From the NCBI GenBank assembly GCA_947502375.1, contig CANMZR010000001.1, positions 4,886 to 68,885 on the forward strand: a stretch of 64,000 nt of DNA, written 5' to 3'. Positions 1 through 64,000 of the stretch are shown in pieces. The notes beneath the pieces are model-generated. The model ran no database searches, had not been told where the DNA came from, and was given only the letters and a program-made list of their open reading frames with translations. The stretch comes from Polyangiaceae bacterium (GTDB lineage Bacteria > Myxococcota_A > Polyangia > Polyangiales > Polyangiaceae). The position numbers were made by a program, and so were the translations under genes. Each line of letters starts with the position of its first letter. The stretch's first letter is position 1.

Positions 1-317
1 AGCCTCGCAACTTCCGGGCCATGGCGAGAACGTACGCGTACACGTGCGTTTCGACGCGCAACTACCGTTGTTTGAGACGGGGTAAGCGGCTCTCATCACG
101 CGCACAGGGCGCCCCGGACGCTCGTCTCGGGTCACAAAAGTTCGCTTGAGAACTCACACGCCCCCGTCGGTTGCGAGGGCGCGTCCTTTCGCCGCCTTAC
201 GGAGCCATCGTGCGATGGGGCTGCCGATACGTTTCGGGTGGGGTGAAGCGCTGATTCAACCCACGCGCTGCCGTGCCGTACCTTCGAAGCGGGGTGGGCA
301 TTCTCTGAAAGGGTGTC

Positions 318-352
318 GCCGCTTTGGCGGCTCGTCCGTCAGACGGCTGACG
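318..352 (-). terminator. Two short GC-rich hairpins just downstream of the Gly-repeat protein stop; weak candidate terminator for the flbD-motAB-OMP transcription unit
   Basis: GCCGC-TTTG-GCGGC (318-331) and CGTCAG-ACGG-CTGACG (337-352), read by eye. No clear U-tract follows. Confidence 0.25.
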
Positions 353-356
353 ACCC

Positions 357-812
357 CTAAGGGACAGCCACGCCACCCGCGCCACCCGCGCCGCCTACGC
401 CAGTTGCGCCGCCTACGCCAGTTGCGCCGCCTACGCCAGTTGCGCCGCCTACGCCAGTTGCGCCGCCTACGCCAGTTGCGCCACCTACGCCGCCTACGCC
501 GCCTACGCCGCCTACGCCGCCTACGCCGCCTACGCCGCCCACGCCGCCTACGCCGCCTACGCCGCCCACGCCGCCCACGCCGCCTACGCCGCCTGCGCCG
601 CCTGCGGCGCCGTCAAGGGCACAGCGACCAGCAATGCAGGTAAAGCCACTCTGGCAGTCGGAGATGCGCAAGCACGCATCCGAGGGCACGCAGCTCGGAG
701 TGACGAAGGCACCCGCCAAAACGACAGCCAAAGCGACAGCCGAACCGACAGCGGCCCACGCAGCGACGGGCACCCGGCGCAGCCGTGGCGAAGACGCGTT
801 AAAAGAGTGCAA
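357..812 (-). CDS. Secreted or membrane-anchored Cys-rich protein with a long Gly-rich (GGV / GGATGV) repeat tail
   Basis: 151-aa ORF. Hydrophobic N-terminus (VAAWAAVGSAVALAVVLAGAF), a Cys-rich knot (CVPSDACLRISDCQSGFTCIAGRC), then GGVGGV... and GGATGV... repeats encoded by the 9/18-bp tandem repeat. Overlaps the end of the upstream OMP gene by 14 nt. Confidence 0.5.
   Translation of the reverse strand: MHSFNASSPRLRRVPVAAWAAVGSAVALAVVLAGAFVTPSCVPSDACLRISDCQSGFTCIAGRCALDGAAGGAGGVGGVGGVGGVGGVGGVGGVGGVGGVGGVGGVGGVGGATGVGGATGVGGATGVGGATGVGGATGVGGAGGAGGVAVP
372..605. repeat. Coding tandem repeat with 9-bp periodicity (GCCGCCTAC and variants); 5 units are expanded to an 18-bp super-unit (390-479)
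   Basis: Direct reading: 5 x GCCGCCTACGCCAGTTGC (390-479), then about 14 x GCCRCCYRC (480-605), preceded by 2 x GCCACCCGC (372-389). Confidence 0.9.
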
Positions 813-1305
813 TGCGCGCTCCTACGGAGACCATGCCTTGCCAGATCACGGTGTCGGTGGGCAAGTCGCCACCGAGAAAATACACGTTCACGAGCGGATT
901 GACGTTCAGCTCGAGGTCTTTCGAGAACTCACGACGGTAAGCGAAACCAAAGGTCGCACCCATCATGTTCGCGGGAGCGAGGACCGCAGTGGCACCCGCC
1001 TGAAGGGCCATCGTGTCTCGAAATCGGAACAGATAACGGAGATCCGCGCCAAAAGAACCGCGCGGTTCCAACTCGATGAGCGCGCCGACCCCGAACCAGT
1101 GCCGGGGCGTTTCATCGACATGGCCTTCGGCACCGAATCGCAACATCGTCCGGGTGCGCCGAATGCCCGCCGCGTAGCCGCTGCCGCCGCCCTCGATGCC
1201 GAGAAGGATGTCCGCGGCACCAGCGGCGTGCAGCTCCTGTGCGGCAGCCGGCAGCGAACAAGTCGCAACGGCGGTGAGCACGAGACAGCGGGCAATTCGT
1301 TGCAT
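799..1305 (-). CDS. Small outer-membrane beta-barrel-like protein (about 168 aa) encoded directly downstream of motB
   Basis: Internal ATG at 1305 gives a signal peptide (MQRIARCLVLTAVATCSLPAAAQE). Alternating amphipathic strands and a C-terminal ...GARIALF ending in Phe are typical of OM barrels. The ORF track extends to 1371. Confidence 0.55.
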   Translation of the reverse strand: MQRIARCLVLTAVATCSLPAAAQELHAAGAADILLGIEGGGSGYAAGIRRTRTMLRFGAEGHVDETPRHWFGVGALIELEPRGSFGADLRYLFRFRDTMALQAGATAVLAPANMMGATFGFAYRREFSKDLELNVNPLVNVYFLGGDLPTDTVIWQGMVSVGARIALF

Positions 1306-1383
1306 GACGATGGCGTTGACGAGGAGACTTGGACCGAGCACCGGCACGCCGCGGCAAAGCCTTCGCTCCAACCCAAAGCGCGC

Positions 1384-2580
1384 TCAGTGATGGGTCTCGG
1401 CTCCCTTTGCAGGTTTCGTGCCCCTGTCTTCGTTCTTCTTGTCCATCGGGCGCGCCGCCGCTTCGGCCGTTGCGGCCGCGGTCTTCGCCGCAGCGGTCGC
1501 TTCTTCGCTGTCCGCATAAACCGGGTCGAGCCCAATCACGATGTCGACGCGACGGTTTTTCGCGCGACCGGCTTCGGTATCGTTCGATGCCAACGGTTGA
1601 TGCTCGCCGAGCCCGGACGCCGCCAGTCGCGACGGCGGGACCCCAGCTTTTTCCATGAGAACGAGCACGACAGCGGTCGCGCGGGCACTTGACAGGTGCC
1701 AATTCGATGGGAAACGGGTCGTGTGGATCGGGCGATTGTCCGCATGCCCTTCGACTTTGACGAGCACGGGCTTGTCCTTGAGCTCTCGACCCAACGCCTC
1801 AAGCAACGAGAGTGCACGCGGATCGAGTTCGTCGGCGCCGCTGTTGAAGAGCACATCGATATCGAGACGCAGGACGAGCTCGCTGCGGCGTCGTAGGATC
1901 CGAAAGCCGATGGGTGGCGGCTCGGTCGGCTCAGCGCCCTTTTTCAGGCCTTTGTCGCCATCACCGCCACTGCCTTTTCCGGGGCCTTCGGTGCCGCTGG
2001 CACGGTTGCCAGTTTCACGGTCTCCGCGCCCGTCTTTGCCCGACGGAGCGGCGCTGGCTGCGTCGTGGGGGGTCGCCGCGTCACGGCCCCCGGCTTTCGC
2101 ACCATCGCCATCGCCACCGTCGCCCTTCGGCTTGCCCTTGCCGGCGCCTTCCTGATCCGAACGGCCGTTGCCCATGGCGAGAATGAGCCTCGCTTCCTGC
2201 GTGCCAGCAGAAAATGCCGCCATGGCGGCTTGAGCACTTTTCTGGTTCGGGGCCGAGTCCACGAGCGCTTGCAGTGCCTGCATCTGGATCTCGATCTGAC
2301 CGAGCTTCGTCTTCTCATTCGAGATGTACTTCACCCCCGCTTTGGCCATCATCGAGAACGGTGAGTTCGTGCCGTCAAAGACGCCCATCGAGCCCTGCAA
2401 GACGTGCACGCCCATCGCCTCGACGAAAGACTCGGAGTACCGGCCCACCTTGTTCGAGTCGGTCTGCGACACCGAAAACATGACGACGAAAAATGCGAAG
2501 AGCAGCGTGATGAAATCCGCGTAACTGATCAGCCACCGCTCGTGGTTGACGTGTTCGGGATGCTTGTGTTTCTTCGCCAT
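1384..2580 (-). CDS. motB: Flagellar stator protein MotB (OmpA-like peptidoglycan-binding C-terminus) with a long low-complexity linker
   Basis: N-terminal TM segment with the conserved Asp (ISYADFITLLFAFFVVMF). C-terminal OmpA-like motif (VEGHADNRPI...NWHLSSARA...NRRVDIVI). Sits directly downstream of motA. Confidence 0.9.
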   Translation of the reverse strand: MAKKHKHPEHVNHERWLISYADFITLLFAFFVVMFSVSQTDSNKVGRYSESFVEAMGVHVLQGSMGVFDGTNSPFSMMAKAGVKYISNEKTKLGQIEIQMQALQALVDSAPNQKSAQAAMAAFSAGTQEARLILAMGNGRSDQEGAGKGKPKGDGGDGDGAKAGGRDAATPHDAASAAPSGKDGRGDRETGNRASGTEGPGKGSGGDGDKGLKKGAEPTEPPPIGFRILRRRSELVLRLDIDVLFNSGADELDPRALSLLEALGRELKDKPVLVKVEGHADNRPIHTTRFPSNWHLSSARATAVVLVLMEKAGVPPSRLAASGLGEHQPLASNDTEAGRAKNRRVDIVIGLDPVYADSEEATAAAKTAAATAEAAARPMDKKNEDRGTKPAKGAETHH

Positions 2581-2715
2581 GAGCCTTGGAGCCGCGATGC
2601 ACGGTGAACCCTGACCCGGAACGCCAGGGGGAGTCGAACAGAGACCTCCCTGAGAGTAACGGCAAGTGGAAGAGAAGCTTGAGAAAAACGCGCGTCAGGT
2701 CGCTGCAGCCGTGGC

Positions 2716-3495
2716 TCAGCCACCCTCGGGCGCTGCCGTCTTGGCGCGCTCGCTTTCTTTCAAGAAGCTGTTCAGACGGTCGCGGACAAGCTTCGGGTTG
2801 GTACCCTCTTGAATCGCCAGCACCCCCTGCAGCATCATCTCTTGAACGTGCGCGGCCTCCTTCGCACGGAGCTTCACGCGACCGCCGAGGGGCATCATGA
2901 ACATGTTCGCGAAAGCCACCCCGTAAATCGTCGCAATGAAGGCCGTCGCGATGCCATGCCCCACCGCTTCGATGTCGGAGAGGTTTTTCATCACCTGGAT
3001 GAGCCCGAGCACCGCGCCGATGATCCCGACCGTGGGGGCATAACCTCCCGCGGCCTCGAAGGCTTTGCCTACGTTCTCGGCCTCTTCTTCCTCCTGCTGC
3101 ATCGATATCTCCATCGTGTCGCGGATGGTGTTCGAGTCAGCCCCATCGATCGCCATCATGAGCGCACGGGAGAGAAATGGGTGGGACACGTTCGGGGCGA
3201 GCTTCTCGAGACCGAGAATGCCTTCACGCCGAGCGCGCGTGGCAAGGTCGACGATCTCGTCGATGAGCTTACCGTGCTCGACATGCGCATTCTTGAAGAG
3301 CTTTCCGAGCCACCCGCCCATGCCCTTGATCACGTCCGGCGGAAACTGAACGAAAACCGCGCCGATGGTGCCACCGAGCACGATGATGAGCGCCGGACCA
3401 CCGACGACGTCACTGACGAGGCCGTGCTCGAGGTTGTTGCCCAAAAGCACCGCAAATGTGCCGAATATGATTCCGAAAACCAGACCAAGATCCAT
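2716..3495 (-). CDS. motA: Flagellar stator protein MotA (MotA/TolQ/ExbB family)
   Basis: 259 aa with four hydrophobic segments, a family-typical C-terminal half (GGYAPTVGIIGAVLGLIQVM...ATAFIATIYGVAFANMF), and context flbD-motA-motB. Confidence 0.9.
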   Translation of the reverse strand: MDLGLVFGIIFGTFAVLLGNNLEHGLVSDVVGGPALIIVLGGTIGAVFVQFPPDVIKGMGGWLGKLFKNAHVEHGKLIDEIVDLATRARREGILGLEKLAPNVSHPFLSRALMMAIDGADSNTIRDTMEISMQQEEEEAENVGKAFEAAGGYAPTVGIIGAVLGLIQVMKNLSDIEAVGHGIATAFIATIYGVAFANMFMMPLGGRVKLRAKEAAHVQEMMLQGVLAIQEGTNPKLVRDRLNSFLKESERAKTAAPEGG

Positions 3496-3498
3496 GAA

Positions 3499-3771
3499 TC
3501 AGGACTCCTCTTCCGGGTCCCGTGACGGGACCGCAAAGGCCAGCGGACGCTCTCCATCGCCGCGGCCGAGCGGACAGACGCCGGGGCCGAACGAGTGAAC
3601 GCGCCGGCGCAAGGCCACATAGCTGTCGATCACTTCCTCCAGGGACTCTCGAACGATGATGGTCTCGCCGCCGAGCATGCGCAAAGTCGTGTCGGGGGAA
3701 ACGTCGATGGTGACGATGTGGTCGGCGTTGATTCCGATTGTTTGCCGGTTGAGACGAGTCAGTTTGAGCAC
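3499..3771 (-). CDS. flbD: Flagellar protein FlbD
   Basis: LKLTRLNRQTIGINADHIVTIDVSPDTTL...IIVRESLEEVIDSY matches my recollection of the FlbD family (typical N-terminus MIKLTRLNG...). I chose the GTG at 3771. The ORF-track start at 3807 is also GTG, has no SD, and would lie upstream of the predicted sigma54 transcription start. Confidence 0.75.
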   Translation of the reverse strand: MLKLTRLNRQTIGINADHIVTIDVSPDTTLRMLGGETIIVRESLEEVIDSYVALRRRVHSFGPGVCPLGRGDGERPLAFAVPSRDPEEES

Positions 3772-3811
3772 GGTGTGAACTTTCGAGGTTAGATCGCCCC
3801 GACCCACTTAG

Positions 3812-3826
3812 GCAATTTTAGGGCCG
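3812..3826 (-). promoter_or_regulatory. Candidate sigma54 (-24/-12) promoter for flbD-motAB
   Basis: Minus strand reads cGGCCCtaaaaTTGCc, so GG and TTGC have the exact consensus spacing (TGGCACG-N4-TTGC). The predicted start near 3800 is about 29 nt upstream of the GTG at 3771. Confidence 0.45.
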
Positions 3827-3895
3827 TTTGCGAAATCGGAGAGCCGCGCTCCTCCTGGATGCCAACCGGCTCGGCGCAAGTCGTCCGCTCGCGGC

Positions 3896-3912
3896 TGGCA
3901 CGCCGTGTGCTT
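3896..3912 (+). promoter_or_regulatory. Candidate sigma54 (-24/-12) promoter for the flgB operon
   Basis: TGGCACG-ccgt-GTGC-tt has a perfect -24 element and correct spacing; the -12 element reads GTGC rather than TTGC. The predicted start near 3921 falls inside the first 17-bp repeat. Confidence 0.55.
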
Positions 3913-3913
3913 A

Positions 3914-3981
3914 GTGAAGTTGCTATGAGCGTGAAGTTGCTATGAGCGTGAAGTTGCTATGAGGGTGAAGTTGCTATGAGC
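3914..3981 (+). repeat. 4 x 17-bp perfect or near-perfect tandem repeat (GTGAAGTTGCTATGAGC) that forms the flgB leader and contains the flgB ATG
   Basis: Copies at 3914-3930, 3931-3947, 3948-3964 (last base G) and 3965-3981. Each carries an ATG (3925, 3942, 3959, 3976). Confidence 0.95.
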
Positions 3982-4371
3982 TCCATTCTCGGCAGCGTGG
4001 ACCCGCTCCACAGGGCGCTCGATTACCATCTGGCACGCCAGACCCTTCTCACGACCAACCTGACGCAGGTGGATACGCCGGGCTACAAAGCGCAGGACCT
4101 CGTGCGTGAAGCCGGAGAGTTCGGCGGTTTGCTTCAGGTCGAACTGCAAGCGAGCGCACCGGGGCATTTTGGCAGCGCGGGCGGGGGCAAAGCTCCCGAG
4201 TGGCACGTAGGGAGAGACGCGTTCGCCCCCGAGGGAACCGATGGCAACAGCGTCAGCCTCGATCGGGAAGCGGTTAAAATTGCTTCAAACAACGTTCGCT
4301 ACGACGCGATCACCTCGATGGTGAAGGGCGCGCTGGACAACCTCGACTGGGCCGTCAGGGACGGGAAATAA
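3976..4371 (+). CDS. flgB: Flagellar basal-body rod protein FlgB
   Basis: 131 aa. N-terminal rod motif (NLTQVDTPGYKA), a C-terminal VSLDREAVKIASNNVRYDA region, and position ahead of flgC. Confidence 0.9.
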   Translation: MSSILGSVDPLHRALDYHLARQTLLTTNLTQVDTPGYKAQDLVREAGEFGGLLQVELQASAPGHFGSAGGGKAPEWHVGRDAFAPEGTDGNSVSLDREAVKIASNNVRYDAITSMVKGALDNLDWAVRDGK

Positions 4372-4373
4372 CC

Positions 4374-4820
4374 ATGAGCGCAATCGGAGCTACACCGGGG
4401 ATTTTCACAGCGCTCGAGGTCGCAGGCTCAGGACTCTCGGCCGAGCGGGCGCGCATGAACGTCATCGCGTCGAACCTCGCGAACGCACGGACGACACGAG
4501 GCGCAGACGGGCAGCCCTACCGCCGGCTCGATCCTGTTTTTCAGTCTCGTTCGGTGAGCCCCGGCTCGTTCGATCCGGTCCTGCGGTCGATCAAAACCGT
4601 CGAGATGACGCGCGTACAGCCCGATCAGACCCCTGGTCAACTCGTGTACGACCCCCAGCATCCGGACGCCGACGCGGCAGGCTATGTCGAGTTACCGAAC
4701 GTCAATGTCGTGACGGAGATGGTCAACATGATGACTGCATCTCGAGCCTACGAGGCAGGCGTCACCTCCATCGAATCGATCAAACAGATGGCCGCCTCGG
4801 CCCTTCGGATTGGGCGGTAA
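4374..4820 (+). CDS. flgC: Flagellar basal-body rod protein FlgC
   Basis: 148 aa. SGLSAERARMNVIASNLANARTTR N-terminal motif and a C-terminal VNVVTEMVNMMTASRAYEA motif. Confidence 0.92.
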   Translation: MSAIGATPGIFTALEVAGSGLSAERARMNVIASNLANARTTRGADGQPYRRLDPVFQSRSVSPGSFDPVLRSIKTVEMTRVQPDQTPGQLVYDPQHPDADAAGYVELPNVNVVTEMVNMMTASRAYEAGVTSIESIKQMAASALRIGR

Positions 4821-4823
4821 GTC

Positions 4824-5195
4824 ATGGCGGCAACCGGAAGCCTTTACGGGATCCCAGAGGTCCGCACGAGCCCACTGCAGGAAGGCCGAGCCTTCGGCGG
4901 GGGCTCGGCACAGGGCGTTCAGGTCGGCGACCTCGACTGGGCCGATAAGTCCAACCAAACCGACGCGCTCAACGGCACCAGTTTCGGAGACTTGCTTTCG
5001 AAGGGGCTCGAAAAGACCAACGAACTCGGACACGTCGCCGAGGCCCAGGCCCAAGCGTTCGCCCGGGGCTCCTTCGATGATCTTCACGGCACGATGATCT
5101 CGGCAAAGGAAGCCGAGATTTCGCTTCGCATGGTCGGAACGGTCCGCACCAAGCTCCTCGACGCCTTCCACGAACTTTGGCGAATCAATGTCTGA
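4824..5195 (+). CDS. fliE: Flagellar hook-basal body protein FliE
   Basis: 123 aa. C-terminal LHGTMISAKEAEISLRMVGTVRTKLLDAFHELWRINV is typical of FliE. Gene order flgBC-fliE-fliF. Confidence 0.85.
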   Translation: MAATGSLYGIPEVRTSPLQEGRAFGGGSAQGVQVGDLDWADKSNQTDALNGTSFGDLLSKGLEKTNELGHVAEAQAQAFARGSFDDLHGTMISAKEAEISLRMVGTVRTKLLDAFHELWRINV

Positions 5196-6909
5196 AACTC
5201 GGACCGAACCCAACAAGAACGACCCCAACGCGCCGCTGCTACCGGCGGCCGCGCGGGATGTGCTGAACCAGCTTCAGAGCATCTGGCAGCGGCTTCCCTT
5301 CGCGCTGAAGCTGTTTGTGCTGTCGGGCGTCGCGACCGCGCTGGTCGTGGCCGCCTACTTCGCAGCGGCCCCGCTCTTGCGCGAGTATTCCGTTCTTTAC
5401 AGCCGCCTCGAAGGCGAAGATGCCGGAGCCATCGTCGAGAAATTGAAGGCTCAGAAAATCCCCTTCGAGCTGACGGGCGACGGCACCACAATCAAGGTCC
5501 CCACCGACAAAGTGCACGAGGTCCGCCTTCAACTCGCGGCCGAAGGGATCCCGAAAGGGGGTCACGTCGGCTTCGAGAGCTTCGACAACATGCGGCTCGG
5601 CGCGACAGAGTTCGAACAGCAGGTCGTCTACCGTCGCGCGATGGAAGGCGAGCTCGCACGAACCATCGGCACCGTTCACTCCGTGCAGAGTGCCCGGGTC
5701 CATCTCGTCCTGCCGAAGGCTTCCGTGTTTGCCCAGAAAAAGGAACCGGCAACCGCCTCCGTGGTTGTCAAACTCCGTGGCGCGCGGATGGAAGACGAGG
5801 AAATATCGAGCGTCGTGAGCCTTGTTTCTTCGGCGGTTCAGGGTCTCGATCCCGATCGCGTCTCGCTCGTCACGACGGACGGTCGCATGCTCCACCGCCC
5901 GCGGCCCGCCATGCCCGAAGGCGAAGCCGGCTCGACGAGCGCGTCGGAACAAGATCTCCTGACTCAGCGCCGTGGAATCGAGGCCCTTCTCGAAGAGCGC
6001 ACTCGCACGATGCTCGAGCGGGTCCTTGGAGCCGGGCACGTGGACGTGCGTGTGACCGCCGACCTCGATCGCGCCAAAGTGGAAACAACCACCGACAAGT
6101 ACGATCACAGTCGGTCGTCGATGCGCAGCGAACAGCAGCTCGTCGAGCAGTCCGCGACGGGAGCGCCCGTCGACAACACGGTGGCTGGAGTACCCGGAGC
6201 CGAAGGCGCCCTGCCAGGCACGGAGACCGCCGTCGGGGCCGGCGCCGACGCCGCACCCGGCGGGACGCTGCGCCGTCAATCCACACGAAACTACGAAATC
6301 GACCGGGTCCAGGAGCGCCGCGTCAGCGTCACGCAGAACGTGAAGCGGCTGGCGGTTGCCGTGGTGATCGATGCCGTTCCAAGCGAGGGCCCGAACGGCA
6401 CCGCGGCGCCGCGCACGCAGCCCGAGATCGACAAACTCGCTCAGCTCGTTCGGAGCGCAGTCGGCTTCGACGAAGACCGAGGCGACATCGTCACGGTCGA
6501 GTCTGTGCCCTTCTTCATCGAGAAAACTCCCGAGCCTTTCGAGGAGCCGACCCTCTTGCCGCTCTCGGAGCCAATGAAGGCGAAGTACGGTAAATACCTG
6601 CCTTTGGCGCGAGTCGTAGCCATCACGCTCGGTGCCGCCATCGCCTTGATGATCCTGCTGCGCGCGGCCCGCAAGTACCGAGAGCGCCTGGCGAAGGCCA
6701 GAACGAAGGAGCTTGCCGCGCAAGAGCGCATCGTGAAACTCCAGCTCGAGGCCGCCAAGGACAACCCGCAGCGTCCTGCCGAGGAGCTGGTCGCCTTCCG
6801 CACCGAGGCCCTCCGCCGCGCAAGCGACGACCCGGCCACCGCGGCTCTCGTCTTGCGGCATTGGCTCGCAGGCTATGAGCTCCCAGTGACGAAGGACAAC
6901 GCGGCCTGA
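5188..6909 (+). CDS. fliF: Flagellar MS-ring protein FliF
   Basis: 573 aa with an N-terminal TM segment, a YscJ/FliF-type ring-building region (LYSRLEGEDAGAIVEKLKAQKIPFEL...), and a C-terminal TM segment. Overlaps fliE by 8 nt. Confidence 0.92.
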   Translation: MSETRTEPNKNDPNAPLLPAAARDVLNQLQSIWQRLPFALKLFVLSGVATALVVAAYFAAAPLLREYSVLYSRLEGEDAGAIVEKLKAQKIPFELTGDGTTIKVPTDKVHEVRLQLAAEGIPKGGHVGFESFDNMRLGATEFEQQVVYRRAMEGELARTIGTVHSVQSARVHLVLPKASVFAQKKEPATASVVVKLRGARMEDEEISSVVSLVSSAVQGLDPDRVSLVTTDGRMLHRPRPAMPEGEAGSTSASEQDLLTQRRGIEALLEERTRTMLERVLGAGHVDVRVTADLDRAKVETTTDKYDHSRSSMRSEQQLVEQSATGAPVDNTVAGVPGAEGALPGTETAVGAGADAAPGGTLRRQSTRNYEIDRVQERRVSVTQNVKRLAVAVVIDAVPSEGPNGTAAPRTQPEIDKLAQLVRSAVGFDEDRGDIVTVESVPFFIEKTPEPFEEPTLLPLSEPMKAKYGKYLPLARVVAITLGAAIALMILLRAARKYRERLAKARTKELAAQERIVKLQLEAAKDNPQRPAEELVAFRTEALRRASDDPATAALVLRHWLAGYELPVTKDNAA

Positions 6910-7038
6910 CCCGGCCGGGCGAGCAGGCGCCCGCAACAGTTTGACGATAGACTAGTCCCAAGGCGTACCTGCGAGGTATGGCTTGGGGGGGGACTGAATC
7001 TGGAATGCCCCAACGCACGAGCTCGGCAGGAGAAGAAC

Positions 7039-8019
7039 ATGGCGACAGCGAACCTCACCGATCCCCAAAAGGCGGTTCTGTTCCTCCTGTCCCTCGACGA
7101 GGCCGTTGCAGCACCGATCGTCAACGAACTTGACCCGCTGCAGCTCCGCAAGCTCCGCGAGATAGCGAGTTCCATGCACGAGGTCAGCACGAGCGCGCTC
7201 GACGAGACTTACAAGGAGTTCGTCACCCGGAGCGCCGTCGCCGTCGCCGTGCCGAAAGGCGGCCTTCCATACCTTCGTCGTCTCACCCGCGGCGGCTTGA
7301 ACGGCAACCCTGATATCCCCGTTGACGTCGAGAATGACGGGCCGATCCCGAAGCTCGAAGCGGCGCCGCCCGAAGCCGTGGCGGCACTCTTGTCCGAGGA
7401 AACAGACCAACTCGTGGCAGCGATCCTGGCGCGCCTCGATCCGAAGCGCGCGGCACCGATCCTTGAGGCGCTACCGCCGGCGCGGGAAGCCGCCATCCTC
7501 ATGCGCATGACGAAGATGACCGACCTCCCCGTGGAGGTGTTGAACGACGTCGCCGCGGCGATTGCAGCTGAGCTGCCACAAGCGAGCAACGAGGCCTCCC
7601 TCACACTCGACGGCATCAAGCGGGCGGCGGACATCTTGAACTCGGGCGGCCGTCAGATGTCGGCGGCGGTGCTCGAACAAATCGAAGAGAAACAGCCCGA
7701 GCTCGCGCGCGACATGCGCCTCGCTATGTTCACCTTCGTCGATCTCGCTCGCCTGGACGCCAAATCAATGCGAACCCTGCTCCGCGAGGTGCCGACCGAA
7801 CGTCTTACGATCGCGCTAAAGGGCGCGCCTCAGGAGGTCATCGACGCTATCTTCCTCGGGCTTTCCGAGCGCGCATCCGCGCTCATTCGTGACGATCTCG
7901 AGGTGCTTGGGAAGGTCCGAAAATCGGAGGTCGAGGGCGCCAGGCAAGAGGTCGTTCAGGTCGCGCTACGACTCGAGGCAGACGGGGTGCTCGATCTTGG
8001 GCGAGGGGGCGACGAGTGA
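7039..8019 (+). CDS. fliG: Flagellar motor switch protein FliG
   Basis: 326 aa. LTDPQKAVLFLLSLDE N-terminus, an MFTF hinge motif, and a charged C-terminal torque-helix region. Confidence 0.93.
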   Translation: MATANLTDPQKAVLFLLSLDEAVAAPIVNELDPLQLRKLREIASSMHEVSTSALDETYKEFVTRSAVAVAVPKGGLPYLRRLTRGGLNGNPDIPVDVENDGPIPKLEAAPPEAVAALLSEETDQLVAAILARLDPKRAAPILEALPPAREAAILMRMTKMTDLPVEVLNDVAAAIAAELPQASNEASLTLDGIKRAADILNSGGRQMSAAVLEQIEEKQPELARDMRLAMFTFVDLARLDAKSMRTLLREVPTERLTIALKGAPQEVIDAIFLGLSERASALIRDDLEVLGKVRKSEVEGARQEVVQVALRLEADGVLDLGRGGDE

Positions 8020-8022
8020 GCG

Positions 8023-8751
8023 ATGGCAGGGAGCGATAAGGGCACGAGGAGCCGGGCTGTACCTTGGGCTGAAACCGCGGGGGAACCGGTCGAGCGACCG
8101 CGCTGGACCGAGCCGGCGAGCTCGGACTCAGGTGCTCATCCGCTCGGTTCCAAACCCGGACCGGGAAGCCACTTCGCGGCTCGAGGCTCCGATGCTCGCG
8201 CGGGCGGGCGGGGCGTGTTTGGAGGCGCGTTTGACGGGTCGCGGGGAGGCACGCACGAAGGACACGAGGATGGCGAGCAAACCCCGTCGTCGAGCCGCGA
8301 TTTTGAGCGCGAACTCGATGTCATGACGGCCGAGGTCGAGTCCCTCCAGCAACAACTTGTCACGATGGCTTCGTCGGCGGAGCACGTGCGACGTCAGCTC
8401 CTTGAGACGTGTGAAGCCGATGTCGTCGAGCTCGCCGTGGCGCTTTCAGAGAGGATCGTCGGCCGCGAGTTGACCACCGACACCGGACGCATTGCGAGCT
8501 GGGCAAAAAAAGCTCTCGAGTCGCTCGCCGAGCAACGCGACCTGCTCGTGGTGGTGTCGCAAGACGTGTTCGATTCAGTCCCGAGAGATGCGTGGCGCGA
8601 TGCGGAAGGGCGCGTATTCGTGCCTCGCGTGGACGCGAAACTCGCTCGCGGCTCGTGCGACATTCGGAGCACCGTCAGTCGCATCGACGGCAGCCTGACG
8701 GCCCGCATGCGAACCATCGTCGAATCCTTGGGCGTCACCGAGGAGCGTTGA
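8023..8751 (+). CDS. fliH: Flagellar assembly protein FliH with a low-complexity N-terminal extension
   Basis: The C-terminal half (coiled coil plus ELAVALSERIVGREL...) resembles FliH/YscL. Sits between fliG and fliI. Confidence 0.7.
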   Translation: MAGSDKGTRSRAVPWAETAGEPVERPRWTEPASSDSGAHPLGSKPGPGSHFAARGSDARAGGRGVFGGAFDGSRGGTHEGHEDGEQTPSSSRDFERELDVMTAEVESLQQQLVTMASSAEHVRRQLLETCEADVVELAVALSERIVGRELTTDTGRIASWAKKALESLAEQRDLLVVVSQDVFDSVPRDAWRDAEGRVFVPRVDAKLARGSCDIRSTVSRIDGSLTARMRTIVESLGVTEER

Positions 8752-8755
8752 AGCC

Positions 8756-10084
8756 ATGACGGGAAGTGCCATCGATCTGTCGCTTTACGTGAAACGGGCC
8801 CAGGCCGCCGAGGCGATGCCCGCGGAAGGCCAAATCCACGAGGTCGTCGGGCACCTCGTCGAAGTCGTAGGGCTGAACGCAGCGACCGGCGACCGCCTCG
8901 AACTCGCGCTGCCCGACCGAAAACTCGCCCTTGAAGTGCTGGGGTTTCGGCAAGGGCGCTTGCTCGCGGCGCCGCTCGGATCGACCGCGGGCGTGCAGCA
9001 CGGAATGCGCGTCATTCGCAAAGCCGGCGGAGCGAAGGTCGACGTTGGCAACGCACTCCTTGGACGGGTCCTCGACGCCTTCGGTCAGCCTCTCGACGGC
9101 CGACCCGCGCCGGTGTGCACGAGCCGCGTTCCGCTGCGCCGCGACCCACCTCATCCCTTCTCACGGCGCCCCATTCACGAGCAGGTCGAGACGCGGATCC
9201 GCGTTCTCGATGGCCTGTTGCCGATCGGACGCGGGCAGCGGCTCGGGCTCTTCGCGGGCACGGGTGTTGGCAAGAGCACAATGCTTGCGATGATGGCGCG
9301 TCGAGCGCAGGCGGACGTGGTGGTCGTCGGCCTGATAGGTGAGCGCGGTCGCGAAGTCGGTGAGTTCGTGCGAACCGCACTCGGGACCTCTGGCCTCGCG
9401 CACGCGGTCGTGATTGTTGCGACGAGCGATGCGCCGCCACTCGTACGCGCACAAGGCGCCTTGCGCGCCACAGCCGTGGCGGAATACTTCCGCGACCAAG
9501 GAAAACACGTGCTGTTGATGATGGACTCCGTCACGCGCTTCGCGATGGCACTGCGGGAAGCCACCCTCGCGGCGGGCGAACCGCCGGTCACAAAGGGCTA
9601 CACGCCGAGCGTCTTCTCCGCCATGCCGGCGCTCTTCGAGCGGGCCGGGAATTGCGAGCACGAAGGGAGTATCACCGCCATCTACACGGTCCTTGTCGAA
9701 GGCGACGACATGAACGACCCCATTGCCGACACGGTTCGCGGCACGCTCGATGGGCACATCGTGCTCTCGCGCGAACTCGCGCAGCGGGGGATCTTCCCCG
9801 CGGTCGATGTGTTGACCAGTGTAACGCGTGTTTTCAACGAAATTGCAAAGCCCGAGCATCGTACTTACGCGAACCGTATTCGCGAGCTGCTTGGTGCGTA
9901 CCGAGAAGCCTCGGACCTTTTGAAAATTGGCGCCTACGTCCGTGGCAGCGACGCACGCGTCGATGCCGCCGTGGCCGCAGTCCCGCGGATTGAAACCTTG
10001 GTTCGGCAAGACCTCGATGAGACGAGTAGCCTCGCACTGGTGTTGAAGCAGCTCGAAGAAATTTGGAGGGATTCGCTACGCTGA
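8756..10084 (+). CDS. fliI: Flagellum-specific ATPase FliI
   Basis: 442 aa with Walker A (GLFAGTGVGKSTML), Walker B (VLLMMDSVTRFA) and an F1/T3SS ATPase fold signature. Confidence 0.95.
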   Translation: MTGSAIDLSLYVKRAQAAEAMPAEGQIHEVVGHLVEVVGLNAATGDRLELALPDRKLALEVLGFRQGRLLAAPLGSTAGVQHGMRVIRKAGGAKVDVGNALLGRVLDAFGQPLDGRPAPVCTSRVPLRRDPPHPFSRRPIHEQVETRIRVLDGLLPIGRGQRLGLFAGTGVGKSTMLAMMARRAQADVVVVGLIGERGREVGEFVRTALGTSGLAHAVVIVATSDAPPLVRAQGALRATAVAEYFRDQGKHVLLMMDSVTRFAMALREATLAAGEPPVTKGYTPSVFSAMPALFERAGNCEHEGSITAIYTVLVEGDDMNDPIADTVRGTLDGHIVLSRELAQRGIFPAVDVLTSVTRVFNEIAKPEHRTYANRIRELLGAYREASDLLKIGAYVRGSDARVDAAVAAVPRIETLVRQDLDETSSLALVLKQLEEIWRDSLR

Positions 10085-10125
10085 AAAGTGGGCCCTGAGC
10101 GGCCACGCAGCAGGCGAGCCAGGCG

Positions 10126-10578
10126 ATGTCGAGTCGGCAGAAATTAAAGCGAATCGTCCGCTTGGTAGCGCTCCGTGAACGAGCGCGCGACGGGGCGCAG
10201 GCGGAGCTTGCCGCAGCCCAGCGAGCCTGCGAGACCGCCCAGGCGCGGGTGCAGGGAGCCGAGCGTCACTGGAACGAGGAGGCGACGAAGACGCAAGATG
10301 CGGCGTTGGACTCGGTCCACGAATTCGGGCTTCGGCGGATGCATTTGGCGTCCCTCCGTCGCGAAATTGAGTTGGCAAAGGAAGTTCACGAGCAACGGTT
10401 GCTCGTGGAGCGCCAGAAGATCGACGCTGCAATCCACGCTCAGCGCGAGCTTCGAAAAATGGAGCTATGGGGAGACTCGGAAGCCGAACTGCTCCGCGTC
10501 GAGGGTGAGCGCGCCGACCAGCAGCTCACCGATGAGCTAGCGGCACGCATCGTGCTTCATTCCCCGTCGACAGATTGA
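10126..10578 (+). CDS. fliJ: Flagellar export chaperone/stalk protein FliJ
   Basis: 150 aa, all coiled coil, directly downstream of fliI. Confidence 0.7.
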   Translation: MSSRQKLKRIVRLVALRERARDGAQAELAAAQRACETAQARVQGAERHWNEEATKTQDAALDSVHEFGLRRMHLASLRREIELAKEVHEQRLLVERQKIDAAIHAQRELRKMELWGDSEAELLRVEGERADQQLTDELAARIVLHSPSTD

Positions 10579-10579
10579 A

Positions 10580-12268
10580 ATGCCGCGCTTTAGCGGCAAA
10601 AGCGTCGACGAAGAAGTCGGCAAGGGAGTCGGGATCATGACGATCAGTGTCACGCGAACAACGCAAAGCCCCCGTGCGAATGCCAGCCCTTCGCTGTCGA
10701 AGCCATTGCGAGAGGCCCCAGCGGGTGCCGCGCACGGGAACGACACGAGCTTCGATTCGTTGTTCGACCGCGCATCCACTCGGAGCGCCCAACCCAAAGA
10801 CGCTCTCCTGCCCAAGGGTCCCGAGCCGCGCCGAGCCGACGTTCAAAGCCCCTCGACAGCACGACTTCATGAGGCGCTCGGCCGTTCTTCGAAGGCGCCG
10901 AGTGTGGCGCGGTCATCGGTGGCGCGCGCGGACGAACACGAGAGTTCCGTAAAGGAACGGGGGCGCAGCGACGCACAACAGCCAAGAGCGGCGATGACTT
11001 CTGGGTCCAGCCCCAACGAGAGCAGGGGAGCACCCGCGGAAGAGCCCTCGCCGCTGAGCAAAAAAACCGAAACCGCGAGCGAAACCGCGAGCGAGACCGC
11101 GAGCGAGACCGCGAGCGAGACCGCGAGCGAGACCGCGAGCGAAACCGCGAGCGAGACCGCGAGCGAGACCGCGAGCGAAACCGCGAGCGAGACCGCGAGC
11201 GAGACCGCGAGCGAAACCGCGAGCGAGCGTCGAAGCCTGTTGACCGCGGAAACGCCCATCGCCGTCGGCGGGTACTCCGACACGACCTCCGGCCTTCGTA
11301 AGACACCCGAGGGTGGAGCCGCGCTCAGCGAAAGGAAGGAGTTTCTGACGTCCGCCCGCGGCACCCGCGAAGCCGAGCCAGGAACCGGCGCTATCGCGGG
11401 ACTTCCCGACGCGAAGAATGCCGAGAACTCAATGAACGGCGCGACGGCCGGATCGCACGCGAAGTCGCTCCGCGCCTCGAAGCCGGCAGCGCCGGAAGTT
11501 GCCGCCGCCGAGCGCGAGCCCACGCGGGCAACCGAGGCCCGCCTTGAGGCGGAGCGACTGCGAGACACGATGGGAACGAGCGAACGAAAAGGCGCTCCAC
11601 TCCAGAGCGAAGCTGAGCGGCGGAAGGGCACTTCCAACACCGACGAAACTTCCATGCCCCAGGTGACTGCCACGGCGTCGGCGAGTTTCCCTGCGACGGA
11701 TTCGACAGTCGCCGCGGCTGCGATCACCAGCGCGTCGACCAAGAGCTTGGCCCCGAACTCGGTGAGCCACACTCCGAGCGGTGGGCTCCTGTCGCGGAGT
11801 CCGTCAGAACAACCCGGCGTCTCGAAGGCGCGCATGGAGCGCGGCGAGTCAATGGAGCGCGAGCTCGAGCACGTGATGCGAGAACGTCGTCAAGACGCTG
11901 CCACCTCGGCGGTCAACCACATGACACTGCGCCAAGGAGCCGAGGGCAAAATCGACCTCGGCGAGCTTGGAACGGTGAGCGTCTCAGCGCGAACGGTCAT
12001 GGGCGAGGTCGACATCGACATCCGCGCCACTCAGAGCGACACCGCGGCGATGCTTCAGAGCACAAGTGCCTTTCTCGAAGCGGAATTGAGAAAGGACGCG
12101 GTCGACGTGCGCCAGATCGAGATCGACTCAGAAGGGAGCGACAGCCGCGAGCCTGGGGGCGAAAACAGGCAAAAAGACACGGAAAACGAACGCGGAAAGG
12201 GCGCGCGCGAAGAGGCCGCTCGCGAATTCGAGCCGGACTTGGAGAGTTCGGTACGGTTCGTGCTCTAA
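10580..12268 (+). CDS. fliK: Hook-length control protein (FliK-like) with an internal 13 x ETAS repeat
   Basis: 562 aa, Pro/Ser/Ala-rich and disordered. A C-terminal Flg_hook-like domain (MTLRQGAEGKIDLGELGTVSVSARTVMGEVDIDIRATQSDTAAMLQS...). Sits between fliJ and flgD. Start uncertain (an alternative ATG lies about 60 nt downstream). Confidence 0.7.
   Translation: MPRFSGKSVDEEVGKGVGIMTISVTRTTQSPRANASPSLSKPLREAPAGAAHGNDTSFDSLFDRASTRSAQPKDALLPKGPEPRRADVQSPSTARLHEALGRSSKAPSVARSSVARADEHESSVKERGRSDAQQPRAAMTSGSSPNESRGAPAEEPSPLSKKTETASETASETASETASETASETASETASETASETASETASETASETASETASERRSLLTAETPIAVGGYSDTTSGLRKTPEGGAALSERKEFLTSARGTREAEPGTGAIAGLPDAKNAENSMNGATAGSHAKSLRASKPAAPEVAAAEREPTRATEARLEAERLRDTMGTSERKGAPLQSEAERRKGTSNTDETSMPQVTATASASFPATDSTVAAAAITSASTKSLAPNSVSHTPSGGLLSRSPSEQPGVSKARMERGESMERELEHVMRERRQDAATSAVNHMTLRQGAEGKIDLGELGTVSVSARTVMGEVDIDIRATQSDTAAMLQSTSAFLEAELRKDAVDVRQIEIDSEGSDSREPGGENRQKDTENERGKGAREEAAREFEPDLESSVRFVL
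11069..11224 (+). repeat. 13 x 12-bp in-frame tandem repeat (GARACCGCGAGC, encoding ETAS) inside the fliK-like gene
   Basis: Direct reading. 156 nt with period 12; the only variation is A/G at position 3. Confidence 0.95.
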
Positions 12269-12334
12269 AGTTCCGAACGCGAAACAGCATGCGAATGCGA
12301 GACAGCGGCGCTGCTCGAGGAGAAGTGAAAGACG

Positions 12335-13114
12335 ATGGCCCTCCAAGGAATTGAAAATAGCGGCATCGCTAACATGATGCACAAGCCCAGCGACAAGGGC
12401 GCTGCGGCAAACAAAGGCGCCGTCGATAAAGACGGGTTTTTGAAGTTGCTCATCGCGCAGCTGAAGGCCCAAGACCCGACGTCGCCCGCCGACAGCTCGC
12501 AGTTCGTGCAACAGCTCGCGACCTTCTCGCAGCTCGAGCAATCGATAGCGCAAACCAAAGGCATCGATACGCTCTCACTGCAGCTGAGCGGCATTGCTTC
12601 GAACGAAGCGGTCAGCCTTATCGGCAAAGAAGTCACGGTGCACGGGAAGTACATCAACTTCGATGGCTCGAACCCAACCGGCTTCAACGCCAATCTCACC
12701 GGCGACGCGGCCTCCACCAAGGTCACCATCTTCGATTCCTCGGGCGCGCCCGTCCGCACGATGGACATGGGCGCCCACGAAAAAGGGACTGTTGCGGTTC
12801 CTTGGGACGGTCGCAACGACGCGGGAGTCGTCGTTCCCCGTGGCAATTACACGGTTCAAGTCGAGGCGCTCGACGCTGGCGGTCAGCCCGTCGAAGTGAC
12901 CAACGACGTCCATGGAGTCGTCGTCGGCGTGTCCTTCGAAAAAGGCTATCCGGAGGTCACCCTCGACTCGGGGGCCCGCGCGCCAATCTCGGACCTCGTG
13001 GCGGTAAAAGCCTCGAGCTCAGGGCAAAACTCACCGCTCGCGGGGCTCGATTTGAGCAACGTGAGCGCTCTGCTCCAGAGCCTCGCGGCTCAATCAATGA
13101 TTCCGAAACTTTGA
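12335..13114 (+). CDS. flgD: Flagellar hook capping/assembly protein FlgD
   Basis: 259 aa. N-terminal DKDGFLKLLIAQLKAQDPTSP motif and a FlgD Ig-like/FLgD-tudor-like C-terminus (VPWDGRNDAGVVVPRGNYTVQVEA). Confidence 0.92.
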   Translation: MALQGIENSGIANMMHKPSDKGAAANKGAVDKDGFLKLLIAQLKAQDPTSPADSSQFVQQLATFSQLEQSIAQTKGIDTLSLQLSGIASNEAVSLIGKEVTVHGKYINFDGSNPTGFNANLTGDAASTKVTIFDSSGAPVRTMDMGAHEKGTVAVPWDGRNDAGVVVPRGNYTVQVEALDAGGQPVEVTNDVHGVVVGVSFEKGYPEVTLDSGARAPISDLVAVKASSSGQNSPLAGLDLSNVSALLQSLAAQSMIPKL

Positions 13115-13154
13115 ACGAAGGCACGAAGCCTCATCCCACACGCTTGGAGGAACC

Positions 13155-14498
13155 ATGAGTGTCACGAAGACCCTGAACACGGCCGTCTCCGGTTTGCGAG
13201 CGCAACAAGAAGCGCTCGGAATCGTCGGCGACAACATCGCAAACACCAACACCGTGGGGTTCAAGCAATCCCGCGCGTTGTTCGAAGACATCCTCGGCAA
13301 CTTCAGCGGCCAACGGTCGCAGGGCGCCGGGGCCGGCGCACGAATGGTGCGGGCGCAACAAATCTTCAGCCAAGGAGCACTCCGAAACACCGACGTCCCC
13401 AATGACCTCGCACTCAGCGGCGATGGGTTCTTCGTTTACAAGGGAGCTGTGGACGGTCTGGAAGGAAACTTTTATTCGCGTGACGGCAGCTTCATCATCA
13501 ACGCGAACGGCACGCTGGTCAGCTCTGCGGGGCTAAAGCTCCAGGGGTTCACCACGCCCGTTGGCAACAAATTCGGCGGTACGCTGGGTGATATCCAGCT
13601 GCAGACGCTCACGTTGCCGCCCAAGGAAACGAGCGTCGTGACCATCGACGCCAACCTCGATGCCAACGCAGCGGCCTTCGGTAAATCCGGCGGAGCCAAC
13701 AGCTTCGACCCGCTCAACCCGGCGACGACGTCGGACTTCTCGACGTCCCTGACCATCTTCGATTCGCAGGGCAACCCCCATGGGCTCGATGCCTATTTCG
13801 TCCGCACCAACGACGGCACTCCCGCGCCCGGTCCGAACGTGACGAACAACTGGGAGGTTCACGTGTTGAACGGAAACACCGAAGTCACAACGCCCGTGGG
13901 AGGGCCTCCCGCCGGTCCGCCCATGGTTTCCTTCGACGCAGCGGGCAGACTCAGCTCCGCTGACCCCGTCACAGTGAAAATTCCCACCTGGGATGCCGGA
14001 AACCCAAACGCTGCCCACAACTCACTTATCACCTTCAAGATCGGCGATCCCTTGGGCGCTGGCGGCACGGGGTTGACAGGGCTCACACAATACGGTCAGC
14101 GCAGCGCCGTCTCGGCCCAGAGCCAGGACGGTTACGCACCCGCCGACCTCACTTCGGTGGAGGTCGCGCCAGATGGCACGGTCAACGGCGTTTATTCCAA
14201 CAGCCAGAAGTTCGCGATTGCCCAGGTGGCGATCGCGCGTTTCGCGTCGAACGACGGTCTTGCCCGCGCTGGCCACAACCTCTATTCGCAAACCACCGAT
14301 TCGGGCCAGGTAAGCGTCGGCGCGGCCTCATCCGGCGGCCGCGGTGCCATCGTCGCGGGTGCGGTCGAGCAAAGCAACGTCGACATCGGTGCGCAATTTG
14401 TCGATATGATCACCTATCAACGCGCATTTTCTGCAAATGCGAAAACCATCAGTACCGCGGACGAGCTGCTCGTTGAAACCGTCAACCTGAAGCGATAA
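13155..14498 (+). CDS. flgE: Flagellar hook protein FlgE
   Basis: 447 aa. N-terminal LNTAVSGLRAQQEALGIVGDNIANTNTVGFK and C-terminal VEQSNVDIGAQFVDMITYQRAFSANAKTISTADELL. A good GGAGG SD lies upstream. Confidence 0.93.
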   Translation: MSVTKTLNTAVSGLRAQQEALGIVGDNIANTNTVGFKQSRALFEDILGNFSGQRSQGAGAGARMVRAQQIFSQGALRNTDVPNDLALSGDGFFVYKGAVDGLEGNFYSRDGSFIINANGTLVSSAGLKLQGFTTPVGNKFGGTLGDIQLQTLTLPPKETSVVTIDANLDANAAAFGKSGGANSFDPLNPATTSDFSTSLTIFDSQGNPHGLDAYFVRTNDGTPAPGPNVTNNWEVHVLNGNTEVTTPVGGPPAGPPMVSFDAAGRLSSADPVTVKIPTWDAGNPNAAHNSLITFKIGDPLGAGGTGLTGLTQYGQRSAVSAQSQDGYAPADLTSVEVAPDGTVNGVYSNSQKFAIAQVAIARFASNDGLARAGHNLYSQTTDSGQVSVGAASSGGRGAIVAGAVEQSNVDIGAQFVDMITYQRAFSANAKTISTADELLVETVNLKR

Positions 14499-14531
14499 CT
14501 CCACTAACCGAAGACTTCACGCGGAGAGCCC

Positions 14532-15050
14532 ATGGCGGACGACGAAAAGAAAGAAAGCCAGACCCCGCCCGACGGTGCCGCGGGGGTGCCGGCCGGAGGC
14601 GGTGGCGGAAAACTGGTGGGGCTCGTACTCCCTGCCGTATTGGCCGGTTTGGCAGCCTTTGGAGGCGCGAAATTAGGAGGCGGAGGCGGCGGCGCGGCGG
14701 CGGGGCACGGCGCGGAGGCCACTGGGCACGACGAGAAAAAGATGCCGGGATTCACGGTCGAGCTGAAAGCGTTCGTCTTGATGGTCACGGACGAGGTTAC
14801 GAAGGAGAATAAGCCGCTGAAACTGTCGCTCGCGATCGAGCTCGAGAAGCTGGCAAAGAAGGAGGAATTCGAGCCATTCGTGCCGCGCGTCCGCGACACG
14901 GTGAACGAATACATCCGAAGCCTCAGTTACCAGGAAATCATGAATCCCCGCACCAAGGAGCGAATGACGGAGGATCTCCTCGAACGCATTCATAAACTCG
15001 GCGGGGAATCAGCCAAACGTGTCCTCGTCCAGGAGATGGTGACGCAGTAA
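14532..15050 (+). CDS. fliL: Flagellar basal body-associated protein FliL
   Basis: 172 aa with a single TM segment and a FliL-type C-terminal domain (...LSLAIELE...VPRVRDTVNEYIRSLSYQEI...VLVQEMVTQ). Confidence 0.85.
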   Translation: MADDEKKESQTPPDGAAGVPAGGGGGKLVGLVLPAVLAGLAAFGGAKLGGGGGGAAAGHGAEATGHDEKKMPGFTVELKAFVLMVTDEVTKENKPLKLSLAIELEKLAKKEEFEPFVPRVRDTVNEYIRSLSYQEIMNPRTKERMTEDLLERIHKLGGESAKRVLVQEMVTQ

Positions 15051-15104
15051 CGAGCAGCGTTCACGCGGGCGACCGATGGGGAGCCCAGCTCGAAACCGCG
15101 AATC

Positions 15105-16193
15105 ATGGCGATGGCATTCGACGATAAGGAGCGAGACTCCGCGGTCCCGGGCGGCTTGCCGCGAGCAATCCGAAACGAGACCTTGATCTCCGTCACTTCG
15201 GAAGGCGGCAGCGCGCTCGCCGAGGAGACGCTGCGGCGGGCCGCCGTGGCGCTCGCGGCTGGAGTACGGCGGGGCGTGCCTTTCTTGGGTCGGCGGCGCG
15301 CGACCACCGCGGCGGGCGCGACTTCGACGGTGCGTGCGAGCGAATTCGGAAAAAATCTCGAGCAGCCCTATTACCTCTGTCCGCTCGCTGTCGATCCAGG
15401 CGGCTCACGGGCGATGTTGGCGCTCGATTCGTCCGCCATCGGGTTCATGCTCGAAGGCATGCTCGGGGGGGACGGCCAGGACACCCCGAAGCTGCCGCAA
15501 AAAGCCCTTTCGGCCGCGCAACGCGCCTTCATCGACCGCATTGTGAAGGGCATCGTCCTCGGACTTTCCACCGGGCTCTCGAAGTCGATTGGGCTTTCGC
15601 TCACGAAACTGCCGCTGCTCGTCAACGAGCGCACGACGGACGGCATTTTGGTTCAAATCCCAATTGATTTTCTGGATAACGCGCCAAAAGTAGAGACGAA
15701 AAAAGAGTTTTCCTTGGACGACTTCGACGCGCCGAGTCTCCGAGGTGGGGCCAATAGCGCCCCGGGTTCGGTCGAAAGCGTTAGTTTTGGGACGATTCTC
15801 CTCGCCGTGAGCAAGACGGCACTGAACGCCGCGCGGGCTGCGAACCAGTCAAAGAAAGTCGAGCGAATTGACCTGCGCGTCGCGGCCACCGTGCGGGAGG
15901 TTCACGTCAACGTCGTCGCGGAACTCGGTCGAATCAAGTTCAAGTTGGGTGACCTGGCCAAGCTCCGAGTAGGCGATACCCTGCGTCTCGACGTCCCGGT
16001 GGACGGCGACGTGGACGTGCGCATCGAGAGCGAAGTGCTGTTCAAGGGCCAACCGAGGACCGTTGGCTCGCAGATTGCGATTCAATTGACGGCGCGCAAG
16101 GAGCCGGACGTGCCGCCGCGACCCGAGCCGGCGCCTCGCCTGCCGGCTGAGACGCCAGACCCACGGGGGCGAGGTACCCCACCACGGCGCTGA
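15105..16193 (+). CDS. fliM: Flagellar motor switch protein FliM (divergent N-terminus)
   Basis: 362 aa with a FliM middle domain (LALDSSAIGFMLEGMLGGDG...) and a C-terminal SpoA/FliN-like domain (LGDLAKLRVGDTLRLDVPVDGDVDVRIESEVLFKGQP). Confidence 0.85.
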   Translation: MAMAFDDKERDSAVPGGLPRAIRNETLISVTSEGGSALAEETLRRAAVALAAGVRRGVPFLGRRRATTAAGATSTVRASEFGKNLEQPYYLCPLAVDPGGSRAMLALDSSAIGFMLEGMLGGDGQDTPKLPQKALSAAQRAFIDRIVKGIVLGLSTGLSKSIGLSLTKLPLLVNERTTDGILVQIPIDFLDNAPKVETKKEFSLDDFDAPSLRGGANSAPGSVESVSFGTILLAVSKTALNAARAANQSKKVERIDLRVAATVREVHVNVVAELGRIKFKLGDLAKLRVGDTLRLDVPVDGDVDVRIESEVLFKGQPRTVGSQIAIQLTARKEPDVPPRPEPAPRLPAETPDPRGRGTPPRR

Positions 16194-16359
16194 CTCTCGG
16201 CCGAGCCAAGGACAAGGGCGCAACACGCCGGGCACTCGAACCGAGTACGGCGGACTCAGGCCCCAAAAGTCTGCCCCCGAGAGGCGGCGGACCACTTCAT
16301 GAAGCACCCACGGAAGCGATTCCGGGTGGGGCATGATGCTTGCTTTGCTGTGAGGCATC

Positions 16360-16668
16360 ATGGCGGACGAATCCCCTGTTGTGCCTCCCGAAAACCCGTT
16401 TAGCCCACGCGACGGCAGCATCGGCGCTTTCGCGCTCCTGAAGGACGTCGAGGTCGAGCTCACGCTCGAAATCGGGCGAAGACGCATGAAAATCGACGAA
16501 ATTTTGCGCCTTACGACCGGCGCGACCATCGAACTCAGCAAGGCTGCAGGCGAGCCCATCGATATCTACGTCAACGGGCAACTCCTCGGCCGCGGCGAAG
16601 CGGTTGTCGTCGGCGATCGCTATGGCGTTCGGATCACCGAACTTCTGAACCCGGAGGGTCACTCATGA
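16360..16668 (+). CDS. fliN: Flagellar motor switch protein FliN
   Basis: 102 aa with a SpoA domain (VEVELTLEIGRRRMKIDEILRLTTGATIELSKAAGEPIDIYVNGQLLGRGEAVVVGDRYGVRITEL). Confidence 0.92.
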   Translation: MADESPVVPPENPFSPRDGSIGAFALLKDVEVELTLEIGRRRMKIDEILRLTTGATIELSKAAGEPIDIYVNGQLLGRGEAVVVGDRYGVRITELLNPEGHS

Positions 16669-17630
16669 ATCGCATCACTGTCAGTGCATTGGCGCTTATC
16701 GCCACGTCGTTGACCTTCCCGGCAGTCGCCGCCGAGCCCCCACGGCCCACTGGGCGCACAGCCCAGACCGAGAAGGGCACAGCACCCGAAAAGGCCGCAA
16801 GCCGGACGGACGAGAAAGGCTCCGAGCACGCCAGCCGGCGCGAGGACACGACCGAACCGCGGGTTCGGACGGACGAGCCGACGCCTTCGCGCGAATCCGA
16901 CTCCCTCCTTCCGAACGACCACCGAGAGCCGCGGCGCGAACCCGAACGCCCGCTCGTGATCCGGCGCACACCCGAGAAGCCCCTTGAACTCTCGGCACAA
17001 ACGCCCTCGGATAGCATCTGGATCAAGCTCGCCGTCTGCGGCCTCATCGTCGGCGGAGCAGTCTACCTCCTGCGAAAGCGTGGGCTGCTCAAAGCACCGG
17101 CGCGGTCGCACACGATGACGATCGTCAGCCGCACGGGAATTGGCGTCCGTAGCGAGCTGCTGGTGGTGGACATCGACGGACAAAAGCTGTTGCTCGGTGT
17201 CACGCCGGGGTCCATCTCACGGCTTGCCGTCCTCGCCACCGGGAGCGAGGCCACGGCGCTGCTCGACGAGGGCACCGACCCTGAGTCGCCCACCGAGCAC
17301 GAGCCCCACTTCGACGGGGCACTCGTCGCTGCTCGGGAGAAGCTCGAGCAGTTTGCCGCCCGCCTGAAGACTCGCGCACCCGAAAGCCTACCCGGCCGCT
17401 CGAGTGCACGCGCGTCGCTACACGCAGAGCACACTTCCGAACTCTCAGCGGAGGCCGACTACGAACGTGAGATCGCGCGCCGCGAAGCGACACGCAATCG
17501 GGCGCGGCAATCCCCGGCCGCACGCGAACTCCAAGAGCTCCGAAACTCTCGCCCCGAAGGTCGCTCACGTCCCGACCTCGGTGAGCAAGCGCAAAGCCTC
17601 TTGCGCCTACGTCAATCGCGAGGTCGGTGA
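16665..17630 (+). CDS. fliO: Flagellar biosynthesis protein FliO, unusually long (321 aa)
   Basis: A TM helix followed by a FliO-like core (IWIKLAVCGLIVGGAVYLLRKRG...MTIVSRTGIGVRSELLVVDIDGQKLLLGVTPGSISRLAVL). Sits between fliN and fliP, with ATGA/GTGA overlaps at both ends. Confidence 0.7.
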   Translation: MNRITVSALALIATSLTFPAVAAEPPRPTGRTAQTEKGTAPEKAASRTDEKGSEHASRREDTTEPRVRTDEPTPSRESDSLLPNDHREPRREPERPLVIRRTPEKPLELSAQTPSDSIWIKLAVCGLIVGGAVYLLRKRGLLKAPARSHTMTIVSRTGIGVRSELLVVDIDGQKLLLGVTPGSISRLAVLATGSEATALLDEGTDPESPTEHEPHFDGALVAAREKLEQFAARLKTRAPESLPGRSSARASLHAEHTSELSAEADYEREIARREATRNRARQSPAARELQELRNSRPEGRSRPDLGEQAQSLLRLRQSRGR

Positions 17631-18304
17631 TGGGAGCCACGCCGGGCACGCAGGACCTCGTCGAGCTGGCGAACAAGGGGCTCACCGGCCCTCTGAAGGT
17701 CCTTGCACTGCTCACGATCCTGTCGCTCTTGCCGGCCATCGTGCTCTCGATGACCTCCTTCACGCGTTCGATCATCGTGCTCTCGTTCGTCCGCACCGGC
17801 ATCGGCTCACAGCAGACTCCCCCCACTCAGGTCATCGTTGGAATCGCCCTCTTTTTGACGATGTTCACGATGGCTCCGGTCACCGAGCGCATCGTCGAAG
17901 ATGCGTACAAGCCCTACTCTGCCGGCAAGCTCACCGAGACCGAAGCCATCGACAAGGCGGTCACTCCCATTCGAGCGTTCATGCTCAGGCAGACCCGCGA
18001 AGCCGACCTGGCCCTGTTCTACAACGCCGCCAGAATGGACTTTCCGAAGACCGAGACCGAGGTGCCGATGCGAATCGCGATCCCTGCGTTCGTCATCAGC
18101 GAGCTGACCACTTCGTTCCAGATGGGTGTGCTCGTGCTCCTTCCGTTTCTGCTCGTGGACATCGCCGTGGCATCCACCTTGATGAGCATGGGCATGATGA
18201 TGGTTCCACCCACAAGCATCAGCTTGCCGCTTAAATTGCTGCTTTTCGTCGTTGTAGACGGGTGGCATCTGCTCACCGAATCCCTTCTTCGGAGCTTTGC
18301 ATGA
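17627..18304 (+). CDS. fliP: Flagellar export gate protein FliP
   Basis: 225 aa. LTILSLLPAIVLSMTSFTRSIIVLSFVR...IPAFVISELTTSFQMGVLVLLPFLLVDIAVASTLMSMGMMMVPP are canonical FliP motifs. Confidence 0.95.
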   Translation: MMGATPGTQDLVELANKGLTGPLKVLALLTILSLLPAIVLSMTSFTRSIIVLSFVRTGIGSQQTPPTQVIVGIALFLTMFTMAPVTERIVEDAYKPYSAGKLTETEAIDKAVTPIRAFMLRQTREADLALFYNAARMDFPKTETEVPMRIAIPAFVISELTTSFQMGVLVLLPFLLVDIAVASTLMSMGMMMVPPTSISLPLKLLLFVVVDGWHLLTESLLRSFA

Positions 18305-18570
18305 ACATCGATGAAGCCATCATGCTGATGACCGATCTCATCAAGACGACGATCTTCGTGGGTGGGCCCGTGCTTGGCGCGGCCTTGGTGGGCGGTGTGC
18401 TCATCGGCATCGTGCAGACCGCCACCCAGATCAACGAGGCCAGCATCGGCTTCGTCGTGAAGGCGGGATGCGTCATGCTCGTCGTGCTGGTGGGAGGCAC
18501 CTCACTTGCCTCGCGCACCGTGCAATACACGCGCGAAACCTTCTCGCGCATCACCCAGGTCGTCCGCTAA
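18301..18570 (+). CDS. fliQ: Flagellar export gate protein FliQ
   Basis: 89 aa from the ATG at 18301 (ATGA overlap with the fliP stop). Two TM segments and an IVQTATQINEASIGFVVK motif. Confidence 0.9.
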   Translation: MNIDEAIMLMTDLIKTTIFVGGPVLGAALVGGVLIGIVQTATQINEASIGFVVKAGCVMLVVLVGGTSLASRTVQYTRETFSRITQVVR

Positions 18571-18578
18571 AGCCCCCG

Positions 18579-19355
18579 ATGACTGCGACCGGGATGCTCG
18601 AGTACGCCATCGCAATCGCGCTGGTCTTCAGTCGCATCGGTGGCTTCCTCGTCGTGTCACCGATCCCCGGTGCCTGGGTTCCAAAAGAAAGCCGAGCGAT
18701 GCTCGCCGCGACGCTGGGCCTCACCATCGGGATCCTTCTCGGGCCACCGCGAGCCGAACTTCACTTTGGCCTCGATCTTTTGCTCGTCACGGCCCGCGAA
18801 GCGGCAGTGGGCTTGCTCATCGGCGGAGCGTTTCGTCTCGTTATCATTGCAGCGGAGTTCATGGCCGGGCTCGTGAGCCAGGCGTCGTGGCTCTCGGCAC
18901 CCAGCTCAATGAACCCGGACTTCGGCGGCCAGACCCAAGCCATTGGGCAAATTTCCATTGTGCTGGCGCTCTTGCTCGCGATCGCAAGCGGGACGCATCG
19001 CACCGTATTGGCCTACCTCATCGAGTCGTTTCGCGTGCTTCCAGTCGGCTCTGAGATGAACATCAGCGGGGCCATTCCATCCTTTCTCTCGCTGGTGGGG
19101 CGCTCGTTCGACGTGGGAATGAGTCTCGCACTACCCGTCCTGGGCATCTCCTTGGCGGTGCAGGCTGCGCTCGCACTGGTCTCCAGAGTCGCGCCGAACT
19201 TACAGATTTTTAGCGTCGGCTTCGCAGTCCTCGTCGCCAGCGGACTCATCACGTTCATGTCTTCGTTGCCGATGATGGCCGAGGGAATGGTCGGCTATTA
19301 CCAAGTCATTCCGGGTTTCCTTGATGACCTACTCCTCACGTTGAGCGAGGTCTGA
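18579..19355 (+). CDS. fliR: Flagellar export gate protein FliR
   Basis: 258 aa from the ATG at 18579. Polytopic membrane protein (VFSRIGGFLVVSPIPG...), located between fliQ and flhB. Confidence 0.9.
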   Translation: MTATGMLEYAIAIALVFSRIGGFLVVSPIPGAWVPKESRAMLAATLGLTIGILLGPPRAELHFGLDLLLVTAREAAVGLLIGGAFRLVIIAAEFMAGLVSQASWLSAPSSMNPDFGGQTQAIGQISIVLALLLAIASGTHRTVLAYLIESFRVLPVGSEMNISGAIPSFLSLVGRSFDVGMSLALPVLGISLAVQAALALVSRVAPNLQIFSVGFAVLVASGLITFMSSLPMMAEGMVGYYQVIPGFLDDLLLTLSEV

Positions 19356-20473
19356 TGGCAGCCGAAGGCGACAAGCCCCATGCCGCAACAGCCAAGCGTC
19401 GAGAGGACGCTCGCAAGGAGGGGCGCTTTGCTCGCGCGCGGGACACCACCACCATCGCGGTTTTGGGCGCCGTCCTTGCTGCAACGCTCGCGTACTCTGA
19501 TCGACAAGCGCAAGTCATTTACGAGTTCTTCCAGCGTTGCCACGGCGATTTGTCGGCCGTTCAACGAGGAGATGGAGACGTGATCGCAGCGGCTATTCCG
19601 GGCGCGCTCTACACCCTGGCGGTTCCTCCGGCCATCGCCGCGGCGGTTGCGGGCGGCCTGGCCGGTGCATGGCAAGCCGGGTTTCGCTTCTATCCCGAGA
19701 TGCTTTCGCTCAAGTTCGAAAAGCTGAATCCGCTGCCAAAACTCAAAGAACTGGTGAACTTCAAGCACGCCATCGGCGAGCTCATCATCTCGATGATGCG
19801 CGTCTGCATCGTGGCGTGGGTCTGTTACCGCGAGCTCTTGCGCGACGTGCCGCCCCTGCTCGGAATGACGGGTGCTCCGGTGGCACCGTCCGTGACGCTG
19901 ATAGCCCAAATTCTCACACGCCTGGCGTTGAAGTCGCTGGCCGTTCTCGTCGTTCTGGGGGTCCTGGACTACGCCTACAACCGCTACCAGCTCGAGAAAT
20001 CGATGCGCATGAGCGACCAGGAACTCCGCGATGAAATGCGGCAGTACGACCAGAACCCCAAGATTAAAGCAAAAATCCGAGAAAAAATGCAGCAGGCGTC
20101 GCGTAAGCGCGTCCTCGCTGCGGTCGCGAGCGCCGATGCCATCGTGACGAATCCGACCCACATCGCCGTCGCCTTGCGCTACTCGGACAAGGACTTTGCA
20201 CCGGTGGTGGTCGCCAAGGGTCACGACGAGTTCGCCCTTAAAATCCGCGCAGAAGCACGCAAGCACGGGATCCCGATCCTGGAGAACCGGCGCCTCGCGC
20301 GGGCCCTCGATGCAGAGGTCGAAATCGGGCGATCGATCCCCGGTCAACATTACGTCGCCGTCGCCAAAGTTTTGGCGTTCGTCTACTCGCTGAGAGGCGC
20401 GAAGAAGCGCCGAACGCCACGAAAATCAGCAAAAACGGCGTCACGGTCCGCTCAGGTAGCGCGTACGGCATAA
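19355..20473 (+). CDS. flhB: Flagellar export switch protein FlhB
   Basis: 372 aa. N-terminal KPHAATAKRREDARKEGRFARARD and the NPTH autocleavage motif (IVTNPTHIAVAL). Confidence 0.95.
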   Translation: MAAEGDKPHAATAKRREDARKEGRFARARDTTTIAVLGAVLAATLAYSDRQAQVIYEFFQRCHGDLSAVQRGDGDVIAAAIPGALYTLAVPPAIAAAVAGGLAGAWQAGFRFYPEMLSLKFEKLNPLPKLKELVNFKHAIGELIISMMRVCIVAWVCYRELLRDVPPLLGMTGAPVAPSVTLIAQILTRLALKSLAVLVVLGVLDYAYNRYQLEKSMRMSDQELRDEMRQYDQNPKIKAKIREKMQQASRKRVLAAVASADAIVTNPTHIAVALRYSDKDFAPVVVAKGHDEFALKIRAEARKHGIPILENRRLARALDAEVEIGRSIPGQHYVAVAKVLAFVYSLRGAKKRRTPRKSAKTASRSAQVARTA

Positions 20474-20525
20474 GGGCTTCCGTCGCCGAAACTGGCACGG
20501 ACCATGAATAAGCACGGCCCTAGGC

Positions 20526-22652
20526 ATGGAGAGCGCGAACCTAGCTCCGCTTCGGATTCGGGACATCGCCGTTCCCCTCGGGATCATCGGCGTCGTCCTG
20601 ATGATGGTGATGCCGGTGCCGCCGATCTTACTGGACGTGCTCCTGACGTTCTCGGTCGCGCTCTCGATCATCATTTTTCTCACCGCGTTGTTCATTCGCG
20701 ATGCGCTCGAGTTCAGCGCTTTTCCGACGATTGTTCTCGTGGCCACGCTGTTGCGCCTCAGCTTGAACGTCGCGAGCACGCGGCTCATTTTGCTTCACGG
20801 CCACGAGGGTTCCGACGTCGCCGGTCAAATGATCGAGGCCTTCGGTCACTTCGTCGTCGGCGGTCAAATCGTCGTCGGCCTCGTCGTCTTTCTCATTCTC
20901 GTCGTCATCAACTTCGTCGTCATCACGAAGGGCGCAGGCCGCATCGCAGAGGTTGCGGCGCGTTTCACCCTCGATGCCATGCCGGGCAAGCAGATGGCCA
21001 TCGACGCCGACCTGTCGGCGGGGAATCTGACGAACGACGACGCGCGAAAGCGCCGCAAGGAGCTCGAGCAGGAAGCGGATTTCTACGGTGCGATGGATGG
21101 TGCGAGCAAGTTCGTCCAAGGCGACGCGGTCGCGGGGCTGCTCATCACGGCCATCAACCTCATCGGCGGTTTGATCATCGGCGTGGTTCGTGGAATGGAG
21201 CTCGGGAAATCAGCCGAGACGTTCTCCGTACTCAGCGTCGGAGACGCATTGGTGTCGCAAATACCGGCACTTTTGATCTCATCGGCCGCCGGCATCGTCG
21301 TGACGCGAAGCGCCGCCGGCGAGCAGATCGCCGACACCTTCATGACGCAGCTCTTCGGGCGCCGCCGCCCGGTGGCCATGACCGCGGGCATCATCGCAGC
21401 CCTTGGACTGGTGCCGGGCATGCCGACCCTGCCGCTCTTGAGCTTCGCGGGCTTGCTCGCATACGTCGCGAGCCGCCCCGCGGAGGCTCCCAAGAAGGAT
21501 GCCGTCGTGGGTGCCACGGGCGCGACCAGCGGTAGCATCGGTGCCGGTGCCGAGGGCACGAAGGCACTGAAGCCCGGCTCGGCCGAGGACGTGGACAAAG
21601 CGCTCGGGCTCGACGTGCTCACGCTGGAACTCGGCTACGAGCTCGTCCACCTCGTCGACGCGGCCGCGGGCGGAACGCTGCTCGACCGAGTGGGTTCGCT
21701 ACGTCGCGAAATCGCGCGGGAGCTTGGGATCGTCGTCCCGTCGGCTCACATTTGCGACAACCTGGACCTGCAGCCGGGGCAATATCGCATTCTATTCTCA
21801 GGGAACGCCATCGCGGAGGGAACGTGCGTCAATGGACGCATCCTGGCTATCGACCCAACCGGCAACTCGCCGCCGCTCGAAGGTGATGCGACCACCGAGC
21901 CGACCTTCGGCATGCCGGCTCGCTGGATCCTGCGCCGTGACAGCGACATGGCCGAGGCGCTCGGGTACACGGTCGTGGACCACGCAACGGTGATGGCCAC
22001 CCACTTCGGCGAGCTCATCCGAAACAACGCCTACCGCCTGATCGGTCGCCAAGAAGTCCAGCATTTGCTCGATCTTCTTGCGAAGAAGTATCCGAAGCTG
22101 GTCGATGACGTGGTCCCCACGCTGCTCACCCTGGGTGATATCCTCCGCGTGCTGCGCAACCTCCTACGAGAACATGTCAGTGTCCGAGACCTTCGGACGA
22201 TCATGGAGTCGCTGGCCGATCTCTCCGAGCAGACGAAAGACTCCGAGCAACTGACCGAGCTTGTGCGCGAGCGACTGGCGACGCAGATTACAGCGGCCGT
22301 CACGGGACGGGACGGCTCCGTCGCCGCATTGGCGCTCGACCCGCGCCTCGAGGATACCCTGCGAACTTCGCTCCGCGAGATAGCGCAAGGGATAGGCGGC
22401 GCGCTCGACCCCAAGCTGCTAAACGACCTGGCACAGCAGGCGCAGGGCGCACTCTCGAAATTCGCAGCATTATCCGTCAGTCCCATCGTTATTGCGCCCC
22501 CGGACCTTCGCCGTTACGTCCGCGCGATCTTCGAACACAAGGTTCCGCAATACGCGGTGGTGTCGTTCCGCGAAGTCGAACCGGCAGTCCCGCTGCGCGT
22601 CGTTGAGTCACTCGGACGTGGCGCGGTCCATGCATTGGGACAAGGAGTATGA
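20526..22652 (+). CDS. flhA: Flagellar export gate protein FlhA
   Basis: 708 aa with the FHIPEP signature region (VVITKGAGRIAEVAARFTLDAMPGKQMAIDADL) and a large cytoplasmic C-terminal domain. Confidence 0.96.
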   Translation: MESANLAPLRIRDIAVPLGIIGVVLMMVMPVPPILLDVLLTFSVALSIIIFLTALFIRDALEFSAFPTIVLVATLLRLSLNVASTRLILLHGHEGSDVAGQMIEAFGHFVVGGQIVVGLVVFLILVVINFVVITKGAGRIAEVAARFTLDAMPGKQMAIDADLSAGNLTNDDARKRRKELEQEADFYGAMDGASKFVQGDAVAGLLITAINLIGGLIIGVVRGMELGKSAETFSVLSVGDALVSQIPALLISSAAGIVVTRSAAGEQIADTFMTQLFGRRRPVAMTAGIIAALGLVPGMPTLPLLSFAGLLAYVASRPAEAPKKDAVVGATGATSGSIGAGAEGTKALKPGSAEDVDKALGLDVLTLELGYELVHLVDAAAGGTLLDRVGSLRREIARELGIVVPSAHICDNLDLQPGQYRILFSGNAIAEGTCVNGRILAIDPTGNSPPLEGDATTEPTFGMPARWILRRDSDMAEALGYTVVDHATVMATHFGELIRNNAYRLIGRQEVQHLLDLLAKKYPKLVDDVVPTLLTLGDILRVLRNLLREHVSVRDLRTIMESLADLSEQTKDSEQLTELVRERLATQITAAVTGRDGSVAALALDPRLEDTLRTSLREIAQGIGGALDPKLLNDLAQQAQGALSKFAALSVSPIVIAPPDLRRYVRAIFEHKVPQYAVVSFREVEPAVPLRVVESLGRGAVHALGQGV

Positions 22653-23920
22653 CGATGAACCGCACCTTCCGGGGACGCACCTTGAGCGAAGCTCGCGATG
22701 CCGCAGAGACCGTGTTCGGTCCAGATGTCGTCGTCTTGCAACGGCGCAAGGTAAAGCAGAAGGGTTTTTCAGGCGTCCTCGGCGCCACCGAGTTTGAAAT
22801 CGAGGTGGGCCAGAGCGTCACCGGAGCGATGCTCGACGGAGCACTTGCAGAGGCACCGGTCGCACGTGGGTATGCGCCGTCAAGGACTTCCGTGCCGGAG
22901 ACCACCGGGACTTTGCACTTTGCCCGGGGAGTTTACGAGGACGGCGAGGAGGCTCCCGAGCAGGGCGGCGGCCGAGCGTCCAGCGCCGACATCGCGCGCA
23001 TCGAAAACGAGGTGCGCGCCGTGCGAGCCATGCTTTACCGAATGGCGAGCTCCCCCGACAAGGTTCAAAGCCAACTACACAGCATTCGCCGAGCGGTGGA
23101 TGAGATGGCACCACGGACGAGCGCCCCCGAGCGCGTCGAGCGAATGATCGACGACAGTGGTTTGACGGGAGCGCCGGCACGCGCACTTTCGAAGCGACTG
23201 CGTCACCATGAGGGCGACGATGAGAGCCTGGTGGAAGCCTATCGGGACGCACTCGCCGACCTCATCAAGGTTCGCGCCTGGCCCCTAGCGACCACGGAGA
23301 GACGCATGATAGCGCTCGTAGGTCCGCCTGGTGTCGGCAAGACCACCACCGCGGCGAAACTGGCCGCCGCCGCCATCGCGAACCACGGGGCAACCGTAAC
23401 GTTCGTCGGCTGCGATACGTACCGCGTCGGTGCCGTCGAGCAACTCGAGTGCTACGCGGATTTGCTCGGGTGCGAGTGCATCATCGTGAAGCAGCAAAAA
23501 GAGCTGCACCGGGCGATCCGTAAGTCGGAGAGCGACATCGTCATCGTCGACACCGCAGGACGAGGCCCCGAGGGCGAACAAGCGGTCGAGCTCGGCGTGG
23601 GCGCGACACGACAGCGCGACGCGAAGGGAACTGGCTGGGAGGACCGCACCCGTCACGTCCTTCTCTGCCTCGACGCGGCGTTGAGGTACACGGACGCCAC
23701 GGCGGTTTGCGCTCGCTACGCGGCCTGTTCGCCGACCGCAATCGCCATCACGAAACTCGACCTCACAACGGCCCCCGGTGGCCTCATTCACGGTCCCGCC
23801 TGCGCGGAGTTGCCCATCACGCTCCTCTGCCACGGACAGCGTGTCCCCGAAGACATCGCGCCGGCCACCGCCGGGCGCATTCTCGACTACCTGGCGCCAC
23901 GGCATCGTTACGCCAACTGA
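22649..23920 (+). CDS. flhF: Flagellar SRP-type GTPase FlhF
   Basis: 423 aa with a basic N-terminus and an SRP54-type G domain (ALVGPPGVGKTTTAAKLAA...IVIVDTAGRGP...ITKLD). ATGA overlap with the flhA stop. Confidence 0.9.
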   Translation: MTMNRTFRGRTLSEARDAAETVFGPDVVVLQRRKVKQKGFSGVLGATEFEIEVGQSVTGAMLDGALAEAPVARGYAPSRTSVPETTGTLHFARGVYEDGEEAPEQGGGRASSADIARIENEVRAVRAMLYRMASSPDKVQSQLHSIRRAVDEMAPRTSAPERVERMIDDSGLTGAPARALSKRLRHHEGDDESLVEAYRDALADLIKVRAWPLATTERRMIALVGPPGVGKTTTAAKLAAAAIANHGATVTFVGCDTYRVGAVEQLECYADLLGCECIIVKQQKELHRAIRKSESDIVIVDTAGRGPEGEQAVELGVGATRQRDAKGTGWEDRTRHVLLCLDAALRYTDATAVCARYAACSPTAIAITKLDLTTAPGGLIHGPACAELPITLLCHGQRVPEDIAPATAGRILDYLAPRHRYAN

Positions 23921-23976
23921 GCCGTGCGAGAGACTTTGCATTACACAATTGCGTTACGCCCCCGAGATCCGCTCTG

Positions 23977-24693
23977 ATGGCCTTAGCTCAAGTCAACATG
24001 AACGCTCCGAAGCGAACCCTCTCCCGCGAGGACTACGAGCGGTTTCTGCCGCTGGTGAGACGCATCGCCATGCGATTGGCGCGTCGAGTTCCCAGTCACA
24101 TCAGCATTGGAGACTTGATTTCATGTGGCTGGGTCGGGCTCGTCGAAGCCTTTGCGCGAAGCGCTCCCGAGATGCCGACGGAGGAGTTCGAAGCCTATGC
24201 GTCGCACCGAGTTCGCGGAGCGATGCTCGACTACTTGCGCGGACTGGACCCCGCCACACGCCAGGCGAGGAACGCTTCGCGCCGAGTCACGCGCAGCATC
24301 ACGGACCTGACCCGTGATCTCGGTCGGCCGCCGGAGGAGGAGGAGATCGCGGACGCACTCGGTCTCGATCTCGACGGCTACCGGAACCTCCTGACACAAA
24401 TCTCGAGTGCGGGCATGAGCCGCCTCGAAATCGTCGATCTCGATCAGATCGACGTTGCCAGCGACAAGAACGAGGCCCCCGACGAAGTGGCGGACCAGCG
24501 CATGCTCGCAGCCCACGTCGCAGGGGCCATCGAGCGGTTGCCGTTACGGCTGCAGCAAGTTCTTGCGCTCTATTATCAAGAAGACTGCACCTTGCGCGAG
24601 ATTGGTGCGGTGCTGCAGGTGAGCGAATCGCGGGTGTGCCAGCTTCATGCCGAGGCGATGCACCGACTGCGCGCAGACATCGGTAAGGAGTAG
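23977..24693 (+). CDS. fliA: Flagellar sigma factor FliA (sigma28 family)
   Basis: 238 aa from the ATG at 23977. Region 2 (LISCGWVGLVEAFARS...YASHRVRGAMLDYLR) and region 4 HTH (TLREIGAVLQVSESRVCQLHAEAMHRLR). The ORF track extends upstream into the flhF 3' end. Confidence 0.88.
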   Translation: MALAQVNMNAPKRTLSREDYERFLPLVRRIAMRLARRVPSHISIGDLISCGWVGLVEAFARSAPEMPTEEFEAYASHRVRGAMLDYLRGLDPATRQARNASRRVTRSITDLTRDLGRPPEEEEIADALGLDLDGYRNLLTQISSAGMSRLEIVDLDQIDVASDKNEAPDEVADQRMLAAHVAGAIERLPLRLQQVLALYYQEDCTLREIGAVLQVSESRVCQLHAEAMHRLRADIGKE

Positions 24694-24696
24694 GAC

Positions 24697-25422
24697 ATGG
24701 CGGATGGCATTTACGCAGCATTGAGTGGAGCGCTCGCGCACTACACTTCGCTCGAAGCGACTGCCCAGAACCTCGCCAACATCGACACAACCGGTTACCG
24801 GGCGGTCACGCCGGTGTTCCATGAAGTCCTTTCGCGAGCGCAGCGTCCGAGCGAAACCATTCGCTTTTCGGCGGTTCGGAAAACCGCCATCGACATGACT
24901 CCCGGTGCACTCCGTGAGACCGGTGGCTCGCTCGACATCGCGCTCGGGCAGAATTCTTTTCTCGCGGTTCAAACCCAAGCGGGAGAGCGTTACACCCGAG
25001 CCGGGTCCCTCAAGATCGCGCCCGACGGCACGCTGACGACCCAGCGCGGCCAAACCGTGCTGAGCGACGCGCGCAAACCCCTCGTCGTGAGCACCGTTTC
25101 GGGTGCTGAAGTCAACGCGCAGGGTGAAGTCACGAGCTCGGGTCAATCCGTCGGCTTTCTGCGACTGGTGACGTTTGCCCGACCGGATCAAATGGCCTAC
25201 GAAGGGCAAGGGATCCTCCAAGCGCAACCCGAGGCCGGGGCGCCCGTCCAAAGCAAGGAGACGGTCGAGGTCGGTAAGCTCGAAGAGAGCAATGCCTCCA
25301 CCATCCGCGCGATGACCGATCTCATGGCTGCGAGCCGCATGTTCGAAGCGATGGAGCAGGCGATCACGTCCTTCAATCAGATCGACCGACGCGTCATCAA
25401 CTCGGTGCCGAAGTTCGGCTGA
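24697..25422 (+). CDS. flgF: Flagellar basal-body rod protein, FlgF-like
   Basis: 241 aa. N-terminal GIYAALSGALAH...AQNLANIDTTGYR and C-terminal LEESNASTIRAMTDLMAASRMFEAMEQAI. Length and N-terminus fit FlgF better than FlgG. Confidence 0.8.
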   Translation: MADGIYAALSGALAHYTSLEATAQNLANIDTTGYRAVTPVFHEVLSRAQRPSETIRFSAVRKTAIDMTPGALRETGGSLDIALGQNSFLAVQTQAGERYTRAGSLKIAPDGTLTTQRGQTVLSDARKPLVVSTVSGAEVNAQGEVTSSGQSVGFLRLVTFARPDQMAYEGQGILQAQPEAGAPVQSKETVEVGKLEESNASTIRAMTDLMAASRMFEAMEQAITSFNQIDRRVINSVPKFG

Positions 25423-25427
25423 GGTTG

Positions 25428-25449
25428 CGGCGTTGAAGTTGCAACGCTG
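25428..25449. terminator. Hairpin between convergent flgF and the Rieske gene; candidate bidirectional terminator
   Basis: GCGTTG-AAGTTG-CAACGC (25430-25447), extendable by G.U and C-G pairs. Flanked by a direct GCTGAGGTT repeat. Confidence 0.3.
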
Positions 25450-25488
25450 AGGTTCCGAAGCGCCACGAGACGCAGGCCCGAGGGGCGC

Positions 25489-26568
25489 TCACACCTCGAG
25501 TTCAACCTCACGTCGCCAGCTGTCGGGCTCATCGTTGCCGGGACGGGTCTTTCCAAGCTCCGCCTGCCGTAAAAGCCGCCATATTTGAGGCCCCATCAGG
25601 TCGAGCTCGGTCGACATGTAGTGCTCACCCCCGAAGCGCGCGGCCGCCGCCGTCTGCCGCTCGAGCATCCGAGCGTCCTGGGCAAAAATGCGCAACGCGA
25701 TGGGCTCGAGCACCTGCTTAACGAGCCAGGCCGGGAGCCTCGTACGGAAGCGAATCACTGCAAAAAGACGCGTCAACGTGTCCTCGACAGGCGTCGCCAT
25801 CGCCGAGACGAGAATGTGATTCTCCGCGCCAATTCGATACTCGACCTCGGCGACGCACGGCAAAATGAAGCGATCGTAGTGGGTGACCACACCGCCCGAT
25901 GGCGATAGCAGCCGACCGAGCAGCCCCTCGGGGCGTGGCTCACCGATGTATTCGGTCTGAACCCGGTCACCCGCGCGGGTCACGACGGCGCGAATGCGGT
26001 TCGTCTTCCCGGCTCCACGGAACAGACCGCGATGCAGAAAACCTGTGTGTGGAACATCGAGCGCGTTCTCGACGGTGGCGTGGAGGGTACCCGAAGCTTC
26101 GACCATCCGCGTGACAGTCGCGTACCCGGGACCGAGGTCGGCAAGCTCAAAGGGTTCATGGGTCGGCGCGATGTTCGGCGTCGCGTAGACCCACACGAGG
26201 CCGGCCTGTTCACGGGTCGCGAAGCTCGGGACAAGCGAGCGTTCGGGGTGCGGCCCAATGAGACTCGGAATTCGTGCCGCACGCCCCGCGGCATCAAAAC
26301 GCCAGCCGTGATAAGCGCATTCGACCGTCCCGGCCTCGCAGCGTCCGAGGGAGAGCGGCGCATTCCGATGGGCGCAGCGGTCGAGCAACGCCGCTGGCCG
26401 GAGCGCGACGTCGCGGAAGAGCACGAGCGGCATCCCGTAGAGCGTTCGCGCGAGCGGCTTATTCGTCAATTCCCCCGACGTCGCAAGCACATACCAGGCG
26501 TTCGAAAGACGCGCGATGGATCGGTGACCCGTGGCTTGAATCACGCCGAGCGGCGTTTCGGAGTCCAT
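25489..26568 (-). CDS. Rieske [2Fe-2S] domain oxygenase (ring-hydroxylating / PaO-like alpha subunit)
   Basis: 359 aa with the Rieske motif CAHRNAPL...CAYHGWRF and a C-terminal catalytic-domain-like region containing NALDVPHTGFLH. Confidence 0.85.
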   Translation of the reverse strand: MDSETPLGVIQATGHRSIARLSNAWYVLATSGELTNKPLARTLYGMPLVLFRDVALRPAALLDRCAHRNAPLSLGRCEAGTVECAYHGWRFDAAGRAARIPSLIGPHPERSLVPSFATREQAGLVWVYATPNIAPTHEPFELADLGPGYATVTRMVEASGTLHATVENALDVPHTGFLHRGLFRGAGKTNRIRAVVTRAGDRVQTEYIGEPRPEGLLGRLLSPSGGVVTHYDRFILPCVAEVEYRIGAENHILVSAMATPVEDTLTRLFAVIRFRTRLPAWLVKQVLEPIALRIFAQDARMLERQTAAAARFGGEHYMSTELDLMGPQIWRLLRQAELGKTRPGNDEPDSWRREVELEV

Positions 26569-26655
26569 GTTGAGAGGGGCTGAGCTTACACCGAACTTCG
26601 ACCGCAGGGACCGAGTCGTCGTGGGTCATCGGGGCGTTTCGAGGTAGGCTCTTGC

Positions 26656-29600
26656 ATGCTTTTACGCGGGCTCCTTCCCCGTGCCGTCATCGGGGCGCTG
26701 TGTTTGCTTGGCGGGGCCGGCTGTGCTGAACCGGCCGAGTCGCTGAGATCCTATTCCTCGGCCCTGGCCGATGGCGCTTCGGACCCGCTCCAGCTCTGGC
26801 AAGTTCGCCTCGAGGGGCTTTCAGCCGCGGACGTATGGCTGGCCCAAGGAACCGGCGACAGGGCACTCAGGTCGCGGATTCGACTCCGCGCGCTCGAGGC
26901 TGAACATGCGCGGCTTCGCCCGACGATTGGAGCGCATGGAACCATCGTTGGCGAGCTCACCCGCCTGACGAATGGGATGCTGGTGCTGGCAACCGACGAC
27001 GATGCCGCACGCCTGCAAAAGGAGCCAGGGGTGCTCGAGGTGACTCGCGCGCCGCTCTACCGACCGAGCCTCGCGAGCGCGGTGCCGGTGACCGGAGCGC
27101 CGACCGCCTGGACGGGCGTGAACGGTGTTCACGGCGAGGGCGTCCGCATCGGCATCATCGATTCCGGCATCGACTACACCCACGCCGACTTCGGTGGCAG
27201 CGGTGACGCTAGCGAGTACGAAGCGAACAATCGCGAGCTCGTCGAGCCCGGCAGCTTCCCCACGACCCGAGTCATCGGAGGCTGGGACTTTGCCGGCGAC
27301 GCCTACGACGCGGGCAACCCGAAGGCGAACACGCCGGCCCCCGATGCCGACCCGCTCGATTGCAACAAGGGCACGAACGGCGAGTTCGCCGGCGGCCACG
27401 GAACGCACGTCGCGGGGATCGCGGCCGGTAACGGCGTCACTCCGGCGGGGCTCTCCTACGCAGGGAATTACGACGCGACGCTGGCGCTCAGCACCTTTTC
27501 GGTCGCGCCGGGAGTCGCTCCCCGGGCGTCGCTCGTCGCCTTACGGGTGTTCGGCTGCAACGGCTCGAGTGGGCTCATCCCGCTCGCACTCGAGCGCGCC
27601 GCGGATCCGAATCTCGACGGCGACTTCAGCGACCGCCTCGACGTGGTCAACATGTCGCTCGGCGGCGCGTACGGGCTCGGCGCTAGCACCGAGGTGAAGG
27701 CGACGGACACCCTCTTCAAACTCGGTACGCTCATCGTCGTCGCTGCCGGCAACGATGGCGATGCGTTCTTCGACGGCGGTGCGCCCGGAACGCTGCGCCA
27801 GGTGCTCACGGTGGCGGCCAGCGAAGACCGTCCGTGGGTACCCCTTCACGTCGAAGCGCCCGCGTCGATTGCCGGGAGCTTTCCTTCCGCCGAGGGCCCC
27901 GTGTCCACGCCGCTCGTCGCCGTTGGCACTGTCACGGGAGAGCTCACGGCGTCCAGTCCGACGAACGGCTGCGCCCCCTTCGACAACGCGAGCGAGGTGA
28001 CCGGACGCATTGCCCTCATCGACCGCGGGTCGTGCCCGTTCATCACGAAGCTCGCGAATGCCCTGGCGGCTGGAGCCCTCGCGGCGGTGGTCGTCGATGA
28101 CCAAGACTCGAACGAGCCGTTCGTCATGGGGGGCCCCGGCTCCGTCGCCATTGCGGCGGTCTTGATCCGACAAAACGATGGTAAAAAGCTGAGAGAAAAG
28201 CTTGCCATGGGCGTTACGCTCCGGCTCGTCGGCGGGGAGCGTTACCAAGGCCCGGGCGCCGAACCTGTCGCCGGCTTCAGCTCGCGTGGTCCCTCGATCG
28301 ATGACCTCAGGTTGAAGCCGGACATCAGCGCTCCAGGCGCCGATATCCTCTCGGCAAAAGTTGGCAGCGGAACCGCGGGGGTCGTCATGTTTGGCACCTC
28401 GATGGCGTGCCCGATGGCGGCCGGCGCGGCGGCACTCACTCGACAAGCTCATCCCACTTTCGGCCCCGGGGACATCAAGGCCCTCTTGATGAACACGGCG
28501 GTGACGCTCCGCGCATCGAACGGAATGCCTTTCCCCCTGACACGCCAAGGCTCAGGTCGCGTCGCCGTCGATGCCGCCACCGAGAGCCAAGTCACCCTCC
28601 GTTCCGACAGCCAACTCGGTGACGTCGCCGTCGCCTTTGGCGCCGTCATTTCGGACATCCCCGTGACGAAGAAGGCCAGCGTGCTCGTCGAAAACCACGG
28701 CGATCACACGCAGAAGTTCGCCCTCACAGTCGAGCCGCTCGACGCTCTGCCAGGCGTTCTCGTGACGGTGGCGCCGACGTCGTTGACGCTCTCGGCGGGA
28801 GCCAAGGCGACGCTCGAGGTGACCCTCGACTTCGAGCCCTCGCTCCTCGGAGATCCACCGCCCGACGCCCTGACGCCCGTCGCGCAGGCCGATTACGCTC
28901 GACACTACTTGAACGAAGCGATGGGGCACGTCCGCCTTACGAGCGCCGAGGGAACGCTTGGACTTCCGTATTACGCGGTGCTGCGAGCCGCGGCAGACCA
29001 ACATGCGGAGCTCCCCATTGGCTGCGAAACCAACCAGCGCTCCGGAGACTTCGCCATCCCCCTGAAGGGCCCCTCGGCGCACCCATCCCCACTCATGACC
29101 GCCTTTGAGCTAGGGACGCTTGACGAAGCAAACGCGGTGTCCGCAGGGAACCCAGCCGTTGCCGCAACGGACCTCCGAGCTGTTGGCATTGCGAGTGATT
29201 TTGCTACGAAAGGCGCCATCGACGAGACGACCTTGTTCTTCGCGGTGGTCGTTGCAGGCCCCTTTGCGACTCCGGCGGCCGGCCCGTTCGCCCCGATCGG
29301 GATCCACATCGACAGCGACGCGGACAAGGCCTTCGAGTGGACGCTGAGCGTCGTCCCCTATGGAAGCCAGCCCCCTTACCTGGACGTGCTGGTCACGGTG
29401 GTCACGAATGCCAAAGGGGAACAGGTCGGGGAGCGCCGGTTCGTCAACATCGTCCCTCGAAGCCAGGCCGACTCGGCACCCTTCGTCAATCAAGTGCTCG
29501 TGTTGCCGGTCTTCGCACGCGACATCGGAGTGACTGCGGAGAAGACCACGTTTCGTTACGCCGCTTTCGCCGATCGCCTCGAGACGCCGACCTATGACGA

Positions 29601-30294
29601 CACGACCATCCCGGTCGAGTACGACGTCGCACACCCGTTGCTCGACACCGCCGTGCTCGCACCGAACGCGGGACGCCCGGTCTTTTTAAACGGGGAGCCG
29701 GTTCGAGTTCGCGTGCGGCCCAAGGCCGTCGACGAGGGCCCGCTGCCGAGCGTTCTCCTCCTGCATCACAACAACCGGCTCGACGCCTCATGGGAACAGA
29801 TCCCGCTCGATGGAGCGAGGCACGAGGAACTGCAACTCAGCGTTGACACGCGGCCTAGCAAGACCACGCGCGTCGTCCGAATGGTGACGATCGCCAACCC
29901 CGGGACCAGCCCTGTCGAGGGCATCAACCTCACGGGCTCGTACGCGGACGCCAAGCTCGTGCTCGTGGCACCGTCGCAGGGAAGCTGTGTGAATGCGACC
30001 ATCGCCTGCTCGCTTGGGCGCATCGAGCCGGGGCAGCAGTTGACGGTAACCCTGGAATTCGACGCCCAAGGAGCCGTGCCGCTGGAACTTCAGACGACCA
30101 CCCAAAGTGGTTGTGTGACCAAGACGAGCGCCAGCCTCGGGCATTCACCAACGGTCGCGCCACCGAACAGCGTCGTATCGGGGGGCTGCACCTGCAGCGT
30201 CCAGGACCGCGCCGGCGATCGGTCCGGCGGTGGTTGGGGTGCGCTGCTCGGCGCCGTCTGGCTTCTTCGCCGCCGAGAACGACGACGCCGTTGA
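26656..30294 (+). CDS. Large subtilisin-family (S8) serine protease lipoprotein with a PA-domain insert and a MYXO-CTERM-type C-terminal sorting tail
   Basis: 1212 aa with a lipoprotein-like signal (LLGGAGC). Catalytic triad motifs: IGIIDSGIDYTHADF (D), GHGTHVAGIAAGNG (H), GTSMACPMAAGAAAL (S). The C-terminus is SGGCTCSV...GGGWGALLGAVWLLRRRERRRR. Confidence 0.9.
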   Translation: MLLRGLLPRAVIGALCLLGGAGCAEPAESLRSYSSALADGASDPLQLWQVRLEGLSAADVWLAQGTGDRALRSRIRLRALEAEHARLRPTIGAHGTIVGELTRLTNGMLVLATDDDAARLQKEPGVLEVTRAPLYRPSLASAVPVTGAPTAWTGVNGVHGEGVRIGIIDSGIDYTHADFGGSGDASEYEANNRELVEPGSFPTTRVIGGWDFAGDAYDAGNPKANTPAPDADPLDCNKGTNGEFAGGHGTHVAGIAAGNGVTPAGLSYAGNYDATLALSTFSVAPGVAPRASLVALRVFGCNGSSGLIPLALERAADPNLDGDFSDRLDVVNMSLGGAYGLGASTEVKATDTLFKLGTLIVVAAGNDGDAFFDGGAPGTLRQVLTVAASEDRPWVPLHVEAPASIAGSFPSAEGPVSTPLVAVGTVTGELTASSPTNGCAPFDNASEVTGRIALIDRGSCPFITKLANALAAGALAAVVVDDQDSNEPFVMGGPGSVAIAAVLIRQNDGKKLREKLAMGVTLRLVGGERYQGPGAEPVAGFSSRGPSIDDLRLKPDISAPGADILSAKVGSGTAGVVMFGTSMACPMAAGAAALTRQAHPTFGPGDIKALLMNTAVTLRASNGMPFPLTRQGSGRVAVDAATESQVTLRSDSQLGDVAVAFGAVISDIPVTKKASVLVENHGDHTQKFALTVEPLDALPGVLVTVAPTSLTLSAGAKATLEVTLDFEPSLLGDPPPDALTPVAQADYARHYLNEAMGHVRLTSAEGTLGLPYYAVLRAAADQHAELPIGCETNQRSGDFAIPLKGPSAHPSPLMTAFELGTLDEANAVSAGNPAVAATDLRAVGIASDFATKGAIDETTLFFAVVVAGPFATPAAGPFAPIGIHIDSDADKAFEWTLSVVPYGSQPPYLDVLVTVVTNAKGEQVGERRFVNIVPRSQADSAPFVNQVLVLPVFARDIGVTAEKTTFRYAAFADRLETPTYDDTTIPVEYDVAHPLLDTAVLAPNAGRPVFLNGEPVRVRVRPKAVDEGPLPSVLLLHHNNRLDASWEQIPLDGARHEELQLSVDTRPSKTTRVVRMVTIANPGTSPVEGINLTGSYADAKLVLVAPSQGSCVNATIACSLGRIEPGQQLTVTLEFDAQGAVPLELQTTTQSGCVTKTSASLGHSPTVAPPNSVVSGGCTCSVQDRAGDRSGGGWGALLGAVWLLRRRERRRR

Positions 30295-30417
30295 ATCAAA
30301 GTCCGGCGGCGCTGAAGCGAAGTGCCGTCCGCGTGGTTACGTTGCAGAGACGCAGGGCATCCTCAACGCGGAACCGCGAGACCTGATGCGCCCCCGTCAT
30401 TCGTAGAAGGAGCCAGC

Positions 30418-30825
30418 ATGCGACGTCATTCGGAGGCATTTCGAGAAGCAGCCGAGCGCAAACGCAAACAAGACGAAGCGCCGAGGCTGCGCGATGCGGT
30501 GCCGACCCTGCTTCAGCTCGACCTCCAGGTGATCGAGGAGCGGGCCAACGTCCCCGGACACGAGGTCCGCCACAAGCGCGTGATCATCATCGAGCGCGCG
30601 CCAGCGTTGTTTGAGTTCGCCTGCTCGGACCGAGAATGCAACGACGGCGGCCATGACCTCAGCGGCTTGGTACTCAAAGAACTGGGAGCTGGCAGCGCAC
30701 TCTTTCACGGCGTTCATCGCTGCGGGGGACACACCCGCGACGGCGAATGCGCTTATGAGCTGCGCTTCGAAGCCCATGCGACGTACCGCGATGGGCCACG
30801 AGCGCCCGTGAATAATCCGGACTAG
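30418..30825 (+). CDS. Hypothetical small Cys/His-rich protein
   Basis: 135 aa from the ATG at 30418, preceded by GAAGGAG. CSDRECNDGGHD and HRCGGHTRDGEC suggest metal binding. No family recognised. Confidence 0.5.
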   Translation: MRRHSEAFREAAERKRKQDEAPRLRDAVPTLLQLDLQVIEERANVPGHEVRHKRVIIIERAPALFEFACSDRECNDGGHDLSGLVLKELGAGSALFHGVHRCGGHTRDGECAYELRFEAHATYRDGPRAPVNNPD

Positions 30826-31033
30826 TGAGACCCTCGCCGAAAAGCTGCTGCGCGCCAAATCCCGTCGGGCGGGTTCGCGGAAGGGACCGGAAGTGCCTAT
30901 CGCTCGCGCATGTTACTTAATAAAAAAATGCCTAGGGATTCGTCGCTCGCGACGCTTTTGGGCGAGGGCCCCCCGCGTTGGCAATTTGCAAAAGCCAGTA
31001 AGGCTAGGGCCTTTTCGGCGAGGGTCTAGTGAG
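30822..31033. mobile_element. MITE-like element: 196-bp body with perfect 15-bp terminal inverted repeats, flanked by an 8-bp direct repeat
   Basis: TIRs ACCCTCGCCGAAAAG (30830-30844) and CTTTTCGGCGAGGGT (31011-31025). Direct repeat CTAGTGAG at 30822-29 and 31026-33. The interior is visibly AT-richer and holds a third degenerate TIR copy (30953-30969). Confidence 0.5.
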
Positions 31034-31745
31034 TAGCGGCATTCTTTTGTGCGGTGGCCTCGACGACGGAGTCTTGCGCGCCCAAACCTTCCAGCCACTT
31101 CACGACGGTTTGCGTGCGCGGATCGACGACGACGAAGGACGGCGTACCAAAGGAGCTCTTCCCGGAAGGCAGCAATTGATAGCCCGGATCGGCGACGACG
31201 TGCACGGTCTTGAAGTTGTGTTTGTCACGCCATTCCTTGGCACCCGCGACAGTCGGCGGACCCGCGCCATCGGGTCCGGTCACCAACGTCGTGACCCACG
31301 CGACGCCGTAACCCTTCGCACGCCAAGCTGCGAGACGACCCTCGAGCGTCGCGGCGTCCTGCTCGCACGACCCGCAGTAAAATTTCGCCATCTCGAAGAC
31401 CACGACATCGAAGCCCTTTGAACCGTTGCAGTCAAAAAAGTCGCTCGCGTTGACCGTGACGACGTCATCACTTCCAGGGGCATAGCCTTGCCATTTGAGC
31501 GTGCTTGGCAATTGCTTTGCATCCGCGACACCCGGATCGGCCGGAGTGTAGGCGCAGTTGAGGGTGGCCGTCGGCAAGGCCGAATGGGCGCCATCCGCGT
31601 CCGCGCCCGTCGACGGAGTCCCGGTCGCGTTCGCATCGTCCACCGATACATCGCTGCCGCCGACGAGCTCATTGCAGCCAAACTGCATCCCTAGGGTGGC
31701 GAAGGAGAGACAGACAACGCCCGTCGAATAGCGTAGCGATCGCAT
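31026..31745 (-). CDS. Thioredoxin-fold (TlpA/redoxin-like) CxxC lipoprotein
   Basis: 239 aa from the internal ATG at 31745, with a lipoprotein signal (VVCLSFATLGMQFGC). The redox motif FYCGSCEQD sits in a TlpA-like context (FDVVVFEMAKFYCGSC...GYGVAWVT...PSFVVVDPRTQ). The ORF-track start at 31925 would overlap the WYL gene. Confidence 0.75.
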   Translation of the reverse strand: MRSLRYSTGVVCLSFATLGMQFGCNELVGGSDVSVDDANATGTPSTGADADGAHSALPTATLNCAYTPADPGVADAKQLPSTLKWQGYAPGSDDVVTVNASDFFDCNGSKGFDVVVFEMAKFYCGSCEQDAATLEGRLAAWRAKGYGVAWVTTLVTGPDGAGPPTVAGAKEWRDKHNFKTVHVVADPGYQLLPSGKSSFGTPSFVVVDPRTQTVVKWLEGLGAQDSVVEATAQKNAATH

Positions 31746-31898
31746 GAGGTCAGAGTAGGCGTCCCCGTTGCAATCGGCAAGCACGGCTGCATGGGCCACC
31801 AGGGTGCGCTTTGCGTCACGGTAAAGGAACTCCGCGCCTCGGGAAGCCAAGAGCACTTGCCAGGACGAAGGCTCACCGTTAGGCAGGGCGCGAGACGC

Positions 31899-32936
31899 AT
31901 GAACCGGCCCGCTGATATTCAGCAACTTCTACGCACGTTGATCCCACGGGAGCCGGACCGGGTTTCGACCCCCGAACTCGCGCGGTTGCTCTCGTTCCAA
32001 GGGCTCCGGCATTCCGCTCGCTGGCTGCAGAAGACCTGCGCGGACCTCGCTCGGGGGGAACCCGACATGGTGTGCCACGACGCGACGAAGCCCTTCCAAT
32101 GGTCTTGGAAAAGGGATGCCAAAATGCGCGAGTATCCGCCGATGAACGCCCATGCGGCCCTCACGTTGCGGATCGCGTTTGAACAGGCAAAACACTTGCT
32201 TCCGGCGGCCACCTTCGAGCATCTCAAGCACCAGCAACGGCGCGCCGAAGAGGTTTTGAGCGGCTCGGCGACCATGCGCTCTTGGCGGAAAAAGATTCGC
32301 GTTTTACCGCGTGGGCTACCTCAATTGCCCCCGATCATCGATGCCGAGGTCTTGCGCGTCGTCTACGAGACACTGCTCGCGGATCAGTGCCTGCTCGTGG
32401 ACTACCGAGGCCGGAACAAGTCCGAGGGTGAACGCTACGAAGTGACGCCGCTCGTGCTCGTATCGCGAGAAGTGGTGATGACTCTCGTGTGCACGATCGC
32501 CGGACGCGAGGGAGTGCGTCAACTTCACCTGCACCGCATGCGCGCCGCGACCAACATTGGGGGTAAGCGCATCGTGCCTCGGGACTTCAACATCGACGAC
32601 CACATTCGGCGCGGCAACCTCGCCTTCAGCAAAGGCGAAGAACCCATCAAACTGCGACTGCAGCTGCACCCCGACGTGACCCCGACGCTCGATGAGCTTC
32701 GGCTGGCACAGGACCAAGTGCTGTCCATTCAGCCAGATGGCTCGGCGCTGCTGGTGGCAACAGTCGCGAACACGCTCGAGCTTCGCGGCTGGCTCAAGAG
32801 CTATGGGCCGAAGCTCGAAGTGCTCGGACCACCCGAACTACGACGCGAGATCGCGGACGAACTGCGAGCGGCGGCCGACCTTTACGCGAAGACCAAAGAA
32901 GGGTCGAAACGGACGGCCGCGTTGCCGCGACCATAG
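31899..32936 (+). CDS. WYL-domain transcriptional regulator (HTH-WYL-WCX architecture)
   Basis: 345 aa from the ATG at 31899. N-terminal wHTH-like segment, a central WYL-like core (LLVDYRGRNKSEGERYEVTPLVLVSREVVMTLVC), and a C-terminal LELRGWLKSYGPKLEVLGPPELRREI typical of WCX. Confidence 0.7.
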   Translation: MNRPADIQQLLRTLIPREPDRVSTPELARLLSFQGLRHSARWLQKTCADLARGEPDMVCHDATKPFQWSWKRDAKMREYPPMNAHAALTLRIAFEQAKHLLPAATFEHLKHQQRRAEEVLSGSATMRSWRKKIRVLPRGLPQLPPIIDAEVLRVVYETLLADQCLLVDYRGRNKSEGERYEVTPLVLVSREVVMTLVCTIAGREGVRQLHLHRMRAATNIGGKRIVPRDFNIDDHIRRGNLAFSKGEEPIKLRLQLHPDVTPTLDELRLAQDQVLSIQPDGSALLVATVANTLELRGWLKSYGPKLEVLGPPELRREIADELRAAADLYAKTKEGSKRTAALPRP

Positions 32937-33063
32937 GCTTTCGCGAACCTTGTTCGAGCTTACGTACGGCTGAAGCGCGGCCTCTTTCGGCCATGAGCTT
33001 TCGGCGCGCGGTCTCTGCTTCGGTGACGCTCGCGAAGGGCTTCACGGGGCAGCCCAAAAACGA

Positions 33064-33783
33064 CTAGAGATCGAAGTAACCACAGGGCGGCAACCCGAGC
33101 TTGGCGGCCTTGGCGGCGCCGCGAAACACGTAGTCCGCATAGAGATAGGGCTCCTCTGACCACACCAGAAACTCCTCCGACAGGACACCATTTCGTGCCC
33201 CGCGCGTCAGCTCCGGGGCCGCGAGGATCGGGCCCTCTTGATAGATGAGAACAGCAGGATCGCTCTCCTCATCGGTGTCTTTCAGTGCGTCGATTGCGCC
33301 CGCGTGACGCTCGGCGTCGAGCTTATCGACAGGGAGCAACACCCAATCGAGCAAGAGCAACTCCGGGTGGGGCGGCTCTTCTGGCGAACCGTGCCAGGGC
33401 TCGTGCTCGCCGACGGAGAGTCCGGCGCTCACCAACACGTCGAGCAAGCGCTCGCGGGCGGTCGCACCGTCTTGCTCGGCAGACCAAAACACCGTAAGCG
33501 CGGTGTGGACTTCGTCGATGGTCGCCGCGCGGTGAAGCCGCGGATCGCGTGACGTGGGATCGAGGCCCGGCTCACGACGGCGCTGAGCCTCGAAGGCCGC
33601 GGCATGCGGAGCAAACGTCGGATGCTGGGCGAGGGCGGCATCGACGGCCCAGTGGATCCGATGGTCCACCTCGTGGACGTAGCGATGTTTGCCGAGAGCG
33701 CGCACCAAACGCGTGACCTCTTCCACGGTTCTGGCAGCGAACGACCAGGCGAGCATCATTGGAAGGCAGAGCCCACGGTGCAA
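33064..33783 (-). CDS. Hypothetical protein
   Basis: 239-aa ORF on the strand opposite its two neighbours (convergent with the WYL regulator gene, divergent from the kinase gene). No family recognised; start uncertain. Confidence 0.4.
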   Translation of the reverse strand: MHRGLCLPMMLAWSFAARTVEEVTRLVRALGKHRYVHEVDHRIHWAVDAALAQHPTFAPHAAAFEAQRRREPGLDPTSRDPRLHRAATIDEVHTALTVFWSAEQDGATARERLLDVLVSAGLSVGEHEPWHGSPEEPPHPELLLLDWVLLPVDKLDAERHAGAIDALKDTDEESDPAVLIYQEGPILAAPELTRGARNGVLSEEFLVWSEEPYLYADYVFRGAAKAAKLGLPPCGYFDL

Positions 33784-34101
33784 TCATCCATCGAGGCCGC
33801 GCGGCGGATGTCGCAGCCTTCGGGAAGCGGGAAACACACGCGCACAGCGAAGCTCCTGATTTTCATGCGACGCGAACTGTCAACCGTATCGGCCTGCCCT
33901 GTCGACCCTTTCGTGCATCCAAACGCTCGTCCCGAAGGGCATGGCAGGTGACGAGCGGGTGACGGCGTGCCGAGCGTGTGCGCCCCGATGAAAGCGGAAA
34001 CTGGGTTTCCAAAGGCCAAGCGCAGGCACGTCCGAGCCGCGGTTCAACAAAGCCGGCGAGGAAGCATTTTTGCTTTATTTTGGGTGTGTTAACGTCCCAG
34101 C

Positions 34102-35358
34102 GTGTCAACCTCGCTATCGACAGAGACCCTTGGGCTTTCAAAGACCATCGCGGCACCGCGCGTCGCCTTGCCTTCGGAAGTGCCCAAGGCCAGTTTGATG
34201 CCGACAGGGGGCCGCACGGGGGCCACGTCGACGCTACCTCGTGTTTCGATCGACGGCGAACGCGTCCAGGTCGAGACGGGCGCGGGGCCGCGCTACGTCC
34301 CTTTGAAATCGCTCGGAGTGGGCGGCATGGGCGAGGTCACGCTGGTCGACGACCGGGACATCGGACGCAAAGTTGCACGGAAAAGGCTGCTCCCAGGAAG
34401 TGGCGCGCCGGACGTGATTCGCTTCGTCGATGAGGTGCGCATCATCGGAAAGCTCGACCATCCAGGCATCGTTCCCATCCACGATGTCGGACTCGACGAG
34501 GACGGTGAGTTTTTCTACGTGATGAAATACGTCGATGGCGAGACCCTCGAGGCCATCATTGAACGCATCGCCGCGCGCGATCCTGCGACAATCGCGCACT
34601 GGGACTCAACACGGCGCATCGAGGTCATGATTGCCGTTTTGCACGCGCTCGAGCACGCTCACGCGAAAGGTATCTTGCACCGCGACATCAAGCCAGCGAA
34701 CGTAATGGTGGGTCCATGCGGTGAAGTTCTGCTGCTGGACTGGGGCGTCGCGCGCCCGATGAAAAACTTCAGCGAAGGACGACAGGCTCTCGCAACGGGA
34801 CCGGCGGACAACGGCAACGGCACCAGCACCAGCACCAGCACGCGGATGGCGGATACCCAGTCAGGCACGCTCATCGGGACGCCGATTTTTATGTCACCGG
34901 AACAAGCCAGCGGAGCCACGGACACGCTCGACGGCCGTAGCGATCTCTATTCCGTCTGCCTCATGTTTCATGAATTTCTTTGCGGAGAACACCTTCACGA
35001 CGACGTCGCAGATCTGAACGCTCTCATCCTCCGCGTGATGACCATGGTCGCCCCTTCATGGCACGCCCTCCACAAGCGGTACGGGATCCCGGTCGCCCTC
35101 GGCTACTTTCTCGAAAAAGGCCTTCAGCACGCCCCGGCAGACCGGTGGCAGAGCGCTCGCGAGATGCTCGAGGAGCTGCGCGCCATCCGTGACGGACGCT
35201 GCCGCTCGCAATGTCTGGTTACTTTCAGCGAGCGCACGTTGGGCGACCTCAGCACTCAATTTCGGCGGCGCCCCATCGCGCTGCTCGTTGGATTCGGAGT
35301 CGCTGTGTGCCTCTTTCTAGGACTGGCCATCTTCAGCGCGTATCACCTCTTTAAGTAG
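34102..35358 (+). CDS. Hanks-type Ser/Thr protein kinase with a C-terminal TM anchor
   Basis: G-loop GVGGMGEV, VARKRL (Lys), HRDIKPANVMV, DWGVA, SPEQ. The C-terminus has a hydrophobic helix (LLVGFGVAVCLFLGLAIFSAY). GTG start uncertain. Confidence 0.88.
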   Translation: MSTSLSTETLGLSKTIAAPRVALPSEVPKASLMPTGGRTGATSTLPRVSIDGERVQVETGAGPRYVPLKSLGVGGMGEVTLVDDRDIGRKVARKRLLPGSGAPDVIRFVDEVRIIGKLDHPGIVPIHDVGLDEDGEFFYVMKYVDGETLEAIIERIAARDPATIAHWDSTRRIEVMIAVLHALEHAHAKGILHRDIKPANVMVGPCGEVLLLDWGVARPMKNFSEGRQALATGPADNGNGTSTSTSTRMADTQSGTLIGTPIFMSPEQASGATDTLDGRSDLYSVCLMFHEFLCGEHLHDDVADLNALILRVMTMVAPSWHALHKRYGIPVALGYFLEKGLQHAPADRWQSAREMLEELRAIRDGRCRSQCLVTFSERTLGDLSTQFRRRPIALLVGFGVAVCLFLGLAIFSAYHLFK

Positions 35359-35463
35359 GCCTCTGAGAACGCGCTCAGCCCCGAGTGGCCTCGACACTTC
35401 CACGCGTTTTACAAGGGACGACTTGCCCCGCGAGCCTCCCGCTGGGCCTCGAAACGGTGCGAG

Positions 35464-36579
35464 TCAGTTTTTCTTCGCGGTCGCGTACGCGAGGACACGC
35501 AGACCGGGGACGAGGTCCTTCGCGTCGTCTAGATCGAGCAAAACCTCTAGAATTTTGGTGTCGATGCGCTCAATGGGATCGTCGCTGCGCACGTTCTTAC
35601 GGCCCATGCGATGCCCGATTTCCATCACCTTGCCGCTGAAGCGACGACCCGGGAACGCATCCGCGGTCACGAAGGCCGGCGCACCTACGACGACTCGCCC
35701 GACATCGCGTTCGTCGAGATCCATCCGCACCCGCAACTTGGTCGTGTCTCCGAGCACGAAGAGCGGCTCGACGCCGGTCGGTTGGTAGTACTCGCCCACT
35801 CGAAACTTCACCTGAAGCACGTCGCCTGCGGTCGGTGCCTTCAGCACGAGCCGTTCGAGACGCACCTTCGCTTCGTCGCGTTGCGCCGTCGCTGTCGCTA
35901 CCTTCGCGCGCTGCAGGGCCACGTCTTCCCAGCGTGAACCACGATGAACGAGCGCCGCCCGCGCCAGCGAGGCCTTCGACGCTTCGAGGTCAGCCGCCGC
36001 CGCGAGTCGCGCACGGTCCACCTCGTCCCCGGAGGCCGCGCCCGAAGCGCCGAGCGGCGCGAGACGGGACAGCACCCGCGCGGACAAGTCAGCCCGAGCT
36101 TTCGCAGCCGCGCTCTCGCGTTCAGCCGCCTCGATCTCCTCCGCCCTGGAGCCTGCTTGCACCTTGGCAAGCTCCGCTTCGGCTTGATGAATCGCAGCCT
36201 CCGCGGACACCAGGGAGGCTTTCTCGGGTTCGTTCGCCAACTCGAGCATGAGCTTTCCAGCTTCGACTCGCTCGCCTTCCTTCACGAAGATAGCGGCAAC
36301 GACTCCGGGCACCTGCGCCGCGACTTTGGTCTCTTTGCCGTAGGTCTCGACCAGGCCGTTCCCGGCCAGCAAATCACCCGTCGGGGTCTCGATCTTCAAG
36401 TCTCCTCCAGGCCCTTGGGGCGGAATGATTCGCTCCGCCTTCACGAGGTCGTTCTTCCGGGGCACCGTCGCCGGACCGGCCGTCACCGCGCGGTAGATGG
36501 AGCTTATCGCGAACGCGCCGCCAACGACGAGCGCGCCATAACGTGCAACTTTATAGAGCTTTTGCTTCACATCACTCAT
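35464..36579 (-). CDS. HlyD/MacA-family periplasmic adaptor (membrane fusion protein)
   Basis: 371 aa with an N-terminal TM segment, a lipoyl/barrel-sandwich region (AAQVPGVVAAIFVKEGERVEAGKLMLEL), a long coiled-coil hairpin and a C-terminal beta-barrel. Confidence 0.85.
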   Translation of the reverse strand: MSDVKQKLYKVARYGALVVGGAFAISSIYRAVTAGPATVPRKNDLVKAERIIPPQGPGGDLKIETPTGDLLAGNGLVETYGKETKVAAQVPGVVAAIFVKEGERVEAGKLMLELANEPEKASLVSAEAAIHQAEAELAKVQAGSRAEEIEAAERESAAAKARADLSARVLSRLAPLGASGAASGDEVDRARLAAAADLEASKASLARAALVHRGSRWEDVALQRAKVATATAQRDEAKVRLERLVLKAPTAGDVLQVKFRVGEYYQPTGVEPLFVLGDTTKLRVRMDLDERDVGRVVVGAPAFVTADAFPGRRFSGKVMEIGHRMGRKNVRSDDPIERIDTKILEVLLDLDDAKDLVPGLRVLAYATAKKN

Positions 36580-37256
36580 GCCGATTCTCCCGTGATCCGT
36601 CCGTCTTCGATATGCACCAGGCGATCCGCGAGGTGAAAAATGCGGTTGTCGTGCGTGACGACCACCACCGAGTGACCGCGCTCCTTCGCGAGCGAACGCA
36701 ACATCTCGGTCACGAGCAGCCCCGCCTGCGCATCGAGGCTGGCGGTCGGCTCATCGGCAAGGATGATCGGCGGACCACCCGCCAGAGCACGGGCCACGCT
36801 CACGCGCTGCCGTTGCCCGCCCGAGAGCTCACCGGGTTTGTGGTGAGACCGGTCGCCCATGCCCACGCGGTCGAGCAAGGCTTCAGCCTCCTTCATCGCG
36901 GCTCGTGACGAGTAACCGCGCAGCTCGAGTTGCAGCGCGATGTTCTGGGCGGCCGTCAGGCTCGCGATGAGATTGTGTCCCTGGAAGATGAAGCCCAGAT
37001 ACGAGACCCTGAGGCTTGGTAGCTCGCTCTGCTTCCTGCCGGAGATGCGCTTTCCAAAGAGGCTGACCTCCCCGCTCGTCGCCGCGAGAACGCAGCCCAT
37101 GATCGAGAGGAGGGTCGTCTTTCCGCTGCCGCTCGGACCTTCGAGAAACACGAATTCGCCCTGTTTTACCTTGAAGTCGACTTCCTTCAAGACGTGGGTG
37201 GCCGCCTCCCCTTCACCGTAGGTCTTCACGACCTTGCTGGCATCGATGGCTAACAT
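36576..37256 (-). CDS. ABC transporter ATP-binding protein (MacB/LolD-like)
   Basis: 226 aa from the ATG at 37256. Walker [10 protein letters not shown], signature LSGGQRQRV, Walker B ILADEPT. Confidence 0.92.
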
Positions 37257-37269
37257 TGTCCGGCCCTCC

Positions 37270-38520
37270 TCATCGAAACACCACGGCGGGTTCGAGCCTA
37301 TGCAAGCGGAACAGCGCGAGCGAGGAGGCGATGACACAGAGGATTGTCATCACGACGAACGTTCCACCGAAGGTCTGCGGCAACAGCACCAGCGCCAGCC
37401 TGGGAGACCGAATCGCGTTGGCGAGATTCGACACGAGCGCGAGGCCGATGGTGGAACCGACCACGGCGTAAGCGACCGACTGCACGAACAAGAGCTTCGC
37501 GAGATCAGCGGTGGTTGTGCCGAGGGCTTTCAGGGTTCCAAACTCGCGCAAATTATCGACGACGGCCGAGAACATCGACAACGAAACGATGACGAAGCCG
37601 ACGATGAGGCCGAACACCGTCGAGGTTCCAAAGGTGATCCCAATCGGCGTCGACTTGAGCAAAAAGGTGTAAATGTTCGTCATGTATTGCTCGCGAGTCA
37701 TGACCTTCACGTCGCCACCGAGACGTGCTTGGAGGTCCGTCGCCATGCGCTTCGGATCGACGCCGGGCTTGACCTTGACCATCACGAAGTTGAGCCTGTC
37801 ACGCGGGACTTTCAAGAGCTCGCGCGCCAGATCGAAGCCGGCGAAAGCGTAGCTCGGTCCGAACGGGATGAGTCCATAGGTGAAGCCACCGACCTGCACC
37901 TTGTGACCGCTGACTTCTCGGACACTGCCGAGATTCAAGCCGCCGAGCTTCTCGCGGTCGGCATCCTCGAAGATCATCGTGTCGGGGCGCGCGAGAACCT
38001 CCGGTTTGCCGGCGACCATATTCCACGGTCCACCGCCCGTGATCGGCAGGTGGACGCCGATGAGGGTCACCGGCTCCGCTCCGCCCACCGGAGTCGCCAC
38101 GGTCGCACCTCCAAGAAGGAGCGGCTCCGCCCACTCGACCCCGTCCGTCACGCGTGCGCGCATCAAGGCAAAGTCTCCGAGCTGTTTGCCTGCTTGGAAC
38201 TGGTTCGTCCCGGGTGGCGCTATCCACACGTCGGCTCCGGAATTGCGGAGAAAGAGGACGTTTTTTGACAAAAGCCCCATGAAGGTCGCGAGCTGCTGAT
38301 TCGCGAGGAGCACGGCGAAGATGACGCCGACGAGCGTCCCCAACATCTTCAACTTGTCGTGAAGCATCATCTTGATGCCGACACGGGCCATCGCGCGCCA
38401 TCGCACCCCAAGCGACGCCCGGCCAGGCAGCGCTCGCGCCGCTGGCGGGTGGCTCGCGCTTTCACCTTGCGCGTCCTGGACGCCGGCCTGGGACTCGAAC
38501 CGAACGGAGCCGCCGTTCAT
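37270..38520 (-). CDS. ABC transporter permease, FtsX/MacB-like
   Basis: N-terminal TM segment, a large periplasmic domain and a C-terminal FtsX-type 3-TM bundle. Start is either 38520 (ATGA overlap with the tolC stop) or 38391 (MARVGIKMMLHDKLK...). Confidence 0.85.
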   Translation of the reverse strand: MNGGSVRFESQAGVQDAQGESASHPPAARALPGRASLGVRWRAMARVGIKMMLHDKLKMLGTLVGVIFAVLLANQQLATFMGLLSKNVLFLRNSGADVWIAPPGTNQFQAGKQLGDFALMRARVTDGVEWAEPLLLGGATVATPVGGAEPVTLIGVHLPITGGGPWNMVAGKPEVLARPDTMIFEDADREKLGGLNLGSVREVSGHKVQVGGFTYGLIPFGPSYAFAGFDLARELLKVPRDRLNFVMVKVKPGVDPKRMATDLQARLGGDVKVMTREQYMTNIYTFLLKSTPIGITFGTSTVFGLIVGFVIVSLSMFSAVVDNLREFGTLKALGTTTADLAKLLFVQSVAYAVVGSTIGLALVSNLANAIRSPRLALVLLPQTFGGTFVVMTILCVIASSLALFRLHRLEPAVVFR

Positions 38521-39827
38521 CGCAACGCTCGCTTGGTCTTCGCCTGGAGGAGCTCGCGCGCGTAAGCGAGATCGGCTTCGGCCTGGAGCCGGCTCGCGGT
38601 TGCGGCGAAGGCATCGCGCTCGGACTGCACCAACTCAAGCGCGGTTGCGTTGCCCGCGGTGAGGCGATCACGCCAGAGCGCCACCGCTTGACGAGCGGCA
38701 TCTTCTTCGGCGGCGGCCGACCGAGCGCGGACGACTTGCAGCTCCACGCGATCCGCCGCGTCATTGGCGTAATCGAGCTGGACTTGCCGAGCACGCTCCG
38801 CTCGCACGTTCGCCAACGACGCTGCGGTACTGCTCGCCCGAGCTTGAGCGAGCGTCGTATAATCGAGTGACCAGGTGGCCGCGACTTGAAGGGTGAGGAG
38901 CGTGTTGCGATTGGCGAAACCCGTCGCATTGGTGACGCGCTCGTTGGCAGATGCGCTCAACGTCGGTGCGAACGCAGCCCACGCCGCAGAGCGACTTTTG
39001 TCTGCAACCAAACGGTCCGCTTCGGCAGCCTTGACCGCGGGAGCTGTGAGCGCTCGCGCCTGAAGTTCGGACCGTGACAGCTCAGTCGTCGGCACGACCT
39101 CGAACGCCGGTACGCCCGCCGTCGGCTCGAGGCCGCTCGCGGTGCGAAGGCCACGTACCGCCATGCGCACCTGGTTGTCCGTCTCGGCGACCACCTTTTT
39201 GGCCCGCTCGACCTCGGCGCGAGCTTTGAGAACGTCGGTATCAAGGGCGCGCTCAGCTTCGCGGCGTCGCACAAATACATCGAGATTTTGCTCAGAAGCC
39301 GCCTGCGCCTTGACGGCCGCATCGCGAAGCCACGTGGCTCCGATGAGCGTGTAGTAGTGACGCGCAACTTCCGCGTCCCCGTCGTTGGTGGTCGCTTCCG
39401 CTCGTAGGTTCGCGGCGTCTTCCGCACGTAGCGACGCGGAAAGCCTCAGCCATCCGCCCACATCGATCAAGGGAACGCGAACGCCCAGGTTCGCTTCAAG
39501 CTGATCGAGCGGCGTGATGACGGCCGTGACGGTTTCGCCTCCGGGCGAGGGCCGAGCCACCGAGACCTCATACTGGTTGCGCGTGTAGGCCGCGGTGGCC
39601 GAGAGGATCGGCAAGAGGCGCCCGAGGGCAACGCTCGCCTCGTGCCCGCGCTGTTCCGTGACGAGGCCCGCTTCACGAACGTCAAAATTGGCCGCGCGAG
39701 CCGAACGACGAAACTCGTCCAGCGGCTGCAGTGCCTGAGCTCGGTACGCGGCGACGAAGGTGGCAAGCCCAAACGCCAGTGAAAAATTCAGCTTTGAGGA
39801 AGGAATCATTCTGCATCCACCATTCAT
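38517..39827 (-). CDS. TolC-family outer-membrane efflux protein
   Basis: 436 aa with a signal peptide and two TolC repeat halves rich in coiled-coil segments. First structural gene after tetR. Confidence 0.85.
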   Translation of the reverse strand: MNGGCRMIPSSKLNFSLAFGLATFVAAYRAQALQPLDEFRRSARAANFDVREAGLVTEQRGHEASVALGRLLPILSATAAYTRNQYEVSVARPSPGGETVTAVITPLDQLEANLGVRVPLIDVGGWLRLSASLRAEDAANLRAEATTNDGDAEVARHYYTLIGATWLRDAAVKAQAASEQNLDVFVRRREAERALDTDVLKARAEVERAKKVVAETDNQVRMAVRGLRTASGLEPTAGVPAFEVVPTTELSRSELQARALTAPAVKAAEADRLVADKSRSAAWAAFAPTLSASANERVTNATGFANRNTLLTLQVAATWSLDYTTLAQARASSTAASLANVRAERARQVQLDYANDAADRVELQVVRARSAAAEEDAARQAVALWRDRLTAGNATALELVQSERDAFAATASRLQAEADLAYARELLQAKTKRALR

Positions 39828-40534
39828 CGCGTCGAGAGCGCGCTCGTTCCCCGCAGTTTCCCGGGGGCCTTTTTATGCTTCCCGGGAGCCTTTTTATGCA
39901 AACCACGAGCTGTCCCCTCGGGTTTCAAGGGCCTTTCACCGTTGGGCGAGAAGCCCACCCAGAGACCGTCCACGAGCCGTCTCAAAAAAGTCACCGCCGG
40001 CGTGGGGTTCTCTTTCCGGACGCGCATCAAAACCTCGAAGAACGCGTAATTTTGCAAGGCACCGAGAAACGCGCGCGACAAAATTTCGACGTCAATGGCT
40101 CGAATGCGTCGCGCTGCGACCGCCGCCCCGAAGTAATCCATCAGCGCCGCCAACAATTGCAGTGGGGGCGACTCATCCTGTCGCAGCTCCTCGACGTGCT
40201 CGTCGGGGTTCGACCAGCGCATCATCATCATCGGTAGGAGCAGGCGGAACATCTGCAAGATGTTGGCACCGAGCTCGAGGAGGCCGGCTCGTACATCGCT
40301 CTCGCCGGCGCGCTCGGCCATCTGCCGCGTGAACGTGATGGTGGCGTCCATGTCCACGCGCATCGCCGCCTGAAACAGCTTATCTTTCGATGGAAAGCGC
40401 TTAAAAATGCTGCCCTCGGAGACCCCAGCGCGCTCAGCGACCTCGGCACTCGTCCCGCGGATCCCGCGCTCGAGGAAGACCTGCCTGGCAGCGGCCAGAA
40501 TGTCTTCGTCACGAATGGAAATGGGGCGGGCCAT
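39824..40534 (-). CDS. TetR-family transcriptional regulator with a tandem HKKAPGK duplication at the C-terminus
   Basis: 237 aa from the ATG at 40534. TetR HTH (ILAAARQVFLERGIRGTSAEVAERAGVSEGSIFKRFPSKDKLF). The stop overlaps the tolC start by 4 nt. The ORF track extends to 40990 through non-homologous sequence. Confidence 0.88.
   Translation of the reverse strand: MARPISIRDEDILAAARQVFLERGIRGTSAEVAERAGVSEGSIFKRFPSKDKLFQAAMRVDMDATITFTRQMAERAGESDVRAGLLELGANILQMFRLLLPMMMMRWSNPDEHVEELRQDESPPLQLLAALMDYFGAAVAARRIRAIDVEILSRAFLGALQNYAFFEVLMRVRKENPTPAVTFLRRLVDGLWVGFSPNGERPLKPEGTARGLHKKAPGKHKKAPGKLRGTSALSTR
39859..39899. repeat. 2 x about 20-bp direct repeat (period 21) encoding HKKAPGK-HKKAPGK at the TetR C-terminus
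   Basis: TCCCGGGGGCCTTTTTATGC (39859-78) and TCCCGGGAGCCTTTTTATGC (39880-99). Confidence 0.9.
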
Positions 40535-40554
40535 GAGGGAGTCTTGCTTTAACG

Positions 40555-40568
40555 AGTGAGCGCTCACT
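40555..40568. promoter_or_regulatory. Perfect 14-bp palindrome; candidate TetR operator in the divergent tetR / redoxin-gene promoter region
   Basis: AGTGAGC|GCTCACT, 21 nt upstream of the tetR ATG and 112 nt upstream of the redoxin gene ATG. Confidence 0.5.
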
Positions 40569-40679
40569 AAGTAATGGGCAGGCGCGCTCTGGTCAAGGGG
40601 CCCCGGGCGAATTGGAGGTAGAAAGGCGATGCACGGCGAACTCGCCAAGCGGACGCGACACGCTGTATGTTGCAGGTCT

Positions 40680-41393
40680 ATGGTCCTAGAACGTTCGTGG
40701 TTCGCACTGCCGTTGGCGACGGCGTTCGCCTTCGCGTGCTCTGTAGCAGCTCCGGCTGGTTCACCCAGCACCGCTGCAGGGAACAGCACGGTGTCGAGCA
40801 GCAGCATGGGTGGCTCGGTGTCGAGCGGCAGCATGGGTGGCATGGGTGGGCAACTGCTGCCCGCGGCCGGCACCGGTGGTAGCGCGATGGCCTCGAGCAG
40901 CACTGGCATGATGCTGGGCGGTGTGGCACTCGGCTGGAGCGCCACCGACTTTAGCGCGCTCGACGTCAACCCGAACTCCCCTCGCTTCAACCAGGCGGTC
41001 TCACCGAAGGACTACGCGACGCAGGTTTCGGGTTGGTACTTCGGACACGCCACGTGAGGCTACTGCAGTGGCCAGTTTGGTCACCTCGACACCCTCCAAA
41101 AAGACCTCACGGCAGCGGGCACCAAAGTGCCGATCCAGATCCTCGGTGTGAACGAGATCGGCTTCGAGTCCGGCAACGCGACCATCACTGCGGGACGCCA
41201 ATTGCCTTGGCTCCAGGCGACGGCAGCGGCTGACGTGTGGAAGGAATGGAAGCCCACCTACCGCGACGTCGTCCTCCTCGACGGTGCGAACAAAGTCGTC
41301 GGCATCTACAACCTGAGCAGCCACGATCTCGGGGTGGCTACAAACTACGCTGACTTGAGAGCTCTTTTCGTAGCCGCCGCGAACGCGAACTGA
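40680..41393 (+). CDS. Thioredoxin-fold (TlpA/redoxin-like) lipoprotein with an in-frame TGA at the first redox Cys position (UGYC); candidate selenoprotein, alternatively a nonsense pseudogene
   Basis: ORFs 40629..41057 and 41127..41393 share one frame, and the single TGA (41055-57) is the only stop between them. The joined product reads ...VSGWYFGHAT-U-GYCSGQFGHLDTLQKDLTAAGTKVPIQILGVNE...DVVLLDGANKVVGIYN, a TlpA-like layout. Lipoprotein signal from the ATG at 40680 (FALPLATAFAFAC). Confidence 0.6.
41068..41084 (+). promoter_or_regulatory. SECIS-like 17-nt hairpin beginning 11 nt after the in-frame UGA
   Basis: GUGGCC-AGUUU-GGUCAC: a 6-bp stem (one G.U pair) and a 5-nt loop containing GU. 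The size and the 11-nt spacing match what I recall for the minimal E. coli fdhF SECIS. Confidence 0.45.
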
Positions 41394-41402
41394 GCCGCAC
41401 CG

Positions 41403-43721
41403 ATGGGCTTCGCTCGGAGCGCGCTTGCGTGTGGGTTCCTGTCGCTCCTCACGGCCTGCTCGAATTGCCACCCTGGCCGAAGCGACAGCGTGCTTTCCGG
41501 TGCAAGCGCGCCCATCACCGACGACCCTGAACTCGCTGCCCGTATCAGGGCGGCGCTCGCGGCGAAGGGTGCCGACTACGTTCCGCGTACCCGACACAAG
41601 AACCCGGATGGCTCGCCGCGTTACACGAACCGCCTCATCTTCGAGTCGAGCCCGTACCTCCTTCAGCACGCCCACAACCCGGTCCATTGGTTCGCCTGGG
41701 GTGACGAGGCGTTCGCACTCGCGAAGGCCCTTCATCGGCCGGTCTTTCTCTCCATCGGTTACAGCACGTGCCACTGGTGTCATGTGATGGAGGAGGAGAG
41801 CTTCGAAGACGAGGCGACGGCGAAGGTGCTGAACGAACGCTATGTCGCTATCAAAGTGGACCGCGAGCAGCGGCCCGATGTGGACGGCGTCTACCTGAGC
41901 TTCCTTCAGGCGTTCACGGGCCGTGGTGGTTGGCCGATGAGCATCTGGCTTACGCCCGAACGAGAGCCGTTTTTTGGAGGCACCTACTTCCCGCCCAGGC
42001 GGGGCGCGGGAAGGAGCCCACCGGGGCTTGACGAGCTGCTCGATCAGCAAGCCGCGGCCTTTCGGTCCGACCCGCGCGCCATCAACGAGCAAGCTCAGAG
42101 GATTGTGGCCCGCTTGAAGACAGCCACTGCACCGCTACCCCAAGGTGACTTTCCCCCAGCTTCCTTGCTCGCCGATACGCGCTCGCTCGCTGCCCGTCGC
42201 TTCGACCGAGTAGCCGGAGGCTCCGAAGGTGCGCCCAAGTTTCCATCGTCCTTTCCGATACGGCTCCTGCTGCGCGTTGGGCAGCGCTCGCGGGACTTGA
42301 GCGCAATGAACATGGCTCGCCATACCCTCGAACGGATGCGTGCCGGGGGGATCTACGACCAGGTCGCCGGGGGCTTTCACCGCTACGCCACCGACGCTCA
42401 TTGGCTCGTCCCCCACTTTGAAAAAATGCTCTACGACAATGGAGAGCTCGCCATGACCTACCTCGAAGCCGGTCAGGCACTTTCGGAGCCGCGCTTCGAG
42501 GCCACCGCCCGGGATGTGCTCGACTACCTGCTGCGTGACATGCGCGCCGCCGACGGGACCTTCTACTCCGCCACGGATGCCGACAGTCTGGGTCCCGAGG
42601 GCACACGCGAGGAAGGCGCGTTTTTTACGTGGAGCCCCCTCGAGTTCGCTCGAGTATTGGGCCCCAAGGATGCGGCCGATGCCGTGCGCTGGTTCGGAGT
42701 GACCGAGCGCGGAAACTACGAAGGGCGCAACGTTCTCACCTTGGACGCTGCGAACATCGACTCGTCCATTTTTCCAGCTTTTTCGAGCACGGACGTGACC
42801 GAACGCCTGAACGGCATGCGCTTACGGTTGAGGCAAGCTCGGCAACAGCGCCCGCCTCCGCTCCGTGATGACAAGGTCATTGTCGCTTGGAATGCGCTGA
42901 CGATTTCGGCGCTCGCCCGCGCCGCTCTGGTGCTCGGTGATTCAGGGTACGGCGAGGCGGCACTCACCGCTGCCAAGAGTTTTCTTGCGCCATCGAGAGT
43001 CGGCAAGGCCTTGCCTCATCTGCGCTCGAACGGCGTCGACGTCGGCGCAGCATTTGCCGATGACCACGCACTCTTGGCGGCAGCGGCACTCGATGTGTTC
43101 GGGCTCACGGCCGAGCCTGAATGGCTCGACGATGCGACACGGTTGATGGAGAACCTCGAAGCGAACTTCTCGGACATCGAGCGCGGCGGGTATTATCTTT
43201 CCGCCGCCCAGCACGAGCACTTGTGGTTGCGCGAGAAGCCCGACCGAGACGGACCCATCGCAAGTGCCAACTCGGTGGCTGCGAACAACTGGCTTCGCCT
43301 GTATGCCCTCACGGGGAAGCCACGCCAGCTCGCATTGGCCGAGAAAACCTTGCGGGCATTCTCGATTGACCTGAAGCGGCAACCGCTGAAGCTCGACCAC
43401 TTGCTGATGGCCCTCGACTGGGCGACCGACGCGACGAAAGAAGTGGTCGTGGTGCTTCCGGTGGGTCGCGGCGCACTCGCCCCCGAGGCGCGGCCGTTGC
43501 TCGATGTGTTGAAGCGAACGTTCGTTCCAAACAGTGTGTTCGTCATCGCAGATGAGGAGCACCTCGGCCGCCTCGCGACGAGGGTGCCTTGGGTTTCCGC
43601 GAAGAAAACTCTAAAGGGTCTCGCCACCGCCTACGTTTGCGAGCGTGGGAGTTGCAAGCTCCCCACCACGGACCCAAAGGTCTTCGAGGAGCAATTGCGG
43701 CTGGCGCTTTCTTACCCATGA
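41403..43721 (+). CDS. DUF255 / YyaL-type thioredoxin-domain protein (N-terminal Trx-like domain plus a six-hairpin glycosidase-like domain), lipoprotein
   Basis: 772 aa with a lipobox (LSLLTAC) and the DUF255 hallmark [14 protein letters not shown]...[22 protein letters not shown]...[15 protein letters not shown]. Starts 9 nt after the redoxin gene stop. Confidence 0.85.
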
Positions 43722-43736
43722 CGTCCGTCTTCACAG

Positions 43737-44870
43737 TTGCCAACGGCCTGGGTTCGACCGGTGTCGATGGCGATGGCTGCGGAGGGCCCGGATCGCGTGC
43801 ACCCAGAACGGTGGGCAGGTAAGCTCCCAAGTCGGATGGGGTTCAACGACGACTTCTTTCCAAGAGCCCGGCGAACCGGCGGACAGCCGCCAACGGGAAG
43901 CGAGGCCGAGCGCCTCGAAAACTGGCTGGGCACCCGACTCAACGCTTTGGACGGAGGCCTGCGACCAGATGGCTCGAACGCGGCCACGGTCCTGGTCATT
44001 CAGGTTGGGCAACAGCCTCCAGTCGAAGAAAAGGCGCCGTTCAGGCGGGCAGGCGGGGTCCTCGAGACCTACGAGCCTGGGCTGCAAGAGGCGGGAGGGT
44101 CTTCCAAAACGCTGCCGTTTCGCAGCACCGAGTCTCGCCAAGTCAGCGAGAGCGAAAAACTTGAAGGTTGGGTCCTTCAGGAGTTGCGAGCGCACGGTGG
44201 GAGGTGGGTCGGCGCAGCCATTCCGGTGGTTTACGGAACTTCGGAGCCGGTCGCGGCGCAGGGTTCTCCCGACGGGTGGACGAGCCGGCTGAGCGCCGCC
44301 GTGCCGCTCGGTCGGGCGTCGAGAACGGCGGCACCGCCCAGCGCTGTCGAGGCGAAGGTGGCCATCCAAGTTGTCCCATCGAAGAACGGCTTCAACCCGC
44401 TTTCGCTCGCCGAATACGCGGCGGTCAAGGTCGCGTATTGGAGCGAAGCTGAGCCCCTCGACGTGCTGCTCGCGCGTCATGGAATCGATGAAATTCGCTG
44501 GCGGAACCACGAAACATGGCTCCGTGATGCGCTCACATCGAGTGCGCATGAAGGAGACGCGGAGCTGCTCCACGGGGTGACAAGCCACCTCCGCGAGGCG
44601 CGCCTCGCTCGCAACCCGGTCGCCGCGCACACCGACGACGAACTCGAACGCTACGCCACCTTGCGCGCAACGATCGAAGGCGCCGGCGAGGATGGTGAGG
44701 ACAGTGTCCTTTTGAAGGAGAGCATGAGCCGGCGCGAGTGGACCGAGCTGCAAAGCCAATGGTCTGAAAAACTGAGCTGCGACCCGACCCTGCCACGCAC
44801 GCTCCGAAAAGCCATCGGACGGGTGCGCCGAAAGCTCCAAGAAGCGCAGCTCCTATTGCCTGCGAGTTGA
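43737..44870 (+). CDS. Hypothetical protein carrying two copies of a helical HG(I/L)(D/E)E..W module shared with T6SS-island proteins
   Basis: 377-aa ORF (TTG at 43737; the first ATG is at 43767). The plus frame is preferred over the antisense 43731..44840 ORF because it shares a motif with 47956..49329 and 60909..61553. Confidence 0.5.
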   Translation: MPTAWVRPVSMAMAAEGPDRVHPERWAGKLPSRMGFNDDFFPRARRTGGQPPTGSEAERLENWLGTRLNALDGGLRPDGSNAATVLVIQVGQQPPVEEKAPFRRAGGVLETYEPGLQEAGGSSKTLPFRSTESRQVSESEKLEGWVLQELRAHGGRWVGAAIPVVYGTSEPVAAQGSPDGWTSRLSAAVPLGRASRTAAPPSAVEAKVAIQVVPSKNGFNPLSLAEYAAVKVAYWSEAEPLDVLLARHGIDEIRWRNHETWLRDALTSSAHEGDAELLHGVTSHLREARLARNPVAAHTDDELERYATLRATIEGAGEDGEDSVLLKESMSRREWTELQSQWSEKLSCDPTLPRTLRKAIGRVRRKLQEAQLLLPAS

Positions 44871-44880
44871 GGGCAAGACC

Positions 44881-52197: not shown

Positions 52198-54414
52198 TCA
52201 GATTTGGCTCGCCACTTTGGCACCCAGGTTCGCGGTACCCGTCACGTCGATGGTCACGGTGCCATCGGTTCGAATGGTTACCTGGCCGTCTTTCGTCAGC
52301 ATCACTGTGGAGGAGACTCCCCCGTCGGTGACAACCAGCGTGACGTCGGACGAGCCCGTCCAGCTCGCTGTCTTGGAGTGCTCCGTGTGTTTTTCTGCAC
52401 CCGTCAGCGCCAGGATTTTCCCTGCCCGCACCTCGATCGCAGCGCCGATTGTGCTCGTGCGCTCGGTGAAGCAACGAAGCTGCAGCTCGTCGTCGCTAAC
52501 AATCGAGTGCGTCCCCGTGATGCTCTCGGTGCGGTCACGCGTGGTCTGCTCCATTTTGGCAGACTTGGCCTTCTGCGAAAAACCACCCCCGATGGTGAGC
52601 TCCATCGGGCCTCCGATGGCGGTCGTGTGCTTCACCTTGAACTCCTCCGCGAGCTTGCCTTGGATGTCCTCACGCAGGTTCTTCGCGCCATAGTTCACGT
52701 CAGAAAAAACAGTCTGCGTGTGGTCGCCGACGACCCGCAGTTCGTGATCCCCACCGACGGCGTTGACGTCCCCGAGGCCAACCTTCCGAGAGTAGTTGCC
52801 GCCAACCTCCCACTTCTGATTGGCACCGACCGTCGGAGAATAGTCGGCGCCGATCTTCCACGTGGAGTTCCCACCCACGCTGACCGTCTCGTCGTTTCCC
52901 ACCGTCGAGGTGGCGCTGTTCCCCACCGACTGAGTCTGATCGTTCCCGACGAACACGTTCATGTCCTTCGGAGCACGCACAAATATCTGCTCGGCCCCCG
53001 CCGCATCATCGAAGCGAATCTCGTTACCGGTAATCCGGTCAGGCGTCGCGCGAGAGGTGAGCGCGGAGCGCGCCTTCGCATAGGGAAGCTTCTCTTGAAA
53101 GACATCGTCACCGTTGTAGACCCGACCCAGAACGACGGGCCTATCGGGATCGCCCTCCAGGAAGTGCACCACCACCTCCCAGTCTTTTCGAGGGATCGCG
53201 GAAGAACCGCCCGTGTTGTCCTGCAGCACCGGGACCCAGTGAGAGCAGTCGTCGTCGAAGGGACGGAGGCGGTCCCAGTGAAAGTGCACCTTGACGCGAC
53301 CAAAGTGGTCACAGTGAATGTCCTCGCCGTTCGTGCAAACGATCCCCGTGAGGGGGTTCATGATTCGTGGAACGTGGGTCGCACGCGCAGGTCGGTAGAT
53401 CGCGTCCCCGGCATCCGCCTCGAAAACAAGCTCGAAGCCCGCCTGCTCGCGGTCCCACGCATGCGTCAACTGACGGACGACATGTTCGCCTGGTATGCCG
53501 CCGACAGGCGCCTCGCTGAGCGCGAAAGTGTACCCGGGCATAAGACCGCCCGCTGTGCTCCGTCCGAGCACGGCCGCCGCGACGCTATCGAAGGCCTCGG
53601 CGTGGAGTCGTGCCTTGCGCTTGCCTTCGCCAGTATCCTCGAATTCGCCGGGAAAATCGTACCATTCTGGGCCGAACGTCACGGCCGTGGCGTGCGACAC
53701 ATCCATGTCGAGATTCGGATGCTCGGTGTTCCAGTCGCGCAGCGTAACCTTGCCTGGTGTGACCGCCGCGCGCGTGCCAAGCGCATGGACGGCGTCGTCG
53801 TTCTGGTTCACGCCCGCGGCCGACCGAAACGGCAGCATGAGACCGGTCGCTCCGTATGCGCTCCGGTGGTCACCCAACACCAGCGTGTCATCCTGCGTAA
53901 AGAAGTAGAAAATTCCTTCGTCTTCGAGGAGCCGGGACACGTAATCGAAATCGCTCTCGCGCCACTGCACGCAGTAGGGGCGCTTCGCGTAACTCTCGCG
54001 CAATCGGGTCTCGCTCTTCACGCCGAGCCCTGCGGCGACCTGCTGGGCTATTTCGGGCACGGAAAGGTTCCGATGAATACGGACGTCCTTGCGGTGTTTG
54101 AGCAACGCGAACCCTGGCTCGACGACGAGCCTCACCTGAGCGTGTCCCGTGATCGTCCCCGAGAGGGCGGCTTCGGTCACGATGCCGCAGATGGTCCGCA
54201 CGACGACGTCCCCGCGTCGAAGGGTGAGAACAGCCTTCGCCTTGATGACCACGTCGGGGTCAAACGCGTCCGGATCGCCACTCATCGTCTGTGGGTCGAG
54301 CACAAACGCAAGCTCGAAGCGCCAAGAGAGCGATAGCCCCTCGACGCCGGAGACCGTCCGAATCTGAAACGCGAACCCTGCGACGTCGAGCTGATAAACG
54401 AGCGGATCTTGCAT
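52198..54414 (-). CDS. vgrG: Type VI secretion spike protein VgrG (paralogue C)
   Basis: 738 aa from the ATG at 54414. gp27-like N-terminus, GEDIHCDHFGRVKVHFHWDR motif, gp5 OB region (DPDRPVVLGRVYNG) and a beta-helix repeat tail. Confidence 0.9.
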   Translation of the reverse strand: MQDPLVYQLDVAGFAFQIRTVSGVEGLSLSWRFELAFVLDPQTMSGDPDAFDPDVVIKAKAVLTLRRGDVVVRTICGIVTEAALSGTITGHAQVRLVVEPGFALLKHRKDVRIHRNLSVPEIAQQVAAGLGVKSETRLRESYAKRPYCVQWRESDFDYVSRLLEDEGIFYFFTQDDTLVLGDHRSAYGATGLMLPFRSAAGVNQNDDAVHALGTRAAVTPGKVTLRDWNTEHPNLDMDVSHATAVTFGPEWYDFPGEFEDTGEGKRKARLHAEAFDSVAAAVLGRSTAGGLMPGYTFALSEAPVGGIPGEHVVRQLTHAWDREQAGFELVFEADAGDAIYRPARATHVPRIMNPLTGIVCTNGEDIHCDHFGRVKVHFHWDRLRPFDDDCSHWVPVLQDNTGGSSAIPRKDWEVVVHFLEGDPDRPVVLGRVYNGDDVFQEKLPYAKARSALTSRATPDRITGNEIRFDDAAGAEQIFVRAPKDMNVFVGNDQTQSVGNSATSTVGNDETVSVGGNSTWKIGADYSPTVGANQKWEVGGNYSRKVGLGDVNAVGGDHELRVVGDHTQTVFSDVNYGAKNLREDIQGKLAEEFKVKHTTAIGGPMELTIGGGFSQKAKSAKMEQTTRDRTESITGTHSIVSDDELQLRCFTERTSTIGAAIEVRAGKILALTGAEKHTEHSKTASWTGSSDVTLVVTDGGVSSTVMLTKDGQVTIRTDGTVTIDVTGTANLGAKVASQI

Positions 54415-54421
54415 TGGATTC

Positions 54422-56686
54422 TCAGCCGTTGTGCTTGATGAGCTTGGTGACCGAGACGAGACTCTCAGCTTGACCGAGGTCGTAACTGGGCGTGCGCAGG
54501 GTGACGCTGTCTTTCGTGATCTCGATTGTGCTCGCGCCGGACTGGAGCACGATGCTCGTCTTCGCCTGGACGTGAAGTGTCGGCGTCTTCCCGACCAGCG
54601 CCCCCGTGACATTCCAGGTCGATGTTTTGTCGGCGCCGTCCAAGAAATGCTCGTCCGCCTTCATGACGAGATTTCCCGTCACCGTCTCGGTGAACGTGCC
54701 GTTGATTTCCACCGAGTAAGACTGTTTGCACTTTTCGGTCTTTCCCGCACCCACCTTTTTCTCAGCATCCGCGGTGACTTGCTCGGAAAGTATGCCCTCG
54801 ATTGTCTGCTGCGCCTCACCCTTGACGGTCACCTTGGCCTTCGCCGCGGAGACCTTGATGAGCCCTTCCTTCGCGGTCTCGGTGGCGTCACCCAAGACCT
54901 CGAGCGTTCGGTCTTTGATGACTTGGTGGGTCACGCTTGAACCGATCTCGAGGGCGCGCTTTCCGCCGATGTTTTCCTTCTCGTTACCCCCGACCGTCTT
55001 CGTGCGTGCCTTCGTTATCTCCACCGTCTCGTCCCCGCCGACCTTGAACTGCTGATCGTTCATCACCGCGTCGATCATTCGCGCCCCGATCGACACGTCC
55101 TGATTGCCGCCGACGCTCCGGACCTGGTCGTGATGAACGCCCTCACCGAAATTGTTGTTCACGAGGTAGTTCATGTCACGGCTCGCGTTGACGAAGAACT
55201 CCTGCACGCCGACGAGGTCCTCGAAACGGAACTCATTCGCGCCCCCGCCGCCCGGGGAAGTGGCACTGCGAAACACGGTGCGCGTCTTGTTTTCGGGAAG
55301 CGGATAAGTCGGCGGATGCGCGGCATCATGAACGCGGGACAGAATGCTCGGCGCGTCGACGTTCCCTTCCTCCATCAACACCACCACGTTCCACCCGGTG
55401 CGCGGGTAAGACATCGACATTCCAACGCCGCGCTGAGCCACGCGCATCCACTTGCCAGCTTCATGATCCCACGCGCCCTCGCGGTCCCAGTGAAGCTGCA
55501 CGCGCACGCGGCCGCGCTCATCGGTGTGGATCTCTTCACCGGGTGGTCCGACGACGCGACCGCTCTGGACCCCCGCCTGCTGACTCACCGGCGTGAGCTC
55601 GGCTGGTCGGAACGCAATTTCCTCGCGGATCGCCTCAAAGTGGCAACGATAGCCGCCCCCTGCGCCCGCGAACGCACGGCGCTGCTTCACCTCGTACACC
55701 ACCTCCGTGACGAAGTAGCGGCCGTCGTAGACGGGATGATTCAAGAGCTCGACGATCCGGCCCGGTTCGAGACGAACGCTGGAGGCATTGCCGCTCACGC
55801 CGGCGCGCAGAGAGAGTGCGATCTCGAGGCGCTTTTTCGCCTGTTCGCGGCAGACCTCCAGGCTCTCAGGGCCGCCGCCTGGCGCCTCGTAACTTGCGTG
55901 AAAGCCCTTTCCCTCGGTCGCCGTGACCTTGAGCTCCGGGTTCCAAGGGCTGAAAGAAGCGACCGTGAACCGCGTGGCCGTCGCATGGGCCTCGCTTCCG
56001 AGTTCGTGAATGTACTCGTGGTCCCCCAGCATCCCCTTTTCGAGCGCGAACTCGATGGACGGACCGCCGGTGAGTTCGGGTGCGAACCCGGAGTCGTCCG
56101 AAAAAATCAGCGTGCTGTCAGCTCCCTCGTGATCGAACCAGTAGTAAATGCCTTCCTCCTCGAGAAGTCGCGAGATGAAGGTCCAGTCCTCCTCGCGGTA
56201 TTGCGCCGTGTAGACGTGACTGCGATAGGTTCGCGTGAGCGCCCAGCGATACGGGTGCTTCGTGGGGAGTTTTTCCAGCACACGATCGACGATATCTGGC
56301 ACCGACAGATCATTGAAAACGCGGCTGTCACGCGAGAGCGAGAGCGGGTAAAAGTTGGGGCGTACGGTAAGTCGAAGCTCGGCAGTCCCCTCATCTCGCA
56401 GAAGTCGCTGCGCCTCCGTGAGCATTCCCTGGATCGAGCGGCGCACGCCAAAGCCGTCGTGAAGGACGAGCTCGCACGACCTACCGAGCAGCAGTTTCGG
56501 GGCCGGGCCGAAAGCGACATCCGCACACAGGACCTCGAAGGAAAAGAGCTGGCTCACGGTCTCTCGGCCATCGAGCGAGAGCACCTCGTAAGGAACGCCG
56601 TCGACAGTCAAAGCGACGTGCTCGTCCAGGAGTGCCGCCGCACCCGCCCGAACGGCGTCATCCACGAGTTGGTCAGCAAGCGTCAT
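54422..56686 (-). CDS. vgrG: Type VI secretion spike protein VgrG (paralogue A)
   Basis: 754 aa. LSLDGRETVSQLFSFEV, EEGIYYWFDH, GEEIHTDERGRVRVQLHWDR, and a beta-helix tail. Confidence 0.92.
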   Translation of the reverse strand: MTLADQLVDDAVRAGAAALLDEHVALTVDGVPYEVLSLDGRETVSQLFSFEVLCADVAFGPAPKLLLGRSCELVLHDGFGVRRSIQGMLTEAQRLLRDEGTAELRLTVRPNFYPLSLSRDSRVFNDLSVPDIVDRVLEKLPTKHPYRWALTRTYRSHVYTAQYREEDWTFISRLLEEEGIYYWFDHEGADSTLIFSDDSGFAPELTGGPSIEFALEKGMLGDHEYIHELGSEAHATATRFTVASFSPWNPELKVTATEGKGFHASYEAPGGGPESLEVCREQAKKRLEIALSLRAGVSGNASSVRLEPGRIVELLNHPVYDGRYFVTEVVYEVKQRRAFAGAGGGYRCHFEAIREEIAFRPAELTPVSQQAGVQSGRVVGPPGEEIHTDERGRVRVQLHWDREGAWDHEAGKWMRVAQRGVGMSMSYPRTGWNVVVLMEEGNVDAPSILSRVHDAAHPPTYPLPENKTRTVFRSATSPGGGGANEFRFEDLVGVQEFFVNASRDMNYLVNNNFGEGVHHDQVRSVGGNQDVSIGARMIDAVMNDQQFKVGGDETVEITKARTKTVGGNEKENIGGKRALEIGSSVTHQVIKDRTLEVLGDATETAKEGLIKVSAAKAKVTVKGEAQQTIEGILSEQVTADAEKKVGAGKTEKCKQSYSVEINGTFTETVTGNLVMKADEHFLDGADKTSTWNVTGALVGKTPTLHVQAKTSIVLQSGASTIEITKDSVTLRTPSYDLGQAESLVSVTKLIKHNG

Positions 56687-56730
56687 ATGGTTTCGTTTTG
56701 CGCCTCAGCGGCTTGCCTGTTGGCCCGGAA

Positions 56731-58962
56731 TCACTTGGTGAGATTGTCCTTGTTTCCAGTCACGGTGATCGTGCGTTTCGCGTCGATGAGCAGCTTACCC
56801 TTGAAGGCAATGCTTTTAGGGTCGAGCTTCAGCCCCGCGCCGCCGCTCGTGAATTCGAGCGATTCGTCCGCCACGAGGAGAATTTTGTCGCCATTGATTG
56901 CGATTTTTTCCCCGCCTTGAAAGAGCGCGCTCCCGGAAGCGATGCTCGTGGTCTTTGCGGAGTAGCCCATCTTCGTCTTGACCGCGCGCGTCGCGTCCGC
57001 GCTGATCTTGAGATCGAACTTGCCGCCGACCCGGAGACTGATGCCGCCGTCCGCTACCTCGACGGTCTTTGTCCCGGCCACCGTCTCCTTCAAGGTGTCC
57101 TGCACGAGGAGCTCGAGGCTGCCCTTGCCCGTCACCTCCCACTCGCCCACCGAGCGCTCAAACCCATCGACCACCTGACGCGTGATAGAGCCGCTCTTCT
57201 CGGCCGCCTCGACGGTGCGATTCGCGTCCACTTTCTCGAGGTCGTTGCCGGCAATGGTATGGCTGTAGACCTCGGTAATCGTGAGTTTCTGGTCGACCGC
57301 GATCTTTTTTTCGCGATCCGCCTCGACCGAGAAGGAGAAGACCCCGCCCACGTTGGCGGTGTAATTCCCGCCAACTTCAACACGCTGGTCGTTGACGACG
57401 GTCGTTGAATAGTTCGCCCCGACGCTCTTCGTCTCGTTTGCGGCGATCGCATACGTCCGATCGTTGTCGACCGACGCATTGAAATCCTTTTCGCCGTGCC
57501 AGTCCATGTGCATGAGCCCGCCGAGGTCCTCCATGCGCAACTCGTTGAAGCCACCGCTCGCACTTGGGTAGCTTGGCGATTTCATCGTGTGGCGCGTCTT
57601 GTTGGCGGGCTGCGCGTACTCGGCGGTCATCTGCCCGTTGATGTTTCGCGCGATCCCGATGGGCCGATCGGGATCTCCGTTGATGTACGCCACGCTCTGC
57701 TCCCAGCCGACACGAGCGAGTGCGGTGCCGTTCGCCGTCTCCTGAACATTGCGGAGCCAGCGGGAATCCTCGTCACTTCTGGTGGCCTCGCGGTCCCAGT
57801 GAAACTGAGCGCAGAAGCGACCATGCACGTCGGTGTGAATTTCCTCCCCGGCCGGGCCGCGAACCATCGCTGTATGGGTTCCGGCAATGTGGGGCTGCGG
57901 GGTCACGAGTGGCGGACGGAAAGGCACCTTCTTTGGGATGCCGGCGAAGGTGTTCTCGTAGGAAATTCCGGAGCTGGCCTGACCATCGACGACGTGCTCA
58001 AACTTGCCGTTGCGGTAGCGATGCTCGACGCCGACGATCAGGTACTCGCCCGCGAAGCGTGGCCTCGCGAGCGCGCCGAACGTGAAGGAGCGTGCGGGCG
58101 CGAAGGAATGGACGTTGCCCGTCCCCGTGACCTGGCTCGCGGCCACCCGGTAGGCCTCGAGTCTGCGTTGTGCGAGGAGCGGCCCTTGCTCGGAGCGACG
58201 GAAACCGACGGGGTAATCGTACACCTCGAGTTCGGCGTCTTCTTTGGCCGAAGCGGAGGCGAGGAGTTTCACCTTGGGCTTTTTCCAGTTGAAGTCGTTC
58301 ACGGTGGCAGCGCCTGAGGTGACCTTCCGCTCCTTCGTGAACTCGCGAAGTCCGACGCGCGTCCACTCCATGGCTCCGCCAACCTCCACGAGGTCGAAGG
58401 CGCTCTCGCCCGCCACCTTCGGCGCGTCCTCGGAGCGATCGGACAGCACCATGGTGCCGTCGTCCTCGAACGCGTAATGAATGCCCTCGAACTCGAGCAG
58501 ACGGCTGATGAAATCGAGATTCGTCTCCGAGTACTGGACGCAATACTTTCGCGTCTCGGTGGGCCGGGCGAGCTCGAAACGGTGCGCGACCTGGTGCTCG
58601 GCGAGAATTTTAGAGATGATGGCTTCGGCAGAAAGTTTCGTAAACTTGCGCTGGTTCTTCGTGAACCGAAGCAACCAAAACGCTGGAAAAAGCTGGGCAA
58701 TATAGCGCATCGAGCCATCGACGATGCGAATGAAGTCAACGTGTCCGACGCGCAGTGTCCAGCGCCTGGGAAGCCCACCGAACGGCGCAACCACGAGGGT
58801 CGCGTCCTTCTCGAGGACGTCCTCGAGACGCAACGGAAGCGCGCTCGCGAGCTCGACCCGTGCCACCGTGGGGACGGAGATGCGCTCCAAAACATGGGCG
58901 GCTACGACGGCCAAGGGTTCAGGCGTATCGAGGATGAGCGTGAGTTCGGCGTCGCTGCTCAT
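56731..58962 (-). CDS. vgrG: Type VI secretion spike protein VgrG (paralogue B)
   Basis: 743 aa. FEGIHYAFEDD, GEEIHTDVHGRFCAQFHWDR, GDPDRPIGIARNING, and a beta-helix tail. Confidence 0.92.
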   Translation of the reverse strand: MSSDAELTLILDTPEPLAVVAAHVLERISVPTVARVELASALPLRLEDVLEKDATLVVAPFGGLPRRWTLRVGHVDFIRIVDGSMRYIAQLFPAFWLLRFTKNQRKFTKLSAEAIISKILAEHQVAHRFELARPTETRKYCVQYSETNLDFISRLLEFEGIHYAFEDDGTMVLSDRSEDAPKVAGESAFDLVEVGGAMEWTRVGLREFTKERKVTSGAATVNDFNWKKPKVKLLASASAKEDAELEVYDYPVGFRRSEQGPLLAQRRLEAYRVAASQVTGTGNVHSFAPARSFTFGALARPRFAGEYLIVGVEHRYRNGKFEHVVDGQASSGISYENTFAGIPKKVPFRPPLVTPQPHIAGTHTAMVRGPAGEEIHTDVHGRFCAQFHWDREATRSDEDSRWLRNVQETANGTALARVGWEQSVAYINGDPDRPIGIARNINGQMTAEYAQPANKTRHTMKSPSYPSASGGFNELRMEDLGGLMHMDWHGEKDFNASVDNDRTYAIAANETKSVGANYSTTVVNDQRVEVGGNYTANVGGVFSFSVEADREKKIAVDQKLTITEVYSHTIAGNDLEKVDANRTVEAAEKSGSITRQVVDGFERSVGEWEVTGKGSLELLVQDTLKETVAGTKTVEVADGGISLRVGGKFDLKISADATRAVKTKMGYSAKTTSIASGSALFQGGEKIAINGDKILLVADESLEFTSGGAGLKLDPKSIAFKGKLLIDAKRTITVTGNKDNLTK

Positions 58963-60059
58963 GAGAGATTCTCCTTGGCGTGGCGGTGCTCATCAAGCCG
59001 TCGGCGAAGCTCGGGATAAAAACTCGTCGGCAGTTCGCTGGCGTTGGTTACGCGGATTTTCCCGAGGCGCTCGCTCTTCTGCGGCAGCGGCACGCACACA
59101 CGCCAGGTGAGCTCGACGACGCGGTCATCGGGATCGGTGAGATCGACAAGGAATGTGTCCAGGTGCGTCGTAAAGGAGCGCTCTTCGCCGTCAAGCGTGA
59201 CATCGAAGCGCGGCGCATACCGCGGCAACCGGAAGCGGAACGTGCCTTCGGGAGTCGCCCCGACGACCTCGACGGGCTCGTCGCCGAGCAAGGGCTCCTG
59301 GCTCCAGAGCTCGGGGTGAGCATCGCTCGTGAAGCGCGGATCGTAGTCGGCCGGAGCGACAGGGTAACGGTAACGGTAGTAGCGGTCATCGGTCGTGCCG
59401 TAGAGCGCACGGCGGCGCGGCCACTGAGGAGTCGTCGGCCCAAAGCCGGCCGGCGCGCCTCCATCGAGAGACTCGATGCGGTACGCTTCCAAGCCAACGA
59501 GCTTCGCTGGCGAGCCGTAGCCAACGCCCACCGGGTTGTCGGCATGCTCGCGCTTGGAAGCGATGGCATCCGGATCGACCCCGCCCTCGGCGAACTCGTA
59601 AACGAGCGGCACCGGCTCGAGGATGGCTCCGGCGGGGCCGGGTGCCACGCCCGTCCATTTTTTCATGAACACCCGATGCCCGAACACCCGCAGCTTCTTC
59701 GCGAGCGTCCGGGTGCCGGTCTCGATTCGAAAACGCACGTCGAGCTCCGTCGGCGCGGGTGAGCCCTGGGAGCGCGGCGGCGGGTAGGCCGAACCGAGCA
59801 ACAGGACGTCGGTGCCGAGTTTCGCCGTGAGGCGATCGCTCGGAAAGTGCACGGTCCCTCCAGGCGAGCCCCGCCAGAGCGTGGTCAGCCGGATCGGACG
59901 GGGCTCGAGCGCCACGCGTGCCTCACCGCGCGCCGAAACCTGCCAGGTCAATCGCGCGACAACGACCGCGCAATGTTCCCCGGTGGGCGCGTCCACGGCG
60001 AAACAGTCCGCGTGGGCGAGGGAGTTGTTTTCGAGGACCCTGTTCGGTCGAAGCGTCAT
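58959..60059 (-). CDS. DUF2169-domain protein (second copy), translationally coupled to vgrG-B
   Basis: 366 aa from the ATG at 60059. MTLRPNRVLENNS...CAVVVARLTWQVSARGE...KLGTDVLLLGSAYPP. ATGA overlap with the vgrG-B start. Confidence 0.72.
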   Translation of the reverse strand: MTLRPNRVLENNSLAHADCFAVDAPTGEHCAVVVARLTWQVSARGEARVALEPRPIRLTTLWRGSPGGTVHFPSDRLTAKLGTDVLLLGSAYPPPRSQGSPAPTELDVRFRIETGTRTLAKKLRVFGHRVFMKKWTGVAPGPAGAILEPVPLVYEFAEGGVDPDAIASKREHADNPVGVGYGSPAKLVGLEAYRIESLDGGAPAGFGPTTPQWPRRRALYGTTDDRYYRYRYPVAPADYDPRFTSDAHPELWSQEPLLGDEPVEVVGATPEGTFRFRLPRYAPRFDVTLDGEERSFTTHLDTFLVDLTDPDDRVVELTWRVCVPLPQKSERLGKIRVTNASELPTSFYPELRRRLDEHRHAKENLS

Positions 60060-60165
60060 CGAGCGGTCAACCCACTTTGCAGGGCGAACACACGCCTGAG
60101 GTTGGAGCGGTGTTTCAAGATGGCCATGAGATTCATTGCGTGATGGGAACCTAGGTTGACTTCCA

Positions 60166-60732
60166 TCAGTTGAGTCGAAGCATCCGCCCAACGAGGCGGA
60201 AAAGTCCCCGTGAAACGGCAGAGACGCGTGTACCGACGAGCTCGATCTCGCCGTCGTCACGTAGCCGCAGGGCGGCCCGCCCGGTCCGGAGCAAAATCTC
60301 TCGGTCGGCTCGAATCTCGATGCGCTCACCGCTCACGAGCACCTCGCGCGGTCGCCGCGTCTGCAAGAGGCCGATGACGATCGGAACCTCGTTACCGGCC
60401 CGCTCCACCAACACCGATGTGTGCGCCGCAAACGCCTCGAGAAGCAGCTCCCGATCGACCTCGGAGGCGACCAACGCGCGCTGGGGCTCCTCCGAACCGC
60501 GCCAAGCGATCGTCACGTCAAGCGGACCCACTTTCACTAGGCGAGCAGAGCACACCGTCGGCAACGGTCCCGGCTCCTCGCGACGAGGCGTCGCTAGCGC
60601 CACCTCGTCGAGAGCGGTGGTCTTATCGTCGGGGGCAGCGCTCGCGTCCTCAAGACTCGCGTCCTCAAGACTCGCAAAGCTATCGACTTCAAGGTGTTGC
60701 GTTCCCATGCGCTGAAGGGCGGACGGTAACAC
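60166..60732 (-). CDS. Hypothetical small T6SS-island protein with a VgrG-tip-like beta-strand repeat motif
   Basis: 188 aa. The C-terminal VSGERIEIRADREILLRTGRAALRLRDDGEIELVGTRV resembles the short beta-helix repeats at VgrG C-termini. The N-terminus is acidic, with an SLEDA-SLEDA duplication. Confidence 0.5.
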   Translation of the reverse strand: MLPSALQRMGTQHLEVDSFASLEDASLEDASAAPDDKTTALDEVALATPRREEPGPLPTVCSARLVKVGPLDVTIAWRGSEEPQRALVASEVDRELLLEAFAAHTSVLVERAGNEVPIVIGLLQTRRPREVLVSGERIEIRADREILLRTGRAALRLRDDGEIELVGTRVSAVSRGLFRLVGRMLRLN

Positions 60733-60908
60733 CCTTTACGACGCACTGTTGCGGGACAACAACGGGAGCGTTTTGAATGTCAGAGCCCGGCGCGCTTTTC
60801 GTGCCGCGGTGCGCCCAAACTTCGATCCGCAGCCACGGGTGCACAAACGGCGTGACTGCCGTGCCGACCAATGCGGCCCGCCGTCGCGCGATCCCAGCTG
60901 CGCGGAGC

Positions 60909-61553
60909 TTACAATTTTCGAGGGCGACCCGCCGCACGGAGCGCATCCAGATCGATCCCGAGTTGCGTGTGTTCTTGACCGCTCACGGGTCGCACGACCG
61001 CCGCCGATGGGGTCACACTTGCGCGAAAATCAGCGAGCGACCCCTCGGCGCTTTCGGACCAATCCGAGCCGGTCGAAGACGCAGCTCCCCGCTCCGATTG
61101 GGGCTCGGAGAGTGTCGCCGCGCTCCTAGAGAAAGATGCGCTCGGGGCCGCCGCCGCAGAACCGCGGAGCGCCGCGAAGGCGGCTGTGCCGAAAGATTCT
61201 GCGGGCGGTGAGCTCGAGCGAGACGGAGCACGCAAGGGCGCGAAACGCTCAAACGGGATCGCCGGATCCGCCCTCTCCAACGCTTCGCCAGGCAGCGTCG
61301 CCGAAGGGCGCAACAAGGATTTTGAAGCTTCGAATGCGCACAGCTCTGCGTAGCGATGCGGGCGCCCCATCGCGCCCGCCGCGATGTCCTCGTTCAAGCA
61401 ACGCGCCCACGCCTCGTTGATGCTTTCCCAGTGTTCTTCGAGGCCGTGTTGACGAAGCATCGCAGCGCGATCCTGCGCCCGTCCTACGCGCATTCGCGCC
61501 GCGAGTGCCGCCCACGCTTCGAACTCGTCCTTGACGCCACCGCTCGTCAGCAT
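60909..61553 (-). CDS. Hypothetical protein, first gene of the vgrG island transcription unit; N-terminal HG(L)EE..W helical module
   Basis: 214 aa. The N-terminal 55 aa share a motif with 43737..44870 and the C-terminus of 47956..49329. The rest is Ala/Ser-rich and disordered. Confidence 0.45.
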   Translation of the reverse strand: MLTSGGVKDEFEAWAALAARMRVGRAQDRAAMLRQHGLEEHWESINEAWARCLNEDIAAGAMGRPHRYAELCAFEASKSLLRPSATLPGEALERADPAIPFERFAPLRAPSRSSSPPAESFGTAAFAALRGSAAAAPSASFSRSAATLSEPQSERGAASSTGSDWSESAEGSLADFRASVTPSAAVVRPVSGQEHTQLGIDLDALRAAGRPRKL

Positions 61554-61661
61554 TCGGACATTCTAACAGAAACCGGAGGCCCTGAACCCTTCGGAACTCG
61601 CAGGCCTGAAAACGGCTGCGATGGCGGTCCGTGACGACTTCGAGTGTGAGCGGCGCGGGCG

Positions 61662-61925
61662 GCATGGCGAGCGGTGTCGCACTCGGTTGGCTCGTGACGG
61701 ACTTCAGCCTGCGCCACGTCCACCCGAACTCACCCCGCTACAACCAGGCAGTCTCTCCGAAGGACCAGGCGACGCAGGTTTGGGGTTGGTATTTCGGAAA
61801 AGACCTCACGGCAGGGGCCACCAAAGTGCCGATCCAGATCCTCGGTGTGAATGGGATCGGCGATGAGTCCGGCAACACCTGCCGTCACGATGGGCAGCAA
61901 TTTTACTTGGATCCAAGCGACCGCG
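61662..61925 (+). pseudogene. Decayed partial copy of the redoxin (candidate selenoprotein) gene, lacking the signal peptide, the UxxC motif and the C-terminus
   Basis: About 80% nucleotide identity by eye to 40905-41225. A clean 54-nt in-frame gap at 61798/61799 removes HAT-U-GYCSGQFGHLDTLQ. Homology fades after ESGN. Confidence 0.7.
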
Positions 61926-61953
61926 ACGGCGAACACCAACTGACGGTTCGCGC

Positions 61954-64000
61954 TCACGCTCGGTTATCGCCCCAGAAGGTCCCCGGCACGGCCACACTCT
62001 CGTGGAGACGGTGCCGGGCCTCGGACGCGTGGACAAGCTGACGGGCGAACCAGTCCCGAACGTCAACACGGCGACCGCCCGACCAAAGTCCGAGCTCCAG
62101 CGCGGCGAGGCGGCGAGCGCCGAGCGGCACGCCTTCGAAAGTGAGTTCTTGAAAAGGCGCCTCCGGTGCAAACGGCACACCGAAACGGTAGCGCCGTGAA
62201 GGCTCGAACCGGGGTGCGTTTTCCTGCCACCAGTCGGCCCAGTCAGTAAAATCGGTGACGGGTTCATAGCGATCGGGCCGCGAGCCGTCTTCCTGCGACG
62301 GCACGGGACCACCGACGATGCGAACGAGTGCGCGTGCAGCGGCGCGACGCATGCGCGGCCCCGCGACACCGCCGCCCACCGACAGGGTCTCGAGCAGCGG
62401 GCCGACGTTCCCGAGATGACCGTGCCAACCGAGGGCGGTCGAGGTGTCGATGCCGTGGGCATGGAGACGAACGAGGAGGCCTGCGTCGTCGGCGGTCCCC
62501 GCGATGGCCAAGAGCTCGAGGGCTCTACGGCGAATCGGCGCCGCGAGGGTGGAGCTTTCCACAAGCTCTTCGCCGAGAAGGTCTCTCAGCGTCGGCAGGC
62601 CACGCTGCGAGCCGAGCAACGCGAGCGCTTCGGCAAAGGCGACCAGCACCTCCTCACTCGACTCCGTCGCCAGAGCCCTCTCGAGTAGCGAACAGGCGGC
62701 GTCCCGCTCGGGAACGGTCGCAAGGCAATCCGCTGCCGCGACGCGCACGAGCTCGGACGGATGCTCGAGCACCGCAACGAGGCCTGCAAACTCACCGGAA
62801 GCGCGCGCGGTGAGCACCTCGAGCGCGACAACCGAGAGCGCGGCGTCGTCGCTTCCCGCAAGCCGCCGCATCGCGGGATCGATCGCAGGACTCGAGCCCA
62901 GGATGAAGGCGCGGCTCTGCGCCTCGTGGGCGTACCGGAGCGATTGGTTCAAGCCAAGGACCGCCGCGCGCACGGCATCGTCGCCGGCGATGCAACCGAG
63001 AACGAAGGCTCGCGCGAACGGGCGCACGGTGTCGCCCGCGTAAGCCGCACGCGCAAATGCGAGCGTTTCCGCTGGGACATCGAGCCCGGCGCGCACGGCA
63101 CCGTCGCCGCTCGAAACGAAAGACTCGCCGAGAGCCACCAGCGCATCGAGACTCGCTAGCAAGCGCCCGTCGGTTCCAAAGAGATGCGGCGCAAAGCGCG
63201 TCTCTTCGTCGAAGGCTCGCAAGTTCCCGAGCGCGCCAAGCTCAATGAGGCAATCGTGCGCGATGCGACGGAGCGTGGCATGCTCACCACCGAGCCCGGG
63301 TTCCGTCACGTCGAGTTCACGTTCGGGCTCGGGCTCGTTCGCGAATATCGACTGGTGGAGGCGACGCGGTGCACCGTCGGACTCGTCAGCAACCATCCGG
63401 AGCGAACGCGCGGCCTCGGCGGCGAGTTCTTCGTCGAGGGAGGAGACGTGCTCGACCATCGAGACAGCGTCATCGGGGAGGGGCAAGTCCGTGATGGTGT
63501 CCAAGCGGTCGATCGCGGACACGTCTACGAACGTCTCGATCGGTCCACGCCGGAGACGAAAGAGCCGAGGCGTCCCGAGACTCGCGCCGAACGGCCAAAC
63601 CACCTGGTGGTCCGAGACTTCGGCTTCACGCGCCTCACTCTGCACCGCCACGATGCTGTCGATGGTCTCCGCGCGGCAAGCTTCGAGAGACGCCTCGATG
63701 CTGCGGACGGTCCGTCGGAGACGCTCGCCTTTCTCGCCGAGGTCGCGCACGCCGAGCATCACGCGGGCTTCGGTAACGCGACGTTCGACGGCCTCGAACT
63801 TCTCGAAGTGATCGACATCGCGAAGCCGGCTTCCTTCGAGAGTCGTCAGCGCCGCGAGCGTTGCTTCGAGCGCATCGACGATGGCGCGGCGGTCCACGTA
63901 CGTCGGGAGGCGGCGAAGCTCGAGCAGCACGCGTTCGAGCACGTCGCGGATCACGCCGGCGTTACGCGAGCCAGGCGAATCGGGAAGAATGGAATCACTC
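61954..64000 (-). CDS. HEAT/ARM-like repeat protein, paralogue of 44881..46956; 5' end probably runs off the window
   Basis: At least 666 aa, collinear with the paralogue (e.g. RPFARAFVLGCIAGDDAVRAAVLGLNQS vs RSFARALVLGSVAGEDTVRAAVLALKQS). The frame stays open from 63954 to the window edge. Confidence 0.6.
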   Translation of the reverse strand, partial: SDSILPDSPGSRNAGVIRDVLERVLLELRRLPTYVDRRAIVDALEATLAALTTLEGSRLRDVDHFEKFEAVERRVTEARVMLGVRDLGEKGERLRRTVRSIEASLEACRAETIDSIVAVQSEAREAEVSDHQVVWPFGASLGTPRLFRLRRGPIETFVDVSAIDRLDTITDLPLPDDAVSMVEHVSSLDEELAAEAARSLRMVADESDGAPRRLHQSIFANEPEPERELDVTEPGLGGEHATLRRIAHDCLIELGALGNLRAFDEETRFAPHLFGTDGRLLASLDALVALGESFVSSGDGAVRAGLDVPAETLAFARAAYAGDTVRPFARAFVLGCIAGDDAVRAAVLGLNQSLRYAHEAQSRAFILGSSPAIDPAMRRLAGSDDAALSVVALEVLTARASGEFAGLVAVLEHPSELVRVAAADCLATVPERDAACSLLERALATESSEEVLVAFAEALALLGSQRGLPTLRDLLGEELVESSTLAAPIRRRALELLAIAGTADDAGLLVRLHAHGIDTSTALGWHGHLGNVGPLLETLSVGGGVAGPRMRRAAARALVRIVGGPVPSQEDGSRPDRYEPVTDFTDWADWWQENAPRFEPSRRYRFGVPFAPEAPFQELTFEGVPLGARRLAALELGLWSGGRRVDVRDWFARQLVHASEARHRLHESVAVPGTFWGDNRA

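Follow-up and report, generated by a model that had tools for sequence, protein, structure and literature searches.

A flagellar gene cluster in the genome of an uncultured freshwater bacterium assigned to the Myxococcota

Flagellar genes have been reported in the phylum Myxococcota since 2008. The 55.7-kb flagellar cluster of Anaeromyxobacter dehalogenans 2CP-C, which its authors judged to be ancient and not a recent acquisition, carries che and mcp genes between motAB and the fli genes and includes fliC, and was reported without fliJ, fliK, flgA, and flgJ; swimming was observed for Anaeromyxobacter strain K (Thomas et al. 2008, PMC2330069). Flagellar assembly genes were later found in Myxococcota MAGs in 2021 (Murphy et al., preprint 10.1101/2021.07.06.451402) and in 2025 at the Zhenbei seamount, where flagellum and pilus genes, including flagellins, were highly expressed across Myxococcota and Bdellovibrionota MAGs (PMC11937823). 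The flagellar block in the 64-kb stretch of DNA analyzed here (the window) shares with the Anaeromyxobacter cluster its large contiguous organization with motAB and the myxobacterial lineage, but it contains fliJ and a fliK-like gene, lacks che genes, would have its late genes outside the window, and belongs to lake plankton with a Polyangia label. The MAGs of the two other reports are likewise aquatic and not from soil, but represent anoxic-spring or marine lineages, and were presented without gene-level anatomy, whereas operon structure, promoter, and a peculiarity of FliM are resolved here. The block is therefore a new example and no surprise. The initial annotation, which contrasted it with non-flagellated myxobacteria, overstated the case in view of the Anaeromyxobacter and MAG precedents. 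While the cluster is not new in kind, more original features are the loss of a FliM peptide across the clade, the conserved predicted sigma-54 promoter of flgB, and a variable 17-bp mini-ORF repeat before flgB.

In its gene order the block resembles the type of long fla/che operon, extending from flgB to sigD, that is known from Bacillus subtilis, spirochaetes, and Thermotoga. It shares with these operons flbD and the series flgB-flgC-fliE-F-G-H-I-J-(fliK)-flgD-flgE-...-fliL-M-N-O-P-Q-R-flhB-A-F-...-sigma-28. It differs in having a divergent flbD-motAB operon, which in relatives runs on into flgG...fliW, in the lack of flhG and che from the operon, and in a sigma-54-type instead of a sigma-A promoter before flgB. 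The type III secretion systems of Myxococcus xanthus, which are non-flagellar, have homologues of the export-gate proteins, FliO among them. They possess neither hook nor rod and no FliG or MotAB stator, whereas the window encodes all of these. The AglRQS gliding-motor stators of Myxococcus are MotA/MotB-family proton channels like MotAB of the window. AglQ and AglS are not known to have a peptidoglycan-binding domain, whereas the window MotB has MotB_plug and OmpA domains and is encoded within a flagellar operon.

Content and integrity of the flagellar block

Pfam and NCBIfam profile searches of the window identified 26 contiguous full-length flagellar genes at positions 1384–25422 (Table 1). 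The minus strand carries flbD-motAB, and the plus strand carries flgBC-fliEFGHIJ-fliK-like-flgDE-fliLMNOPQR-flhBAF-fliA-flgF. The initial annotation was right about their contiguity but counted 27, although its own list sums to 26, and no intergenic gap within the block is big enough to hold a further gene. Its observation that the genes contain no frameshift or premature stop agrees with profile matches over near-full length without internal stops. The functional motifs that it named are all present, as read directly from MotB (ISYADFITLL), FlhB, FliG, and FliI, and the GTPase motifs of FlhF were found as well. According to profile scores and cutoffs, the identifications of FlgB, FliJ, the FliK-like protein, FliM, and FlgF were weak or below cutoff. 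The Pfam FliJ match on an identical protein was likewise graded weak; the location of the fliK-like gene between fliJ and flgD is conserved among relatives. No flhG follows flhF or occurs elsewhere in the flagellar block, which also contains no che genes.

Table 1 Coordinates of flagellar and neighboring features in the window.
Feature	Position	Strand	Basis and remarks
Small Cys-motif protein with Gly-rich (GGVGGV/GGATGV)n repeat	357–812	−	Translation; conserved neighbor downstream of motB; 9-bp tandem repeat at 389–611 inside the gene
Conserved hypothetical protein, 182 aa	799–1347	−	Directly downstream of motB
motB, stator subunit	1384–2580	−	MotB_plug 72.9 bits; OmpA (peptidoglycan-binding) 64.9 bits; channel Asp in YADFITLL
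motA, stator subunit	2716–3495	−	MotA_ExbB 94.7 bits; MotA_N 28.8 bits
flbD	3499–3807	−	FlbD 61.8 bits; in other assemblies 90 aa, start at 3771
Sigma-54-type −24/−12 promoter TGGCACGCCGTGTGCT, upstream of flgB	3896–3911	+	Predicted by motif
17-bp tandem repeat GTGAAGTTGCTATGAGC ×4, forms flgB leader	3914–3981	+	Tandem-repeat reading
flgB, proximal rod	3976–4371	+	TIGR01396 57.8 bits (cutoff 59.05)
flgC, proximal rod	4374–4820	+	Pfam
fliE	4824–5195	+	Pfam
fliF, MS ring	5188–6909	+	Pfam, 209 and 132 bits
fliG, rotor/switch	7039–8019	+	Pfam N, M, and C domains; MFTF motif
fliH	8023–8751	+	Pfam
fliI, export ATPase	8756–10084	+	Pfam; Walker A GTGVGKST, Walker B LLMMDS
fliJ	10126–10578	+	Weak: TIGR02473 27 bits (cutoff 50.45); position conserved
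fliK-like, hook-length protein	10580–12268	+	Flg_hook 28.2 bits (cutoff 29.8); (TASE)13 repeat at 11068–11227
flgD, hook cap	12335–13114	+	Pfam
flgE, hook	13155–14498	+	Pfam, NCBIfam
fliL	14532–15050	+	Pfam
fliM, divergent	15105–16193	+	67 bits (cutoff 219.6)
fliN	16360–16668	+	Pfam
fliO, long (321 aa)	16665–17630	+	Pfam, NCBIfam
fliP	17627–18304	+	Pfam, 253.5 bits
fliQ, 89 aa	18301–18570	+	Pfam; length as called in relatives
fliR, 258 aa	18579–19355	+	Pfam; length as called in relatives
flhB	19355–20473	+	Pfam; NPTH autocleavage site
flhA, export gate	20526–22652	+	835 bits
flhF, SRP-type GTPase	22649–23920	+	Pfam, NCBIfam; G1, G3, and G4 present
fliA, sigma-28	23977–24693	+	NF005413 211.2 bits (cutoff 201); TIGR02479 207.9 bits (cutoff 189.6)
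flgF, proximal rod	24697–25422	+	Pfam; TIGR02490 171.2 bits (cutoff 178.5)
S8/PA-domain protease	26656–30294	+	MYXO-CTERM-like tail 30181–30294; conserved non-flagellar flank, host marker

The encoded proteins would form a type III export gate (FlhA, FlhB, FliPQR, and FliO) with the ATPase complex FliHIJ, the MS and C rings (FliF, FliG, FliM, and FliN), the proximal rod (FliE, FlgB, FlgC, and FlgF), and the hook with its assembly factors (FlgE, FlgD, and the FliK-like protein), as well as FliL, a peptidoglycan-anchored MotAB stator, the placement GTPase FlhF, and the sigma-28 factor FliA.

Compared with the 89% relative L088, 14 flagellar genes had dN/dS values of 0.03–0.20 and fliK a value of 0.49, at a dS of about 0.7–1.9 for the flagellar genes; the values for the neighboring non-flagellar Rieske and S8 protease genes were 0.08 and 0.21, respectively. 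Gene lengths were identical in 11 of 15 cases, FlgD, FlgE, and FlhA agreed within 5 residues, and FliK had a length of 562 in the window and 519 in L088. At the level of sequence, these ratios demonstrate purifying selection on the flagellar block.

Regulation, late genes, and control of rotation

The motif TGGCAC-N6-TGC has a single exact match in the 64 kb, the sigma-54-type site 5' of flgB. This site is conserved in the relatives L097, L099, and L100, and sigma-54 activators adjoin the flagellar cluster in L092 and L094. The window yielded no convincing promoter for sigma-28. We infer a cascade from sigma-54 to sigma-28, in which the predicted promoter would drive the long flgB-to-flgF operon, with fliA near its end, and FliA would then turn on late genes sited elsewhere. 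The 17-bp repeat that follows the promoter has 2.9–4 copies or coincides with a scaffold gap in other assemblies of the species, and was not found before flgB in L097 or L099. The upstream copies each form a mini-ORF (MSVKLL-stop), with the TGA of one copy overlapping the ATG of the following one.

No gene for flagellin, FliD, FliS, FlgG, FlgH, FlgI, FlgK, or FlgL is located within the 64-kb window, and the 356 bases to the left of the Gly-rich gene contain no FlgG start. The completeness of the flagellum in this genome must therefore be judged from relatives. In L099 and the contig carrying P0266, motB is followed by genes for FlgG (356.6 bits), FlgH, FlgI, FlgM, FlgK, FlgL, CsrA, and FliW, the order in relatives being flgG-flgA-flgH-flgI-flgM-flgK-flgL-csrA-fliW. 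In L092 and L094, genes for flagellin, FliD, FliS, and a glucosaminidase adjoin flgF, with the order flagellin-fliD-fliS, whereas in the genus of the window organism, including L088, a Rieske oxygenase and the S8 protease occupy this place. Relatives thus carry flagellin, hook-junction, and rod-completion genes, the three classes whose absence had been proposed as the mark of a remnant. The late genes are probably present in the genome of the window organism too, which presumably swims.

The N-terminal CheY-docking peptide LSQxEIDALL is missing from FliM of the window and throughout the clade. Since FliM is divergent and lacks this peptide, and since the block contains neither che genes nor flhG, the control of flagellar rotation may be atypical.

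Host affiliation and origin of the cluster

Proteins identical to those of the window occur in a metagenome from 50 m depth in Lake Soyang, and the host is an uncultured planktonic freshwater-lake bacterium. Its affiliation was assigned using the submitter-given MAG labels of relatives. The 120 closest FlhA clusters were 64–99% identical to the window FlhA, and the labelled ones were Deltaproteobacteria (84%), Myxococcales (77%, 67%), Polyangiaceae (72%, 66–68%), or Myxococcota (72%) MAGs, with Planctomycetota as the single exception. Relatives of a non-flagellar protein of the window, DUF255 (53–62% identity), were labelled Deltaproteobacteria, Polyangiaceae, Polyangiales, or Myxococcales. 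The 121 FlhA sequences, at least 62% identical to one another, form a coherent clade, and none was more than 50% identical to FlhA of other phyla among the best 80 hits from these phyla.

The composition of the block is homogeneous with the rest of the window, as had been noted before (GC 63.3% and 64.0%, GC3 0.752 and 0.754, respectively; tetranucleotide r = 0.99). In L088 the same block again adjoins the non-flagellar Rieske and S8 protease genes, so that the block is stably placed, and the gene order is retained in relatives at 72% and 67% FlhA identity and is therefore old. Of the two earlier alternatives, a flagellated lineage inside or close to Myxococcota and a horizontally acquired island, labels, synteny, composition, and purifying selection support the former, in line with the earlier leaning against recent transfer. 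Judged from these data as a whole, it is highly probable that the window represents a flagellated lineage of Myxococcota, with MAGs labelled Polyangiaceae, Myxococcales, or Deltaproteobacteria; that the block is neither a recent island nor a relic but an intact cluster of flagellum genes that makes up the early and middle portion of a functioning regulon; and that this cluster was inherited within a large Myxococcota-labelled clade, with recent acquisition rejected.

Whether the ancestor of this Polyangia-type clade kept the flagellum of the Myxococcota ancestor or gained one from another phylum is a separate question, and we regard such an ancient transfer as unlikely. FlhA of the Myxococcota-labelled GTDB genome L032 is just 44% identical, no nearer than other phyla, so there is more than one flagellar lineage among Myxococcota-labelled genomes, and the closest gene order to the Anaeromyxobacter cluster was found in Desulfuromonas (Thomas et al., PMC2330069). 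However, no candidate donor emerged, as the window FlhA is about equidistant (42–49%) from all other phyla sampled; moreover, the clade is large and deep, and the single-operon order from flgB to fliA is a widespread ancestral arrangement.

It is very improbable that the contig lies outside Myxococcota, because of wrong MAG labels or an origin from a neighboring, ordinarily flagellated phylum. In favor of this reading, all taxonomy stems from submitter labels, many of them a vague 'Deltaproteobacteria bacterium' and one, for an FlhA relative, Planctomycetota, and the G+C content of 63–64% is low compared to classic myxobacteria. The S8 protease does possess the annotated GGCTCS...LLRRRERRRR tail, but its reading as MYXO-CTERM-like holds only in part: the window protein is below the threshold (TIGR03901 15.7 bits, cutoff 20), whereas its orthologue in L088 passes it (23.2 bits). 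Against this reading also stand the labels Polyangiaceae, Polyangiales, Myxococcales, or Myxococcota, which independent submitters gave to relatives both for a flagellar gene and for one that is not, and the presence in the window of DUF2169/VgrG/TIGR02270-type islands as described for Myxococcus.

Slightly less credible still is a relic or repurposed export apparatus, whose core would serve secretion or some other function while no filament is made. Precedents for such use are the flagellar type III remnants in Lysobacter and the type III systems of Myxococcus that are not flagellar. The late genes missing from the window, the other genes that this genus has where flagellin is located in L092 and L094, and the FliM without docking peptide would fit it. 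However, the hook proteins FlgE, FlgD, and FliK-like, the rod, FliL, FliG, the MotAB stator with its plug and peptidoglycan-binding domain, FlhF, and FliA are without exception intact and evolve under purifying selection, and a secretion-only system would have no need of them. Relatives sharing the block carry the full late-gene set. A recent move of the block from another phylum into a non-flagellated myxobacterial genome is scarcely conceivable: the absence of flagella from cultured fruiting myxobacteria, the compactness of the block, and the VgrG/PAAR cargo islands farther along the window would suit it, but neither GC and GC3 nor tetranucleotide usage sets it apart from the remaining window, L088 shares block and chromosomal flank at saturated synonymous sites, FlhA of other phyla reaches at most 50% identity among the best 80 genome hits while more than 120 Myxococcota-type clusters share 62–99%, and the flanks of the block are free of genes for integrases, tRNAs, and mobile elements.

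Beyond the flagellar genes, the window contains the Hanks-type Ser/Thr kinase annotated initially and the DUF2169/VgrG island, which comprises DUF2169, PAAR, and three VgrG genes. The 182-aa protein had no Pfam or NCBIfam match; its orthologues (49–74% identity) are located after motB in relatives. The counterpart of the Gly-rich gene in L099 has the same Cys motif and a Gly repeat with a scaffold gap, and several assemblies terminate at this gene.

Gene content and integrity of the flagellar block

The contiguous set of flagellar genes described in the initial annotation is present at positions 1384-25422, but it comprises 26 genes instead of the 27 stated there, and the annotation's own list also amounts to 26. 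No intergenic gap within this interval is large enough to accommodate an additional gene. The block consists of two divergent gene sets, with three genes on the minus strand (flbD, motA, and motB) and 23 on the plus strand. The latter follow each other almost without gaps in the order flgB, flgC, fliE, fliF, fliG, fliH, fliI, fliJ, fliK-like, flgD, flgE, fliL, fliM, fliN, fliO, fliP, fliQ, fliR, flhB, flhA, flhF, fliA, and flgF (Pfam, NCBIfam).

Coordinates of selected genes and sequence elements in the window and in related loci
Feature	Locus	Position	Strand	Remark
Gly-rich repeat gene	window	357-812	-	
Gly-rich repeat gene	L099	3906-4568		
182-aa gene	window	799-1347	-	conserved hypothetical, directly downstream of motB
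motB	window	1384-2580	-	Pfam: MotB_plug and OmpA-type peptidoglycan-binding domains
motA	window	2716-3495	-	Pfam
flbD	window	3499-3807	-	Pfam
CCC(T/A)(A/G)AAATTGCCT motif	window	about 3790-3830		20-60 bases upstream of flbD
TGGCAC-N6-TGC match	window	3896-3910		66-80 bases upstream of flgB start
TGGCACG-N4-GTGCT element	window	3896-3911		
17-bp tandem repeat	window	3914-3981		four copies
TASE repeat of FliK-like protein	window	11068-11227		12-bp repeat, 13 copies
fliM	window	15105-16193		without CheY-docking peptide
fliM	L088	4581-5669		without CheY-docking peptide
fliM	L094	4690-5673		without CheY-docking peptide
fliM	L092	5358-6161		without CheY-docking peptide
flhF-fliA interval	window	23920-23977		no flhG
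DUF255 gene	window	41403-43721		non-flagellar
VgrG/DUF2169 region	window	44881-64000	-	

The majority of the profile matches were far over the family cut-offs and covered the profiles almost completely (Pfam, NCBIfam). FlgB scored 57.8 bits (cut-off 59.05) and the FliK-like protein 28.2 bits (Pfam cut-off 29.8), FlhF and FlgF were marginally below the NCBIfam equivalog cut-offs, FliM was divergent (NCBIfam, 67 bits vs a cut-off of 219.6), and FliJ gave a weak match of 27 bits at a conserved position. The block thus encodes an export gate (FlhA, FlhB, FliP, FliQ, and FliR, all five far over the Pfam cut-offs), an ATPase complex (FliH, FliI, and the weakly matching FliJ), the MS ring and C ring (FliF, FliG, the divergent FliM, and FliN), a MotA/MotB stator whose MotB possesses a plug, the channel Asp and a peptidoglycan-binding domain, and the proximal rod and hook (FliE, FlgB, FlgC, FlgF, FlgE, FlgD, and FliK, the last slightly under the Pfam cut-off). 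This is the component set of a diderm flagellum with a MotAB stator as drive. All functional residues that we looked up from the initial annotation were found (MotB ISYADFITLL, FlhB NPTH, FliG MFTF, and the FliI Walker A and B motifs GTGVGKST and LLMMDS), and the G1, G3, and G4 motifs of FlhF are present as well.

The same block genes occur in L088 (GCA_947475525.1; FlhA 89% identical), the nearest relative on a long contig. Eleven of 15 proteins have identical lengths in both, FlgD, FlgE, and FlhA differ by at most five residues, and FliK measures 562 vs 519 residues (window vs L088). With L088 as the only reference, since synonymous sites were saturated in the more distant loci L092 and L094, dN/dS was 0.03-0.20 in 14 flagellar genes, 0.49 for the low-complexity FliK, and 0.08 and 0.21 for the flanking Rieske and S8 protease genes, respectively. 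As these ratios are low despite a high dS (about 0.7-1.9), purifying selection has acted on the block in both lineages from the time of their split. Hence, its genes are maintained by selection and are not pseudogenes.

Two proteins of the block contain low-complexity segments. In MotB, an unusually long, Gly/Asp/Lys-rich linker (residues about 130-215) separates the OmpA domain from the plug/transmembrane part, and the protein has 398 amino acids in the window, 417 in the related locus L097, and 335 in L099. FliK lengths vary among close relatives (562, 519, and 483 amino acids), and a 73-kb lake scaffold of the same species has an uncalled stretch at the TASE repeat of the FliK-like protein.

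Host lineage and origin of the block

Exact matches to proteins of the window were detected in four places: the NCBI metagenome-assembled genome GCA_947498525.1, ENA lake assemblies (including the 73-kb scaffold), the Logan assemblies of ERR2681672, which is a 50-m sample from Lake Soyang taken in July 2014 (PMC12254480), and SRR28327194. Because these proteins occur in lake samples, the organism is a freshwater lake plankton bacterium. FlhA has relatives at 64-99% identity in more than 120 clusters. Those with an organism name are all metagenome-assembled genomes (MAGs), labelled as Deltaproteobacteria (84%), Myxococcales (77% and 67%), Polyangiaceae (72%, and several at 66-68%), and Myxococcota (72%); the sole other label is one Planctomycetota (66%). 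The non-flagellar DUF255 protein has relatives with the same labels at 53-62%, along with one generic Pseudomonadota (58%) and one Acidobacteria label (50%). Judged by these NCBI submitter labels, several of which are only generic 'Deltaproteobacteria', the nearest relatives of flagellar and non-flagellar genes alike appear to come from Myxococcota genomes. The MYXO-CTERM model TIGR03901 scored 15.7 bits on the tail of the window's S8 protease and 23.2 bits on the orthologous tail of L088 (cut-off 20). No myxosortase gene was found within the window, and neither were ribosomal protein, rRNA, or tRNA genes within its 64 kb (tRNA and Rfam scans were empty).

A neighbour-joining tree built from 201 FlhA sequences placed the window together with its 120 nearest clusters in one group, whose members were at least 62% identical to each other, and no pair between this group and the 80 best matches from other phyla exceeded 50% identity. 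The FlhA matches listed in a scan of genome collections were 42-48% identical and came from many phyla. The flagellum might also have been acquired anciently by the ancestor of the clade formed by the window and its Myxococcota-type relatives, and the FlhA of L032, another Myxococcota-labelled genome, is indeed only 44% identical to that of the window; we consider such an event quite unlikely.

The order fliJ-fliK-flgD-flgE-fliL-M-N-O-P-Q-R-flhB-A-F-fliA-flgF is retained in L094 (GCA_041389685.1, 'Polyangiaceae bacterium'; FlhA 72%) and in L091 and L092 (FlhA 67%; contigs of 2.6 and 5.7 Mb), and L088 shares the non-flagellar flank of Rieske oxygenase and S8 protease. The composition of the block resembles that of the remaining window, as noted in the initial annotation: G+C is 63.3% vs 64.0%, GC3 is 0.752 vs 0.754, and tetranucleotide usage correlates with r = 0.99. 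This uniform composition, the coherent FlhA group, and the deep synteny therefore exclude a recently acquired flagellar island for practical purposes. A non-flagellar type III secretion system (injectisome or Myxococcus type) was ruled out, as hook, MotAB, and FliG are present and profile searches of the block region detected no secretin or needle families. The labels of the relatives, composition, synteny, and purifying selection thus all support a flagellated lineage, which the initial annotation had favoured over recent transfer.

One further locus, L093 (ENA ERZ27263797 k141_505706; FlhA 81%), was discarded as evidence because its contig is chimeric: from inside flhA onward it is 100% identical to L088, and before that point it is unrelated (about 27% identity). 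A different flagellar operon, with a FliM that contains the CheY-docking motif, makes up part of its left half.

The surprise implied in the initial annotation is unwarranted, since flagellar genes in a myxobacterial lineage have been known since 2008. Anaeromyxobacter dehalogenans 2CP-C has a 55.7-kb flagellar cluster (Thomas et al. 2008, PMC2330069), and the same paper reports that strain K swims and argues for an ancient origin of the cluster. Flagellar assembly genes were listed in Zodletone Myxococcota MAGs (Murphy et al. 2021, 10.1101/2021.07.06.451402), a 2025 study of marine Myxococcota and Bdellovibrionota MAGs found high expression of genes for flagellum and pilus proteins, including flagellins (PMC11937823), and a 2026 preprint counted Myxococcota among the motile phyla. 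The block opens no new category, because publications have made the basic point since 2008. It is a well-resolved added example of flagella being common in uncultured, aquatic Myxococcota, and the textbook picture of non-flagellated gliders therefore fits only the cultured soil lineages.

Late genes and predicted regulation

Profile searches revealed no genes for FlgG, FlgH, FlgI, FlgK, FlgL, FliC, or FliD within the 64-kb window, and no start of FlgG was found in the 356 bases beyond the Gly-rich repeat gene. Such late genes adjoin the same block in four relatives (L099, the P0266 contig, L092, and L094). Downstream of flgF, L092 and L094 carry genes for a glucosaminidase and a flagellin (270-276 aa), fliD, and fliS; in the genus of the window, the Rieske and S8 genes occupy the position where these loci have flagellin genes. 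On the other side, the 182-aa gene that follows motB has orthologues in relatives. In a 31-kb JGI/NCBI contig and in L099, motB is followed by the 182-aa gene, the Gly-rich repeat gene, flgG, a flgA-like gene, flgH, and flgI, and then by a gene resembling the FlgJ N-terminus, flgM, a small gene, flgK, flgL, csrA, and fliW. The relatives' FlgG (356.6 bits vs a cut-off of 252.75), FlgM (46.5 vs 40.75), FlgK (293 vs 170.75), and FlgL (164 vs 127.2) all exceeded the NCBIfam thresholds, and L099 is 52-78% identical to the window over FlgC, FlgB, FlbD, MotA, MotB, and the 182-aa protein.

Several independent assemblies stop within the Gly-rich repeat gene or have N gaps there, a probable reason for the contig breaks just past motB. 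In the window and L099, this gene encodes a conserved Cys motif (PSCVPSDACLR..DC..G.TC..GRC) and a long Gly-rich repeat. Pfam and NCBIfam gave no match for the small genes adjoining motB and for several other ORFs of the window. A metagenome scan with the lineage-specific 182-aa protein recovered one 2.2-kb contig. Tracing the flagellin of the window's genome via a relative's flagellin was rejected, as two flagellins of the clade are only 48% identical to each other, which is too low to tie matches to this genome.

Within the 64 kb, TGGCAC-N6-TGC has a single exact match, upstream of flgB, against 0.48 expected for the whole window, and a TGGCACG-N4-GTGCT element precedes flgB in L097, L099, and L100 as well, that is, in four lineages. 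Genes for sigma-54 activators (Sigma54_activat) adjoin the cluster in L092 and L094; none was found within the window. From the conserved -24/-12 element and these activators, we infer that the flgB operon is driven by a predicted sigma-54-type promoter. A sigma-54-dependent flagellar hierarchy, such as those of Vibrio, Pseudomonas, and Campylobacter, may operate here. In such a scheme, the sigma-54 promoter would drive the long flgB operon ending with fliA, and sigma-28 (FliA) would activate the late genes located elsewhere, with FlgM and CsrA-FliW, as seen in relatives, acting as the usual checkpoints. A consensus search for sigma-28 promoters in the window yielded chance-level matches only, and the GCCGTT-type variant found upstream of flagellin in L092 and L094 had no match within the window.

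The CCC(T/A)(A/G)AAATTGCCT motif is conserved upstream of flbD in the window, L099, and L100, and may serve the flbD-motAB operon as a promoter or leader element. In L084, another related locus, a 19-bp unit containing this motif is duplicated.

Motor switching and the remainder of the window

The most original leads concern FliM and the leader of the flgB operon. The N-terminal CheY-docking peptide of FliM (LSQxEIDALL) is missing in all four clade members examined (window, L088, L094, and L092). Of 34 FliM-like ORFs in loci of other phyla, 30 have it. The motif is absent from FliN as well. No flhG gene (MinD-like ATPase) lies between flhF and fliA in the window, L088, L092, or L094, and the cluster contains no che genes.

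Between the predicted sigma-54 promoter and flgB, the window carries a 17-bp tandem repeat, the upstream copies of which each form a mini-ORF (MSVKLL-stop) whose TGA overlaps the next ATG. At this site, further assemblies of the species show 2.9-4 copies or a scaffold gap, and more distant relatives lack the repeat.

Taken jointly, these features allow the tentative, somewhat unlikely reading that the widespread aquatic Myxococcota clade swims with a switch lacking the FliM dock, and that in the window's species the array of 17-bp mini-ORFs, variable in copy number, could tune or phase-vary the whole flgB-fliA operon. If so, rotation would be either unswitched or controlled otherwise than through the binding of CheY-P to the N-terminus of FliM; the lack of flhG and che genes in the cluster agrees with this. 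The ancestral single-operon order, the predicted sigma-54 promoter, the late genes split to both sides, and the FliM without CheY dock provide handles on whether the Myxococcota ancestor had a flagellum and on the steering of these plankton cells.

The genomic context reported in the initial annotation was recovered, with the S8/PA protease tail (GGCTCS...LLRRRERRRR), a Ser/Thr kinase, and a DUF2169/VgrG island. The window additionally contains a MacAB-TolC-type efflux set. Three tandem VgrG genes, two DUF2169 genes, a PAAR-like toxin gene, a 3-oxoacyl-ACP-synthase-like gene, and two TIGR02270-like HEAT proteins are encoded in the VgrG/DUF2169 region. They form type VI secretion cargo islands, and the window contains no core genes of that system. 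Exact sequence look-ups of a DUF2169 protein and a VgrG from the window found neither of them on record. Synteny with L088 stops directly after the S8 protease (window 30300-64000 vs L088 19883-22133), and DUF255 has no relative above 62% identity outside the species. The right two-thirds of the window therefore resembles a variable region.

Follow-up and report, generated by a model that had tools for sequence, protein, structure and literature searches.

An in-frame UGA in a thioredoxin-fold gene of a Polyangiaceae bacterium almost certainly encodes selenocysteine

A single in-frame TGA interrupts a gene on a contig of a Polyangiaceae bacterium, at the place where a thioredoxin-like protein would carry the first Cys of its redox motif. 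Does this codon end the protein, or is it read as selenocysteine (Sec)? We addressed this question in a window of 64 kb, the whole stretch of DNA analysed here. The ORF list of the window contains two ORFs in the same frame (40629..41057 and 41127..41393), which the sequence-only reading had interpreted as one Sec-encoding gene split by ordinary ORF calling. Translation of 40629..41396 confirms that the two share a frame and that the sole internal stop is the TGA at 41055-57, which follows VSGWYFGHAT and precedes GYCSGQFGHL. Across the UGA, the peptide of the read-through form is HAT-U-GYCSGQFGHLDTLQK. The alternative starts are ATG 40629, with a GGAGG 11 nt upstream, and ATG 40680, and read-through from the latter gives a product of 237 aa, the length that had been proposed. 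The predicted splitting is found in the public record, where the gene is cut into ORFs of 83 aa and 88 aa (ENA ERZ28613056, MEHR18-3_SAMN08297413_METAG-scaffold_339). The main features of the frame are:

40629..41393, + strand: proposed selenoprotein coding sequence, complete; a single frame with one in-frame UGA, terminating at TGA 41391-93.
41055..41057, + strand: UGA proposed to be read as selenocysteine; first position of UxxC (T-U-G-Y-C-S), from the comparison of TGA and Cys forms.
41064..41066, + strand: TGC, the predicted resolving Cys of UxxC; invariant C46 in alignment A1, kept in Sec and Cys forms.
41391..41393, + strand: terminal stop codon, likewise TGA, from the translation.

The joined protein, with U written as C, matches the NCBIfam profile NF053656.1 (E = 1.3e-63, 213.2 bits, curated cutoff 100 bits) over profile positions 2-145 of 146, and the match spans amino acids 89-232 of the 237-aa product. 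NF053656.1 is redoxin_TUGYCR, the 'TUGYCR motif thioredoxin fold (seleno)protein', so NCBI curators already treat family members as selenoproteins. The gene falls within this curated (seleno)protein family as an ordinary member. The gene shares with the family the motif T-U-G-Y-C, with Sec from an in-frame TGA, but the sixth residue of its motif is Ser rather than Arg; S, R, G, V and I all occur at this position among members. No Pfam family matches the window protein at E <= 1. Searched with a profile, 1.84 billion representatives yielded 1609 matches, which puts the family at more than 1,600 representatives; Sec forms predominate, from Myxococcota, Planctomycetota and a number of candidate phyla. 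Full-text literature searches returned no paper on the TUGYCR motif or NF053656 and no experimental report of selenium incorporation in any family member, and redoxin_TUGYCR is missing from the families tabulated in a review of prokaryotic selenoproteins from May 2026 (PMC13188914).

Taken as a single sequence, and with two short ORFs in the public record, the locus would be compatible with a pseudogene, in which a TGC-to-TGA nonsense mutation struck the catalytic Cys and the downstream ORF is decaying. This alternative had been raised alongside the Sec reading, and the homologues bear on it directly. Seven of ten matches in a collection of 5.8 billion proteins terminate exactly at ...SGWYFGH[AS]T, and two others have W at this column followed by the conserved C-terminal half. 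When the contigs of four relatives (L001, L003, L005 and L006) are read through, they show an in-frame TGA, then GYC or SYC...QFG and the full domain. We then scanned one genome per species using peptide patterns that left out the Sec column, and found 293 relatives. TGA occupies the column in 80/80 motif instances (from the best 80 of the 293 relatives plus six earlier loci). Eight loci were missed by the initial motif pattern; TGA is present in seven of them, bringing the genome scan to 87/87, and the eighth (L038) has a TGA too, behind a degenerate first domain. Based on the MAG labels, the TGA-carrying hosts belong to Polyangiaceae/Myxococcota, Planctomycetota, Latescibacterota, Gemmatimonadota, Eisenbacteria, Krumholzibacteria and others. 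Even with Cys forms as seeds, and with search patterns that likewise excluded the Sec column, a metagenome scan recovered TGA at 64 of 65 distinct loci and TGC at the remaining one. Altogether, TGA is found at the column in some 150 distinct homologues, drawn from several phyla.

The column also has a Cys counterpart. Among the matches listed, 55 full-length, distant relatives have CxxC at this position, five have WxxC, where the gene caller translated UGA as Trp, about 10 have degenerate, non-redox motifs, and 99 are fragments without the column, mostly C-terminal halves starting just 3' of it. By this comparison, TGA and CxxC at one column form a classic Sec/Cys pair. The 35 invariant columns of alignment A1 are distributed over both halves of the protein. 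Downstream of the UGA, dN/dS over 111 codons is 0.31, 0.28 and 0.20 (against L007, L008 and L006, respectively), and over the 40 codons upstream it is 0.15-0.20, indicating that the frame beyond the UGA is under purifying selection. Because the TGA is conserved across phyla and the intact downstream frame has a dN/dS of 0.2-0.3, a nonsense mutation is excluded for practical purposes; the covarying hairpin kept beside the codon (see below) also argues against decay, and we give the pseudogene a probability close to nil.

If the UGA is decoded as Sec, a SECIS element is expected close to it. The sequence-only reading had pointed to a hairpin of 17 nt, and we found it with the sequence and at the position given:

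41068..41084, + strand: SECIS-type hairpin GUGGCC-AGUUU-GGUCAC; 6-bp stem 41068-73/41079-84, loop AGUUU 41074-78.

The stem consists of five Watson-Crick pairs and one G.U pair, and a G occupies loop position 2. Ten bases separate the UGA from the hairpin, which begins at the 11th base past the codon. At -13.7 kcal/mol, the fold of 41055-41110 is unremarkable when set against dinucleotide shuffles (z = -0.64), so the significance of the hairpin comes from comparative data only. We therefore aligned 77 distinct sequences without gaps, from 9 nt 5' to 60 nt 3' of the UGA. The six hairpin pairs are formed in 98.9% of cells, and five of them show compensatory double changes, in 65 cells altogether. 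In 500 shuffles these values were never attained, and when the partner is slid by 1-3 columns, 24-49% of cells stay paired. RNAalifold recovers the same helix; its only addition in the 60 nt after the UGA is a mini-helix of two pairs that do not covary. Among 64 further metagenome TGA forms, a mean of 5.73 of the 6 pairs is formed.

The stem lies within the coding sequence and its loop encodes a conserved Gln-Phe. The pairing might thus reflect protein constraint or general mRNA structure, in a gene that is a selenoprotein with its true element elsewhere. The compensatory changes speak against this, as they cut across codons and force unrelated residue combinations (SG..H, SS..Y, SA..H, RS..F, SI..Y and SV..R). 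Codon choice in the Sec forms (AGU for Ser, GGG or GGC for Gly) also preserves the pairing of the stem, whereas Cys forms with the same amino acids form 3, 3, 2, 2, 4 and 6 pairs (mean 3.3 of 6, from n = 6 only). The last of these, L171, has the same complete hairpin as the TGA forms, which would favour a role unrelated to Sec, but it is possibly a recent Sec-to-Cys switch. QFG, the residues encoded by the loop and closing pair, is found in 75 of 76 Sec forms and in 17 of 55 Cys forms.

The geometry is informative as well. The published bSECIS consensus comprises a loop of 3-9 nt, a stem of 4-16 bp, a UGA-to-loop distance of 16-37 nt and an MFE <= -7.5 kcal/mol, with a G at loop position 1 or 2 and, in most cases, a G or U after it (PMC13188914). 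The hairpin, for which scoring as a bacterial SECIS had been suggested, fits this consensus, with a loop of 5 nt (A-G-U-U-U), a stem of 6 bp, a spacing of 16 nt and a core MFE of -8.8 kcal/mol. In SelB-bound hairpins the loop G lies about 20 nt from the UGA (PMC4605307), and here the distance from the loop G to the U of the UGA is 20 nt.

A search of Rfam gave no SECIS match at the gathering score, and none at E <= 10 on 41030-41130. The bacterial SECIS models of Rfam are, as far as known, specific to other gene families, and for this reason the missing match was not weighed against the Sec reading, although it could be counted in favour of a hairpin that is not a SECIS. Given the covariation, the codon choice that keeps pairing in TGA forms only, the consensus geometry and an RNAalifold result whose sole extra near the UGA is the mini-helix, we consider it improbable that the element lies elsewhere, and the hairpin is best regarded as the putative SECIS.

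The minimal SECIS of E. coli fdhF, from Liu et al. 1998, is reportedly 17 nt long and placed 11 nt downstream. Like the fdhF-type and bSECIS elements, the hairpin described here is a stem-loop directly 3' of the UGA, with a 6-bp upper stem and a small loop that has a G followed by a U towards its 5' side; this G lies some 20 nt from the UGA, and 16 nt separate the codon from the loop. Unlike the fdhF-type SECIS, it has neither a bulged U nor an extended lower helix supported by covariation, and its loop, AGUUY, also encodes Gln-Phe.

Another way to read through the codon would be to insert a standard residue (Trp, Cys or Gly), either by genome-wide reassignment of UGA or by unspecific read-through. 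The W printed at the column in five database entries could be taken this way, as could the 64-kb window itself, in which no selA, selB, selD or tRNA-Sec was found (Pfam on 41 ORFs; ARAGORN). TGA, however, is the stop codon of 29 of the 35 window genes, including this one, so that UGA is without genome-wide reassignment and its recoding is local. Code 4/25 is not known from the host phyla, which also counts against a standard residue. Furthermore, full-length relatives have Cys at the column, which is the place of the nucleophile in the CxxC motif, and a hairpin of SECIS geometry is retained specifically in the TGA forms. Decoding as a standard residue is accordingly very improbable, slightly more so than a SECIS placed elsewhere. 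A GC3-based scan of the window for further TGA-bridged coding ORFs discriminated poorly, as GC3 is only about 0.75 and shadow frames also pass, and it gave no further candidate. On the combined sequence evidence, the in-frame TGA at 41055-57 almost certainly encodes selenocysteine in a thioredoxin-fold active site.

The sequence-only reading had also assigned a TlpA-like layout to the read-through product, with the TGA in place of the first Cys of CxxC. Three segments can be distinguished:

40680..40739, + strand: predicted signal peptide with a lipobox-like end (...LATAFAFA-C), Cys codon 40737-39, read from the sequence.
40740..40943, + strand: low-complexity linker rich in Gly, Ser, Ala and Met, with equivalents in the homologues P0003, P0005, P0006 and P0009.
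40944..41375, + strand: predicted thioredoxin-fold domain, from the NF053656 match, the AF2 model of the homologue P0002 and Foldseek.

A hydrophobic stretch ending in [GAS]C was found by a simple pattern heuristic in 58 of 71 distinct homologue N-termini, and the window protein has the same layout. Since this anchor-like N-terminus and linker are shared by 58 of 71 homologues, the protein is likely an extracytoplasmic lipoprotein. A PDB sequence search with the window protein gave no significant match, and a profile search reached only E 0.1-0.9. Because the window protein is without a significant sequence match in Pfam or the PDB, the fold assignment rests on the model of a homologue, P0002, which is 47% identical and has W at the Sec column. 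A first AF2 run with a 4-row alignment had a pLDDT of 50.8; with a 60-row alignment, the P0002 model has a pLDDT of 94.2 and a pTM of 0.89. In this model, a strand (residues 49-55, ISAWYFG) is followed by the Sec position at residue 59 and a helix at 60-78. As modelled, the geometry is that of a canonical thioredoxin-fold active site, with the Sec column at the N-terminus of helix 1. Foldseek against the PDB matched the P0002 model to BsSco, Bcp1, ResA, a putative DsbE, BcpB, SdbA and pneumococcal Etrx2 (E ~1e-7, TM 0.6-0.8, identity 12-17%). In a weak profile alignment (E = 0.16), the Sec column falls on the first Cys of the DsbE CGPC motif. The model, the Foldseek matches and this alignment support the TlpA-like fold and the place of the TGA within it.

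The fold also bears on whether the locus makes two products, an N-terminal lipoprotein fragment ending at the UGA and a separate C-terminal piece starting at GTG 41127, which is exactly what ORF callers output. In the model, such a split would fall after strand 1 and before helix 1, severing a single thioredoxin fold. Moreover, conservation in the family is highest in the 23 codons that separate the TGA from GTG 41127 (GYCxxQFGxL), and the Cys relatives are single polypeptides. Two separate products are therefore extremely improbable, though not quite to the degree of the pseudogene, and we continue with a single polypeptide containing Sec.

Compared with known systems, the window protein resembles TlpA, ResA, CcmG (DsbE) and pneumococcal Etrx in its modelled thioredoxin fold with extra N-terminal strands and the motif at the start of helix 1, as well as in its predicted membrane- or lipid-anchored extracytoplasmic placement. 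It differs from these in having Sec in place of the first Cys, and in that the window holds no ccm, sco or msr neighbours. Sec in place of a nucleophilic Cys is also the logic of the published UxxC Prx-like oxidoreductase (PF00578), the Redoxin family protein (PF08534) and the UGC-containing TlpA (cd02966), for which Cys homologues likewise exist and the SECIS lies just downstream (PMC13188914). However, the window protein reaches none of the PF00578, PF08534 and cd02966 models, and AhpC-TSA matches are weak, precomputed and found on some Cys relatives only. The block WYFGH[AS]T-U-[GS]YC-xx-QFG is peculiar to the family of the window protein when compared with the published UxxC selenoproteins.

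Immediately downstream of the gene lies a second thioredoxin-domain protein:

41403..43721, + strand: DUF255/Thioredox_DsbH thioredoxin-domain protein with a lipobox-like N-terminus (PF03190, E = 7e-68).

This neighbour begins 10 nt past the stop of the selenoprotein gene, and from this spacing the two may be co-transcribed. The pairing was not seen in the four relatives with annotated neighbours (L001, L003, L005 and L006). The other flank of the gene is occupied by a divergent TetR regulator and an efflux operon. Clustering of flank ORFs across 85 loci revealed no conserved partner gene; the clusters consisted only of the gene, its own antisense shadow and noise from low-complexity sequence. 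A further ORF of the window, 31026..31745 on the minus strand, had been put forward as a Cys-containing relative. It does read FYCGSCEQD, but its relationship to the protein did not hold, with BLASTP against the target at E >= 1 and no Pfam match, and it was rejected as a Cys homologue.

The reading that best accounts for these observations is that of one envelope-anchored thioredoxin-fold gene, in which the UGA is Sec, the hairpin is its SECIS and the product is a thiol/selenol oxidoreductase. We consider this explanation as a whole very likely, and its core, a Sec-encoding gene, agrees with what had been proposed from the sequence: the conserved TGA, the Cys relatives, the covariation of the hairpin, the downstream dN/dS and the fold all point in this direction. 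The product would have about 237-254 aa, comprising a signal peptide with a lipobox-like Cys, a flexible linker and a TlpA/ResA/DsbE/Prx-like domain with the active site U-G-Y-C. The 17-nt hairpin starting at the 11th base past the UGA would work as a bacterial SECIS: SelB carrying Sec-tRNASec would bind it via the G-U of the apical loop and deliver Sec to the UGA in the ribosomal A site. Ordinary UGAs, including the terminal stop of the gene itself, are without such a hairpin and would cause termination. After export and lipidation, the mature protein would reside outside the cytoplasm, where it would most likely act as a thiol/selenol:disulfide oxidoreductase. In this reaction, the selenolate would attack and the Cys three residues on would resolve the intermediate.

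As the family is already known to NCBI curators, the locus is not new in kind. It does show that the annotation here should be one selenoprotein gene, the current split being a correctable error, and that most database relatives of the family stop short at the same codon. The family itself is a large and phylogenetically broad group of probably envelope-anchored UxxC proteins that is missing from the selenoproteome literature searched. Its SECIS is short and clean, with many compensatory changes and a natural control in the Cys forms, which makes it a convenient model for a minimal bacterial SECIS outside Enterobacteria. A more speculative view, which we regard as unlikely, is that the family represents an envelope selenoenzyme with an activity unlike that of the TlpA/ResA-type reductases, for example a lipid-anchored selenol peroxidase or a sulfenate/persulfide reductase of the outer envelope. 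If true, the 17-nt SECIS would be a natural minimal element, whose pairing dictates which amino-acid pairs are permitted in the protein.

The SECIS hairpin lies within columns 22-39 (window 41067-41084) of alignment A2, an ungapped nucleotide alignment of 77 distinct sequences around the Sec UGA, and leaves its mark on the encoded protein. The residues at positions +4/+5 and +9 from Sec nearly always form base-pair-compatible sets (SS-Y, SG-H, SA-H, RS-F, SV-R and others), and serine at the stem is encoded by AGU, the G and U of the codon lying inside the stem. Both the restriction to compatible residue sets and the choice of AGU are relaxed in homologues with CxxC in place of UxxC (Cys forms). 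As judged from these sequences, the amino-acid covariation in the protein is dictated by the SECIS stem. Among six Cys forms compared, one (L171:501-1022, CSYCRGQFGFL) still forms all six of the hairpin's base pairs (6/6), which none of the remaining five does, and may represent a recent Sec-to-Cys replacement.

Five database proteins (P0001, P0002, P0015, P0065 and P0118) have Trp at the Sec column, the first position of UxxC. The depositing pipeline presumably applied a TGA=Trp code to their contigs, resulting in spurious full-length 'WxxC' proteins. Several family members have unusual architectures. One locus carries two copies with TGA, spaced 762 nt apart (L065:2347 and L065:3109). In another locus (L038:2140-3453) and in the database protein P0025, the Sec domain is fused to a degenerate non-redox domain with the motif T-A-Y-A or S-I-Y-S. 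The 612-aa protein P0011 contains five stretches matching the family; of the five, three cover the motif column in the alignment, and none of these three has UxxC/CxxC there.

The following features of the window surround the selenoprotein gene:

1384-25422, near-complete flagellar gene cluster (from a Pfam scan of window ORFs)
31026-31745, minus strand, lipoprotein-like ORF with a CxxC motif (FYCGSCEQ)
41403-43721, DUF255/Thioredox_DsbH protein, 772 aa, starting 10 nt past the selenoprotein stop
47956-60329, minus strand, type VI secretion cargo island
within 47956-60329, minus strand, two DUF2169 genes
49342-51366, minus strand, PAAR-toxin gene
52198-58962, minus strand, three VgrG genes in tandem

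The sequence-only reading had taken the CxxC ORF for a relative of the selenoprotein; the two sequences share no detectable similarity, and a Pfam scan of the ORF gave zero matches. It may be a separate, unrelated envelope thiol-disulfide protein.

The flagellar cluster encodes MotA/MotB, FliF, FliG, FliH, FliI, a FliK-like protein, FlgD, FlgE, FliL, FliM/N, FliO, FliP, FliR, FlhB, FlhA, FlhF and a rod protein. Judged by the selenoprotein gene, the closest relative of this genome is labelled Polyangiaceae, and Myxococcota are classically gliders without flagella.

VgrG and/or DUF2169 genes directly adjoin the selenoprotein gene in the homologous locus L006 and in one GCA_041447055.1 contig, which suggests that the region is loosely syntenic. 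The pairing with the DUF255 gene was not seen in any of the four neighbour-annotated relatives (L001, L003, L005 and L006). The DUF255 protein has a lipobox-like N-terminus of its own (LLTAC), and the two genes, both encoding thioredoxin-type envelope proteins, may be co-transcribed.
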